From Felis catus (lineage: Eukaryota), in the NCBI RefSeq assembly GCF_018350175.1, contig NC_058380.1, positions 91,512,001-91,576,000 of the forward strand: a stretch of 64,000 nucleotides of DNA, written 5' to 3'. A model generated the notes under the pieces. That model saw only the letters and a program-made list of their open reading frames with translations. It did not search any database and was not told the origin of the DNA. The position numbers were made by a program, and so were the translations under genes. Positions 1 through 64,000 of this stretch are shown piece after piece (the stretch's first letter is position 1; each line of letters begins with the position of its first letter).

Positions 1-470
1 TGGCGTCCAGTCCTGGGCATGCGTGAGGGGCCAGATCAGCAGAGCCACTCCCTGCCCAAGGCCACAAAGGGAAGGTGAGTCACCTGTCCCCGTGCCAAGA
101 CTGTCCCTGGCCAGCACGACCCCAGTCTCTGCCCAGGTCCGGCCTGTCTAGCACTGGCACAGGCCAAGGCTGGGGTCCCGCGCTCTGGCTGCAGCCTGAG
201 AACCCGGGGCCCCAAGCCAGGCTGATTGGGGAGCAGCCAGTTAGCTGCCCCACACACTGTCCCCGGACTGTCACTGTGGCAACCAGCATGGTGACAATGA
301 CTGTTGATCATGTCATACCACCCCAGGGGTGTGGTCACCCCATGGTCACCGAATGCCACACCACAATCATTGCACAGTCCCTGTCCCCATCCCCACATCC
401 CTGTGTCCCTGTCCCCGTGTCCCCATCCCCATGCCCTGTCCTTGTCCCGTGCCCCGCTCCTTGTGGTCCT
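1..470 (-). repeat. Inverted duplicate of DPP7 upstream region (copy of 22721-23190); continues beyond the window start
   Basis: Reverse complement aligns without gaps to 22721-23190 (x maps to 23191-x). About 8 substitutions by eye, at 5, 49, 158, 267, 313, 420, 434 and 448. Mirror ORFs 75..680(+) and 22142..23116(-) share their N-terminal sequence. Confidence 0.95.
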
Positions 471-1759
471 CGTGGCCTAGCCCTCCAGCCCCCCAGTGCC
501 CACCACCTACCCCCACCCACCCCCCACGCACAGCCTGCACCCCTAAAACTGAATTCTCTCAATCTCCCTTGGAGGCCTTGGCTCCTCGGCCAGGGCTACG
601 GTTGGTTCAGGCTGCTGAATTTTAGGTCTTTTCCCCAACAACCAGTGGGACCAACTCCAGTGGCCGCACGTGGTGGCTAATTGGTCTGAAATATAAGCAG
701 GCGGGGAGCACCGTCCCCAACCAGCTTGCCAGTAGCTTCTGACAGATCTTGGTGCTCACGGACCTCCCGCGCTCTCTGGAGGGAGACACAGACTCCACGT
801 ACGGGGCCACGGTCCCCACGCTGCACCCCTGCGGCCCCACCGAGGCTGGGGAAGACCCGCTGGCCCCGGCCCCTAGCCCTGCTGCTCCGGGCCCCGGTGC
901 CTGCTGCTCTCCCCTCCGGAAAGCAGCACGGGGCACCTCCCCGCCCGCTGACGCGAAGGGCGGCGTGGAATGCAGCCTGCCGCTCCGCCAGGCCGCCTGC
1001 TCCCACGCCCTCACGCTGCGGCGACACCCCCACGGAAGCCGGTTTCCCCAGGGCAAGGATGTCACCAGGGCGGTGGGTTCAGAGCCCGCTGACTCCTCCA
1101 GTGGCTTGTAGTGGACTAGCGGAGGGTGGACGTGTGTCCCCGGTGTGTCCCCGCACCCGGACCTGGGCGTGGCGGCGGGGTCGGGGCCAGGCCCAAAGCC
1201 CAGAGGAGGACTCTGCTCCCACCCGCGCTGTGCCAGCCCTTCGCAGACCTCAGAACCGAACCGCGTGCCTTCCGACGCTTCTCCCAGCTGCTCCGCTGGC
1301 AAGCAGAGGGCCCGGGACAGAGGAGGGCCAGCCAAGGCGGGGGCCCAGGTCCGGGGTCCTGCCCACAGCTGCTGCTCCTCACTGCCACAGCCCAACGACC
1401 GGGCAGCCTCTTTCCTACACCAGCTGGGGAAGCTACTGAAACGGCCTGTTTTTAAAGACCCCGTTTATTGTAAAAGAATTACAGCCGCGCGTAAAGTTTC
1501 AAACACGGCCCAGAGATCGGGGGCACAAGAGCCTTCGGAAAGGCTTTTCCACAGGATTGAAGCACGTCCCCAAACCAGGAACACGGGTGGAGCCCTAGGT
1601 CACTGCTCACAGGTGCGCGCTGCTGTGCACACTGCACTCAAGAGGCAGGACGGGCCCCTCAGCACAAAACTGTCCCTCCCCAGACCACCGATAAGGAAGC
1701 CACGGACTTCTGAGAGGCTGCCAAACTCTTTGATTTCCCGCAGAACGTGGCGGATTCCC

Positions 1760-1765
1760 AATAAA
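1760..1765 (+). terminator. Duplicated copy of the putative UAP1L1 poly(A) signal AATAAA (no UAP1L1 CDS upstream here)
   Basis: Mirror of 41965-41970; lies in the UAP1L1 3' region carried by the left arm. Confidence 0.5.
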
Positions 1766-2249
1766 CGCAAGATGCCGTGATTGATCCCTGGCCTGGCGAG
1801 CGCAGTTTCTGACCGGCACGGGTGCTGGGAACGGCAACCAGGGGTTCCCAGCTCCGTGCATCCAAGAGAGCAAGAGTCCACACGCTGAGCCCGCACCTGC
1901 TCTGGGCGGCCCAGGAGTCCCCTCGAGCTCCCACCCAGCTCTTCGCCAGGGTCTCAGGGAGGCCAGGGACCACCTAGTGAGTCTGACACCCTGGGGCGGA
2001 GGGAGAACCACCCCACCCCGGCTAGGTCTCCCAGGGGTGGGCTCCCGCGCCCTCAGCTGGAGAGCCCGGTGATCCACCCTCCAGATACCACCTTCTCCCT
2101 GCTGTCGGCATGTGCAGGGACGGACGCACGAGGGCACCGCTGGCACTACCGGCAGAGCCCTGTGTGGGGAAAAGACCCGCAGGGGCATCGGGGATGACCC
2201 CCGCTAGGGAAGGGGGGGGGCGGAGAGCAGGAGGCGCTTTCTGGGGCAG

Positions 2250-3450
2250 CTTCAGACAAGCCAGGGAGGCGCACACGCCGGGGAGCCCGCCACACACCCC
2301 TAAGTGCGGCGGCCGGGACTGCGGGAGGCGGCGGGCTCACCCGAGGGGGCCGGCAAGGAGCGGGGACGGCCCTCGGCGCTGCGGGGCTCGCTCCGCCCTG
2401 CCGCGTGTCTACTGAGGGGAAACGCGCGCACAACTCGCCGCGGCGGTCGTCCGCGCGCCCCCAAGCCCATCGGCTCCAAAGAGCGGACACCGACAGCCGC
2501 CCCGCCTCGACTCGGGCTCGCACCGGACCCGCTGTCCTCTCGCTGAGCTGCGGCCCCCACTAGCTCTGGGCCGGGAAGTCCGCCCGGGGCCGGGAGTCGA
2601 GCCCCGGAGCGGGGGCGCGGGGCGCCGGACGTCCTGCCAACACCACGGAGCCGGCCGGTCCCGGGGACGCGGCGCTCAGCCGAGTCCCAGGCTCTGCGCC
2701 GGCGGGCTGCGCGCAGGCGCGGGCGGGCAAGCGCCTCACGGCGCAGGTGCGGCCGTGCGCCGACGCGGCGGGACGTAAACACGCACGCAGAGGGCCACGA
2801 GGGCGGGCGCAGGCGCGGTGGGGAATAGGAGGGCGCGGCGCAGGCGCATTGGCCGCGCGCGCGATGGGCGGGGTGTGGACGGCGCTGCGATGGCTGCCCG
2901 CGGGTGTCGGACCAGCGAAGCCCCCGGCGCCTCTCAGAGCCCGGCCTCCTGACGCCGCCAGTGGGCGGGGTCGCCCGGGCCGCCGCCACCGCTGTCATGT
3001 ATCCGCCGCCGCCGCCGGCGCCACATCGGGACTTCATCTCGGTGACGCTGAGCCTTGGCCAGAGCTACGACGGCAGCAAAAGCTGGCGGCGGCGCTCGTG
3101 CTGGAGGGTGAGGGTCGGCGCCGGGCCGGGGTCCCGCGGCCCGCCCGCCGTCCCCTGCCTGGAGCGCGGGCGCTCGTCCGGGCCCGGGGAGCGGCGGTCG
3201 CCGGCCGCAGGCCGTCTTTACAGCCCGCGCTCGGCGGGGCGGGGTCGGGGAGGGGGGAAGCTGTAGGCTGCCCCTCGGTGCGGTGGGTCAGGAGCCCCGC
3301 GGTCTCGGGCTGCAGGGCATCGACACCCCCACGTCGGGGCAGATGCGGGGTCCCGCCGGCTGCCTGAGACGGAACACGCGCGTCGCGCGAGCCTCTCCCC
3401 GCTGCCCCTGCGATAGGACACGTATGGCTTCTGCGTCTGTTGTTTATTTC
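2250..3450 (+). promoter_or_regulatory. CpG-island promoter of MAN1B1 copy 1
   Basis: Very CpG-dense. Three GCGCAGGCGC NRF1-type motifs (2711-2720, 2807-2816, 2838-2847), a reverse CCAAT (ATTGG 2848-2852) and GC boxes precede exon 1. Limits approximate. Confidence 0.75.
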
Positions 3451-6400
3451 CGTTCCCCTATACCGTCTGGAATATCCCCGCGGCTCGTCAGTCTCTGCCG
3501 CCGGGGCGCTTCCCCCGGTTCAGAAACCGGACCTTGGGAGTTACCCACTGTCCTCCCTGAATTTGCAGCGGTCGCACGGGTCCCAGCTGTGTTGTTTTCC
3601 GTCCCGTAGAAATGGAAGCAGCTGTCGAGACTACAGCGCAACGTGATCCTTTTCTTCCTCACGTTTCTCGTGCTCTGCGGGCTCCTGTCCTACATCAGCG
3701 TGGCTGACCAGTGGAGAGGTACCGGCTGCGCGTGTGCCTCATCCCCATGCGTGTGCGTCACCCACTGCGGGTGGCTGGGCAGAAGCGGTCTGGCCGTGCG
3801 CCTTAAGCGCCTGGAGCGTCTGCGAATTGGCGAGAAGCGCAGACGAAAAGGAGCGGAGAGTGTCTTTCGCCACCCTGCTAGAACGTGGCTCGAGTCAATG
3901 TGATGTTGCCCGCCCGCTTCCTGGGTGTCCGGTGTAAGGGCCGGCCTCTCCGTTCTCTGTGCCTCACGGAGACGTTCGGGTCCTGAGGTCGCGTGCCCCG
4001 TCCAGACACGCTCCCTGAACTTCCTCACACGTGTTACCGTGTGTTCCGAGCGGCCCGGGCAGTCTGGGTGAGGGCGTAGGGAACCCCTGTGGGGGAGGAA
4101 AGCTCAGGAGCTGCTGCGGGCGGCTGGAGACAGCTGCACATAGGCCGGGGTCTGCGCTTCCTGGAAGGGAAGCCGCTGAGGGGAGGTCCGTGTGGGCTGG
4201 GCTGCAGGACAGAAGCTGCCAAGTGCTTTGAGGAAGGTTTGGTTACCCTTGGCCGTTCTTGAGTTGGTTTAAAGGACCTTCCCCAGGTCTCACGGTGTCC
4301 TCTCGTGGTGAGGAGCGCCCGCCTAGACGCGTTCCTCCACGCGCTCGCTCGGGCTCTCCTTGGGGCTGTGCGGCACGTTTGGGATAAAACCTGTTCTCTC
4401 GTTTAGCCGTGGATGGCAGGTCAGCAGAAGAGCGGAAGGCGAGACCAGCAGATCCGCCCGTCTTGCCGGCTCCTCAGAAGGCAGATGCTAATCCAGAAAA
4501 CTCGCCGGGGCTTTTACCCCAGGTGTGTTCAGTGAACTACACGTGGGGTTGCGACCGGGGTCGGTCGGTCCCACGGGCGTTTCAGAACCGCGCGTGATGT
4601 TCCACACGGACGGGGGAAGCAGTTCTTTCCCTTGTTGTTTGTCTGATGTTCGCGCCCTGCGCCCCTTATTCTGAGCCAGTAGGATGACGCTTGGGGCAAG
4701 GAGGAGGAATGTTCTTTCCTCCCTTCCCCTTGGATACCTGCTGGGGAGCGAAACAGACCCGCCCCTTGTCTGGAGGAGCGGCAGGCCGGCGGGAGCAGGC
4801 CGGTGGGTGGCCCGTGGTGTCCATCCCGGGAGGAAAATGGCAGTCGCCTCCAGGGATGAGGCTGGGGACGGGACGCTGGACGGCGGTGTGAGACTGGGCC
4901 GCCGCTGGTCCTGGGTGGAGTCGGGAGAGCAGGGCTCGAGTCCAGTGACGTTGCCCGAGGCAGGGGGAGCTGGGCTTGTTCAGGGAGCTGCAGTTTCAGA
5001 GGGCGTGGGCGTGGGCGGGGAAGGGGGCTGGGGTCGGGCCCCACGGGGAGCGGCCAGGAGGCCTCTCTGCAAACCGTCTTACTCGGAGGCTGTGTGTCAA
5101 ACGGCTCCCGTCCTCCCTCGTGGAGCCGACACGCACGTCTCTCGCTCCTCTTGGCCGCTCTCGTGCACCTGGGCTCTCGTGACGGCGATGGGAGCAGAGC
5201 CCGCCTGCACGGTTGCCCGCCGAAAGACACGCTTCCGTTGCTCGGGAGGCCCGTGATCCCGTCTGGGGTGGCGGCCGGGGTCGGTGTGCACGGCTCCCCG
5301 GGTCCGGGCCTCGGGGCGCGGGGCCCCTTGTGGCGGGGCCGCTGGGACCTTTTCTGCTGCTCGGACTGCGGCACTTGTGCCCCAGGCCTGGGTCAGCCCC
5401 GGTGCTTTGTGTGCGGCCAGATCCCATCCTCTTGGCCGCGGGGGTCCCGGCTCCGTGGCACTGGCGTCTTTCCAACGAGGACCCCTTCACGGGTCCTGTG
5501 GGTACTGAGCGGCAGAGATGTGTTCGATCCCCGAGTCGGCCTCCTTGCTGTGTCCTGCGGAGGAGGGGCCTCCTCCTGCCCTCTGCTGACGACGGGCTAC
5601 GCCTGGGCCCCTGCGCTCCGTCCCTGGACCCGGTGCCCTGGCCACCCGGTTCTGAGCACAAAGGGTGGGAGTCCTGGGGCACAGGCCCGGGACAGTGTTC
5701 TTTGCGCCTCCATCCACGGGGACGTGGCCCTGACCCTTTATTGCTACCTTTAGGGCCTGTGACGGCCCGGAACCCTCCCGGGCCAGGATGCCAACCCACT
5801 GCCCAGGGCCGCGCCGGCCCGTTGGCACAGTCTCCGTCCCGGTTGGTCAGGGCCCGGAGATCGTGAGAAAGGATCTTCTGGCCAAATCTGCGTGTTGCCG
5901 TGGGAGCGGGAAGGCATCTCCTCCGGGGGCCGTGCGCCACCAGCCATTCCACGCGGCCCGTGGGGTTGGGTCTGATAGGGAGAGCATCCCAGGTGGAAAC
6001 GGAGTGGCAGCTCCTGGGCCGTTGAACTGTTTTCACGAGTGGCTCTTGTTTCGATCTAGAAGCCTCAGAGGCATTTCCGACGGGGACCGCCCAACCTGCA
6101 GATTAGAGCCCCCGACAAAGACTCCAAGGACCGGAGGCAGGATGACACGAGGCGGAGGGACGAGGTGGTGGGCGACGCTCGTCAGGAAGAGAGCACGCAG
6201 AGGACGGTGGTCAGGTACAGGGAGCGTCAGAGACGAGGCAGCACGGGTCGCTGGATGCGCAGAGGCCGGTCCGTTTGACGTTTCCTGAAAAACGAAGGGG
6301 TAGGATCGGCGCGCTGTCTGAAGCGGCTTCTCCTCCCAGAGCAGACAGTGGAGAGAGCGGGACCCCGGTGGGGGCGGGGCCCTGCCTTCTCCGCGTCGTG

Positions 6401-9400
6401 CCGCATGGAGCGGAGGGCCGCCACGGGCCCAGCCAGGCTGTGACCGCGGGCGTTTGCATCTCTGCCCTCAAGCCGGCTGACTCCTCTTCCTCCTCTCCCT
6501 GAAGCTGGAGGGGTGCGGTGATCGAGCCGGAGCAGGGCACCGAACCCCCTTCGAGAAAGGCAGAGGGCCCCCCCACCAAGCCTTCCTCACAGGCCGCCGG
6601 GATTCAGAACCAACCAGGTAAGGCCCCGCCTGCGCCCCGTCGGGCCTCGCCCGGACATGGTGACGGAGAGGGCGCGTGGACACCCAGCTGGGCACCCGGG
6701 CGGGCCCCAGCTCTCTGTAGAGCCTTGGGGAGGGCACGGGGCTCCACGGCGGCCCGCGGTCCCAGGCCCGTCGCGGCAGCCACAGGCCGCCTGTGCGGGA
6801 ACTGCCCGCGTCCGTGCCAGCGCGGGGCCTGGGGAGAGTGGAGACACGGCCCCGGCTCGGTGGGGTCCTGGGGTCCTGCGTTCTGGCACCGGTAGTGGAG
6901 GGCCCTCGGGGCACTGGCGCTTTGTACGCTCCGTGCGGCCTGTCTGCTTTGGTTCTCGTGGCGGCCTTTGAGGTCATCGGTCTGTCGTAGGCCCGTTCCA
7001 CGGACGGGAGAGCCGAGGTTAGGCCGGCAGCGGCCACGGCCATTTGCCTCCCGGAGCGGGGGCTCGCGCCGGGTCAGCTGAGCCTGGGGCCCAGGCTGTG
7101 ATCCTCCAGTCCTGTCGCTGTTGCCACTGAGGGGAGGAGGAGGAGGAAGGAGCCCGGAGCCGGGACGGGCGGCCCGGGCGTGTGGGGGGAGGCAGAGCGG
7201 TCGCGGGGCTCTGAGGACCGATGTCAAAGCCGCAGATGCCAACACGACTGGGCCTCAGGCCGCACCGAGAGGACACGTGCCGCGAAGCCGCCGACGCCCA
7301 CGTTTCTGTCCGCCTGGGGGCCCTGTCACTCGTGCCTGGTCCTCCGACGTGTGGAGGGGAGAAACCTTCTCGGTCGGCGTCGAGGCCACCCTGGAAGGGC
7401 CCCAGGGCGGCCTTGGGTGTGTCTGCCACACGCTGTTCCCTCCCCGAAAACACCCAGAGCTGCTGAGGCACGCACGACGTGGGCACCTGTGAGATGAGGC
7501 GCTCTCGTGGAGGTCACCGGAGCCCGCCCGCCACGTCTGATGCTCCCCCGGCCGGATTGCACAGCGCGGCTGCCGTGGCGGAGCGGCAGGCACCGGTCTG
7601 CTGCCTCAAACACCTCCGCCCGCTGCGCGTTCCCCGCAGCTCCAGAGGGTCGTGCCCGCCGGGCGTCTGGTGGAGGCGGACGGGCGCAGGCCAGGCGGAT
7701 GAGAGGCCGAGCCGTCGCGTGTGGACCCTGGAGGCCTCGCCACCTTGGCAGCCGCGTCCAGCCGTGCGGCTCCGAGCCCGGCGGCGCCGCGCCCCGACCT
7801 TCGGGGTCGTCCGCTGCCGCCCTGCGGCCCCGGACGGTGTCCCCCCACCCCACTGAGCGCCCCGCGGCTTGGGGCTGCAGAGGGGCGGTGTCTGAACCCT
7901 GGGCGGTTCCGGTCCCCACGACCCGCCGTCTTCCTCCCAGCCTCCCCGAACGAGCGTCAGAGGGCCGTGATAGACGCCTTCCGCCACGCGTGGACCGGCT
8001 ACCGCAAGTTCGCCTGGGGCCACGACGAGCTGAAACCCGTGTCCAGGTCCTTCAGCGAGTGGTTTGGCCTGGGACTTACGCTGATTGACGCCCTGGACAC
8101 CATGTGGATTTTGGGTCTGAAAAAAGGTACCTGCTCGTCCCCGAGCACGCGGCCAAGTTCCCCCGGTGGAACGCCTGGGCGCGCGAGGGAGCGAGCCGTG
8201 CCCTGGAGGGTGTAGACGCCACTGTTTCCGTCTGAGGAGCTCTCCCTTCCCCTGGGTGGCAGGCAGTCGCTTTGTCCCTTGATGGCAGGCGTCCCGGGGA
8301 CGCTCAGGGCAGTCGCCCCCTCGGCTCCCGGCCGAAGGCCTGGGCTGGCGTCCGGGGGCAGTTCCAGCCCGTGCTCCCGTCCTAGCCGGAAAGGGGCTCC
8401 CTGGTGGGAGGCGGCACGTGATCCGATAAGGCCATCGGCGTCCCGGGTCTCTCCATCACACTCTTCTCAGGCCACGTGGACGGGGTGTGGTTGAGGCTAC
8501 GGGTCTTTGGGTACTTCCGAATCGGTCTCTCGGAGTCCGTTTCCGGTGTTCCGTAGAGGCCAGAGGCTCCCCCTGAGTTACTCACGTGGCCCTTTGTGCC
8601 GTGGCCGTTACCCGTCAGCGTTGGTGCTCACGACGGCACGCTGGCTGCCCGTCCTCCGGGTGCAGGGGGCTCCGCGGTGTGTCCCCTTGCCGTGAGAAGT
8701 GATGGCGAGGCCCCTCGGGAGAGAGAGACACGAGGACACACGTGGCCCCAGAGCCAGCGAGCGGTCACGGGGGCGCCGGGACCTGTAACCTACTGCCGCT
8801 CCCACCCCGTCTCCCGTCGCAGAGTTTGAAGAAGCCCGCAAGTGGGTGTCTAAGAAGCTCCGGTTTCAGAAAGACGTGGACGTCAACCTGTTCGAGAGCA
8901 CGATCCGGATCCTGGGCGGCCTTCTGAGCGCCTACCACCTGTCCGGGGACGACCTCTTCCTGAGGAAGGCCGTGAGTGTCCGGGCGCCGGCGGAGGTTCC
9001 GCGGCTCGAGGGGCCCCCGGGGGGTGGGGGCGGGGGTCTGTTCCGGGACTCCCGTCTCCCCGGTCGTCTGGGTCTCGCTCCCGCGCACGTGCGTGGGAAG
9101 GTCCCCGTCACCGTCGCGACCCGTGGGGAAGTGCTCTCGGGGCTCCTCGGTCTCGCCGCTGTTGAGCGCCGAGGCCACGTGAAGCCAGTGAGGTCCCGTG
9201 TCCACTTACGGGGGTGAGCACGGGTGGCGGGGTGGCGGGGGTGGGGCGGGAGGGTGGGCGTCGTGGAACGGAGCCGAGGCTGCCGTGTGACGGGAAACCT
9301 CGGTCCTCGTCGTGTCGCGTCATCAGGAAGACTTTGGGAATCGGCTGCTGCCTGCGTTCCAGACGCCCTCCAGGATCCCATACTCGGACGTGAACATCGG

Positions 9401-12400
9401 CACCGGAGCCGCCCACCCGCCCCGCTGGACCTCGGACAGCACGGTGGCCGAGGTCACGAGCATTCAGCTGGAGTTCCGAGAGCTCTCCCGCCTCACGGGG
9501 AGTAAGAAGTTTCAGGTACGGGGGGCCGGCCTGCCGGCCGGAGGCGTCACACCAAGCGGAGGCGTGCGTGGACTTGACCCCGGGCCGCGGGACCACCGTC
9601 CTGTGTGCTTTCCGGTCCCTCGTTCCTCGCCTTTCCTCAGCTGCGCGGGCGGGAAGGGCGTCGACCGGGGGCTGAGTCCGAGCGCGGGCCCGTGTCCTTG
9701 GGGTCCCAACTGCCCCCTGCCTCGTGCTGTGGTGGCCCTCGGGGGTGGTCCGTGGCGGGAGCGAGGCAGGGGCCCACGGTCGTGGGTTTCGGCCTCGCTA
9801 GCCCGTCGCTGACGGTCCTCGTGGACCTCGCTCCTGACCCTCGCCCCGACCCCGTTGGCCGGGGTCCCTCTCCTCGTGGGTGAGTCTCCAGCACGCGGCG
9901 GACCCTCTGGACTTGGCGCTCTGCCTCGTCACTCTTCCTGAAAAACCTGAGCTGCGATTTGAACGTCAGGAAGTTTTGCCTCTTGGCTTGAACATCGCGC
10001 CACAGTCCCACGTGGGCAGCGGCTGCCACCGTCTGATTCCAGAACCAGGTCCTCGCCTCAGGAAGTAGGCCAGCGCACCCTAGCGCTCCCACCCGGGCCC
10101 CCTGCCTCGGTGGCCGCAAATCCACTGGTCGTGCGTGGCTTTCTCTGTTTGGAATGCTCGGCGTGAGTGAGGTCCTACGTACGGCGTGGGCCGTCTGTGG
10201 CCGGTTCTGTCGCCACGCGTGACGTCTTCGTCCGCGCTGGAAGCGTCCGGGAGAAGCGCACCCGTGTCGTAGCACGTGTCCGAAGCATCCCTTTTCGTGG
10301 CCCGGCGGTCTGCCATCGTGCGGTCGGACCACGTGCCGTCCGGGCTCTCGTGCGTTGAGGAGCAGCTGGGTTGTTTCCCACGCGGGGGTGGTAAGAGCGG
10401 CGCTCCCGGGAGAAGGTTCCAGGCGCACGCGGGGCTCTGGCTTTTCCGCGGCAGCCCGCGCTTGTCCTCCGGTCTTTCTCGGTAGCCTTCGCGGTGGGCA
10501 CGTGAGGGTGCCTCCTCTGGGCCGTGGATTTTGTCCTGATGACGTGTGGCGTTTTCCAAACGCCCACAGGCCCCGTGTTCATCTCCCGGGTGGAGGTGGG
10601 CGTCCGGGTGCCTGTCTGCTTGTCGGCGGATTAGCGGCTTTCCTGTCGTTGGCTCGTGCTCCGGAAGCTCAGCGTCTCTCCGTTTGCTCTGAGACGCCGG
10701 CCGGGCGCCGTTGCGATGCCGGATCCCTGTAGCTGCTGGAGACCCAAGGGAAATTGAAGCCGCCCCTGCCTCAGAGGACTTTGTAAAAGGGGGCGGGCGT
10801 CCGTGGCGGGTGGAGGCCAGGAAGTCACTCCCCAGGCAGGGTCCCGAGCGCCGTGAGCAAACGCGCACAGGGCCATGGAGCACAGATGCGTGGCGCTACC
10901 CGGGAGGAGCTGAGGTTGGTTGGGTCTCGAAGGATGAACAGGATCGGCGGGCGGGTGTGCCGCGACCGCGGGCCCGGAAGCAGACGCGCCTGCCTTCCCT
11001 CCAGCGAGCGGGAGCAGACGGCCATGCCTGGGCAGGAGGTCCCGGGGACCGCGGCTGTGGCCTTCAGACACGGTCCCCTGCCAGGAAGAGGAGCTCAGCC
11101 CCGTGTTCGGGGCCCTCGGCATCTGCCCGCTCATCGAGGCAGCCGCGTGTGAGGGTGGGGACCTGGTTGCCGCGTGGCCGGGGCCACCCTCAGGAGCCCT
11201 TGCCCGGTGCAGCCGGGCAGGGGAGCGCCGTGGGCCGGGACACCGGCCTCTTCCGTCCTCGTCCTCTTCCGTCCTCCGCTGGGAACGGGCCCGCCTGTCA
11301 CGGAGGAGGGGTGAGCCGACGAGGCCCGCCTTCCTCGGCTGGCCCGAGGTCCGGCAGCCCCGTCCCCCTGGCTCACCCGCACTCTCCCCTTGTGTGTGTG
11401 TGTGTGTGTGTCCCAGGAGGCCGCGGAGGAGGTGACGAGGCGTGTGCACTCCCTGTCGGGGAAGAAGGACGGGCTGGTGCCCATGTTCATCAACACGCAC
11501 AGCGGCCTCTTCACTCACATGGGAGTGTTCACTCTGGGCGCCAGGGCCGACAGCTACTACGAGTACCTGTTGAAGCAGTGGATCCAGGGCGGAAAGAAGG
11601 AGACGCAGTGAGGCCTGTTTCTGCTGCCTCGGGGACGGGGTCCCCGAGGCTCCCCTTGTCCCGAGTTCTCGGTCGGGAGGCAGCGGCCGTGCCGGACCCG
11701 GACTCGGCCCCTCCGCGGGGGATGTGTCTCTTCCCGGCACGGCCTTCGTGCCAGAGAGGACGCCTGGCTGGTCACGGAGGTCCCCGGCCCCTCTGCGCCA
11801 GGCAGGGCCTGGGGTCTGGGCCCGGCCGAGGGGCCCCCGGCTCACCGGCCGAGCTCTCGTCCTCGGGGTTGTGGAGGCGGCTCCGCTTGTCCGCTCCCCA
11901 GCAGAAGGTGGCCGGGGGCCCCTGGGCCTCCCCGCGCTGCCGGGTTGACGCTTCAGACGTGCGCTTTCCCAGACGGCAGTGCCTCGGGGAGCCTCGTCGT
12001 GCGGTCGGGAAAACACAGGTCACTCTAGCGAAGGGACTGGAAATCCTTGAAGTCTCACGCCAGGGGGTGACCACGACCCAGGACCGCTGGGGGTGGGCAG
12101 CTCCAGGAGGCCGACCGCTACGGGCAGAGATCAGGGCATCACGCCTGGGGAGCCGGAGTTCCCCACGCCTGAACGTGGGGACGTTGAGAGAACCCTGGTG
12201 GGCACGTGGGGTCCCGGGTGGTCCACGGGGGCCGGCTGAGAGGGACGACCCTGTTCGGGGGAGCGGCGGGCACAGCCCCGTGTGTGCCCCAGGCCGCCGA
12301 CTGCCACGAGCCTGCATCTCCAGGCTGGCGTGGTGCCACCTGGTGCCACCAGGCCTCTAGGCCGCCAGCGTGGGGATGGCAGCTCGTGGCCACGTGCCCG

Positions 12401-14854
12401 CTCCTGGGTAACCGGGCAGGGGGTCGGGCCGCGCACCCACCTGGCCTGAGCCCACGGGGCCTGCCGGTTCACAGGTTACTGGAAGACTACCTCGAAGCCG
12501 TCGAGGGAATCAAAAGGCACCTGCTGCGCAGGTCTGAGCCCAGGAAGCTCACCTTTGTGGGGGAGCTGGCCCACGGCCGCTTCAGCGCCAAGATGGTGAG
12601 CACGGTCGTGATGCAGGTGGGGCGTAGGGGGCGGCACCCACCCGTTTTTCTGGGCCCCCGATGGCTTCGCGAGTCTGGACGTTGGAGAGATGGCTCAGAT
12701 TCTGGTCGTGGGGCGTGAGCCCTCACAGGTCGACGATGGACCGCGCGGCGGTGTGCGGCAAGGGGGGCTGGGGTCTGTGATGGGTCCCTGGCCCCTCCCC
12801 CGGGGTGCCGCTCCCGTCCCCCGGGGACCCTGTGCCTTCCCCAGGACCCCCCNNNNNNNNNNNNNNNNNNNNNNNNNNNNNNNNNNNNNNNNNNNNNNNN
12901 NNNNNNNNNNNNNNNNNNNNNNNNNNNNNNNNNNNNNNNNNNNNNNNNNNNNNNNNNNNNNNNNNNNNNNNNNNNNNNNNNNNNNNNNNNNNNNNNNNNN
13001 NNNNNNNNNNNNNNNNNNNNNNNNNNNNNNNNNNNNNNNNNNNNNNNNNNNNNNNNNNNNNNNNNNNNNNNNNNNNNNNNNNNNNNNNNNNNNNNNNNNN
13101 NNNNNNNNNNCCCTGCCCCCTGCCCTCTGCCCTCTGCCTTGGGTCTAGTTACTTGTCCCCTGCCCCTGGTACTCCATCAGTGTTTGTGGGGTCAGGGCCA
13201 GACCCGGGTCAGCATCCACTCCCCTGGCAGGCGGGTGTCGTCCACCACCCTCCCCCCTGCCCATGTGGAGCTCCAGGGGCCGGGCCCGTAGTGGAGTCGC
13301 TTTCCACGTTCCTGCCCTTGTGGGCCCTGAGGAGTCCCCGTTCAGGCCCGTCGACCCCTGGGGATGCGGAGGGCCTGAGGGAGCGCTGGACCCTGCACCC
13401 GGTGTGGCCCCCGCCCGTGCCCCACGTGGCCACCGACTCACAGTGGTGAGGAAACCGCTCTGGTTTCAGGACCACCTGGTGTGCTTCCTGCCAGGGACGC
13501 TGGCTCTGGGCGCCCACCACGGCCTGCCCGCCGACCACATGGAGCTGGCCCGGGCGCTCATGGACACCTGCTACCAGATGAACCGCCAGATGGAGACGGG
13601 GCTGAGCCCCGAAATCGTGCACTTCAACCTGTACCCCCAGAGCGACCGCAAGGACGTGCAGGTCAAGGTGAGCCGGGCTGGGGTCTGGCGTGGGGGCGCC
13701 CTGCGGGCTCGGCCTAGCTCCTCCCGTGTCCCCCCACCCCAGCCGGCCGAGCTCAGCCCGTGTTGTGTCCCCCATCCCTCCCTCCCCCCTCCCCCCTCCC
13801 CCGCCCAGCCGGCCGACAGGCACAACTTGCTGCGGCCCGAGACGGTGGAGAGTCTGTTCTACCTGCACCGCCTCACGGGAGAGCGCAAGTACCAGGACTG
13901 GGGCTGGGAGATCCTGCAGAGCTTCAACAAGTACACGCGGGTGAGCGCCTGCCCTGCCCAGCCCTGAGTCCCTCTCCCCTAGCCGGGGCAGCCAGAGGGG
14001 GCCGGGGGCGGGGGTGGTGCAGGCTCGCCGCGGCCTCGGGAGTTCGGCGCCACGTGCCCCGGGGTCTCGGGGACCAGGCTCTGTGGCCCCGTGTGCACAG
14101 GGCGACTCTCCTCCCGGATCCTCCGTGTGGCCCCGGGCAGCCCTTTCCCACCCCAGACGGCGCCGTGACCGTGGCCCCGACACCCGTCTCGCGGTCTGGG
14201 CCGGGGCTCGGAGGTCACGCCGTGTCCGGGGCCCGCCACCCACCCCGGCAGAGCGCGAGCGCCAAAACCCGACCCGCGTATGCCCTGTGGCGGCCGGGCA
14301 GTGGGTGGGTCCCGGCCGCCTCAGGTGCTCGGGGGCCTTCGGGAGGCCGCCTCCGGGTTCCGGAGCACGGGCTGCACGTCGGGTCACGTGAGGGCGGCTG
14401 GCGTCTCTGAGGGGGGCCGTCTGGAGGAGCTGCGGCTGAGCTCCCGGGGGGCCGGTCCCCCGGCGGACCTTGGGGTCGTCTGCCTCAGACCCGGCCCTTG
14501 GCCACGGGTGCCGCCGCGGTGAGGCGCAGGGGCCCCGGCCGGGGGCCCTGCGGCCGCCGGCGCCCCCGAGGGCTGAGCCCGGCGTGGGGAGCTGGCTGGG
14601 CCTGCAGCCGTGGTGACGCCGCGGTCTCCGCTCTCGTGCAGGTCCCCTCGGGTGGCTATTCTTCCATCAGCAACGTCCAGGATCCCCTCAATCCCCAGCC
14701 CCGGGACAAGATGGAGAGCTTCTTTCTGGGGGAGACGCTCAAGTACCTGTACCTGCTCTTCTCCGACGACCCGGCCCTGCTCAGCCTGGACGCCTACGTG
14801 TTCAACACTGAGGCTCACCCCTTGCCCATCTGGGCCCCGCCTAGGGTGGGGTGA
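2997..14854 (+). CDS. MAN1B1: ER mannosyl-oligosaccharide 1,2-alpha-mannosidase (GH47), extra inverted copy; 13 coding exons, about 660 aa
   Basis: Exons 2997-3107, 3610-3718, 4407-4522, 6060-6214, 6505-6617, 7941-8126, 8823-8971, 9327-9515, 11417-11607, 12475-12595, 13470-13667, 13809-13940, 14642-14854. All introns GT-AG and phases consistent (1983 nt). Peptides: [20 protein letters not shown] segment [100 protein letters not shown]. Confidence 0.95.
11391..11410 (+). repeat. (TG)10 microsatellite abutting the MAN1B1 exon 9 acceptor (mirror 32320-32339)
   Basis: Read directly: (TG)10 followed by TCCCAG|GAG. Confidence 0.9.
12853..13110. other. N run (258 nt) in MAN1B1 copy 1 intron 10
   Basis: Run of n within a C-rich low-complexity tract. 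Confidence 0.99.
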
Positions 14855-15541
14855 CCCCCCCCGTGGGCACTGCCCGGGGGCCTCACACGTCTTGCGTCTG
14901 TGGGTACCTGTCCTCGGAACCCTGGCCTTGGGTAGGTTCGCTCTCTCGACCTTGGCCGCGGCGTGTCCCCTCGGCCGACTGTCCGTGCTCCAGGGTCAGG
15001 CTGATGACATTCCCCAGGGGGTTACCGAGCCTGACATCTCAGGGCCTCAGAGGTGGTCAGGGCAGCTGGGCGCCCGGTGCTTTGCCGCTGGCTTTGCACT
15101 TCTGGCTTGTGGTTCTCATGACGCCGGACGGCGTCGTGAGGTCAGCGCCGTGAATCCCCGAGGCCCCACCTGCTGGGGACCTTCCTGCTTGAATCACGAC
15201 TTACATTCCTGATCCCCAAACGTCTTCTGTGTGGCCCCAGTGTCTCTGCTTGTCCCCTGGGGCCGCTCTGGGTCTCCTGGACCCACACATGTTCTGAGAT
15301 GAGCTGAAGGGACAGCCCGACATGCGGTTCAGCCCGGGGTCTCAGAGTCTGTGAATGTGCCCTGACCCGGGAGTCCTGGGGGGGGCACTTGTGACCTCCT
15401 GCGAATCCGGGCACCTGGCCGGCTGTGGTGTTTACATGTTGGACTCAGGGATCCTCCCCCGGCCCTGCAGGGGTGGGGAGGGGCGGGTGGACAAGTTCAT
15501 CCTGCTCCTGGACCACCCGACAGAACGGACTTTCCAGGCAG

Positions 15542-15547
15542 CATAAA
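15542..15547 (+). terminator. Putative variant poly(A) signal CATAAA of MAN1B1 copy 1
   Basis: About 690 nt after the stop codon; no AATAAA seen in the 3'UTR. The context resembles my recollection of the human MAN1B1 mRNA end (GATAAAAGTTGATTTGC). Confidence 0.55.
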
Positions 15548-17465
15548 CGTGGATTGTTTCCTCTGTTGGTAAGCAGGTCCTTTACTGTGAAACGTCTTTG
15601 CGTAGTTGAGAGCAAGCCATCGTTGGTTTGGGGCGCTTCTGACTGCAGTGCACAGGGGTGTCAGGTTTCCAGCCCGATAATCCTGCCGTCCTCCATACAT
15701 AAGTCAGCACATACGCACCTTACCTGTCGTTGGACGAGATAACGCATCTCGGGGTGGGAGCGGAAGGTGTGCTTCGCGGCCTGTCCCGAACACAGACCCA
15801 CAGCAAACAGAGCCAGCGAGCGCCACACCCAAGTTCTTTCGTCAGCTTCTGTGTATTTCGTGAAAGACAGAAGGTCACAAAATGCAAAATCGGATACCTT
15901 GGAAAGGTCAGCGTAGAGAAAAGATTTCTGTAGCGAGGCAGAGCGGCCACATCCACCTCCCATTCTCCCCAGAAACAAAACAGCAGTAGAACCGTCGCGG
16001 TCAGTTTTGACAACAGCCAATGAACCATGAGGAAAAAAGGAAGTGTGGCTCCATGAAAGGAACAAAATTAGTTGCTAAAAACTGTCACTAAAGACAGTCC
16101 AGCCTTGTGAATTATTAGAAAAGGACTAATAAAACTAAATTAAACGTTCTCAACTTGAACACACACATGGAAGTAGGGGAAATTGGGGAAATACTACGAG
16201 CACACTGAGATTACCAGAGAAATTACCAGAGGGAATAATTATTAAAAATTATCTTCCGTTGAAATGTGCAGCGATTGAGAGATTCATCAGAGTTCAGTAG
16301 CCACAGCAGCGAGGAGACCACAGAATGTGAGCCGTGGACAGAGCCCGAGGGACAGGTCCCACCCTCCGCAGGCCCCACAAGTCTGTTAGAGTTGGGGTCT
16401 CGGGCACAAGGGGATTTGAAACAGTGCTGAACGCTTACCAAATGTGATGTTCTAAGATGTAAATTACAAATTCAAGAAGGTCAGACACTTCCTAGTAGAA
16501 TCAACACAAGATGACCTGGGATAAGTGGGAGAGTCTTGACCGCCGTGAGCGGTGACCTGTGACGTGCAGACCCACGGCAAGGCCAGCCGCCCAGTGAGGG
16601 AGAAAAAAGGCCAGAAGATGGGAATGGAATGACGCTTTGATGAGAAAAGTTGTCACCCTGGAGTTCCATGTACAGCAAAAGTGAGTCAGAAATGGAGAAT
16701 TCTAGGTATCTCCAGGGGAAAGCCGGATAGCTTGTCGCCAGGTGGCCTGACGTGCATGAAATGCTCCAAGGACTCTGGGCGGAACTGCTGCCGGATGGGA
16801 ACTCGGGGCTCTGTTAAGACGCGGCTGGGATGCGTCAAATCAGTTACGTGTTTGGCTGCCACTCCTGTTTTTATTCTCCAGGATTTAAAAGCTGTTCATG
16901 GGAGATAATTACAAGTTTATGTTTTGGGGCCCATGGTGTGCAGCGTGTTTTGAGAGTAGCTACAGAAACAGACTGGTCTGAGCTGTCTCGGAGATAGGTC
17001 GTGTATGTTAGTGAACACAGTTGCTGTATGTGTGGACCAGATTGTTAGAAATTCGGGATGTCACCCATGATAGCCACGATGAAATTATCAAAAAGATACA
17101 CGTGGGTGGAAAGGAGAAGAGAGTGAGAATGGTTCACCGAAGTTTTTTAAAAAAAAGTCCTTGGAAGAAATGAGGGACGAAAAAGGATTAACGTATAGAA
17201 AACACGTGCAAAGTGGTAGAAAGAAGTCTTATTGGTAATTACGTAAAATAAAATGGATGAAACCCTTCGGTCAAAACCAGAGCTTGGCAGAATGGACTAA
17301 AACACAGTGACCCAAGTACGTACTGTCTAGCAGAGACCATGCTTCCAAAGATACAAATAGACTGAAGGCAAAAGCAGGGGGGAGACACTCCATGGAACAG
17401 TGACCCAAAGAGAGCTGGGATGGCTTTGTGAAGGCCAGACGAAATAGGCTTTAATTCAAACACGG

Positions 17466-17659
17466 GGGGTGCCTGGGTGGCTCAGTGGGTCGAGCACCCA
17501 ACTCTTGATTTCATCTCAGGTCATGATCCCAGGGTCGTGGGGTGGAGTCCTGCATCGGGCCCCACGCCGAGCATAGTGCCTGCTGGGATTCTCTTTCTAC
17601 CTCTCTGCCCTCTCCGTTGCTTGCACACGGTGTCTTTCAAATAAAAATTAAAAAAAAAC
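17466..17659 (+). mobile_element. Can-SINE (tRNA-derived carnivore SINE)
   Basis: GGGGTGCCTGGGTGGCTCAG head, CT-rich body, AATAAA and A tail. Confidence 0.85.
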
Positions 17660-18027
17660 TTTTAAGAGGTCAACGTAGATGCAGCTTGCTTTGTTTGTAT
17701 TCAGTGAAAACAAGATTTTTCCACGGGGAAGAAAAGACAGGGTTATAAAGAAGGTAGAACAGTCACAAATGCATCAACAGCAGAGTCAAATGAAATAGCC
17801 GGGTCTCCAGTGGCAGTTGGAGACTTCGTTAGTCCCCTTCAAGATGCACAGACCCGCTAGGGGAAGACCAGCGAGGAAACCGAGGACAGGAACAGGGCTA
17901 CAAACTAGGCAGACCCAACAGACGAGAGCGCCCCCGACAACAGAGTGTCCCTGCTCCTCGAGGGCACATGGAGCATTCTCCACTGTCTACCTTAGGCCAC
18001 GAAACAAGTATTAATGCATTTTATTTA

Positions 18028-18234
18028 AGTTTTTTTTGTTTGTTTGTTTGTTTTTTTTTTTTTTTTTTTTGAGAGCAAGCACAAGCCGGGGAGAGCGGCA
18101 GAAGGAGAAGGAAAGAATCTTTAGCAGGGTGCATGCTCAGTGTAGAGCCTGACACTGGGCTCAATCCCACAACCGTGAGATCATGTCCTGAGCTCAAATA
18201 GACACTCAACTGACTGAGCCCCCCAGGTGCCCCT
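18028..18234 (-). mobile_element. Can-SINE
   Basis: Poly-T at the left end and reverse head CTGAGCCCCCCAGGTGCCCC at the right end. Confidence 0.85.
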
Positions 18235-18244
18235 AAAGATTTTA

Positions 18245-18335
18245 CTTTTATGTAAACTTTATACCCAACATGGGGCTCGAACCCACAACCCCAGGATCCA
18301 GACTTGCACATTCCATCAACTGAGTCAGGCACCCC
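18245..18335 (-). mobile_element. Short Can-SINE
   Basis: GGGGCTCGAACCCACAACCCCAGGATC...CTGAGTCAGGCACCCC. Confidence 0.75.
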
Positions 18336-18360
18336 AGTGTATTTTAAATGATTGAAAGAG

Positions 18361-18552
18361 GGGGGGCCTGGCTGGCTCAGTCGGTTGAGCGTCCGACCTC
18401 AGCTCAGGTCAAGATCTCACTGCTCGTGGGTTCGATCCCCTCATCGGGCTCTGTGCTGACAGCTCAGAGCCTGGAGCCTGCTTCCGACTCTGTGTCTCCC
18501 TCTCTCTCTGCCCCTCCCCTGCTCATGCTCTGTCTCCCAAATATAAATAAAC
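18361..18552 (+). mobile_element. Can-SINE, feline SINEC_Fc-like
   Basis: Head, then GACAGCTCAGAGCCTGGAGCCTGCTTC, a (CT)n stretch and an AATAAA tail. Confidence 0.9.
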
Positions 18553-18715
18553 ACAATCAATTGGTCAGTGGAGAAGTCAGAAAGGAAGTTAAACACTTTT
18601 GAGACCTATGAAATTGAAAGCACAAAGTACACAATTTATGGGATGCAGGGAAGGCTGTGCTCAGATCAAAATCCATAGCTTTGAATGCCTACATTAAAAA
18701 AAATTAAAAACGTAC

Positions 18716-18817
18716 GAGGCGCCCAGCTGGCTTAGTCGGTAGAACACACAGCTCCTTATCGGGGCCGTGAGTTTGAGCCCTGTGTTGGGTGTAGAGCCTA
18801 CTTTAAAAATAATAATA
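18716..18817 (+). mobile_element. Short Can-SINE
   Basis: GGCGCCCAGCTGGCTTAGTCGGTAGAAC...GGGTGTAGAGCCTACTTTAAAAA. Confidence 0.75.
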
Positions 18818-18820
18818 TAG

Positions 18821-19038
18821 AGGTGCCTGGGGGGCTCAGTCGGTTGGGCACCTGATTTCGGCTCAGGTCATGGTCTTGCGGTTTATGGGTTCAAGCCCCG
18901 CGTCGGGCTCTGTAGTGACAGCTCAGAGCCTGGAGCCTGCTTCAGATTCTGTGTCTCTCCCTGCCCCTTCCCCGCTCACACTCTGTTTCTCTCTCTCAAA
19001 AAATAAACATTAAAAAAATTTTTTTAATAAAAATAAAA
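18821..19038 (+). mobile_element. Can-SINE, feline SINEC_Fc-like
   Basis: Head, GACAGCTCAGAGCCTGGAGCCTG, CT stretch and A-rich tail. Confidence 0.9.
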
Positions 19039-19530
19039 GGAGGAAAGATCTCCAGTTAGTACCTAACTATGTACCTTGAAGAACTAGGAAAGGAAGAGCA
19101 GACTAAACCCAAGCTTGCAGTATGAAGGAAATGTGCAGAATGGAGAGAAGTAAAATAGAGAAGAGAAAAGCACCAGAGACGGTCCACAAAACCAAAAGCT
19201 GGTTCTTTGAAAGCATCAACAAAATTGAATCTCTGAGCTACACTAACAAGGTGAATGTCCAATAGCTAGAACCAGAAACAGAAGTGGGGGCGTCACCAGT
19301 GGTCTTACAGAAAAATTTCACACCATCAAATCTGACGGTCTTTTTAAGATGGCAAGTTCCCAGACAGGCAAGAATGATCTAAACTCAAGATGATCTATAA
19401 ATTTTCGACAGACCTAGGACAAATAGATGGATCCAATAGTAAAAAAAGAGACAACAACAAAACCCTCCCAACAAAGAGAAGCCTGGGGTCATGTGGCTTC
19501 TGGGGAATTCAGCCAAACATTTTCAAAGTT

Positions 19531-19628
19531 GGGGCACTTTGCTGGCTCAGTCTGTGGAGCGTGCAACTCTTGATCTTGGGGTTGAGTTCGAGCCCCACAT
19601 AGAGTGTAGAGATCACTTAAAAATCTTA
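19531..19628 (+). mobile_element. Short Can-SINE followed by a (CA)n tract
   Basis: GGGGCACTTTGCTGGCTCAGTC...GAGTTCGAGCCCCAC...GTAGAGATCACTTAAAA. Confidence 0.75.
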
Positions 19629-20496
19629 CACACACACAAACACACACATTTTAAGAGTTAACCCCAGTCCTTCTCAAACTCTCAGAAAATTGAGAGGAGG
19701 GAAAACTTCCTAAATCATTCTGTAAACCCAAAATTACCTTGATATCAAAAGCAGATACAGACATTTCAGTAAAAGACTACAGGCCAATATTCCTTGTGAA
19801 TATTAATGCAAAAATCCTTAGCAAGATACAAATCTGGCAGTATGTTTAAAGATTCTACACCATGATCAAGGTGTTTCAATATAAGGAGATCAGTCATCCA
19901 CACAACACAATACACAGGAATGAGCTGTGGATACAAGCAACAACTTGCATGGACCTCAAGGACATCGTGCTGAATGAAAGAAGGCACAGGCCAGGGGGAA
20001 AAAGAAACAATAATACACTCCATTCACAAAGCACAGTGGAGAAAATACACGATAACTGCAATTGACATAGAGCACGTGACAAAAGCCAACACTCTTTCAT
20101 GGTAGAAACACTCATGAAACCGTAGGTAGGAGGGAACTTCCTCAACACAATAAAGGGTAATCATGGAAAGACGCACAGCCAACATCACACTCAACAGTGA
20201 GAGACGAAGCTTTTCCTCTAAGACCGGATATAAGACAGGACTACCTGCTTCCACCGCCACTAGAAATAAAAGGCATTCAGACTGGAACTGAAGAAGTGAA
20301 ACTCTATTTGCACATGATATGATCCTGTGTATAGAAAATCCCAAAGAATTCACAAGAACATGACTAGAGCTAATAAATTCAGGAAAGTTGCAAGGCACTA
20401 GATCAGCAATCAAAACGTTATGTTCCTGTGCACCTGCAGTGAACAATCTGAAAAGGGAATTAAGAAAGCACTTCCATCGAAAATAACATTAGGGCT

Positions 20497-20597
20497 GGGA
20501 CGCTTGGCTGCCTCAGTCTGTGGAGCATTTGGCTCTTGATCTTGGGGTTGTGAGTTCCAGCCCCACGTTGGGCACAGAGCTTACTTTAAAATAAAAA
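20497..20597 (+). mobile_element. Short Can-SINE
   Basis: GGGACGCTTGGCTGCCTCAGTC...GAGTTCCAGCCCCACGTTGGG...TACTTTAAAATAAAAA. Confidence 0.75.
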
Positions 20598-20724
20598 CAC
20601 CATCGAAAAGAATAAATAGGGATACATTTAAGGATGTAATGTACACCAAAAAGTATAAAACATTGCTAAAATAAAGAAGATCTACATAAGTGGAAACGTC
20701 CTTTGTTCATGCATAGGAATACTT

Positions 20725-20937
20725 TATTTTTTATTTTTTCAATGTTTATTTTAGAGAGAGAGAGAGACAGAGCATGAGCGGGGGAGGGGCATAGAGAGAG
20801 GGAGACACAGAATCCGAAGCAGGCTCTGGGCCCTGAGCTGTCAGCAGAGCCCAATGCGGGGCTCGAACTCACAAACCGTGAGATCATGACCTAAGCCGAA
20901 GTCGGACACCTAACCAACTGAGCCCCCCAGGCACCCC
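20725..20937 (-). mobile_element. Can-SINE (SINEC_Fc-like) with target-site duplication
   Basis: Full-length reverse SINE flanked by AGGAATACTT at 20715-20724 and 20938-20947. Confidence 0.92.
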
Positions 20938-22319
20938 AGGAATACTTAATTTTAAGACGTCAATGCTAGACAAAAATCTATAGGTTCAGTGCCATCCGTC
21001 TTAGAATTCCAACAGCCTTTTTTGCCAAAATGGAAAATGAATTCTCAGATTAATGTGGAATTGCAAGGAGCCGCAAATAGCCAAGATATTCTTGAAAAAG
21101 AACAAAGTTGGACGACACGGACTGCCCGATTTAAAAACTTACAACGAAGGCATGGTACTCCGAGCAGTGTGGTGCTGGTGTAGTGACAGACACGTGGTTG
21201 TCACTGAAGGGAGAGCCCAGAAATGAACACATACACGGATGGCCGACTGATGTTCTGCGAGGGTATGTAGGTTTACTCAGTGGGGAAAAGAACCTTGTCC
21301 TCAACAAATGGTGATGGGAAGACTGGATTTCCACATGCAAAGAATGGAGCTGGACCTTACTTCCCACCACATACAAAACACCAACTAAAAATCGATCAGC
21401 AACCCAAAGAGCGAAACCATCCGGCGCCTAGAAACAGCAGCAACAGCAATACGGAGACAGGTCTGCACCCAGCGGGCCTCACAGGGCTTCTCACGCCACA
21501 ATCCAGAAGCACAAGCACCAGCCAAGTAGGACTTGGTCAAAAGCTGCGCATCAAAGGACGCGGAGTGCACAGAACCAAAGCCCACAGAACGGGAGAAAGT
21601 ATTTGCAAACAACGTATCTGATAAGGAATTTATATCTAGAATACGTTTTTTTAAATGTCCAGAACAATAAAAAAGTAATGCTCAACAACAGATAAAAGCA
21701 CCTTTCTGACACGAAAGGGGGCTCAGCGTGTAGCGTGTATAACTGAGCGTGCACACAAATGTGGCCCCGACCTCACGTGCAGCTCGCTCAGACCCAGATC
21801 ACGGGCACCTGTGCGGGGTTCCCTGTCGTCCACACCCGCTGCTCTGCTGCTTGCAGGTTCGAGGGCTGAAGGGCAGAGCAGGTGGGGGAGACAGGGCCTG
21901 TCTCCCCAGATCTATGGGCTGTGGAGGCGGGAATCAAGACCCAGCTTTGGCCCCAAAGCCACTGTCCCCCCTCCCCAGGGAGTCGGAAGAAGGGCTTCTG
22001 GGCCCCCAGACGTACCCGCAAGCTCCGGGCCACCAGGTGAGGCAGGACAGTCAGAATCGGAATCCCCTTCTGGGCCTTACCGGTGCTGCCTGGAGGGTTT
22101 GGAGGGAAGGATATGCTGGGTCTGCAGCCGGGGTAGGAGGGTCAGGCAGCCGAGCTGAGAGGGGAGGACGAGAGGAGGGCCTGCCTGGGGAGAGGCTGCC
22201 ATCCAGGGGGAAGGAGCCGTGAGCCCTTCTGTCCTGTCCTGGCTTCTACCCTGCAGAGGCCATGGAGACCCTGCGAGGGCAGCTCTCTACTCAACGCAGG
22301 ACAGGCAGCCCTGGGTGCG

Positions 22320-22815
22320 GGTCCCGGGACACAGGAACAGGGACACGGGGAGACGGGGACATGGGAGCTTGGGGGCATAGACACAGGATGGGGACAGGGG
22401 GACACAGGGAGAGGGACATGGCACAGGGACACAGGGACTGGGACACGGGATAGGGACACAGGGACGGGGACAGGGGCACAATGATGGGCAAGTAGGGACA
22501 CGACACGGGGACGTGGAGACACAGGGACGGGGACATGGGGTCCCAGGGACCCAGGGGCGGGGACAGGGGATGGGGCCACAGGGACGGGGACAGGGAAACA
22601 ATGGTGGGCAAATAGGGCTAGGGACACGGGGACATGAGGGACACAGGGAAAGAGGGACAGAGACACAGGGATGGGGACACAGGGGTATAGGGACAGAGGG
22701 ACATGGGGATGTGGGAACGCAGGACCACAAGGAGCGGGGCACAGGACAAGGACAGGACATGGGGATGGGGGCACGGGGACAGGGACACAGGGATGTGGGG
22801 ATGGGGACAGGGACT
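22320..22815 (+). repeat. Degenerate G-rich minisatellite (GGGGACA / GGGACACAG units) upstream of DPP7
   Basis: Dozens of imperfect GGGACA, GGGGACATGG and GGGACACAGGG units; produces PVPVSL-type pseudo-ORFs. Confidence 0.9.
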
Positions 22816-23884
22816 GTGCAATGATTGTGGTGTGGCATTCGGTGACCATGGGGTGACCACACCCCTGGGGTGGTATGGCATGATCAACAGTCATTGTCAC
22901 CATGCTGGTTGCCACAGTGACAGCCCGGGGACAGTGTGTGGGGCAGCTAACTGGCTGCTCCCCAATCAGCCTGGCTTGGGGCCCCGGGTTCTCAGGCTGC
23001 AGCCAGAGCGCGGGACCCCAGCCTTGGCCTGTCCCAGTGCTAGACAGGCCGGACCTGGGCAGAGACTGGGGTCGTGCTGGCCAGGGACAGTCTTGGCACG
23101 GGGACAGGTGACTCACCTTCCCTTTGTGGCCTTGGGCAGGGGGTGGCTCTGCTGATCTGGCCCCTCACGCATGCCCAGGACTGGATGCCAAGGGAGAGGT
23201 GGCCCCCCTGGTGTCTGGGTACTGGGTACCTGCCACAGCCCCTGGCACTGAGGGGCCAGTGGAGGGAATAGCCTGAGGGGCTGGGGTCAGGGTCCCAGCT
23301 CCCAGCAGGGGCCTGGGGCCACCGCCTCCCGACCTGGGCTCTCGGCAGCTGCGTGTCTGCACCGTCCGAGCTCCTGCCTGGGCTCCGAGGCCCCTGCTGC
23401 CGCCACAAGGCTTCACACTGTCGCTTGGACAAGCCCCTTCCTCAGAGCTGCTTGCCTTCTGCGTGAGCCCCCTCCTAGCTGCCACCACCCCATCTTCCCG
23501 AGGCTCCCCCACTTCTCCTCAGGGGTCAGCCCATGTGGCCTTCGCAGCCCTGCCCTCAAGAGCCCGCCCTCCCCCGCGGGCCTTCACTAGGGGCGCAACG
23601 TGGCCCAGGGCATCACCCAGCGGCCCAGAGGCTGGGAGAGGCCTGGGTGTGTCTCGGCTGGGTGGGGGGGGGGGGGCAGCTGGGACACTGGCAGGTCTCT
23701 CCCACCTCCCCGTGACTCAGCAGTGGCCCCTAGAGGACAGGTGGCTGGGTGCACATCCCCTGCCCTGACACCACACCCTGGAGCCCTCTCCCGCTTCCTG
23801 TGTCTCCAAGGTGACCGTCTCCGTGGCGACACGGTGGGTGGCAGGAACCTGGAGGACCCGGAGAAAAGGCATCACTAGCCCGGT

Positions 23885-23960
23885 GGGGCGGGGGAAGTCG
23901 GGCCCAGAGTCCAGCCCCGCCCGGGCTGTCACGTGAGGGTGGCACGCCGGTCATGTGACC
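23885..23960 (+). promoter_or_regulatory. DPP7 proximal promoter with two CLEAR/M-box elements and GC boxes
   Basis: GTCACGTGAG at 23928-23937 and GTCATGTGAC at 23950-23959 each differ by 1 nt from the CLEAR consensus GTCACGTGAC (TFEB/TFE3/MITF). GGGGCGGGG lies upstream. DPP7 is a lysosomal peptidase. Confidence 0.75.
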
Positions 23961-23981
23961 GCAGCCCGCGGCAGAGCGGAG

Positions 23982-26900
23982 ATGGGGACCCAGCTCCAGC
24001 TGGCCCTTCCCTGGGCCCTGACCCTGCTGCTGGCGCTGGGGCTGTGCAGCCCGGAGGCTGGGGGTGAGTGCGGGCCTGTGGGCGCCCCCCGCCGCCGTGC
24101 CCAGTGTCCCCATGCGCTGAGCACTGCGCCCCTCCAGCCCACAGAGTCCCCCAGTGTGACTTCCAGGAGGGCTACTTTGAGCAGCTTCTGGACCACTTCA
24201 ACTTCGAGAGGTTCGGCAACAAGACCTTCCTCCAGCGGTTCCTGGTGTCAGGTGAGGTGGCCCTGGGGGTCCCGGGGCCCTGAGGTCCCGCCCTGTGCCT
24301 CACCCGCCCCCTCCCGCCTCCACCCGACAGAGAAGTTCTGGAAAAGGGGCGAGGGGCCCATATTCTTCTACACGGGCAATGAGGGCAACGTGTGGTCCTT
24401 CGCCAACAACTCGGGGTTCATCCTGGAGCTGGCGGCACAGCAGGGGGCCCTGGTCATCTTCGCGGAGCACGTGGGTACCCGCACTGGTGGCAGGGGAGGG
24501 CGGGCGAAGGCGGGCGGGGCCCGGGCTCAGTGTCTCGTCGGCCACCTGCAGCGGTACTACGGGAAGTCGCTCCCTTTCGGAGAGCGGTCCACACAGCGCG
24601 GGCACACGGAGTTGCTGACCGTGGAACAGGCCCTGGCCGACTTCGCGAGGCTGCTCAACGCGCTACGGCGGGACCTTGGGGCCCAGGACACCCCCGCCAT
24701 CGTGTTCGGTGGCAGGTGGGTTCTCGCCCGTCTCATTTCTCCCTGAGGCACAAACACGTGGCCGGCCCCAGGGCCAGAATTTCTGGGAGACACGGAAGTC
24801 TCAGGTCCTCCTGGGGCCACCGTGGGCTCCAACAAGGGAGAGCGGAGAGGGGTGTTGGGGAGGCTGTGGCCCCAGGCGCTCTGTGTCCCCGCCCAGCTAC
24901 GGGGGGATGCTCAGCGCCTACATGAGGATCAAGTACCCGCACCTCGTGGCTGGGGCGCTGGCAGCCAGTGCACCCGTTGTGGCTGTGGCCGGCCTCGGTG
25001 ACTCCTACCAGTTCTTCCGGGATGTCTCGGCGGTGAGTGAAGGTTCTGGGGCCCATGGGCCGGACCAGGCTGTGGTGGCAGCTGCCACGATCCTCCTTTC
25101 TCCAGGACTTTGAAGGCCAGAGTCCCAAGTGTGCCCAGGGCGTGCGGGACGCATTCCGGCAGATCAAGGACTTGTTCATACAGGGAGGTGAGCGGTCCCC
25201 CCCACAACCCACTGACCGCCCCTCGCCTCCCTCCTTCCCCCCAATCCTCACCCAACAGCAGCCTCCGAAGGCCATCGTCCCGCCTTCTTCTGGCAGCTTA
25301 TGACACGGTCAGCCAGGAGTTCGGCACCTGCCAGCCCCTCTCCGGCCAGAAGGACCTGACCCAGCTCTTCGGGTTTGCCCGCAATGCCTTCACGGTGCTG
25401 GCCATGATGGACTACCCGTACCCCACCGACTTCATAGGGCACCTTCCTGCCAACCCGGTCAAGGCAAGGAGACTCTGGCTGGGATCTGTGGACAGAGAGG
25501 GGCCCGGCCGCCCCCGGGTGGCCAGTGGTGGCCAGCCCGAGAGCCTTGAAGCCACTCTGGGGCCTGGGACCAACGAAGGGTGAGCTGGGGAGAGGGCTGC
25601 AGGCCCAGAGTGTGGGTCTTTGGTTGGCACCCCTAGGTTGGCTGTGACCGGCTCCTGAGCGAGACCCAGAGGATCAAGGGGCTCCGAGCGCTGGCTGGTG
25701 CGTCTGCCCCTCGGCCCTGGGCCTGGTGCTGAGCGTGGGGGGGGGGGGGGGTTGTGGCTTGGGGGGCAAGGGTCACGTGGAGGCCAGGAGCACAGCTGCC
25801 CCCGTGCAGTCCCTAGCCCGGAGGGGGCCGGTGGGGGAGGCTCTGCTCCACGGGGTCTCCGACAAGTTCCGGCCCGGCCACCGCCTGGCCACCCTCAGCA
25901 GCCAGAGCAGCAGCTGAGAGCCCCGCCCCCAGGAGCCCCACGCCTCACGGGCACGTGTCCCCCACCAAGGGGGCAGGGTGGCCATGCAGGCCCCCGGCCC
26001 CAGCGCCCCTCTCACCAGGGCTGGTGTACAACTCCTCGGGCACGGAGCCCTGCTATGACATCTACCGACAGTACCAGGCCTGCGCAGACCCCACAGGCTG
26101 CGGCTCGGGCCCTGACGCCAAGGCCTGGGATTACCAGGTCCGGGGGTGCCGCCTGGGGGTGCGGGGTGAGGTCGCCCGCCCCGCCGGGCCGACCTCGGTG
26201 TGTGGCGTCCCACAGGCCTGCACCGAGATCAACCTGACCTTTTCCAGCAACAACGTGACCGACCTCTTCCCCGACCTGCCGTTCACGGAGGGCCTCCGCC
26301 AGCAGTACTGCCTGGACACGTGGGGCGTGTGGCCCCGGAGGGACTGGCTGCGCATCAGCTTCGGGGCGGGAGGTGAGGCTCGAGATGGTGGCATCCTTCC
26401 CTCTGTGCTGACCCCCCCCCCACTCCCCTGATCTCCGTGGCTCAGACCTGGGGGGCTGGGCCTGCTCTCCACCCCCACATCTGTGCTTTCAGACCTCAAA
26501 GCTGCCAGCAACATCATCTTCTCCAACGGTGACCTGGACCCCTGGGCAGGGGGCGGGGTGAGTCTCCCTGGGTTCCCCAGACTCCGCTCAAGAACCGGCT
26601 CTGCCCTCGCCAGGCTGCACACGTGGTTCTGTGGGTTCTGTGCCGCCTTCGCTCTTGTTCCCGCTTTATCCCCTCCTCTCCTTTGCTTTTTTCCCTGACT
26701 TCTTTGTGTGAACTGACATCTGGCTCGTTCATCTCCGTCCTTCCCTTTCAATGAGGCCGCTCAAGGCCACGTAGTGTCTTTAAGTCATGGCCTCGGCTGT
26801 GCCCCACGGGCTGGGACACGAGGCCCTGGAGCAGGTGGCACCGGGCGGGCAGAGGTGGGGTCGGCCGTGGCCCAGAGCACGGCGAGTAGCCGACGGAATG

Positions 26901-27313
26901 TCCTTTGACGGACACAGATACAGAGAAACCTCAGCACCTCTGTCCTCGCTGTCACCATCCGGGGAGGAGCCCACCACCTAGACCTCAGGTGCAGTCCCGC
27001 CCCGGCAGGGGAGCGACGTGGGGCCCCAGGCCGTGGCCGGGTGTGGGCTGAGGTGGGGTGAGGCGAGGCTCGGGCCTGCTGCCCGGCTGAGGCCCCATGC
27101 CTTCTCCTTAGAGCGTCTCATCCACGAGACCCCACGTCTGTCCGGGAGGCTCGCAGGCTCGAGGCCAGGCTCATCGGCGAGTGGGTGGCCGCAGCCAGAA
27201 GAGAACAGAGGCTGCAGCTGGCCGAGCGTGGGGGACTCGGGGGGGCTGAGGAGCGCTCCCAGACTTGGGACCGGACAGGCCCGCTGGGGAGCAGCTCAGG
27301 GCGCTGGGGGTGA
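23982..27313 (+). CDS. DPP7: Dipeptidyl peptidase 2 / quiescent cell proline dipeptidase (S28 serine peptidase); 13 exons, about 519 aa
   Basis: Exons 23982-24063, 24138-24251, 24331-24470, 24552-24715, 24897-25032, 25106-25187, 25297-25463, 25637-25697, 26019-26137, 26216-26372, 26493-26557, 26918-26988, 27112-27313; phases consistent (1560 nt). Signal peptide, [17 protein letters not shown] and [12 protein letters not shown]. Catalytic motifs GGSYGG (Ser), NGDLDPW (Asp) and GAHHLDLR (His). Intron 7 has a GC donor. Confidence 0.96.
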
Positions 27314-27453
27314 GGGGCTAAGGCCAAGGGACGGGCCAAAGAAGCATCTGGTGGCCTGGTTGTGCACAGCACAGCGCAAAGCATGGTGTCTGTAGTCCTC
27401 ATGGGGTGACAGACCGGGCACACTGCCACACCTCTCAAACCAGCCTCGTGTTT

Positions 27454-27459
27454 AATAAA
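27454..27459 (+). terminator. DPP7 poly(A) signal AATAAA
   Basis: About 140 nt after the stop, followed by the GT-rich CTGTGTGTGGTCT downstream element. Confidence 0.85.
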
Positions 27460-28183
27460 ACAAAGCCCTCAACCTGTGTGTGGTCTCAGGGCAAGGGGTG
27501 GGCGCTGGGGCCCACTGGAGAGGGGGGGGCGGCAAAGCTCTACCCACGACCGCTACCGCGGCTGCACCCCTGGCTGGGCAGCTGCCAACCAGGCCCCTGG
27601 GTGCAGAGGGGCAGCCGACAGCCATGAGGGGGTACAGACCCCACTTCTGAGACAGGCCCGGGACCCTGTTCCAGGCACAAAACACATGGGACTAGGGGCC
27701 AAGAGCAGAAGGCAGCCCCAAGAGCGGCCACCAGCCCCCAGGGCTGCTGGAGCGACAGGAGTATAGAGTGTCTGAGAACTGAGGTCCTGCCCAGCACTGG
27801 GAGCGTTGGTCTCTGCAAACGCAGAGAGACTCAAGCTTTTCAGGCAAAGAGGACCTTCCGGAAAGAGTATCACATAGAGAGGAGCTGGGCCTGTCCCACG
27901 GGGCCACCTGGTTCCAGGAGGCAGGATCCCAAGCAGAAGCTGGGGGTTGTTTCTGGAAAAGCGCCCTGAGTCCATGCTCAAGGAGGGAAGCGGCAGGTGC
28001 TGGAGGAGGAGCAGGTGCAGGGCATCAGCTCCCACGGGAACCTGGACTCCGTGTCCACACCGCCTCCTCCCAGCTCTCCAGCCTGGATGGTGACAGTGGG
28101 AGTGTGACGCATGCCCCACCCACGGCTCAAGGAACACAGGCTCCATCACAGACACGGGAGACACCAGTCAGGGCAAATCCACG

Positions 28184-28189
28184 TTTATG
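28184..28189 (-). terminator. Putative variant poly(A) signal CATAAA of MAN1B1 copy 2
   Basis: Followed on the minus strand by the GT-rich GGTGTCTCCCGTGTCTGTG; convergent with the DPP7 3' end about 725 bp away. Confidence 0.55.
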
Positions 28190-28876
28190 CTGCCTGGAAA
28201 GTCCGTTCTGTCGGGTGGTCCAGGAGCAGGATGAACTTGTCCACCCGCCCCTCCCCACCCCTGCAGGGCCGGGGGAGGATCCCTGAGTCCAACATGTAAA
28301 CACCACAGCCGGCCAGGTGCCCGGATTCGCAGGAGGTCACAAGTGCCCCCCCCAGGACTCCCGGGTCAGGGCACATTCACAGACTCTGAGACCCCGGGCT
28401 GAACCGCATGTCGGGCTGTCCCTTCAGCTCATCTCAGAACATGTGTGGGTCCAGGAGACCCAGAGCGGCCCCAGGGGACAAGCAGAGACACTGGGGCCAC
28501 ACAGAAGACGTTTGGGGATCAGGAATGTAAGTCGTGATTCAAGCAGGAAGGTCCCCAGCAGGTGGGGCCTCGGGGATTCACGGCGCTGACCTCACGACGC
28601 CGTCCGGCGTCATGAGAACCACAAGCCAGAAGTGCAAAGCCAGCGGCAAAGCACCGGGCGCCCAGCTGCCCTGACCACCTCTGAGGCCCTGAGATGTCAG
28701 GCTCGGTAACCCCCTGGGGAATGTCATCAGCCTGACCCTGGAGCACGGACAGTCGGCCGAGGGGACACGCCGCGGCCAAGGTCGAGAGAGCGAACCTACC
28801 CAAGGCCAGGGTTCCGAGGACAGGTACCCACAGACGCAAGACGTGTGAGGCCCCCGGGCAGTGCCCACGGGGGGGG

Positions 28877-31800
28877 TCACCCCACCCTAGGCGGGGCCCA
28901 GATGGGCAAGGGGTGAGCCTCAGTGTTGAACACGTAGGCGTCCAGGCTGAGCAGGGCCGGGTCGTCGGAGAAGAGCAGGTACAGGTACTTGAGCGTCTCC
29001 CCCAGAAAGAAGCTCTCCATCTTGTCCCGGGGCTGGGGATTGAGGGGATCCTGGACGTTGCTGATGGAAGAATAGCCACCCGAGGGGACCTGCACGAGAG
29101 CGGAGACCGCGGCGTCACCACGGCTGCAGGCCCAGCCAGCTCCCCACGCCGGGCTCAGCCCTCGGGGGCGCCGGCGGCCGCAGGGCCCCCGGCCGGGGCC
29201 CCTGCGCCTCACCGCGGCGGCACCCGTGGCCAAGGGCCGGGTCTGAGGCAGACGACCCCAAGGTCCGCCGGGGGACCGGCCCCCCGGGAGCTCAGCCGCA
29301 GCTCCTCCAGACGGCCCCCCTCAGAGACGCCAGCCGCCCTCACGTGACCCGACGTGCAGCCCGTGCTCCGGAACCCGGAGGCGGCCTCCCGAAGGCCCCC
29401 GAGCACCTGAGGCGGCCGGGACCCACCCACTGCCCGGCCGCCACAGGGCATACGCGGGTCGGGTTTTGGCGCTCGCGCTCTGCCGGGGTGGGTGGCGGGC
29501 CCCGGACACGGCGTGACCTCCGAGCCCCGGCCCAGACCGCGAGACGGGTGTCGGGGCCACGGTCACGGCGCCGTCTGGGGTGGGAAAGGGCTGCCCGGGG
29601 CCACACGGAGGATCCGGGAGGAGAGTCGCCCTGTGCACACGGGGCCACAGAGCCTGGTCCCCGAGACCCCGGGGCACGTGGCGCCGAACTCCCGAGGCCG
29701 CGGCGAGCCTGCACCACCCCCGCCCCCGGCCCCCTCTGGCTGCCCCGGCTAGGGGAGAGGGACTCAGGGCTGGGCAGGGCAGGCGCTCACCCGCGTGTAC
29801 TTGTTGAAGCTCTGCAGGATCTCCCAGCCCCAGTCCTGGTACTTGCGCTCTCCCGTGAGGCGGTGCAGGTAGAACAGACTCTCCACCGTCTCGGGCCGCA
29901 GCAAGTTGTGCCTGTCGGCCGGCTGGGCGGGGGAGGGGGGAGGGGGGAGGGAGGGATGGGGGACACAACACGGGCTGAGCTCGGCCGGCTGGGGTGGGGG
30001 GACACGGGAGGAGCTAGGCCGAGCCCGCAGGGCGCCCCCACGCCAGACCCCAGCCCGGCTCACCTTGACCTGCACGTCCTTGCGGTCGCTCTGGGGGTAC
30101 AGGTTGAAGTGCACGATTTCGGGGCTCAGCCCCGTCTCCATCTGGCGGTTCATCTGGTAGCAGGTGTCCATGAGCGCCCGGGCCAGCTCCATGTGGTCGG
30201 CGGGCAGGCCGTGGTGGGCGCCCAGAGCCAGCGTCCCTGGCAGGAAGCACACCAGGTGGTCCTGAAACCAGAGCGGTTTCCTCACCACTGTGAGTCGGTG
30301 GCCACGTGGGGCACGGGCGGGGGCCACACCGGGTGCAGGGTCCAGCGCTCCCTCAGGCCCTCCGCATCCCCAGGGGTCGACGGGCCTGAACGGGGACTCC
30401 TCAGGGCCCACAAGGGCAGGAACGTGGAAAGCGACTCCACTACGGGCCCGGCCCCTGGAGCTCCACATGGGCAGGGGGGAGGGTGGTGGACGACACCCGC
30501 CTGCCAGGGGAGTGGATGCTGACCCGGGTCTGGCCCTGACCCCACAAACACTGATGGAGTACCAGGGGCAGGGGACAAGTAACTAGACCCAAGGCAGAGG
30601 GCAGAGGGCAGGGGGCAGGGNNNNNNNNNNNNNNNNNNNNNNNNNNNNNNNNNNNNNNNNNNNNNNNNNNNNNNNNNNNNNNNNNNNNNNNNNNNNNNNN
30701 NNNNNNNNNNNNNNNNNNNNNNNNNNNNNNNNNNNNNNNNNNNNNNNNNNNNNNNNNNNNNGAGGGGAGGGGAGGGGGGGACGGAGGAGGGGAGGGGGGA
30801 GGAGAGAGGGGAGGGGGGGAGGAGAGAGGGGAGGGGAGAGGAGAGGGGAGGGGAGGGGGGAGGGAGTGGACTCTTGGGGGGGGTCCTGGGGAAGGCACAG
30901 GGTCCCCGGGGGACGGGAGCGGCACCCCGGGGGAGGGGCCAGGGACCCATCACAGACCCCAGCCCCCCTTGCCGCACACCGCCGCGCGGTCCATCGTCGA
31001 CCTGTGAGGGCTCACGCCCCACGACCAGAATCTGAGCCATCTCTCCAACGTCCAGACTCGCGAAGCCATCGGGGGCCCAGAAAAACGGGTGGGTGCCGCC
31101 CCCTACGCCCCACCTGCATCACGACCGTGCTCACCATCTTGGCGCTGAAGCGGCCGTGGGCCAGCTCCCCCACAAAGGTGAGCTTCCTGGGCTCAGACCT
31201 GCGCAGCAGGTGCCTTTTGATTCCCTCGACGGCTTCGAGGTAGTCTTCCAGTAACCTGTGAACCGGCAGGCCCCGTGGGCTCAGGCCAGGTGGGTGCGCG
31301 GCCCGACCCCCTGCCCGGTTACCCAGGAGCGGGCACGTGGCCACGAGCTGCCATCCCCACGCTGGCGGCCTAGAGGCCTGGTGGCACCAGGTGGCACCAC
31401 GCCAGCCTGGAGATGCAGGCTCGTGGCAGTCGGCGGCCTGGGGCACACACGGGGCTGTGCCCGCCGCTCCCCCGAACAGGGTCGTCCCTCTCAGCCGGCC
31501 CCCGTGGACCACCCGGGACCCCACGTGCCCACCAGGGTTCTCTCAACGTCCCCACGTTCAGGCGTGGGGAACTCCGGCTCCCCAGGCGTGATGCCCTGAT
31601 CTCTGCCCGTAGCGGTCGGCCTCCTGGAGCTGCCCACCCCCAGCGGTCCTGGGTCGTGGTCACCCCCTGGCGTGAGACTTCAAGGATTTCCAGTCCCTTC
31701 GCTAGAGTGACCTGTGTTTTCCCGACCGCACGACGAGGCTCCCCGAGGCACTGCCGTCTGGGAAAGCGCACGTCTGAAGCGTCAACCCGGCAGCGCGGGG

Positions 31801-34800
31801 AGGCCCAGGGGCCCCCGGCCACCTTCTGCTGGGGAGCGGACAAGCGGAGCCGCCTCCACAACCCCGAGGACGAGAGCTCGGCCGGTGAGCCGGGGGCCCC
31901 TCGGCCGGGCCCAGACCCCAGGCCCTGCCTGGCGCAGAGGGGCCGGGGACCTCCGTGACCAGCCAGGCGTCCTCTCTGGCACGAAGGCCGTGCCGGGAAG
32001 AGACACATCCCCCGCGGAGGGGCCGAGTCCGGGTCCGGCACGGCCGCTGCCTCCCGACCGAGAACTCGGGACAAGGGGAGCCTCGGGGACCCCGTCCCCG
32101 AGGCAGCAGAAACAGGCCTCACTGCGTCTCCTTCTTTCCGCCCTGGATCCACTGCTTCAACAGGTACTCGTAGTAGCTGTCGGCCCTGGCGCCCAGAGTG
32201 AACACTCCCATGTGAGTGAAGAGGCCGCTGTGCGTGTTGATGAACATGGGCACCAGCCCGTCCTTCTTCCCCGACAGGGAGTGCACACGCCTCGTCACCT
32301 CCTCCGCGGCCTCCTGGGACACACACACACACACACACAAGGGGAGAGTGCGGGTGAGCCAGGGGGACGGGGCTGCCGGACCTCGGGCCAGCCGAGGAAG
32401 GCGGGCCTCGTCGGCTCACCCCTCCTCCGTGACAGGCGGGCCCGTTCCCAGCGGAGGACGGAAGAGGACGAGGACGGAAGAGGCCGGTGTCCCGGCCCAC
32501 GGCGCTCCCCTGCCCGGCTGCACCGGGCAAGGGCTCCTGAGGGTGGCCCCGGCCACGCGGCAACCAGGTCCCCACCCTCACACGCGGCTGCCTCGATGAG
32601 CGGGCAGATGCCGAGGGCCCCGAACACGGGGCTGAGCTCCTCTTCCTGGCAGGGGACCGTGTCTGAAGGCCACAGCCGCGGTCCCCGGGACCTCCTGCCC
32701 AGGCATGGCCGTCTGCTCCCGCTCGCTGGAGGGAAGGCAGGCGCGTCTGCTTCCGGGCCCGCGGTCGCGGCACACCCGCCCGCCGATCCTGTTCATCCTT
32801 CGAGACCCAACCAACCTCAGCTCCTCCCGGGTAGCGCCACGCATCTGTGCTCCATGGCCCTGTGCGCGTTTGCTCACGGCGCTCGGGACCCTGCCTGGGG
32901 AGTGACTTCCTGGCCTCCACCCGCCACGGACGCCCGCCCCCTTTTACAAAGTCCTCTGAGGCAGGGGCGGCTTCAATTTCCCTTGGGTCTCCAGCAGCTA
33001 CAGGGATCCGGCATCGCAACGGCGCCCGGCCGGCGTCTCAGAGCAAACGGAGAGACGCTGAGCTTCCGGAGCACGAGCCAACGACAGGAAAGCCGCTAAT
33101 CCGCCGACAAGCAGACAGGCACCCGGACGCCCACCTCCACCCGGGAGATGAACACGGGGCCTGTGGGCGTTTGGAAAACGCCACACGTCATCAGGACAAA
33201 ATCCACGGCCCAGAGGAGGCACCCTCACGTGCCCACCGCGAAGGCTACCGAGAAAGACCGGAGGACAAGCGCGGGCTGCCGCGGAAAAGCCAGAGCCCCG
33301 CGTGCGCCTGGAACCTTCTCCCGGGAGCGCCGCTCTTACCACCCCCGCGTGGGAAACAACCCAGCTGCTCCTCAACGCACGAGAGCCCGGACGGCACGTG
33401 GTCCGACCGCACGATGGCAGACCGCCGGGCCACGAAAAGGGATGCTTCGGACACGTGCTACGACACGGGTGCGCTTCTCCCGGACGCTTCCAGCGCGGAC
33501 GAAGACGTCACGCGTGGCGACAGAACCGGCCACAGACGGCCCACGCCGTACGTAGGACCTCACTCACGCCGAGCATTCCAAACAGAGAAAGCCACGCACG
33601 ACCAGTGGATTTGCGGCCACCGAGGCAGGGGGCCCGGGTGGGAGCGCTAGGGTGCGCTGGCCTACTTCCTGAGGCGAGGACCTGGTTCTGGAATCAGACG
33701 GTGGCAGCCGCTGCCCACGTGGGACTGTGGCGCGATGTTCAAGCCAAGAGGCAAAACTTCCTGACGTTCAAATCGCAGCTCAGGTTTTTCAGGAAGAGTG
33801 ACGAGGCAGAGCGCCAAGTCCAGAGGGTCCGCCGCGTGCTGGAGACTCACCCACGAGGAGAGGGACCCCGGCCAACGGGGTCGGGGCGAGGGTCAGGAGC
33901 GAGGTCCACGAGGACCGTCAGCGACGGGCTAGCGAGGCCGAAACCCACGACCGTGGGCCCCTGCCTCGCTCCCGCCACGGACCACCCCCGGGGGCCACCA
34001 CAGCACGAGGCAGGGGGCAGTTGGGACCCCAAGGACACGGGCCCGCGCTCGGACTCAGCCCCCGGTCGACGCCCTTCCCGCCCGCGCAGCTGAGGAAAGG
34101 CGAGGAACGAGGGACCGGAAAGCACACAGGACGGTGGTCCCGCGGCCCGGGGTCAAGTCCACGCACGCCTCCGCTTGGTGTGACGCCTCCGGCCGGCAGG
34201 CCGGCCCCCCGTACCTGAAACTTCTTACTCCCCGTGAGGCGGGAGAGCTCTCGGAACTCCAGCTGAATGCTCGTGACCTCGGCCACCGTGCTGTCCGAGG
34301 TCCAGCGGGGCGGGTGGGCGGCTCCGGTGCCGATGTTCACGTCCGAGTATGGGATCCTGGAGGGCGTCTGGAACGCAGGCAGCAGCCGATTCCCAAAGTC
34401 TTCCTGATGACGCGACACGACGAGGACCGAGGTTTCCCGTCACACGGCAGCCTCGGCTCCGTTCCACGACGCCCACCCTCCCGCCCCACCCCCGCCACCC
34501 CGCCACCCGTGCTCACCCCCGTAAGTGGACACGGGACCTCACTGGCTTCACGTGGCCTCGGCGCTCAACAGCGGCGAGACCGAGGAGCCCCGAGAGCACT
34601 TCCCCACGGGTCGCGACGGTGACGGGGACCTTCCCACGCACGTGCGCGGGAGCGAGACCCAGACGACCGGGGAGACGGGAGTCCCGGAACAGACCCCCGC
34701 CCCCACCCCCCGGGGGCCCCTCGAGCCGCGGAACCTCCGCCGGCGCCCGGACACTCACGGCCTTCCTCAGGAAGAGGTCGTCCCCGGACAGGTGGTAGGC

Positions 34801-37800
34801 GCTCAGAAGGCCGCCCAGGATCCGGATCGTGCTCTCGAACAGGTTGACGTCCACGTCTTTCTGAAACCGGAGCTTCTTAGACACCCACTTGCGGGCTTCT
34901 TCAAACTCTGCGACGGGAGACGGGGTGGGAGCGGCAGTAGGTTACAGGTCCCGGCGCCCCCGTGACCGCTCGCTGGCTCTGGGGCCACGTGTGTCCTCGT
35001 GTCTCTCTCTCCCGAGGGGCCTCGCCATCACTTCTCACGGCAAGGGGACACACCGCGGAGCCCCCTGCACCCGGAGGACGGGCAGCCAGCGTGCCGTCGT
35101 GAGCACCAACGCTGACGGGTAACGGCCACGGCACAAAGGGCCACGTGAGTAACTCAGGGGGAGCCTCTGGCCTCTACGGAACACCGGAAACGGACTCCGA
35201 GAGACCGATTCGGAAGTACCCAAAGACCCGTAGCCTCAACCACACCCCGTCCACGTGGCCTGAGAAGAGTGTGATGGAGAGACCCGGGACGCCGATGGCC
35301 TTATCGGATCACGTGCCGCCTCCCACCAGGGAGCCCCTTTCCGGCTAGGACGGGAGCACGGGCTGGAACTGCCCCCGGACGCCAGCCCAGGCCTTCGGCC
35401 GGGAGCCGAGGGGGCGACTGCCCTGAGCGTCCCCGGGACGCCTGCCATCAAGGGACAAAGCGACTGCCTGCCACCCAGGGGAAGGGAGAGCTCCTCAGAC
35501 GGAAACAGTGGCGTCTACACCCTCCAGGGCACGGCTCGCTCCCTCGCGCGCCCAGGCGTTCCACCGGGGGAACTTGGCCGCGTGCTCGGGGACGAGCAGG
35601 TACCTTTTTTCAGACCCAAAATCCACATGGTGTCCAGGGCGTCAATCAGCGTAAGTCCCAGGCCAAACCACTCGCTGAAGGACCTGGACACGGGTTTCAG
35701 CTCGTCGTGGCCCCAGGCGAACTTGCGGTAGCCGGTCCACGCGTGGCGGAAGGCGTCTATCACGGCCCTCTGACGCTCGTTCGGGGAGGCTGGGAGGAAG
35801 ACGGCGGGTCGTGGGGACCGGAACCGCCCAGGGTTCAGACACCGCCCCTCTGCAGCCCCAAGCCGCGGGGCGCTCAGTGGGGTGGGGGGACACCGTCCGG
35901 GGCCGCAGGGCGGCAGCGGACGACCCCGAAGGTCGGGGCGCGGCGCCGCCGGGCTCGGAGCCGCACGGCTGGACGCGGCTGCCAAGGTGGCGAGGCCTCC
36001 AGGGTCCACACGCGACGGCTCGGCCTCTCATCCGCCTGGCCTGCGCCCGTCCGCCTCCACCAGACGCCCGGCGGGCACGACCCTCTGGAGCTGCGGGGAA
36101 CGCGCAGCGGGCGGAGGTGTTTGAGGCAGCAGACCGGTGCCTGCCGCTCCGCCACGGCAGCCGCGCTGTGCAATCCGGCCGGGGGAGCATCAGACGTGGC
36201 GGGCGGGCTCCGGTGACCTCCACGAGAGCGCCTCATCTCACAGGTGCCCACGTCGTGCGTGCCTCAGCAGCTCTGGGTGTTTTCGGGGAGGGAACAGCGT
36301 GTGGCAGACACACCCAAGGCCGCCCTGGGGCCCTTCCAGGGTGGCCTCGACGCCGACCGAGAAGGTTTCTCCCCTCCACACGTCGGAGGACCAGGCACGA
36401 GTGACAGGGCCCCCAGGCGGACAGAAACGTGGGCGTCGGCGGCTTCGCGGCACGTGTCCTCTCGGTGCGGCCTGAGGCCCAGTCGTGTTGGCATCTGCGG
36501 CTTTGACATCGGTCCTCAGAGCCCCGCGACCGCTCTGCCTCCCCCCACACGCCCGGGCCGCCCGTCCCGGCTCCGGGCTCCTTCCTCCTCCTCCTCCCCT
36601 CAGTGGCAACAGCGACAGGACTGGAGGGTCACAGCCTGGGCCCCAGGCTCAGCTGACCCGGCGCGAGCCCCCGCTCCGGGAGGCAAATGGCCGTGGCCGC
36701 TGCCGGCCTAACCTCGGCTCTCCCGTCCGTGGAACGGGCCTACGACAGACCGATGACCTCAAAGGCCGCCACGAGAACCAAAGCAGACAGGCCGCACGGA
36801 GCGTACAAAGCGCCAGTGCCCCGAGGGCCCTCCACTACCGGTGCCAGAACGCAGGACCCCAGGACCCCACCGAGCCGGGGCCGTGTCTCCACTCTCCCCA
36901 GGCCCCGCGCTGGCACGGACGCGGGCAGTTCCCGCACAGGCGGCCTGTGGCTGCCGCGACGGGCCTGGGACCGCGGGCCGCCGTGGAGCCCCGTGCCCTC
37001 CCCAAGGCTCTACAGAGAGCTGGGGCCCGCCCGGGTGCCCAGCTGGGTGTCCACGCGCCCTCTCCGTCACCATGTCCGGGCGAGGCCCGACGGGGCGCAG
37101 GCGGGGCCTTACCTGGTTGGTTCTGAATCCCGGCGGCCTGTGAGGAAGGCTTGGTGGGGGGGCCCTCTGCCTTTCTCGAAGGGGGTTCGGTGCCCTGCTC
37201 CGGCTCGATCACCGCACCCCTCCAGCTTCAGGGAGAGGAGGAAGAGGAGTCAGCCGGCTTGAGGGCAGAGATGCAAACGCCCGCGGTCACAGCCTGGCTG
37301 GGCCCGTGGCGGCCCTCCGCTCCATGCGGCACGACGCGGAGAAGGCAGGGCCCCGCCCCCACCGGGGTCCCGCTCTCTCCACTGTCTGCTCTGGGAGGAG
37401 AAGCCGCTTCAGACAGCGCGCCGATCCTACCCCTTCGTTTTTCAGGAAACGTCAAACGGACCGGCCTCTGCGCATCCAGCGACCCGTGCTGCCTCGTCTC
37501 TGACGCTCCCTGTACCTGACCACCGTCCTCTGCGTGCTCTCTTCCTGACGAGCGTCGCCCACCACCTCGTCCCTCCGCCTCGTGTCATCCTGCCTCCGGT
37601 CCTTGGAGTCTTTGTCGGGGGCTCTAATCTGCAGGTTGGGCGGTCCCCGTCGGAAATGCCTCTGAGGCTTCTAGATCGAAACAAGAGCCACTCGTGAAAA
37701 CAGTTCAACGGCCCAGGAGCTGCCACTCCGTTTCCACCTGGGATGCTCTCCCTATCAGACCCAACCCCACGGGCCGCGTGGAATGGCTGGTGGCGCACGG

Positions 37801-40733
37801 CCCCCGGAGGAGATGCCTTCCCGCTCCCACGGCAACACGCAGATTTGGCCAGAAGATCCTTTCTCACGATCTCCGGGCCCTGACCAACCGGGACGGAGAC
37901 TGTGCCAACGGGCCGGCGCGGCCCTGGGCAGTGGGTTGGCATCCTGGCCCGGGAGGGTTCCGGGCCGTCACAGGCCCTAAAGGTAGCAATAAAGGGTCAG
38001 GGCCACGTCCCCGTGGATGGAGGCGCAAAGAACACTGTCCCGGGCCTGTGCCCCAGGACTCCCACCCTTTGTGCTCAGAACCGGGTGGCCAGGGCACCGG
38101 GTCCAGGGACGGAGCGCAGGGGCCCAGGCGTAGCCCGTCGTCAGCAGAGGGCAGGAGGAGGCCCCTCCTCCGCAGGACACAGCAAGGAGGCCGACTCGGG
38201 GATCGAACACATCTCTGCCGCTCAGTACCCACAGGACCCGTGAAGGGGTCCTCGTTGGAAAGACGCCAGTGCCACGGAGCCGGGACCCCCGCGGCCAAGA
38301 GGATGGGATCTGGCCGCACACAAAGCACCGGGGCTGACCCAGGCCTGGGGCACAAGTGCCGCAGTCCGAGCAGCAGAAAAGGTCCCAGCGGCCCCGCCAC
38401 AAGGGGCCCCGCGCCCCGAGGCCCGGACCCGGGGAGCCGTGCACACCGACCCCGGCCGCCACCCCAGACGGGATCACGGGCCTCCCGAGCAACGGAAGCG
38501 TGTCTTTCGGCGGGCAACCGTGCAGGCGGGCTCTGCTCCCATCGCCGTCACGAGAGCCCAGGTGCACGAGAGCGGCCAAGAGGAGCGAGAGACGTGCGTG
38601 TCGGCTCCACGAGGGAGGACGGGAGCCGTTTGACACACAGCCTCCGAGTAAGACGGTTTGCAGAGAGGCCTCCTGGCCGCTCCCCGTGGGGCCCGACCCC
38701 AGCCCCCTTCCCCGCCCACGCCCACGCCCTCTGAAACTGCAGCTCCCTGAACAAGCCCAGCTCCCCCTGCCTCGGGCAACGTCACTGGACTCGAGCCCTG
38801 CTCTCCCGACTCCACCCAGGACCAGCGGCGGCCCAGTCTCACACCGCCGTCCAGCGTCCCGTCCCCAGCCTCATCCCTGGAGGCGACTGCCATTTTCCTC
38901 CCGGGATGGACACCACGGGCCACCCACCGGCCTGCTCCCGCCGGCCTGCCGCTCCTCCAGACAAGGGGCGGGTCTGTTTCGCTCCCCAGCAGGTATCCAA
39001 GGGGAAGGGAGGAAAGAACATTCCTCCTCCTTGCCCCAAGCGTCATCCTACTGGCTCAGAATAAGGGGCGCAGGGCGCGAACATCAGACAAACAACAAGG
39101 GAAAGAACTGCTTCCCCCGTCCGTGTGGAACATCACGCGCGGTTCTGAAACGCCCGTGGGACCGACCGACCCCGGTCGCAACCCCACGTGTAGTTCACTG
39201 AACACACCTGGGGTAAAAGCCCCGGCGAGTTTTCTGGATTAGCATCTGCCTTCTGAGGAGCCGGCAAGACGGGCGGATCTGCTGGTCTCGCCTTCCGCTC
39301 TTCTGCTGACCTGCCATCCACGGCTAAACGAGAGAACAGGTTTTATCCCAAACGTGCCGCACAGCCCCAAGGAGAGCCCGAGCGAGCGCGTGGAGGAACG
39401 CGTCTAGGCGGGCGCTCCTCACCACGAGAGGACACCGTGAGACCTGGGGAAGGTCCTTTAAACCAACTCAAGAACGGCCAAGGGTAACCAAACCTTCCTC
39501 AAAGCACTTGGCAGCTTCTGTCCTGCAGCCCAGCCCACACGGACCTCCCCTCAGCGGCTTCCCTTCCAGGAAGCGCAGACCCCGGCCTATGTGCAGCTGT
39601 CTCCAGCCGCCCGCAGCAGCTCCTGAGCTTTCCTCCCCCACAGGGGTTCCCTACGCCCTCACCCAGACTGCCCGGGCCGCTCGGAACACACGGTAACACG
39701 TGTGAGGAAGTTCAGGGAGCGTGTCTGGACGGGGCACGCGACCTCAGGACCCGAACGTCTCCGTGAGGCACAGAGAACGGAGAGGCCGGCCCTTACACCG
39801 GACACCCAGGAAGCGGGCGGGCAACATCACATTGACTCGAGCCACGTTCTAGCAGGGTGGCGAAAGACACTCTCCGCTCCTTTTCGTCTGCGCTTCTCGC
39901 CAATTCGCAGACGCTCCAGGCGCTTAAGGCGCACGGCCAGACCGCTTCTGCCCAGCCACCCGCAGTGGGTGACGCACACGCATGGGGATGAGGCACACGC
40001 GCAGCCGGTACCTCTCCACTGGTCAGCCACGCTGATGTAGGACAGGAGCCCGCAGAGCACGAGAAACGTGAGGAAGAAAAGGATCACGTTGCGCTGTAGT
40101 CTCGACAGCTGCTTCCATTTCTACGGGACGGAAAACAACACAGCTGGGACCCGTGCGACCGCTGCAAATTCAGGGAGGACAGTGGGTAACTCCCAAGGTC
40201 CGGTTTCTGAACCGGGGGAAGCGCCCCGGCGGCAGAGACTGACGAGCCGCGGGGATATTCCAGACGGTATAGGGGAACGGAAATAAACAACAGACGCAGA
40301 AGCCATACGTGTCCTATCGCAGGGGCAGCGGGGAGAGGCTCGCGCGACGCGCGTGTTCCGTCTCAGGCAGCCGGCGGGACCCCGCATCTGCCCCGACGTG
40401 GGGGTGTCGATGCCCTGCAGCCCGAGACCGCGGGGCTCCTGACCCACCGCACCGAGGGGCAGCCTACAGCTTCCCCCCTCCCCGACCCCGCCCCGCCGAG
40501 CGCGGGCTGTAAAGACGGCCTGCGGCCGGCGACCGCCGCTCCCCGGGCCCGGACGAGCGCCCGCGCTCCAGGCAGGGGACGGCGGGCGGGCCGCGGGACC
40601 CCGGCCCGGCGCCGACCCTCACCCTCCAGCACGAGCGCCGCCGCCAGCTTTTGCTGCCGTCGTAGCTCTGGCCAAGGCTCAGCGTCACCGAGATGAAGTC
40701 CCGATGTGGCGCCGGCGGCGGCGGCGGATACAT
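28877..40733 (-). CDS. MAN1B1: ER mannosyl-oligosaccharide 1,2-alpha-mannosidase (GH47), syntenic copy; 13 exons, about 660 aa
   Basis: Exons in transcript order: 40623-40733, 40012-40120, 39208-39323, 37516-37670, 37113-37225, 35604-35789, 34759-34907, 34215-34403, 32123-32313, 31135-31255, 30064-30261, 29791-29922, 28877-29089. Same GH47 motifs as copy 1; no coding difference noticed. Confidence 0.96.
30621..30761. other. N run (141 nt) in MAN1B1 copy 2 intron 10
   Basis: Run of n at the position homologous to 12853-13110. Confidence 0.99.
30762..30866 (+). repeat. Polypurine (GGAGGGGAGA-type) low-complexity tract
   Basis: Almost pure G/A sequence next to the N run. Confidence 0.9.
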
Positions 40734-41480
40734 GACAGCGGTGGCGGCGGCCCGGGCGACCCCGCCCACTGGCGGCGTCAGGAGGCCGGGCTCTGAGAGG
40801 CGCCGGGGGCTTCGCTGGTCCGACACCCGCGGGCAGCCATCGCAGCGCCGTCCACACCCCGCCCATCGCGCGCGCGGCCAATGCGCCTGCGCCGCGCCCT
40901 CCTATTCCCCACCGCGCCTGCGCCCGCCCTCGTGGCCCTCTGCGTGCGTGTTTACGTCCCGCCGCGTCGGCGCACGGCCGCACCTGCGCCGTGAGGCGCT
41001 TGCCCGCCCGCGCCTGCGCGCAGCCCGCCGGCGCAGAGCCTGGGACTCGGCTGAGCGCCGCGTCCCCGGGACCGGCCGGCTCCGTGGTGTTGGCAGGACG
41101 TCCGGCGCCCCGCGCCCCCGCTCCGGGGCTCGACTCCCGGCCCCGGGCGGACTTCCCGGCCCAGAGCTAGTGGGGGCCGCAGCTCAGCGAGAGGACAGCG
41201 GGTCCGGTGCGAGCCCGAGTCGAGGCGGGGCGGCTGTCGGTGTCCGCTCTTTGGAGCCGATGGGCTTGGGGGCGCGCGGACGACCGCCGCGGCGAGTTGT
41301 GCGCGCGTTTCCCCTCAGTAGACACGCGGCAGGGCGGAGCGAGCCCCGCAGCGCCGAGGGCCGTCCCCGCTCCTTGCCGGCCCCCTCGGGTGAGCCCGCC
41401 GCCTCCCGCAGTCCCGGCCGCCGCACTTAGGGGTGTGTGGCGGGCTCCCCGGCGTGTGCGCCTCCCTGGCTTGTCTGAAG
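40280..41480 (-). promoter_or_regulatory. CpG-island promoter of MAN1B1 copy 2
   Basis: Mirror of 2250-3450, with the same NRF1-type motifs, CCAAT and GC boxes. Confidence 0.75.
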
Positions 41481-41964
41481 CTGCCCCAGAAAGCGCCTCC
41501 TGCTCTCCGCCCCCCCCCTTCCCTAGCGGGGGTCATCCCCGATGCCCCTGCGGGTCTTTTCCCCACACAGGGCTCTGCCGGTAGTGCCAGCGGTGCCCTC
41601 GTGCGTCCGTCCCTGCACATGCCGACAGCAGGGAGAAGGTGGTATCTGGAGGGTGGATCACCGGGCTCTCCAGCTGAGGGCGCGGGAGCCCACCCCTGGG
41701 AGACCTAGCCGGGGTGGGGTGGTTCTCCCTCCGCCCCAGGGTGTCAGACTCACTAGGTGGTCCCTGGCCTCCCTGAGACCCTGGCGAAGAGCTGGGTGGG
41801 AGCTCGAGGGGACTCCTGGGCCGCCCAGAGCAGGTGCGGGCTCAGCGTGTGGACTCTTGCTCTCTTGGATGCACGGAGCTGGGAACCCCTGGTTGCCGTT
41901 CCCAGCACCCGTGCCGGTCAGAAACTGCGCTCGCCAGGCCAGGGATCAATCACGGCATCTTGCG

Positions 41965-41970
41965 TTTATT
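41965..41970 (-). terminator. Putative UAP1L1 poly(A) signal AATAAA
   Basis: First canonical minus-strand AATAAA I found downstream of the UAP1L1 stop (about 1.7 kb away). Confidence 0.55.
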
Positions 41971-43650
41971 GGGAATCCGCCACGTTCTGCGGGAAATCAA
42001 AGAGTTTGGCAGCCTCTCAGAAGTCCGTGGCTTCCTTATCGGTGGTCTGGGGAGGGACAGTTTTGTGCTGAGGGGCCCGTCCTGCCTCTTGAGTGCAGTG
42101 TGCACAGCAGCGCGCACCTGTGAGCAGTGACCTAGGGCTCCACCCGTGTTCCTGGTTTGGGGACGTGCTTCAATCCTGTGGAAAAGCCTTTCCGAAGGCT
42201 CTTGTGCCCCCGATCTCTGGGCCGTGTTTGAAACTTTACGCGCGGCTGTAATTCTTTTACAATAAACGGGGTCTTTAAAAACAGGCCGTTTCAGTAGCTT
42301 CCCCAGCTGGTGTAGGAAAGAGGCTGCCCGGTCGTTGGGCTGTGGCAGTGAGGAGCAGCAGCTGTGGGCAGGACCCCGGACCTGGGCCCCCGCCTTGGCT
42401 GGCCCTCCTCTGTCCCGGGCCCTCTGCTTGCCAGCGGAGCAGCTGGGAGAAGCGTCGGAAGGCACGCGGTTCGGTTCTGAGGTCTGCGAAGGGCTGGCAC
42501 AGCGCGGGTGGGAGCAGAGTCCTCCTCTGGGCTTTGGGCCTGGCCCCGACCCCGCCGCCACGCCCAGGTCCGGGTGCGGGGACACACCGGGGACACACGT
42601 CCACCCTCCGCTAGTCCACTACAAGCCACTGGAGGAGTCAGCGGGCTCTGAACCCACCGCCCTGGTGACATCCTTGCCCTGGGGAAACCGGCTTCCGTGG
42701 GGGTGTCGCCGCAGCGTGAGGGCGTGGGAGCAGGCGGCCTGGCGGAGCGGCAGGCTGCATTCCACGCCGCCCTTCGCGTCAGCGGGCGGGGAGGTGCCCC
42801 GTGCTGCTTTCCGGAGGGGAGAGCAGCAGGCACCGGGGCCCGGAGCAGCAGGGCTAGGGGCCGGGGCCAGCGGGTCTTCCCCAGCCTCGGTGGGGCCGCA
42901 GGGGTGCAGCGTGGGGACCGTGGCCCCGTACGTGGAGTCTGTGTCTCCCTCCAGAGAGCGCGGGAGGTCCGTGAGCACCAAGATCTGTCAGAAGCTACTG
43001 GCAAGCTGGTTGGGGACGGTGCTCCCCGCCTGCTTATATTTCAGACCAATTAGCCACCACGTGCGGCCACTGGAGTTGGTCCCACTGGTTGTTGGGGAAA
43101 AGACCTAAAATTCAGCAGCCTGAACCAACCGTGGCCCTGGCCGAGGAGCCAAGGCCTCCAAGGGAGATTGAGAGAATTCAGTTTTAGGGGTGCAGGCTGT
43201 GCGTGGGGGGTGGGTGGGGGTAGGTGGTGGGCACTGGGGGGCTGGAGGGCTAGGCCGTGACCCCCCCCCCCGCCATGCCAGGTACTTAGTCAGCTGCAAG
43301 AGAGGGAGGGAGCAGCACCTTTGGTAGGTCACCCTGGGGGGGACGGACACCGTCCCCTCCTCTCGCCTCGTCCGTCCGTGGGTCTGCAGAAAAGCTGGAG
43401 TGGCCAGTGCTCCCCGCCGGGCGGATCTGCGCGTAGGGCTCGAGGTGCCGCTGTCCTCACGTACGCCTCCGCTCCCTTACAGAGGCAGGCCTGCTGCCCT
43501 CCCCGAGGACGCCGCACCTCTGCCTCTCGCCCAGACCTCACAGCCAGGAGCACGGCCAAAGAGCCCTGTTTGGTCACTTGTGTCCCCGGGAATGATGACG
43601 GGAGCGGCGCCACCCCTCCGGACCCCGGGGTTGGCAGGCCAGAGAGCAAG

Positions 43651-46600
43651 TCAGGGCTGCAGAGCCCTGGCCCGGTTCTCATCCAGGATCAGCGGGGATG
43701 GGAACTCCCGGCCTTGCAGATACGCCTCCAGAGCCTGGAAACAAGGATGTCATTATGTCCACACGTTAACCTCTGTCCCCAGTTGGGGTCCATATTCTGC
43801 CTTGAGCCCATGTGGGGTAGGGCCAGACTCGCTCCCAGCACTAAGGGTCGGATGCCACTTGCAGACCCAGGCCCTCTTGAGCCCAGATCTTCTCAAAGGG
43901 GCGGCGCCAGCATTCCTTCCTTGCAAGGCTCCCACAAAGCCTGGCTGGAACCCTAGCCTCTGGCCTCACCTGATACCCTCCTGGCCTCTCCCGGTCCTTG
44001 GGGCCTCCTGCTGCCTCACCCACCCTACATCCTAGAGGAGGACCCTCTGTATTTGAAAAACTATTTGTCTCATCGGTAACGTGAGGCAGAGCTGTGACTT
44101 TCCGCCCCAGCATCCACCACTCCCCAGCCCTCCTCCCGATCATGCATCCCTACCCCAGAAAAGACCTGAATGAGCCAGTCAACCCTCACCTCTCCAGAGT
44201 ATGATACCAAAGGCGAGATCTCACAGATGGCAGGAGGCTCTCCGCTGCTGGGCAAACTGTGGGAGCCCATGCGTCAGCACCTGCTCCAGGGTGTGTGCCC
44301 TGGGGCTGGCCTTGCCCGGCCCAGCTCCCAAAGATCTTTGCTCAGCACCGCTCCCTCCCACGGCACCCCCGGAGCCCTCGGCAAACTGCCCCGGACTTGA
44401 GTGATCAGCTCTGATCTGGGCTGGAAGACACCCCTCAGCCCTGCAGGTACCCCGCACAGGTCCCCCTGGGCAGCACGATTTAGGCGGTGGCTCTGTCGTT
44501 TCCTTTTCCAGTCCCGAAACGTGACCTGCGTTGCTGTTTTTCTATACGTCATGCCTAGGTCTTGGTTTCAGGGCTCACAGATGAGTCAGGAAGGCTGGCA
44601 GCCACCCACCTTCCCCAAGCCCCTGAGCAGACCTTCAGGAGTTGGGCTCAAAGCTGCAGGCAGTCACTGTATGGCCGGCCCGGGTGCGTGGCCACCCATA
44701 CTCAGCGTGGTGCTGGAGCCCAAGCTCCCAGCGCAGCTCAGACAGCAGTGGAGCCGGCAAGGGCCTGGGGTGGGGAGCTGGACCCTGACACCCTTGTCCT
44801 TTGAGGAGCATGCTGACGGGCACACTCACCTGGGCAGCTCAGGGAGCCGCACCCCACACGCGTCCAGAAAGTGGGCCCCTGCCTGCAGGGCCCAGCGGTA
44901 ATGCTGTAGGAGCAGGGCGCACCGAGTCGTGGTGGGGTTGTCGCTAGCAGCCGAGGCAGCATTCTTCAGAGGAGAAAACTCCTCCTCCCGAGACACTTCG
45001 AAGGCCACGAAGTTCCTGTGCGGACGACAGCTGGTGACCAGACGTCCTGACCCAGAGGCCCTGGTCCTGGGCAGGCAAAGCCTGCACCGGGCTCACGAGG
45101 ACTAAATGGTGGTCTGTTCCACGCAGGAGGCCCCACAGTCACTGCGTGTGTCTTTGTTTCTGAGATCCCTGGGGCTGCCTGATTTCCCCCCCCCCACCCC
45201 ATTCCCACCTGCCAAACCCACAGACCCTGAGGCCCCAGATTGAGGGCCAAGTCCCCTGGGAGTCCCCCAGCCACCGGCCCGGGAACAGCCTCCTAACCCC
45301 GGCCAGGAGCAGACGGAAGGCTCAGGAGTGGCAGGGGTGGCCCCCAAAGCACAGCCCCCAAGACTCCAACTGCTCCAGATGTCACCATGCTCACACTGCA
45401 GGGGTAGTGTGATCCCCCTTCTCCTGCCCCCTTCTGGAGCCCGCCTACAGCCCCTAGACCCCACTGCAAAGGTGCATCCCCACTGTCCCCCACAAGCCTC
45501 CACTTCCCAGCCCAACTAGGTCTCAGAACCCACCACCAAAACAAGGAGAAGAGAGAAAGAAAAAGATAAACGACTTTTGCCACTAACTTAGCGAACGGGA
45601 ACACATCAAACACAAACTTCTCCAGCTTTATCCCATTTGGTTTTAGCGGCTTTACCAGATTTCCCTCCTCATCCACGTACGGGACCTTCTTCACAGCCAC
45701 GTGTGGCTTCAGCAAGGGCTCAAACTCACTTGGGGGGGGGGGGGGAGACAGGAGAACAAAAGAAGGAAAGACACGGTTCAGACGGGACACCCCTGGGAGC
45801 GCCCTCCCCACCTCTCTGCACACCTGGCCAGGCAGGATGGGCCGACAGACGGACACCGCAGGGCACAGGAGCCCCGGGAGCTGAGCCCTGTCTCCAGAAG
45901 GACACAGGCATCATCTTACGCTCCCCAGCCCGAGAGAGAGACTGGTACCACTGGCCACATCCCCGCCCAGGTGAAATGGCAGCTGGCAAGTCGCAGGGCA
46001 GAGGTGGGGCCTGAGGCCACAGCCACGGTGTGGGGAGGAAGAGCAGGCCAACCGGGCCCCATTGCCTTATAGCAGCTGCTAGAGGTCTGGTGGCGTTGGC
46101 GGACTTAAATGCACCCCAACCCAGGCTGGCCCCTGACCGCAGCCCCGCTGGGCTCAGGCCAGCCTCCCTGGCCAGCACCCTTGGCCACCTGCTGAGCCCA
46201 CCTGACGACAGCCCGGAGGAAGCCTCGAGTGAAAAAGTGGTTGCAGATGTTGCCCAGGTGATAGAGGAGGCTCCCATCGGGCCCGCGAAGCCGTGCGGTC
46301 TCGGGGCTGATCTCGCTGTACTCCACCACCTGAGGGACTCCGTCCACCTGGCACACCACCCCCACCGGCTCCTCCGGGGACGCCTTTTCCACCACCTGCA
46401 GCCGAGGCAGAGACAGGAAAGGCTGGCTGGGGCCGGGGGCGGGGCCGGGGGCGGGGCGAGGCAGGCAGCCGGGCAGTGGGCGGGGAGGCTCACCTTGGCC
46501 CCACAGTCCGCGCCGCGCAGCACGCAAAAGCCGACGAAGACAGGGTCAGCCAGCCGCACGAGAATGTTGTCCACACAGTACACGTGCACAAACTCCACTC

Positions 46601-48513
46601 CCCGACGCTCCATGTCCTCTAGAATCTGGTGGTCTGACAGTGCGCGGTACAGCCCTCCGTTGCCATCTGCCAAGGGAGAAAGGGACCAGTCCCCGGGGCT
46701 TCAGCCATCCAGTCCAGAGCCTGCTGGAGGCAGGAGAGGCCCCTGGGGCTGGACCTTGTACCTGGGGCAGCTCTGTGTCACTATCCAAGTAGCCCTATGG
46801 CTGTGTCATGCGACACACGGGAATCAAGGCCCAGAGAGAGGAGGCCAGTCGCCCAGGACCACACAGCCTTCTAGCATAACGTTCTGGCCGCGTGCAGCCC
46901 TCCTGACCTCCGATTAGCTCCTTGTTCTAGACCAGGCAGCGCTTCCCTGACTCAGGGGCGGGGCATACCTGGGGCCATGGCAACCTTGTCTTTCTTCTCC
47001 AGGATGGCCCTGCCATCAAAGGTCACAGCAGGCAGCATGCGCTGCTCAAACATGATCACGTTGTTGGGGTCCAGGTGGAAGAAGTCATGCTCCTTGAAGA
47101 ACCTGGCGGTGGGCTCCAGCGTGAACTCACTCGTCATGATGTACCTGCGAGGAGAGGCAGGGCTGAGCAGGCCCTTGGAAGGGCCCGGCCGCTCGGGGAT
47201 CCAGGGCTGCGATAGGGGCTGGCCTCGGAGTCCGGGCTGGGGCTGGGGGCTGGGACTCGAGTCTTGGTGTGGGGCAGGGCTGATGCTGCGTGGGCAGGGG
47301 ATCATTCTGGGGACAGGGTGAGGAGGGAAAGGCACACCAGGGTATGGCGCACTGGGTCCCGCTGCGCTCGCTGGCCAGCTGCTCCACCCGCCGAATCCGT
47401 TCTGCCTGCAGCTGGTACAGGCTCTTCTGGCTGGGCAGTCCCACCTGATACATGCCCTTGGGGTAGGTCACGCCTAGGCGCGTGCCCTGCCCACCAGCCA
47501 GCAGCAGCACAGCCACCTTGCTCAGGGCGATCTGGTGGAAACCTGGGGGCAGAGGGTGCCGTGAGGGGACCCCTGGGACCTGCCATATAACCACCCCCTC
47601 ACTTCAGAGCAAGCCAGACGTGCGCCCAGGACTCTAAAACTTCTGAGAGCCACAGAACAGAGATCTCCAAACAACATTCCGACCTCATGTGGGCCAGGGC
47701 CCCATCCAAATCTGACCTTGTCCAGACCCATCAGAGGTCCTGACGATGTCCTCCAGGGCTTATTCCCAGCCTGGGTCCTTCAGAGGGAACACCAGGTCAG
47801 ACTGGTCAGAGCAGTCTGGTGGGGGCCCTGGGCAGCTTCCCTCCAGGAGCACCTGCCTCACCCGTAAGGCCAAGAAGCCAAGAGTGCACCCGGGGCCAGC
47901 GCGGTTGTGAAACGGAGCGTGTACAAATGTGCAAGGGGTTCCCTGCTGTCAGTAGGCTTGTGGCCTGGGCAGCTGACCATCCAGGTGTGCGCCTGCACAA
48001 AGCACTCGCTGGAGGGGGAAGCCGCCTGAGGGCGGCTGCCACCTTCGCAGCTTTTGGAGTCCTACACCTGAGTCGCGAGCTGGCGTGTGAACGGAGACCC
48101 CACAAAGGAACGAGGCGCGCCAAACCCCTCCAAGTACAAGCTCTCCTGTCACCCCACTTTGGGCAAGGCCCCCTGCGCCGGCCAGGCCCACCCCGACCGG
48201 GGACCCCCGCCCCGCCCCGCCTACCTTCCTCCTCCCAGAGCCGCCGCGTCTCAGGGTCGCACCGGCTCGCGCTGCCCACGCGCTCAGGGGGCAGGGGCCG
48301 CAGGCGCGCGGCCAGGCCGGGCTCCGGGCCCGGGGGGCACGCGCAGGCCGCAGCCGCGCGCTGGCAGTGCTCGCGCAGCGCCTCGGGCTCCAGCGCCTCC
48401 AGCTCGGCCAGGAGCGCGGCGCGCGGCCCCGGAGCCAGCTCGGCGCAGAAGCGCAGCAGGTGTTCCTGGCCCGCGCGCCGCAGCCGGGCGCGCACGTCCC
48501 GCTCCGAAGCCAT
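43651..48513 (-). CDS. UAP1L1: UDP-N-acetylhexosamine pyrophosphorylase-like protein 1; 9 exons, about 504 aa
   Basis: Exons in transcript order: 48225-48513, 47338-47542, 46969-47144, 46494-46666, 46202-46395, 45588-45728, 44830-45015, 44190-44256, 43651-43734. GT-AG introns, phases consistent (1515 nt). Motifs: [31 protein letters not shown]-x3-[48 protein letters not shown]. Confidence 0.96.
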
Positions 48514-48830
48514 GTCGCCGCGGTCGGCCGCGCGGGCACTCGTGACTCGCGCGCTCCTACCGGCGTCACGGGACCCGGCGGGAGGTGGCGACCCCCGGAG
48601 GGGCGGGGCCGGGGCGCCCCGCCCCGCCCCCGCCCCCGAGTGCCCCCTCCCTCCTCCGGCCCCGCCCCTCCTCCAGGGGCCCCCTGCCCTCTCCCGCCTG
48701 ACTCCGCCCCTATCCGCTCGGCGCCGGACGCTGAGGGGCCGAGTCAGAGGGCTAGCGACGCCCGAGGCGTGGGGGCCCGGGGCCCCTGAGTCGGGAAGCC
48801 CCGAAACCCCCGATCCCGGCGCGTGAGGGC
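48200..48830 (-). promoter_or_regulatory. CpG-island promoter of UAP1L1
   Basis: CpG-dense with clustered GC boxes (CCCCGCCCC, about 48617-48670). CLEAR-like half match GTCACGAG on the minus strand at 48539-48546. Confidence 0.7.
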
Positions 48831-49137
48831 GGACTTCAGTTCTAACGTACCCCCCTCTGGACCCCACAGCCCTGAGGGTCAGGGCACCCGACGTGGAGAC
48901 CGTGTTTGCCTTGACCAAGACCCCTGCCGTCTGGGCTGGGGAGGATAGAGCCCGATCGTCAGTAGGGTCGGCTGTCTGGATGCCGCCAAGACCTCCCAAG
49001 AGGGCCACCCAGCACCCGCCGGGGCTTCCTCCTTCACACCTTTCGTCCTTCGCATTGCCACGTAACCGGAACCGCTCAGGTTCGCCCTTCGCCCTGCCGC
49101 ATTATCTTAACTGTGACTTTAAAATATTTTCCTATTA

Positions 49138-49350
49138 GGGGCGCCTGGGTGGCTCAGTCGGTTGAGTGTCCGACTTCGGCTTAGGTCACGATCTCGCGGT
49201 CCGTGAGTTCGAGCCCCGCGTCAGGCTCTGGGCTGATGGCTCAGAGCCTGGAGCCTGCTTCCGATTCTGTGTCTCCCTCTCTCTCTGCCCCTCCCCCGTT
49301 CATGCTCTGTCTCTCTCTGTCCCAAAAATAAATAAATGTTAAAAAAAAAA
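49138..49350 (+). mobile_element. Young full-length feline Can-SINE (SINEC_Fc-like) with 19-bp TSD
   Basis: CpG-intact body, flanked by TTAAAATATTTTCCTATTA at 49119-49137 and 49351-49369. Confidence 0.95.
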
Positions 49351-49565
49351 TTAAAATATTTTCCTATTATTAAAATAGGCATCTTGATGTCTATAAACTC
49401 CCTTGTGAAAAATAATGAGAGTAGCTTGAGCCATTTGGGGACAAAGCTTCCAAAAAAAAAGTTTTTATTAAATCTTAAAGTAAAACAAATTCAAATGGCA
49501 TTTTGGGACCCGAAATGAGAAGTGACCTCTCCTCCAGACCTGCCCCAGCTAACCCCTGTTAAGGC

Positions 49566-49977
49566 TGTTGCATCCACACGACTCGTGAAACAGAATGCTA
49601 CAGGCACCAGTGACAGTCACAACAAAGTTTATGACAATGAGAGGCAAGGCCGACCGATCGGGACCAACACTCTTGATAAGAGTGCGCCCGGAACAGCCAG
49701 GGTACGGAGTTTTTATAGCCGATCACATCGTTTTATCACCACCTGGGAACAGAACAAAGAAACAATTTCCAGATGAGTTAGAAACAGTCGCCTAATGAGG
49801 TGTTTATTTTAGACTTTCTGCCTCTAAGTTGCAACCAGTGGATCTCCTTGACCCTGCCTCTGATGCTCTTTTCTTTGAACCTTTGTTTCCTTAATTGGTG
49901 AAGCCTAATTTACAAGAGTATGAGGCTGTTATTTTTCAAGCTAAGAGTTAGCCCCACACTACAATTTAACCCTTACA
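49566..49977 (-). mobile_element. Solo endogenous retrovirus LTR (ERV1-like, 412 bp)
   Basis: Minus strand begins TGTAAG and ends GCAACA. 4-bp TSD AGGC at 49562-49565 and 49978-49981. Minus-strand CCAAT (49894-49898), TATAAAAA (49710-49717) and CATAAA (49628-49633) lie in U3-R-U5 order. Confidence 0.75.
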
Positions 49978-50119
49978 AGGCAATTGTGTCTCGGTGCAGG
50001 CAGGTTCTGTACATAGAAACTCCCACATGTTCCTTTCTTGGGTTAGGAAGGAGAGCTTCACAGCCCCCTGGGGGTGCACTCTAAATTCTGGTGGACTTTT
50101 CAAGGATGGCCTTAGGCCT

Positions 50120-50530
50120 GCCTCAGGACCTTTGCACTCGCTGTTCCTCCTACCTGGACCACTCTTTCCCAGAGACTTCCTGCCACACTCTGCCAGGTCT
50201 CTGCTCCTGTGTCACCTCCTTGGGGAGACCATCCCAGCTCATGTTGGCTCAGACAGCACCTTCCCATCCACCTCTGTTCCTTCCTGCCTTTCTGCGTTCT
50301 TCGCTGCCCGACTCCCCTCAGAAAGGAAACTCCACAACAGCTGGATGTAGTCCGGTTCACTGCTGTGCCCCCTCACTCTAGATGAATGCCCAGCACACAG
50401 GAGGAACTCAAGAAATGTTTGTTGGGTGAATGAGTGTTGAATCCCACATCTAGCACAGTGACTGGGCCACAGCAAGTGTTCAGGGAGTGCTCTCTGAATG
50501 AATGAATGAATGAATGAATGAATGAATGAG
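50120..50530 (+). mobile_element. L2 3'-end remnant with expanded (TGAA)n tail
   Basis: GGACCTTTGCACTCGCTGTTCC...CCCAGCACACAGGAGGAACTCAAGAAATGTTTGTTGGGTGAATGAG resembles L2 3' ends; (TGAA)n at 50495-50528. Confidence 0.7.
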
Positions 50531-52819
50531 TGGTCTGCTCCAATGGTTTGTGGCAGTCGAAGCGCAGTTTGGGGCAGATGTTGGAGATGTGCATGGGAGG
50601 TAAGGAACCAAGGAGCGGAGTAGGTCCCACACCCCAGGCCAGCGTCTAGGGGAACCCTTACCCCCTGCACATGTGCCCTTGAAGGCAGGTGTCACGTGAA
50701 CTCAGGGCTCATCTCAGAGTGACCCCCAAATCTCACTTCAAGGTGGGGGTGGGGCTGAGATCGGGAGGGCTTGGCCAATTGAGGCTGTGTAGCCAGAGGC
50801 ACCTAAAGAGCCAGAAGAAGCAGAGCTGACCCACCTGGGCAGACAGGGGGGAGTGCCAGGGAGGCAGGGGTGAGTAACAGCCTCCTGGACCACCTGCAAA
50901 AGGCAGGCTTTTGGCCAAGGTCCCTGGTTGTTACTGCAGGAATAGAGACCAGAGAATCGCCAGAACTGGGCAGCTACCTGTCCTTGACTCCGTGCTGCGT
51001 TAGGCAGGGGACAAAGGGGCCCAGTCCCCCTGTCCACCTCCAAGGAGCTCCAAGCTGGCACGGTGAGAACATGATCACAACGGGGATGGGCCCCTCAAAA
51101 AGTACAGGGGCCACAGGGGACCCACCTGGCTCGGGGCTCTGGGAAGCCCTCCGGGGGAGATAGCAACACTGAAAGGTACAGAGCTAGGAAAGTGTCGGGC
51201 CAGGCTAGAGAGGAGGAAGCGGTCAGAATTCAGGACAGGAAGTACACGCGGGCCACACCTTAGTCCCACACCCAGAGCTGGGACTGACTCCAGTTTTTTC
51301 TGTACCTTCCTCCAGTGCCTAGCCAGAGAAGCCCACCGGGAGGCCGGCAGGCCAAAGGCCAGTGGGGACTTCCTCCTCCATGGCTCCTGATACTCTGAGC
51401 AGGCCTTGCTTTCTCTGCACGGCGGACTCAGGCTCACAGTGGCCCTGGCCTGGGTGCTGCTGGCCACGCGGTCCTGCTGTCCTGAGCTGTAGCAGCATCG
51501 CTTGCTGCCGCTGGCCGCTGGCCTCCACATCCACACAACACCCCCCCCCCCACCACCACCACCACCACGGAGCTGTCCCTGGGCCTCCCCATCCCACCCA
51601 AGGGTGGCGTTTCCACTGTGACCTCCAGGATGAGGCTTCCCATGTGCTGGTCACCCACTAAGCCTCCACTGTGGGCCAGGCTGAAGCCAGGCCTTGGGGT
51701 GGCCCTGTCCTGCTTCCAGAAAGCACAGGGAAGGACCCGTGGGGAGAGAAGCACAAGGGCTAGGAGAAAGCAGCCTTGTGCTTCGAAGGTCAGGACATCT
51801 AACCAGACTTCCAAGGGTGGGTCAGGTACCTGAGTGGGGCTTCAAAGGACGCACAGTGATTGGCCAGGAGCAGACAGGGAAACTTGTTCCTGGCGGGACA
51901 GCTACCGTGTGCAAGGGCCCAGAGGTGAGAGAACGCTGGGCACCCCCAGGATGGGGGATGGGGCAGGGTGTGCTGGAGGGAGAGGGGGAGGGAGAGGCGA
52001 ACTACAGGAAAAGCGGTCTGAATGCTGTCCTGGGACTCTGGCTAGTCCCGTCCCTGAAGGGGAAGGCTGGGATGAGCTAGGCTCCACGGGGAAACTCCAG
52101 GCTCACAGCTTTCCAGGTGCTTCCAAAATTCCTTACCATAAAGGAGCCTCAACTCGGAGGCGTGTGAAAGGTAATAAAGGAAGGCCGCATTTTCAATGGA
52201 GTCAGGAAGCCCTGACAGGGGGGCTCTCATGAACAGGGCACCTGTCCCAGCGGACCGCACGTCCTGGGCAGGAAGAAAGTCACCTTACCGCCCTAGCAAG
52301 AGGAAGTTCTCTTCTGGACGAGACCGCAGGCTAAGCCCCGGCCCCCTCCCAGACTGACCAGACAGAATGGCTGGATGCTGGCTGGAAATGAAGCAGGGGC
52401 CGCTGGGGACACAGGGCTGCCTGGCCGGGAGCGCCTGGGGAACCGCTGGAGGAAGGGTCCGGCCAGGGGAAGAGGCTGGAGCAGAGGAGAGCTGGTCACC
52501 AGATGGGGATCTGGGGACACAGGAAAAAGTGGCTTTGTCCTGCAGTAGGCAGGAAAGGCCAGGCTATCCCCAGGGACAAGGGGAGGAGCCGGCAGCAGTG
52601 TGGACAGACAGGCCTCTGTAAGGGGAAGCGTCCTGCTGGCTGGAGCCCAGTCCTCTTGGGACTCTCCTGGCACATGGGCCCCAGAGTCGAGGTGCCTGGG
52701 CCCGGGGACCGTCAGCGAAGAGTCCCCAGGGGAGTCAGACAGGGAAGGTGACTCCCAGAGGAGGCGTGCTCCCCATCCTTACCCCACGAGGCCACCTGGG
52801 GACAGGTTTTCGTAGGGCG

Positions 52820-53271
52820 CCGGGCCCCGCCCCTCCGAGAGGGCTGAGCCGCCGCGAGAGGGGGAGGGGGAGGAGAAAGGGGTCCGCTCGGGGCTCCGCC
52901 CGCCACCCGCGAGACCCGGAGGAGGCCGAGTCGGGACCCCGCCCCCAGGCTAGTACCCGTGTCTCGGCGCACCCCCGGCCCCTCCCCGCACGGCGGCGGG
53001 AGCGCGCGGGGCGGGGCGGGGCCCTCGGCGGAAAAATCAAACCGGGCTGGCGGCCTCTCAGCCAATCCGGGAGCAGACGGGCCGGCTTCGGCCAATGGCT
53101 GCCGCGAATGCTAATGAGCGCTGACGCCACGAGAAGGGTCCATTCAAAAAGTCGCAGCTATTGTCGCGCCGGGTTGCGCGCGCCGGCCGGGCCCCGCCGT
53201 CGGGCCCCGGGGGGACGGAGCGCGGACGCCGCGGGGACCGAGCCCAGGACGGAGCCCGGCGGCGGCAGCCC
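52820..53271 (+). promoter_or_regulatory. SAPCD2 CpG-island promoter with cell-cycle elements
   Basis: E2F-like GGCGGAAAA at 53027-53035, two CCAAT boxes at 53062-53066 and 53092-53096, reverse CHR TTCAAA at 53143-53148, and GC boxes. Confidence 0.7.
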
Positions 53272-56200
53272 ATGGCCGGAGCCGCGATGGCCGAGCCGGG
53301 CCACGGGCCGCCCGCCGCGNNNNNNNNNNNNNNNNNNNNNNNNNNNNNNNNNNNNNNNNNNNNNNNNNNNNNNNNNNNNNNNNNNNNNNNNNNNNNNNNN
53401 NNNNNNNNNNNNNNNNNNNNNNNNNNNNNNNNNNNNNNNNNNNNNNNNNNNNNNNNNNNGCTGCCCCGCGGCGTGCTCGAAGGCCTGCGCCAGGTGGCCC
53501 CGGCCAGCGGCTACCTGACCTTCGAGCGCTTCGTGGCCGGCCTGCGCACCTCGCTGCTGAGCGCCGACGGCGGCCCGCGGGGCCAGGCGCGCGCCCCGGC
53601 CCGGGGAGGCTGCCCGGCGCGGCCCGGGGGTCAGCCGCCGCCGCCGCCGCGCCTGGTGTTCGCGCCGGCTGACGAGCCGCGGACGGTCCTGGAGAGGAAG
53701 CCCCTGCCCCTGGGCGCGCGGCCCCCGCCAGCCGTCCCCGGCGGCGCGGCCCGGAGCCTAGAGAAGCTGTGCGGACCCGCCGAGGCAGCGCCCGGTCCCG
53801 CGGAGCCCGAGCGGCCCCAGGGCGCGGCGCTGGAGCGGAGCCCGAGCGCGGACGCTGGTGAGTGCGGGGCGGCCCCCAGCCCCGCCTCGTAGCCGCCCCC
53901 CGCCGAACCCCCGCGACCGGCGCCTCAGGCCAGAGCCGCAGAGGCGCTGCGGCCCTTCTCTTACCGCGGGGGCCGGTAAGCGCCTGGAGGGAAAGCGGCC
54001 TCCTGGGTTCCCGGTGTGCTCAGGGGCCAGCCCCTCCCCCTCCACAGCGGGAGGCCATCGTAGGGCCCAGGGGCTGGTGGATGACCCCCAAACTCCACCA
54101 GGAAGCCACTGTACAGGCCTGAGCTGAGCACTGAGGACCCCTGCCCCACACCTGGGGACACTTAGACCCTCGATCGTATCCGTGGTAACTGCCTAGGCAG
54201 AGTTTTCCTCTAGTGCAGAGGAGAGAGGGGCCCAGGCTGGGCGGGGCCCTCGCTGCCTTTTTGGGTTCTCAGTCCCGCAGCTCCGCTCAGACGGCTGGGC
54301 TTGCTGCCTCCACCACTGAGGCCAGGGCCTGGTTGCCAGGAAGAGCGAAGCGGTGGGTGAGTCTCCAGCCCAATCTTCAAGCCTGCAGGGGTGACACCAG
54401 GGAGAGACCCAGGCGCAGCCGCTCTGGATGGACGGCAGGCTGCTTGCCTAGCTTCCGGTCCAGTTGGCAGTGCTGGGAGATGGCTGAAGGGCTCCCCTGT
54501 GCCCACCCCCCCCCCCACCAGTGTCTTCCCTGGAAATAACACCTGCACTATGGCTGGCGGCAGGGTCCAGACCCCTCAGCCCATTCAGCCTGCACCTGTG
54601 CACCACCTGGTGCAGGCCTCCCGCCCCCCCCCCCCCAATGGCCGCTGCCAGCCCTTTCTATGCCTTCACTGCTCTGGCAGCTTCATTGGACCTCCACCCC
54701 AGCCTTGCCCATGTCCCCCAGCCCCATGACTGGTGCTTGGAGCCACAGTGGCTCCCGGCCTCCTTGGTGCAGCCGTCCAGAAGCCCACCCCAGGCTGGGG
54801 GCTCCCCCTGCTCCTCACTGCCCAACCACTCTGTCCCTGTAGTGTGGGCAGGCAGGGGGCACTTCTGAGTGCAGGGCTAGTGCCGTCCCTGTGGCTGCAT
54901 GTAGTTGAAAATCAGCCATGGGACTGGGGTTTGGAGGCCTCAGACCTGCAGTCCTGCTCTGTCCGGGTGCCTGACACCACAGAACAGCTTTAGTCTCAGG
55001 CCAGGCTCTCACTGTCACCTTTTCCAGGCAGAGACCCAGACGAGAGGCATGGCATGTTTTGGCACTCCAAGCTCCCGCAGATTTCCAGGAAGAGAAAGCC
55101 CTCATACTCACAGAGCCCCCCGCTCCAGAGATCCAGGGGCCCCTTCCCTATCCCCTGCTGGAGCTCAGTGCACCCAGGCCTGCCCTGGCCCCCTTGGTGG
55201 AAGCTGCTAGCTCAGGCCCAGACGGGGACCGACAGGGCTGCGTCCGCCTGCTGGTCCCTCTGAACATCCAGCGTGCTGTCATCTGGGAATCTGGGAGCTG
55301 CCCCCACACCAAGCCCGGGGGTTCTGAGGTTCCATGCTCTCTAGCCTCCCTCTGCTGTATCTTCTGTGCCAGCCATGCAGCATGGGCAGGTTGGGACGTG
55401 AACTTTGGGCTGGCTCGGAGCCTGTCTGCCAGGGCCGGCTGGAGGCCTGCAGAGACCTGGTGCCAGCCCTGTGGACATGTTCCCTCCTTGCACCACCGCC
55501 CCCAGTGCAGGGGGCAGAGCCTGTGAGGCTGAGCCTGGTGTGGGGGAATAGGGCTCGGGAGCCAGGAGGGTGACCTTCTCCACACCCGCACCTTACTCTG
55601 CCTCGCGGGTTGCCCTGCACGCGCTCCCCATCCCCCGGGGAAGTCAGCTGGCCCCGATGGCTTTTCAGCCCCAAGCACACTCAGCTGCACACACTTCACC
55701 TGCACGGACTCCCGTCACCCCTGAAGGCCCCGGCAGACCCGGAGGGAGAAGCAGGGACGGCCAGAGGCCTGCTCACTCCCCCTGTACTTAGCAGCCCATG
55801 AGCCCCTGCAGTGTACTCGAAGCACCCTGGGCACCGGGAGTGCTGAGAAGAACCGGGTGAAGCCCCTGCCCCAGGGCGCTCGTGCTGAGGCATGTGTGTG
55901 GGCGCACACATTTGTGTTGTGTGTACAGACAAGCAGCCTCAGCGGTCACACGGCCCTTACCAAGGGAGGGGTGAGGGGAGCTGGTGGGGATGGAGTGGGG
56001 AGCCAGCCGCCAGCCAGGCACAGAGGCAAGGTGTGTGCTGCGCTGGGCCGTTGCCCGTGCCCCCAGGATGGGTTGAGATGGGGAGGGCCCGTGCAGAGGC
56101 TCTGAGTTGCCCATGAACCCAGAGAGACGTAGGCCTGGACACCCAGCTGTGCACCGCCAGGCTTGGGGTGGGGGACGTTGAGCTTGACTAGGCAGGCCTG

Positions 56201-58008
56201 GAAGTGACCCAGGTCCTTGCTCCTCTGCGGCAGGTGCAGCGGCCTGCAGGGCCCGGGAGCTAGGCATGGGCGATGCCCATCGGGCCCCCCGTGCCCGAGG
56301 GGAACGTCGGAGGCACACCATCACCAACGGCGTGGACTGTGACCTGGTGAGTGAGGGCTCTGGGGGATTCTCCACCTTGCCTGGGATAGGACTTGGCCCC
56401 CACGCTTGGTCTCCTGGACCACCCCTCTGCCTGGGAGGTGGCAGTCAAGCCTGGGTTCTGGGGGACCTATGGCTGGAATGTGAGTTAATTACAAACATCT
56501 GTCCCCGTGTCTGGGTTTGAATACACTTGAGACGTGGCTCTAGACCACACGAAGAAGTCCTTTAGGGAGAAAGCAGCCTCCGTGCACCATGCAGTGGGCA
56601 CGGCCCCTCCCCAGAACTGCCCCTGCACCAGCCGGCTTCATGAGGCTGTCCTTTGCCAAAACTGAGCCCGGCTCCCCCGCTGCGTGCTCGCCATTTTCTC
56701 CAAAGGAAGCTGCTGAGCTCGGGGGTGTCGCCTGCGTTCCTGTGGGGGAAGCCTGCGTGGAGGGGCCGAGAGAGGACAGCCCGCCCGCAAGGGGACAAAC
56801 GGGGCGGTGCTTCCCAACACGGGCACGCGTAGGACTCACGTACAGGCGCGTGCGCCGGCAGAGCTGTGCTGGCGCGGCTGGCCTGCGTGAGCGCGCGTCC
56901 GAGTTGCGGGGCGTGCGCCGTGTGTGTGTGTGCGTGCGTGCGTGCGTGCCATTCACACGTGTGCGTTGCCGCACGTGCAGCTGAAGCAGCTGAAGGAGCT
57001 GGAGCAGGAAAAGGAGGTGCTGCTCCAGGGTCTGGAGATGATGGCCCGGGGCCGCGACTGGTACCAGCAACAGCTGCAGCGCGTGCAGGAGCGCCAGCGC
57101 CGCCTGGGCCGGAGCAGGGCCAGCACCGTGAGTAACGCCGCCCGGGACCGGGCTGTCCCCGTCCCTAGGCAGGGTGACCCCCCCCCCTGCACCTGCAGGA
57201 ACCACCCACCTAACCCCAGGCACCCCCAGGTAGGCCCGGGATGCCCTATTCCGGGACACATCGGCCGCCCCTCCTCCCAGGGTGCTGGGACCCCCACCCC
57301 CGACACACACACCCCGTGATGTCCCCCACCGGCAACACCCGTAGGCTCCCTCTCTGCTCAAGCAGTAATTTGGGGAGACAAGAGTGCCACCTGTGAGGGC
57401 TCTTCTCGAGGCACGGCGGCTGGTCCTGCGCTCCGACCTTCCCCTTTTCTGCTTTCCTCTCAGGACCTTGGGACTGAGGGGAGCCCCCTCCCGCTGGGCC
57501 GGCTGCTGCCCAAGGTCCAGGAGGTAGCCCGGTGCCTGGGGGAACTGTTGGCCGCAGCCTGTGCCGGCAGGGTGAGTGCCCCCCCCAGACCACCCAGCGC
57601 CCGCCTAGGGCCCGTGCCCATCTTGGCGCCACCCCTCACCCTTGTCCTGGAGGCTAGGCCTGCCTGACTGTGCCCTCCCGTAGGCTCTGCCCTCATTGTC
57701 CTCGGGGGCCCCGTGCCCAGCCCTGGCCCCCACCTCACCGTCAGCCCCAGGCTGGCAGCAGCAGACCATCCTCATGCTGAAAGAGCAGAACCGGCTCCTC
57801 ACGCAGGTGAGGTGCGGGGAGGGGTGCAGGGTGGGGGCTGGAGGCCCGGGGTGCCCTGACCGACCTCCCGCCCGTCCAGGAGGTGACCGACAAGAGTGAG
57901 CGCATCACGCAGCTGGAGCAGGAGAAATCTGCCCTCATCAAGCAGCTGTTTGAGGCGCGCGCCCTCGGCCAGCAGGATGCTGGGCCCTTGGACTCCACCT
58001 TCATCTAG
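53272..58008 (+). CDS. SAPCD2: Suppressor APC domain-containing protein 2; 6 exons, about 401 aa
   Basis: Exons 53272-53857 (contains 140 N, frame preserved), 56234-56346, 56981-57127, 57464-57571, 57684-57806, 57880-58008. Peptides: MAGAAMAE, LPRGVLEGLRQVAPASGYLTFERFVAGL, RRRHTITNGVD, LKQLKELEQEKEVLLQGLEMMARGRDWY, MLKEQNRLLTQEV, and C-terminal DSTFI. Confidence 0.94.
53320..53459. other. N run (140 nt) inside SAPCD2 exon 1
   Basis: Run of n in an extremely GC-rich exon. Confidence 0.99.
56919..56948 (+). repeat. (TG)n/(TGCG)n microsatellite before SAPCD2 exon 3
   Basis: Read directly. Confidence 0.8.
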
Positions 58009-60569
58009 CCGGCCATGGCCGTGGGCGCGGGCGCGGGGCTCTTAGGACCTGGCCTGGCAGTCAGCCTGGGCAGGTGCCTCCTTGAGCCCCACTTAGGCTA
58101 AAGATCACCTGACTGGCCTGGACACGGGTTTCTTCCTCTCTTCCAGTCGGGGCTCCCCCAGAGCGCCCCCCCCACCCCCAGCCCAGGTGGGGCCAGCAGG
58201 CAGGCTGTGCCCCGGAATGTCTTGTGGCTCCAGATACGGACTCGGTCCTGGCCTGGGGGGGCTAAACCGGGGTGGGGCTTCATTGTGCTGTCACAGCCTG
58301 AAGCTGCTCCAGCGGCTGTCAGTGGTCAGCGGGGGACTCCCCCTCGTGTTTACCCGGTCTCTGGCAGCCCTGGGCACCGCGGCTTTGTGGCAGGCCTGTC
58401 CTCTCTGACCCAGGGTCTCGGGAAAAGATAGCGGTTTCCCCTGGCCTGCACTTCCGACCACAGCCAGCAGAGGGGCCTCACACACAGTAGCCAAGAGCTG
58501 CCTTGGAGCCGCCGCTGGGGGTTTCCTCCCGGGTCTGAGTCAGGGTCCCTGAGGGGGGCTGGAACACCTGGGGGCCTAACGGGTGATTGAGCGCAGGAGC
58601 CCCAGGTCTAGGGGCTGGCTGTCCTTCAGCCGGGAGCACGGGGAGGAGAAAAGGGGTGGTTTCTAATAGTGGGGTCTGCCTGTGTCTGGTTTTGGGGGAG
58701 AGTGATCAGAGTTCATGCCTGGGCCGAGGCTGGCCTGCTTGCCCCTCCTCACAGATCCCAGACCCTAAAACAACTCGGGCCAGCTGTCACTCCTCCTTGC
58801 CAAAACTAGGCCCCACGGAGCGACCTGTGACCCAGGCTCAGGGCATTGACCCCGCCAGACACTCCAGCCAGGGCAGGACGTGGTCACCAGGGCTGCTCTG
58901 GTGTGCCCCTGTCCTGGGGAGGGCCCTGTCCCCGGGAATGATGTCTGCATGGGCCTCCCGGATGTGCCCCAGGGTTCCTCATAGGCCAAGCGCCCCCACC
59001 AGGACCTACCCCACATGATTCGGGGCTGGACGGTCAGCTCCCACCTCCGGTCTTCGCAAATGCTCTTCTGTCTCCTGGAACACCCTCCCCCTGCTTCACC
59101 CGGCTTGCTCCTACCCAGCCCTCCAGGATGGAGGAGTGAAGGACCGCCCAGAGGCCGGAACAACGAAGGTGGCAGCCTCTGGGGGGGCGGGCTCGGCAGC
59201 GGTGACCTCTGGGGTGTCCGCCACGCCCTGGGGTTCTGCGTTCCCTGTGCTGCCTTCACGTGACTCGGGGGGCAGGAGGTGGCGCATTGTCCGCTCCAGG
59301 CGTCTTCTAGCGGGAGACCTTCCGCAGAGTGTGCCCCTCCAGCTGAGGGAGATGTGGAGTCGGCAGGCAACTCGGATAGAAACCCCTCGTCCTTGGGGCT
59401 CCGTGTGGGGTGAACAAACGTGTCCTCTGCAGTCTGAAGTCAGGCTACCTGTGGGGCGTAGAGGCCTCAGGGGAGACTTTTAAGCGGTCCTAGTCTGCTG
59501 GCAGAAGCCAAACCCTGCCCGGCAAAGCGCCGGTGACATTTGGGGCCAAGTAAGTGTTGACGGGGGAGGGGCTGTCCCCTCCTGTGTGACGCTGACTGCT
59601 GTCCACGCACTCGGTTCTGACAACCAAAATATCTCAAGGCGTGGTGGCGGTAGAACGCTGTCCCTGCCTGAGGATCCTGTCCCAGAGGAGACCGTAACTT
59701 CACTTGGTCTTAAGGGTTCACGGAGGTCAAGTTCCAAGGAAAATGAGCATCTCCAAGTTAGATTTTTTTGCAAACACTGTGAGGAGCCTCCACGACGAGC
59801 CAGCAGAAACCACCGGTTCTGCAGACGGTTCAGACAGTGGAGCGATCAGAGAATATAAGAGAATTTTTATTCGTCTAAAGAAATAAAAAGGATTCTTGAA
59901 AATATGAACAAGAAAGAGTCCTCATACTTTCTTATTCTGTGAAAGTATAGTCTATAAAGGTGAGCAGTAAAGCCTAAAAAAAGAAACTTAAAAATTGAAA
60001 TTTAAAACTCAAGTGGACTAAACTTGAGATGAGAATGCTAGTGAAAAACCAGCTTAGGGAATGATCCAGAACGCAGCCCAGAGACTCAGACCGGAAGCAC
60101 AAATGAGAGGGGGCGTCCTGGAGGGCAGAGGGAGAGGGTCACCCATCTGGTTGCATTTCCTAAGAGAGGACGAGGGAGGAGGCACGGTATATGAAGATAA
60201 ACTAGCTTAGAGTTTCCCAGAGTTGTCTGAAAACCTCAATCCCCAGGTCCAGAAATCCCAACAACTGCCAGCCAGGCTGAATGGGAAGAAACGCACATTT
60301 TCTCTTACAAGATCACGAAGGAGCCGAGACGAAACCAGTGGCCTCCAGGGGAAGTGCCATCAGAGTCGGAGGGTAGCGGCTTTGATGGCCAAGACGTAGA
60401 CTCGCTGCCCTCCAAGGCCAGCCCCAGAGAAACTCAAGAATGAGGGCAAAATAAAAACACTTGAGAAATAGTTGAAAGTTTACCACCGATAGGACTTCAC
60501 TACCGGGCAATCTGGAGGAAGGACTTCAGAAAAAAGGCAGGAGTCAAGAAGGAACCCTAAATAAGGATG

Positions 60570-61150
60570 AGTTCTCTCCCGCTGCAGAACAAATTAGCTT
60601 CAAGCTCAGCGGTTTAAAGCAAGAGTTATTGTCATTTTCTAAATGTTTACTTAGCATGAGAGGAGAAGGGGGGGGGGGGAGAGAGAAGCCCAGGCAGGCC
60701 CCGCACTGCCAGCGCACAGCCCGACGCGGGGCTTGAACTCACGATGAACCGTGAGATCGTGACCTGAGCTGAAACCGCGAGTCGGACTCTTAACTGACGC
60801 CCCCAAATCTATAGTTCCTTTCTTGCCATTTCTGTGGGTGAGGAGCTCAGGGGCAGTTGCACTGGCCAGTTCTGGCTTGGAGCCTTCTGGGCCGCCATCT
60901 CCGACGGGCCCGCTTCCAAGAAGGCGCCCTCGTGGGCTGTTGGCGGAGCACCTCCGGGCTCGTCACCTCCAGCGTCCTCACATCACTGCAGCTGCACCAG
61001 AGCGGAGACCCAGGAGAAGCAACAGTGAGGGAGCCACGTGCCTGTGAGGACCTGGGCTCAGGAGTCCCGAGTCACACCCTCGTCTCACTTAACTTTGTTC
61101 GTTAGAAGCCAGTCCTCAGTCCAGTCCTTTCTCAAAGGGGTGGGAGGGGA
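60570..61150. mobile_element. MLT1-like (MaLR) LTR remnant split by a SINE
   Basis: GCTGCAGAACAAATTAGCTTCAAGCTCAGCGGTTTAAAGCAA...TTCTGTGGGTGAGGAGCTCAGGGCAG resembles MLT1-family LTRs. Confidence 0.5.
60636..60804 (-). mobile_element. Can-SINE
   Basis: CCCGACGCGGGGCTTGAACTCACG...GTGAGATCGTGACCTGAGCTGAA. Confidence 0.85.
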
Positions 61151-61620
61151 ATCGGGGACCACCTTTTCAAGGAAAGAAATAATCTGTGCACATCCGACAG
61201 TGCTTGCGTTGTTCGTAAGAAGGGCCAAGATACCGCTCTAAATTTCATTTAGTGTGTCTTGAAATAACTGGGAGAGCCAGGGACAACACCTTCCCAAGAA
61301 GGGAGGCGCAGGCGGACAGGGTGAGAAAAGGAAAAAAAAGTTCGATCTTTAAGAAAAAGCAAAAAACCCCAAAACACAATAAGGTGATAGAGCTACATCG
61401 GTAATCACAACATAGGTGGATGGGTTAAACTCTAATTGTCAGATTGCAGTTTTACGAACTCGGATAGCTGTTTTAAGAGACAGACCTAAGATATGGCGTC
61501 AAAAAAAAAAAAGAAAGAAAGAAAGAAAAGCTTGAGTGGTTGTGTTAATATAAAACAAAACATACTTTAGAGCAAAAGACATTGCTAGTGATGAAGAGAG
61601 TAACTAATGATAAAAAGCTT

Positions 61621-61840
61621 GGGGCACCTGGGTGGCTCAGTCGGTTGAGCGTCTGACTTTAGCTCAGGTCATGATCTCACGGTCCGTGAGTTCGAGCCCC
61701 GCGTCGGGCTCTGTGCCGACAGCTCAGAGCCTGGAGCCTGTTTTGGATTCTGTGTCTCCCTCTCTCTGCCCCTCCCCTGCTCATGCTCTGTCTTGCTGTC
61801 TCTCTCTCTCCTAAACATTAAACAATAAAATAAGAAAACA
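61621..61840 (+). mobile_element. Can-SINE, SINEC_Fc-like
   Basis: Canonical head and body, (CT)n and A-rich tail. Confidence 0.9.
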
Positions 61841-62021
61841 ACGACAGTGAGCTGAGCTGTTACACCCCAATCAGAATAGCTAAAACGAAAACTAGTGATA
61901 ACACCATATGCTGGTGAAGATGTGGAGAAATAATCGCTCGTATGTTATTGGTGGGAGTGCCAAGTGACATAGCCGCTCCGGAAGAGACTTTGGTAGTTCC
62001 TTTAAAAACTAAAATTAACAC

Positions 62022-62217
62022 GCGGCACCTGGGTGGCTCAGTGGGTTGAGTGTCTGACTCTTGATTTCAGCTCAGGTCGTGATCCCAGGGCTGTGAAGTT
62101 CAGTGTTGGGCTCCGTGCTGAGCACAGAGCCTGCTTGGGATTGTCTCTGTCTCCCTCACCGTCTGCCTCTCCCCCACTCATGCTTCCTGTCTCATTTTCA
62201 AATAATAATAATAATAT
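62022..62217 (+). mobile_element. Can-SINE
   Basis: GGCACCTGGGTGGCTCAG head and (AAT)n tail. Confidence 0.85.
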
Positions 62218-62229
62218 AGGATACCATAT

Positions 62230-62535
62230 ATGATGGTTTGTTAATTTTATGTGTCAACTTGGCTGGCGTATGGTGTCCACCCGTTGGTCAAACAGCTATT
62301 TACATATGGCTGTGAAGGTATGCATTAGATATGTTTAGGATTTACATAAAGCAGATCGCCCTGCATAATGTGGATGGGCCACATCTAATCAGTTTAAGGC
62401 CTTCGACCCCCCCAAAGAGGAAAGGATTCTGCATCTGGAGACGCTCTTTGGACTCAAGACTGCAACGCTGACCTGACCCTCCCTTGGGTCTCCAGCCAGC
62501 TGCCCTGCCCTGCAGACTTCACACTTGCCAGCAAT
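62230..62535 (+). mobile_element. MLT2-like (ERVL) LTR fragment
   Basis: TGATGGTTTGTTAATTTTATGTGTCAACTTGGCTGG...AATGTGGATGGGCCACATCTAATCAG matches the typical MLT2 5' end. Confidence 0.7.
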
Positions 62536-63011
62536 TACTTTCTTGGGCATTTATCCCAGGACAGTGAAGACATTTTCATGCAGGAACATGTGTTCATAAC
62601 AGCCTTACTGGTAATAGCCCCAAACTAGAAACTACACAAGTGTCTTTCTCTAGGTGATCAACCGAACAGAGTAGATTCACCCACACCCTGGAATACGATT
62701 CAGCCATAAAAGGAAGGAGCCATTGCTGTGCTCAACGATGTGGGTGAACTTCAAGGAAGTTGCTGAGTGGTAAAAGCCAATCTCAGAAGGAGAGGTTGTA
62801 CCTGATCCGTTTACACAACAGTTGTGAAGTAATACAATTACAAAGGCTGAGAACTCGTGTGGGTGTGGCTAGAAAGGGGTAGCATGGGAGCGTCTCGTGA
62901 AGGTCAGTTGAGTTCTTGCTGGTGGGACACATGGCTGTGAGTGTGATAAGACTACAGAGAGCCACACATGTGCACACGCACAGACACGTAAGTGCATGTA
63001 AAATGGGGAAT

Positions 63012-63235
63012 AGGGGGCGCCTGGGTGGCTCAGGCGGTAAGTGTCCCGATTCCAGCCCAGGTCATGATCTCACGGCTCATGTGTTCAAGCCCCACATTGG
63101 GCTTGGTGCTGATGGTGCACAGCCTGCTTGGGATTCTCTGTCTCTCCCTCTCTCTCTGCTCCGTCTGCACATTGCCTCTCAAAATGAATAAATGAATCTT
63201 TAAAAAAAAAAAAAACCAAAACACAAAAACAAATG
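63012..63235 (+). mobile_element. Can-SINE
   Basis: GGGGCGCCTGGGTGGCTCAG head, (CT)n, AATAAA and A tail. Confidence 0.88.
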
Positions 63236-64000
63236 AAATGCCCACCTAGGGCACTGGGGAAAAAGTATAAAGGATTTCCGTGCACATCTGGGCTAAATTC
63301 TTCTATGAACTCAAGCTATAAATGGATATATGTCGAGACTTGTCAGAACAGTAAAAAAAAAGAATTGTTGAACCTACCATCACAGTTGGAAATTTAATAT
63401 ACATCCCTAATAATTGGTAGGCTGTGGTAGTTTTGAACACTACTAATAATTTGATGTCATGGGCAGAATTAGGTTAACGCGTTAGTCAGTCTTACTAACT
63501 GGAGAACACACATTCTTTTCAGGCGCACGCAGAACAGGTCTAACTATTTACGACCACGTGCTGGGGAAAAAGCCAGTCCGGCAAATGTCAGAATATATTT
63601 GAGGATGGCTCTCAGACAGACCTCGCGCTCCAATCGGGATGCAGGGAAGTTCCAAGTCAACACCAAAAAGGGAACCAGAAAGAGCCCAGACTTCTGGATA
63701 TTGAAATACACACACCTAAACAGCTCATGTGTCAGATAAGAAAGTCCAACGAAAGTGGAAAAAATTGACCTAAATGGAAGCGAAGAGCATACAGCAGCCA
63801 ACACAGACAAGAGGGAGATGTATCCAGACACTTAGACACTCACGTCAGGAGAGAAGAAGGCTAGTCAGTACTGAACTGGGCATTGCATTTCAGAATTTCA
63901 GAAGCCGGAAAAAGACCTAGCAGAATAAATAACAAAGCATATGGAAGGAAGAAATTATACTTAATTTGTAGTGAACATTTACTGCATACTTGCTACTTTT

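Follow-up and report, generated by a model that had tools for sequence, protein, structure and literature searches.

Two near-identical, inverted MAN1B1 genes around a single DPP7 in the cat: a pair probably ancient and probably kept alike by gene conversion, beside a diverged and probably younger copy

The stretch of Felis catus DNA analysed here (64,000 nucleotides of contig NC_058380.1, positions 91,512,001 to 91,576,000, hereafter the window) is a palindrome, in which two intact, inverted 15-kb copies of MAN1B1 stand head-to-head around a single DPP7. We consider it probable that this MAN1B1 pair is ancient and has been kept near-identical by arm-to-arm conversion, and that a short diverged block at its edge (X), together with its counterpart in the spacer (X'), is a separate, younger copy that escapes conversion. 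Flanks of 120 kb upstream and 80 kb downstream were added to the window from the cat genome (G000); negative positions lie upstream of the window. The features are as follows.

1..473, minus strand: X, an inverted non-coding copy of X', extending 125 bp upstream of the window
474..15555, plus strand: arm M1, the extra MAN1B1 copy, carrying a CpG-island promoter and, duplicated, the presumed UAP1L1 3' UTR; both ends sharp
597, plus strand: arm difference, T against C at 43133, upstream of the promoter
2997..14854, plus strand: coding span of MAN1B1 copy 1, 13 exons, 660 aa, intact, identical to database protein P0004
7102, plus strand: arm difference, T against C at 36628, in intron 5
9739, plus strand: arm difference, T against C at 33991, in intron 8
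15556..28175, no strand: spacer (12.6 kb), with an old L1 fragment and SINEs (about 15.7 to 21.7 kb), a low-complexity tract, X' and DPP7
22717..23316, plus strand: X', the counterpart of X in the spacer; its end lies 665 bp before the DPP7 ATG
23982..27250 (end approximate), plus strand: DPP7, presumably, as named from sequence and synteny; single copy in the cat genome
28176..43256, minus strand: arm M2, MAN1B1, 99.98% identical to M1
28877..40733, minus strand: coding span of MAN1B1 copy 2, exons identical to copy 1
41965..48513, minus strand: UAP1L1, with its stop codon at 43651 and its first AATAAA at 41965, within arm M2

In self-alignment the window showed two inverted matches apart from each other: 474-15555 pairs with 43256-28176, and 1-473 pairs with 23190-22717. 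When the arms were compared base by base, leaving out one N-masked stretch per arm, they differed by 3 substitutions in 14,824 comparable bases (0.020%), and their spans by 1 base. All three substitutions are non-coding, with T in M1 and C in M2, exactly as the original prediction had counted them by eye; its statement that a (TG)10 repeat has the same length in both arms was likewise confirmed, and four homopolymers are also equal in length. P0004, labelled Felis catus in the protein database, equals the 660-aa product of both copies. Each arm end has exactly two matches in the cat genome, the flanks of M1 are unique on both sides, and the whole has the form of a palindrome, with 15.08-kb inverted arms more than 99% identical around a unique 12.6-kb spacer. 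The gene order is GRIN1, X, MAN1B1(+), an L1-rich segment, X', DPP7(+), MAN1B1(-), UAP1L1(-), SAPCD2(+). Judging by the human gene order, the MAN1B1 block corresponds to human 9q34 and M2 is the MAN1B1 gene at the human-syntenic position.

Two features of the transcription unit can be noted here. An ATG at 2890 (window 2890-2997, mirrored at 40733-40840) resembles the human MAN1B1 start and is out of frame, with a stop after 20 codons; it marks a short upstream open reading frame, the intact MAN1B1 frame starting at 2997 (MYPPP), as in most non-primate records. At the other end, a CATAAA hexamer about 8 bases before the end of M1 (15542-15555) is the sole poly(A)-like signal found in the M1 3' UTR, so that the two copies may be cleaved in different flanking sequence, and since the first AATAAA of UAP1L1 falls within M2, the 3' UTR of that gene likely overlaps the arm.

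The second inverted match behaves differently. Window positions 1-470 differ from the reverse complement of 22721-23190 by exactly 8 substitutions (positions 5, 49, 158, 267, 313, 420, 434 and 448), the 1.7% that had been estimated by eye; set against 3 in 14,824 for the arms, this is a contrast in divergence of about 100-fold (Fisher P = 1.1e-10). With the flanks added, the full block spans -125 to 473 against 23316-22717, about 600 bp with 13 substitutions and 1 gap, a divergence of 2.2% (95% CI 1.2-3.7%). No homology of X past -125 was found in the 120 kb upstream and 80 kb downstream, nor any unique-sequence homology beyond either end of X/X', and we therefore rejected the idea that X continues the arm or some longer block. 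The original prediction had read these 470 bp as the DPP7 side of a duplicate and had suggested a diverging DPP7 paralog. Neither idea survives: the block carries no coding sequence and reaches no further than 125 bp upstream of the window, 665 bp separate the copied segment from the DPP7 ATG, and DPP7 has one match in the cat genome, with no second copy in it. A segmental duplication including DPP7 is rejected on the same grounds. What lies upstream is instead a minus-strand gene for an ionotropic glutamate receptor, starting near -9170, which we take from its sequence to be GRIN1.

How X arose can be read in part from its borders. A GGGACA-type low-complexity tract is continuous with X' (tract 22390-22814) and is interrupted at the right end of X, so the junction at 473 is new and X' is probably the original at that end. 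X is also off-axis: its partner lies within the spacer, with none beyond 43256, and X is thus not a symmetric continuation of the arm. It adjoins M1 directly, at a near-blunt junction. Its substitutions (9 transitions, 3 of them at CpG, and 4 transversions) look like ordinary, natural mutation, and clustering of the differences along X/X' was not significant (KS P = 0.35, n = 13). The possibility that they are allelic SNPs of one locus, which would have undone the original prediction, was rejected: the flanks of X differ on both sides, and 2.2% is about 10 times cat heterozygosity. We slightly favour the view that X was templated as a short copy on the outer margin of M1, at assumed rates some 5-11 million years ago (3-18 million years with the confidence interval), and that it then diverged neutrally; being short, with unlike flanks on both sides, it would escape conversion.

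A very unlikely alternative is that X/X' is an old piece of a larger repeat, unconverted since 5-11 million years ago, or the mark that a staggered-break inversion of the L1-rich segment left behind. Inverted duplications at inversion ends are known, as are shifts of arm/spacer borders (in the accessible part of PMC8981503), and old L1 fragments, 59-70% identical, lie either side and face away. Against this stand the asymmetry of X to the arm, the poverty of X and X' in CpG, unlike the arm (CpG o/e 0.28 and 0.19), the end of unique-sequence homology at both borders and the lack of significant clustering. The L1 fragments in question (L005 at -5200 to -3900, and 19087-20492) are colinear, inverted and flank M1, and may be independent insertions or relics of ancient arms.

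The divergence of X most likely does not date the arms, which appear much older than X/X'; for their age we turned to other species. Protein records from public annotation were gathered in 10 sequence clusters, each listed to a maximum of 15 members, and a double record was taken to be one identical sequence with two records per assembly (differently named or with different isoform numbers) or else two records sharing one contig; the window's own protein, P0004, served as the positive control that a double record means two genes. Among the members listed, 11 of 14 felid sets held two MAN1B1 records (Felis, three Prionailurus-type, two lynx-type, Leopardus, lion, leopard, tiger and clouded leopard; two of the 11 were placed by tree and shared sequence), and puma, jaguarundi and snow leopard held one. 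Seven caniform sets had two among the members listed (dog, dingo, fox, raccoon dog, another canid, European mink and California sea lion), and about 10 other caniform rows had one, four of these being named '-like'. In the hyena the N-terminal part of MAN1B1 is present twice, on separate contigs. The position and orientation of the second copy outside the cat genome are deduced from record numbering: in argali, reindeer and Iriomote cat the two MAN1B1 records are numbered n and n+2, in keeping with a single gene between them.

Within carnivore species the two records are 0-1 residue apart (0 in felids, 1 in two canid pairs), whereas felid proteins differ by 1-7 residues between species and cat differs from dog at 47 of 659. 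At the protein level, then, copies group by species in carnivores, which is the pattern that concerted evolution leaves and the within-species clustering that the original prediction had proposed looking for; in ungulates it takes a mosaic form. Trees were drawn as a quick tree and with FastTree on residues 370-655, and distances are inflated by alternative-isoform rows (P0073, P0077 and P0170 among several). The pair is likely older than the cat-dog split, by which we mean tens of millions of years, and we are fairly confident that one duplication in the carnivore ancestor accounts for it. An old processed GH47 pseudogene elsewhere in the genome (G000:C21:95516647-95517441, L025) carries in-frame stops and is about 65% alike to MAN1B1 exons 8-13; it was tried as a dated witness for the 3' UTR and rejected, its exons being too dissimilar and the UTR without a match.

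The same records bear on whether the near-identity is technical, that is, whether the arms are real but were made alike when cross-mapping reads entered the polishing, or M1 is no true duplicate. The equal microsatellite and homopolymer lengths, and arms close in size to long reads, could be taken that way, but two copies occur in many separate assemblies, M1 has its own unique flanks, and the arms retain three substitutions and a 1-base length difference, as two canid pairs retain a residue. Reads would cross-map only between arms already about 99% alike, and polishing cannot account for the residues peculiar to cat that both cat copies carry, nor for those peculiar to dog in both dog copies. 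An artefact of this kind is therefore highly improbable, although polishing may add to the last 0.1% of arm identity, and 0.02% is accordingly a lower bound; the earlier suggestion of homogenisation by consensus calling keeps that much and leaves the species-specific residues unexplained. Haplotig duplication fails too, with two non-colinear blocks at 2.2% and 0.02% and many other species showing double records.

Outside the carnivores, a further record sharing a contig with the first was found in horse, ass, white rhinoceros, pig, alpaca, camels, cattle, sheep, reindeer, muntjac, a baleen whale and common shrew. None was seen among the rows listed for pangolins (10), hippo (4) and moles (3), nor in the 19 rows listed for bats, three of which are named '-like'. 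For primates, rodents, lagomorphs, elephants and armadillo, none of the 60 rows listed of 200 members is named '-like' (two lemming records among them represent isoforms, and a stray row from sheep fails to align). One afrotherian-like record, P0173, is named '-like' and has no visible partner, so the name alone is no proof of a second copy.

Site patterns in quartets of two species and two copies were used to separate shared duplication from later homogenisation, since sites of the paralog type imply that the duplication predates the split and sites of the species type that the copies were homogenised afterwards. The sheep-reindeer quartet gave 29 paralog-type against 21 species-type sites, the former in exons 1, 2, 5 and 7, the latter in other exons with one in exon 2; alpaca-camel gave 14 and 5, horse-ass 7 and 3, and pig-sheep 4 and 102. 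Across quartets, paralog-type sites are confined to exons 1, 2, 5 and 7, with one at the exon 5/6 border. This distribution indicates, at the level of predicted proteins, that several ungulates share a duplication and then underwent conversion elsewhere in the gene. The cat-dog, horse-dog, horse-sheep, whale-sheep and shrew-alpaca quartets had no paralog-type sites, and between orders independent duplications fit as well as full conversion does; a single origin across orders thus rests on parsimony and not on shared sites. Where KRL or QRL is found in ruminant A, hippo and whales, the ruminant B copy still reads KKL, the ancestral form. B-copy exon 1 looks related in camelids, pig and ruminants, a weak resemblance given that these exons are machine-predicted, and the 3-4 paralog-type sites linking pig, camelids and sheep all lie in this poorly aligned, machine-predicted exon.

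Several second copies have also changed in structure. The second MAN1B1 of ruminants (P0168, P0102, P0105, P0344, P0345) stands apart in its N-terminal exon, which the records share, and in its stem exon 5, and its catalytic domain remains close to copy A; from its sequence, a functionally diverged ER mannosidase I is possible. Camelid, shrew and two hyena second records (P0241, P0244, P0248, P0335, P0008, P0066) stop matching at the end of exon 6, around cat residue 263, and are near-identical to their own main copy (hyena 151/151, shrew 135/137); in the shrew, the partial copy matches that species' A copy at 98.5% and mole at 61%. In horses (P0118, P0120 versus P0116, P0111) the record named MAN1B1 has an altered exon 1 and the 'low quality' record keeps the conserved one, so the official name may sit on the derived copy.

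Base composition, which does not depend on annotation, points the same way as the records. In MAN1B1 introns 2-12 CpG o/e reaches 0.785; for 74 GC-matched 2-kb windows from the surrounding 264 kb the median is 0.45 (Mann-Whitney P = 6e-4 on 5 arm windows), and the 5 of 74 control windows that reach 0.70 are, by our reading, mostly near promoters. Arm GC, at 0.69, is only slightly above the 0.62-0.68 of neighbouring genes. A CpG excess in the arms that is absent in X is what long GC-biased conversion would leave, a footprint seen here in the CpG and GC levels of the arms. Together with the within-species identity in cats and dogs and the mosaic in ungulates, the CpG excess upholds two claims of the original prediction, that the duplication is real and not a duplicated haplotype and that the MAN1B1 arms evolve in concert. 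Its use of 1.7% as the sign of an older duplication fared less evenly: the duplication is real, and the 1.7% most likely does not date it.

Closest to that original idea, minus the DPP7 paralog, is a single felid event of about 5-11 million years ago in which template switching copied X and the MAN1B1 arm together, only the long arms being converted later, with dog and ungulate copies of independent origin. We regard this as unlikely. It accommodates the direct, near-blunt junction of X with M1, a divergence of 2.2% that fits the age of the cat radiation, and a cat-dog quartet of 44 species-type and 0 paralog-type sites. It also requires the same gene to duplicate repeatedly, in canids, mustelids, sea lion, equids, rhinos, artiodactyls and shrew, although no '-like' name appears in the 60 primate-to-armadillo rows, and it sits poorly with the doubled N-terminal part in hyena and with an arm CpG excess that suggests long conversion.

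The history that we prefer, an ancient and converted pair with a younger X, would work as follows. The arms would pair intrachromosomally and convert each other with GC bias, at about 1e-4 per site per generation; this value comes from c = 2 mu/d and a cat mutation rate of about 0.9e-8 per generation. A crossover between the arms would flip the DPP7 spacer. As to origin, we lean towards one duplication in the laurasiatherian ancestor, about 80 million years ago. The fuller account, to which we incline slightly, is a single laurasiatherian inverted duplication of MAN1B1 that survives as an autosomal palindrome around DPP7, where carnivores convert the whole gene and flip the spacer by lineage, and ruminants, camelids, pigs and horses let exon 1 (ruminants also exon 5) escape.

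Among autosomal gene pairs in concerted evolution, HBA1/HBA2, HSPA1A/B, SIGLEC11/16 and CXCR1/2 resemble the MAN1B1 pair in having paralogs closer within than between species and patchy conversion tracts; unlike in those pairs, conversion here would span 15 kb, including the promoter, all introns and both UTR sides, down to 0.02%. The FLNA-EMD inverted repeats, reportedly associated by Caceres et al. (2007) with a recurrent eutherian X inversion, are the nearest analogue: they are a mammal-wide, converted inverted repeat with GC-rich arms and recurrent flipping of the spacer genes. That system is X-linked with its main genes in the spacer, whereas here a full-length essential gene forms the arm, and in ungulates conversion has missed part of one MAN1B1 copy (exon 1, exon 5), or that copy is truncated. 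Primate X/Y palindromes carry testis genes, where these arms hold a whole housekeeping gene. By the accessible part of PMC8981503, primate palindromes share with the present one inverted multi-kb arms (median identity 99.953%, against 99.98% here), a unique spacer, conversion-level divergence, raised GC/CpG and shifting borders; the conversion rate given for those on the X, 4.5e-5, is near that estimated for the cat arms, and the ages in that study are 25-29 million years, against an apparent age of more than 50 million for the MAN1B1 pair. The MAN1B1 pair differs in being autosomal and is not a sex-chromosome ampliconic palindrome, the GRIN1-DPP7-MAN1B1-UAP1L1-SAPCD2 block lying on cat D4 (by the accessible text of PMC13047762).

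A published rearrangement may record the flip itself. In the accessible text of PMC13047762, an inversion between cat and tiger at the end of D4 contains UAP1L1, MAN1B1 and DPP7 and is treated as a plain inversion, and that text makes no mention of a MAN1B1 duplication. In an alignment the match of a flipped spacer would run on through both arms, and with the UAP1L1 hexamer inside M2 exactly these three genes would be listed; the event, known here from its gene content and not its breakpoints, fits a spacer flip. Our literature search, judged from listings and with subscription papers mostly outside it, found no paper describing the MAN1B1 pair, and the main text of PMC12789764 mentions neither MAN1B1 nor DPP7. 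The duplicates are already in public annotation as '-like' genes, and a single-haplotype cat comparison and its supplements may already list the duplication.

As a lesson of method, a near-identical duplicate need not be young, and its more diverged neighbour can be the younger copy. The published cat/tiger inversion is recast as a likely palindrome flip and not a species-defining rearrangement. If a single laurasiatherian origin is correct, the pair would be among the oldest autosomal gene-conversion palindromes known in mammals, concealed as '-like' annotations, and escape of exon 1, which encodes the cytosolic tail, would have yielded either a truncated copy or an additional ER mannosidase I whose N-terminus is new. 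The family offers an autosomal, multi-species test case for the duration of arm-to-arm conversion, the rise in CpG and the escape of exons, in which each stage is represented by some lineage, carnivores showing full identity, ruminants mosaics, and camelids and shrew truncation. MAN1B1 is a human intellectual-disability gene; cats and dogs likely carry four identical alleles of it, and short-read variant calling, expression mapping and disease or knockout models of MAN1B1 in these animals would differ from those in human and mouse.

Follow-up and report, generated by a model that had tools for sequence, protein, structure and literature searches.

A probable autosomal palindrome in the cat genome carries two near-identical MAN1B1 genes on either side of DPP7

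MAN1B1 (ER alpha-1,2-mannosidase I, glycoside hydrolase family 47) sets the time after which misfolded glycoproteins are sent to degradation; in human it is a single-copy gene. In a 64-kb window of the Felis catus genome, which is the whole stretch of DNA analysed, two MAN1B1 genes are found on opposite strands, and this raises the question whether the second gene is real and, if so, how old it is. The reading we favour, with a probability of roughly 78%, is that the palindrome is real and autosomal, lying on cat chromosome D4, that it arose by an old inverted duplication of MAN1B1 around DPP7, and that its arms have been homogenised by gene conversion. The coordinates of all features are given in Table 1.

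Table 1. Features of the MAN1B1-DPP7 region in the 64-kb window (positions counted from its first letter)
Feature	Position	Strand	Description
a' (outer-left flank)	1-470		inverted copy of segment a, 22721-23190
CGT, 3 bases	471-473		a'/arm junction; matches neither parent sequence
Left (extra) arm	474-15555		MAN1B1 on +; reverse complement of right arm
CpG island, left copy	2001-4000	+	promoter, exon 1, exon 2
Left MAN1B1 CDS, ATG to TGA	2997-14854	+	13 exons
Left MAN1B1 in-frame cores 1-5	2997-3107, 3610-3717, 4406-4522, 6060-6212, 6503-6616	+	
Left MAN1B1 in-frame cores 6-9	7937-8125, 8822-8971, 9327-9515, 11414-11608	+	
Left MAN1B1 in-frame cores 10-13	12476-12595, 13470-13667, 13809-13943, 14642-14851	+	
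Left N run, 258 N	12853-13110		intron 10; at C/T-rich low-complexity tract
CATAAA	15542-15547	+	only poly(A)-signal-like hexamer of 3'UTR; 8 nt before inner arm end
Spacer	15556-28175		12,620 nt; between arms
AT-richer repeat-bearing DNA	15556-22389		GC 0.475; in spacer
GGGACA-type G-rich minisatellite	22390-22814	+	upstream of DPP7
Segment a	22721-23190		parent or partner of a'; about 0.8 kb upstream of DPP7 exon 1
DPP7 (dipeptidyl peptidase 2)	23982-27460	+	exon 1 to AATAAA at 27454
Intergenic DNA			0.7 kb; in spacer, after DPP7
Right arm	28176-43256		MAN1B1 on -; ancestral context
Right MAN1B1 CDS	28877-40733	-	13 exons
Right N run, 141 N	30621-30761		intron 10
C11 homopolymer	43261-43271		4 nt beyond outer end of right arm
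UAP1L1 exons	46500-47603	-	UDPGP domain; right of palindrome

The earlier note on this DNA had described the left arm as the reverse complement of the right arm, and our comparison bears this out with a total of 3 mismatches in 14,824 readable bases. All of them fall into the longer of two readable blocks (474-12852 against the reverse complement of 30878-43256, 12,379 nt), and the shorter block (13111-15555 against the reverse complement of 28176-30620, 2,445 nt) contains 0 mismatches. At each of the three sites (left 597, 7102 and 9739, corresponding to right 43133, 36628 and 33991) the left arm has a T and the right arm a C. The first site precedes the ATG by 2.4 kb and the other two are intronic (introns 5 and 8, respectively), thus both copies give the same protein. 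With inverted arms of 15.08 kb, an identity of at least 99.9% and a unique 12.6-kb spacer, the structure is a palindrome. The arms reach from 2.5 kb upstream of the MAN1B1 start codon to the poly(A) site of the gene, their homology ends sharply on both sides and all four arm junctions are free of gaps.

Each arm contains one run of N, and the sequence flanking these runs is identical in both arms. The right-arm counterpart of the left run consists of 116 readable bases of (GAGGG)n-type low complexity (30762-30877), which are N in the left arm, and of 141 N, together 257 positions and thus a 1-nt offset. In the left arm, GTGAGC comes directly after the end of exon 10 at 12595, and CAG precedes the start of exon 11 at 13470. 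The protein reads on from residue 480 to residue 481 across the run, so that it hides no coding sequence and the frame is kept; an exon masked by the N runs could therefore be excluded.

According to the earlier note, MAN1B1 is complete and intact in the extra arm, from the promoter through 13 exons to the 3'UTR, and this description holds. Exons were compared singly with the database protein and not as a joined spliced model; the 13 in-frame stretches of the left arm correspond to residues 1-660 of the Felis catus RefSeq protein P0155 with 0 differences, and the right copy encodes the identical 660-residue protein. The MAN1B1 exon borders are canonical GT/AG. A CpG island is present in each arm, with a GC content of 0.62-0.79 and a CpG observed/expected ratio of 0.77-1.06 in the left one. 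Since they share the same CpG-island promoter and the same encoded protein, both copies are probably expressed, judging from the DNA. The GH47 domain (PF01532) was detected in seven exon-bearing pieces (profile positions 1-233 and 278-397, E 1e-14 to 3e-37), and the remainder of the domain is covered by the exact match to P0155. Among solved relatives, human ER mannosidase I (1FO2, 1X9D and 5KIJ, E 1e-57) ranks first; Golgi mannosidase IA (1NXC and 5KKB) scores weaker (E 4e-9), showing that ER mannosidase I is the closer of the two. A long open reading frame of 555 residues (10693-12357) contains no GH47 exon.

The assignment of the right arm to the ancestral setting is upheld by the contiguity of spacer, DPP7, MAN1B1 and UAP1L1, and the synteny of MAN1B1 with DPP7 (plus strand, 24-27.5 kb) and UAP1L1 (minus strand, 46.5-47.6 kb) was confirmed. 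DPP7 does lie in the spacer between the arms, where the earlier note had placed it: it is recognised by a Peptidase_S28 match on the plus strand, and the locus encodes all four of the four Felis catus RefSeq isoforms. The L1 tract proposed for the same spacer yielded no Pfam match in 20 open reading frame pieces of at least 55 residues on both strands (15.6-22.2 kb). Between 43.3 and 46.5 kb, where the 3' exons of UAP1L1 were sought, 9 of 10 open reading frame pieces were without a match.

The gap-free ends of the extra arm stood up to analysis, the supposed lack of homology of its left outer flank did not, since positions 1-470 are an inverted copy of DNA from upstream of DPP7 with 8 mismatches in 470 nucleotides (98.3% identity). 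The homology between a and a' begins at 22721, within the minisatellite, and a' continues past the left edge of the window. Across the 3-nt junction at 470/474, identity steps from 99.98% to 98.3% (Fisher p = 1e-10), a' being about 85 times as diverged as the arms. Such a step is hard to produce by one recent copying event or by double placement of reads. With 1-2.2e-9 substitutions per site per year, the divergence of 1.7% would correspond to roughly 4-9 million years. As far as such a rate allows, a' would be younger than Felidae or Carnivora, and then one of three things must apply: a' joined later, it underwent occasional conversion, or the age is overestimated.

Whether the second gene occurs beyond the domestic cat was followed in database records, and the cross-species evidence consists of accession numbering and source names, not of sequence layout. 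Identical MAN1B1 proteins are listed under two accession series in about ten felid species from both subfamilies. For Felis catus these include the pair XP_023098867.2 and XP_044899244.1 and, for isoform X3, the pair XP_044899242.1 and XP_044899246.1. Two RefSeq series were likewise found in Lynx canadensis, Lynx rufus, Prionailurus bengalensis and Neofelis nebulosa, as well as in Panthera leo, P. pardus and P. tigris, and in Leopardus geoffroyi isoforms X1-X5 are listed twice (326-330 and 331-336). In Panthera, where the accessions of a pair are consecutive, both members could in theory be transcripts of a single gene; the fact that some names in this genus carry "-like" and others do not argues for two genes. 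For puma and jaguarundi, whose contigs here are small (3.1 and 1.0 Mb), a single MAN1B1 record was seen.

Two MAN1B1 series are also present in mustelids (Mustela, Neovison, Lutra and Enhydra), in the sea lion and seals (Zalophus and Mirounga) and in canids (Canis, Vulpes and Nyctereutes); duplicates turned up in each of the carnivore families covered by these records. The earlier proposal of a lineage-specific duplication is not borne out, since two loci are recorded in about ten felids and in mustelids, pinnipeds and canids as well. DPP7, whose full-length records were searched with a hyaena protein as query, is single-copy in all carnivore records read and serves as an internal control. A full second DPP7 is unlikely, since the carnivore records of this gene form one accession series and contain no "-like" names; a fragment or pseudogene of it may lie to the left of the window. 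In the Iriomote cat the numbering runs MAN1B1 (GAB5580283.1), DPP7 (GAB5580284.1), MAN1B1 (GAB5580285.1) on one 93-Mb contig. The inverted layout itself was seen in the 64-kb window only, with a consistent gene order in this one other felid, and outside cats the same layout would be expected. Together, two-locus records in many carnivores, the single-copy DPP7 and the gap-free junctions make it most likely that the duplication is real and not a misjoin, against which the earlier note had argued with reserve.

The two copies are more alike than their distribution would suggest. Within a carnivore species, MAN1B1 paralogues differ by 0-2 residues. Between felid species 1-9 residues differ, the two copies inside each felid species being identical, and among carnivore families the differences amount to 46-56 residues. 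In a maximum-likelihood tree at the protein level, paralogues group by species and not by copy; those of Lutra and Mustela erminea, 1-2 residues apart, are paired by species with support of 100/97 and 99/95. Judged by its distribution, the duplication appears to be much older than the arm divergence of 0.02% implies, and the near-identity of the copies would be better explained by gene conversion.

Accordingly worded, the palindrome would have formed when the whole MAN1B1 gene was duplicated in inverted orientation around the 12.6-kb spacer with its single-copy DPP7, at an age at least that of the cat family and probably that of Carnivora. Arm-to-arm gene conversion, which we infer as the homogenising process, would since then have held the arms at about 99.98% identity, as in sex-chromosome palindromes. 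The carnivore duplication presumably has a single origin. The fullest form of this history places a single inverted duplication more than 50 million years back, in the carnivoran ancestor or earlier, with gene conversion keeping the identity at 99.9% or more; it is put forward tentatively and may well not apply in all its parts.

The main reading has to be weighed against the possibility of an assembly error, in which a second, inverted placement was given to the same MAN1B1 sequence or to the other haplotype. The near-perfect identity of the arms would fit this, as would the same low-complexity spot being unreadable in both arms and an outer breakpoint that lies beside the C11 homopolymer and inside the minisatellite, typical sites of assembly breaks. 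False duplications in assemblies typically abut gaps and fail to recur across independent assemblies. The MAN1B1 copies resemble them in being near-identical, close together and interrupted by unreadable stretches, but differ from them in that every junction is gap-free and that two loci are recorded for about 20 carnivore species; we take the assemblies of these species to be independent of one another. Furthermore, these annotations list DPP7 as a single copy, in the Iriomote cat it lies between the MAN1B1 genes, and a', being 1.7% diverged, does not stem from the same reads used again. We therefore regard an artefact as highly improbable. A real and very recent event, restricted to the domestic-cat lineage and about 50-100 thousand years old, would agree with the arm divergence, since 3 differences in 14,824 bases translate into 46-101 thousand years if no conversion took place. 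Two loci are, however, recorded in Pantherinae, Lynx, Leopardus, Prionailurus and non-felid carnivores, and the adjoining a' is about 85 times as diverged as the arms, which leaves this explanation very little room.

It might also be that a fragile GC-rich locus has given rise to recent MAN1B1 duplications again and again, independently and without long-term concerted evolution. The grouping of paralogues by species would be expected in this case too, and "-like" MAN1B1 names are also found in whales, bats and a rhinoceros. In the protein tree the second ruminant copy forms its own clade within ruminants, which might point to a separate duplication and hence to a locus that may duplicate repeatedly. 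For carnivores, such recurrence would require at least ten independent events on the same whole gene. Duplicates are found in every family read, and one ancient duplication followed by conversion is by far the more parsimonious account; we consider repeated origin unlikely. In wild sheep the numbering likewise runs MAN1B1, another gene, MAN1B1, the paralogues being 8% apart, and this could mean that the palindrome is older than Carnivora, dating perhaps from an early laurasiatherian ancestor, and that conversion ceased to act on it in ruminants.

Inverted repeats of large size, with arms more than 99.9% identical on both sides of a unique spacer, are known from the human and ape Y chromosome (palindromes P1-P8) and from the primate X chromosome. 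Their arm genes are intact, they are conserved across species and their homogenisation is attributed to arm-to-arm gene conversion. The MAN1B1 palindrome is similar to them in its inverted arms, unique spacer, near-identity and intact genes, but it is autosomal (D4), its 15-kb arms are small, it has a single housekeeping gene with broad expression where they carry testis-biased families, and an unrelated single-copy gene occupies its spacer. Another parallel is the human LGALS7/LGALS7B pair, a small autosomal inverted gene pair kept alike by conversion. There too, one whole gene is duplicated, head-to-head or tail-to-tail, over a short distance, with near-identical copies. In contrast to that pair, the MAN1B1 arms run exactly from the 3' side of the neighbouring gene to the poly(A) site of MAN1B1 itself, and the MAN1B1 pair is seemingly common to a whole mammalian order.

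If the favoured reading is true, there would be a standing two-fold difference in MAN1B1 dose in ER quality control across the order, and a dosage effect of the second gene might be expected. The locus would also provide a clean autosomal case of long-term concerted evolution in a palindrome, and with an age of more than 50 million years it would be among the longest-lived autosomal palindromes known, carrying a housekeeping gene of ER quality control. Our literature search found no published description of a MAN1B1 duplication. Short reads have no unique placement in one copy or the other, which makes MAN1B1 variant calls and expression estimates unreliable in cats and dogs, and short-read assemblies probably collapse the pair, puma and jaguarundi with their single records being possible cases. 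An "inversion" between cat and tiger that contains UAP1L1, MAN1B1 and DPP7 was reported in 2026 (PMC13047762). This difference at the end of D4 may come from a flip of the palindrome, or from its effect on mapping, instead of marking a lineage-defining rearrangement.

The inverted duplication that the earlier note had described is present, with three mismatches in 14,824 nt between the arms, and homology is sharp at both ends, being lost within 1-2 bases. Of the three differences, left 597 (right 43133) lies 2.4 kb before the MAN1B1 start codon, and left 7102 and 9739 (right 36628 and 33991) lie in introns 5 and 8. At all three the left arm has T and the right arm C on the sense strand of the gene, a uniform direction that may be due to chance with n = 3. 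The GC content of the arms is 0.69, versus 0.475 in the repeat-bearing part of the spacer.

The claim that the second MAN1B1 gene is complete was borne out. ORF pieces on the forward strand of the left arm match the Pfam family Glyco_hydro_47; among solved structures, human ER mannosidase I comes closest (E 1e-57), with Golgi mannosidase IA far behind (E 4e-9). Library searches led from one exon-bearing piece to a full-length whale protein and from there to felid proteins. Compared one exon at a time with the database protein, 13 in-frame stretches of the left arm reproduced P0155, the 660-residue Felis catus RefSeq MAN1B1 protein, with every residue exact. Translation starts with ATG at 2997 and ends with TGA at 14852, the exon borders are GT/AG-compatible and the right-arm gene has the mirror coordinates. 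Since the arm differences are all upstream or intronic, the two MAN1B1 products are identical. The inner end of the left arm (15555) lies 8 nt past the hexamer CATAAA, so that the duplicated block stops at about the transcript end; introns and promoter are nevertheless kept in it.

Intron 10 contains the N runs of both arms. Exon 10 ends at 12595 and is followed by GTGAGC, exon 11 starts at 13470, preceded by CAG, and residue 481 follows directly on residue 480 across the run; thus no coding sequence is hidden and the frame is intact. The 258 N of the left arm correspond to 116 readable (GAGGG)n-type low-complexity bases plus 141 N in the right arm (257, a 1-base offset), and the sequence on the outer side of both runs does not differ between the arms. 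The extent of N therefore differs over presumably equal sequence; a tract that is difficult to read would account for this more readily than a similarity mask.

Coordinates of the features in the window
Feature	Position	Strand or orientation	Remark
Inverted-repeat piece 1	474-12852 and 30878-43256	inverted	3 mismatches in 12,379 nt
Inverted-repeat piece 2	13111-15555 and 28176-30620	inverted	0 mismatches in 2,445 nt
CpG island	2001-4000		left arm
CATAAA	15542		sole poly(A)-signal-like hexamer in the MAN1B1 3´ UTR; 8 nt before the inner end of the arm
DPP7	exon 1 at 23982 to AATAAA at 27454	+	in the spacer
UAP1L1 exons	46.5-47.6 kb	-	
G-rich GGGACA-type minisatellite	22390-22814, also 377-441		periods 14, 27 and 120; upstream of DPP7
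N run	12853-13110		258 N, left arm
N run	30621-30761		141 N, right arm
N run	53320-53459		right of UAP1L1

Whether the duplication is real was judged from public protein records of MAN1B1 and DPP7, using as criterion exactly identical MAN1B1 proteins under two separate RefSeq accession series. Two such series were found in Felis catus, Lynx canadensis (numbers 189 apart), Lynx rufus, Leopardus geoffroyi (isoforms X1-X5 listed twice, consecutively), Prionailurus bengalensis (numbers 973 apart), Neofelis nebulosa, and Panthera leo, P. pardus and P. tigris, in which one is named MAN1B1 and the other "-like". The same pattern was found under the mustelid names Mustela lutreola, M. erminea, Neovison, Lutra and Enhydra, and in Zalophus, Mirounga, Canis, Vulpes and Nyctereutes. 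DPP7 served as internal control: in the same annotations it has a single series without "-like" names, and a full second DPP7 is thus unsupported by carnivore annotations. GenBank protein numbers generally run in gene order along a record. On one 93-Mb contig of the Iriomote cat, MAN1B1 is GAB5580283.1 and GAB5580285.1 and DPP7 is GAB5580284.1, consistent with the gene order in the window. Puma and jaguarundi have one MAN1B1 record each, on a small contig (3.1 Mb and 1.0 Mb, respectively); collapse of two near-identical copies into one, in assemblies that are fragmented, would give this picture. Taken together, the two-series records, the DPP7 control and the Iriomote numbering make an artefact private to this assembly very unlikely, and the duplicate gene is almost certainly real.

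The pair is on record in both felid subfamilies and in further carnivores, which overturns the view that the duplication is specific to the cat lineage. With three differences in 14,824 nt, the copies would be about 46-101 thousand years old if there had been no conversion. Any one felid species has two identical MAN1B1 proteins, as against 1-9 residue differences between felid species; the paralogues of Lutra and Mustela erminea differ by 1-2 residues, and 46-56 residues separate cat from dog or mink. In a maximum-likelihood tree the carnivore paralogues pair by species (support 100/97 for Lutra, 99/95 for M. erminea). Judged from these protein sequences, identity within species and pairing by species are the pattern of concerted evolution. 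Arm-to-arm gene conversion is the known mechanism for inverted repeats with a short spacer and would homogenise the MAN1B1 arms. We thus read the near-identity of the arms as ongoing homogenisation and reject a recent origin; the inverted pair appears to be a conversion-maintained palindrome of a kind already known. An origin common to all Carnivora is suggested by protein records, with the DNA layout seen in this window only, and recurrent duplication of MAN1B1 across carnivore lineages is for this reason kept as a less likely alternative.

The outer flank of the left arm had been taken for non-homologous sequence, but positions 1-470 proved to repeat, in inverted orientation and with 8 mismatches (98.3% identity), the segment 22721-23190, which lies some 0.8 kb before the first exon of DPP7. 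Three bases are unmatched at the junction with the arm (470/474), across which identity steps from 99.98% to 98.3% (Fisher p = 1e-10). This step fits gene conversion: the arms would be homogenised as collinear partners, whereas the flank, whose partner is 5 kb into the spacer, would hence escape. At the junction, DPP7-upstream DNA abuts the distal end of the MAN1B1 segment, an arrangement characteristic of a template switch or of an intermediate that was tandem or circular. The homology of the flank, and with it one duplication breakpoint, starts inside the G-rich minisatellite, which may form G-quadruplexes; a C11 run lies 4 nt from the outer end of the right arm. However, the 1.7% divergence of the flank suggests an age of no more than about 4-9 million years, which is too young for a MAN1B1 pair that is distributed across the whole cat family. 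The flank may be a later addition, or may occasionally have been converted.

No published account of MAN1B1 being duplicated in carnivores turned up in full-text literature searches, although public annotations already contain the duplication implicitly, in the form of "MAN1B1-like" genes. The paper on the telomere-to-telomere assembly of the Sumatran tiger (PMC13047762) reports, on the basis of lifted-over annotations, that a terminal segment of chromosome D4 with UAP1L1, MAN1B1 and DPP7 is putatively inverted between domestic cat and tiger. This reported inversion bears on 15556-47600 of the window, and the duplication of MAN1B1 goes unmentioned in the paper. Since the palindrome holds two identical MAN1B1 copies, it offers two simpler readings: a flip via the inverted arms, or an apparent change of gene order caused by lifting a single annotation onto the other copy.

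In ruminants, too, MAN1B1 is present twice, but there the second copy differs by about 8% at the protein level and makes up a separate clade within the ruminants (database proteins P0335/P0338 of Ovis ammon polii, P0161/P0168 of Rangifer, P0156/P0173 of Muntiacus and P0334/P0341 of Bos), showing that the locus can take another course. By number, the wild sheep genes (KAI4547636 and KAI4547638) have one gene between them, like those of the Iriomote cat. The label "MAN1B1-like" is likewise given to proteins of whales (Megaptera, Eubalaena, Kogia, Balaenoptera), bats (Molossus, Saccopteryx) and a rhinoceros, which hints at extra copies in more laurasiatherian lineages.

In the spacer, DPP7 is covered wholly for four of four Felis catus isoforms and to 92-97% for other felids; G homopolymers lie in its gene region at 23664-23676 (13 nt) and 25737-25751 (15 nt). 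No Pfam family was found among 20 ORF pieces from both strands of the claimed L1 tract. A 176-nt interspersed repeat family occurs at 18361-18536, 18820-18995, 49138-49313 and 61621-61796 (76-88% identity), with inverted copies near 20.7-20.9 kb. ARAGORN reported a tRNA-SeC-like fold at 18366-18451, which is the head of one of these copies, and the family looks like a tRNA-derived SINE.
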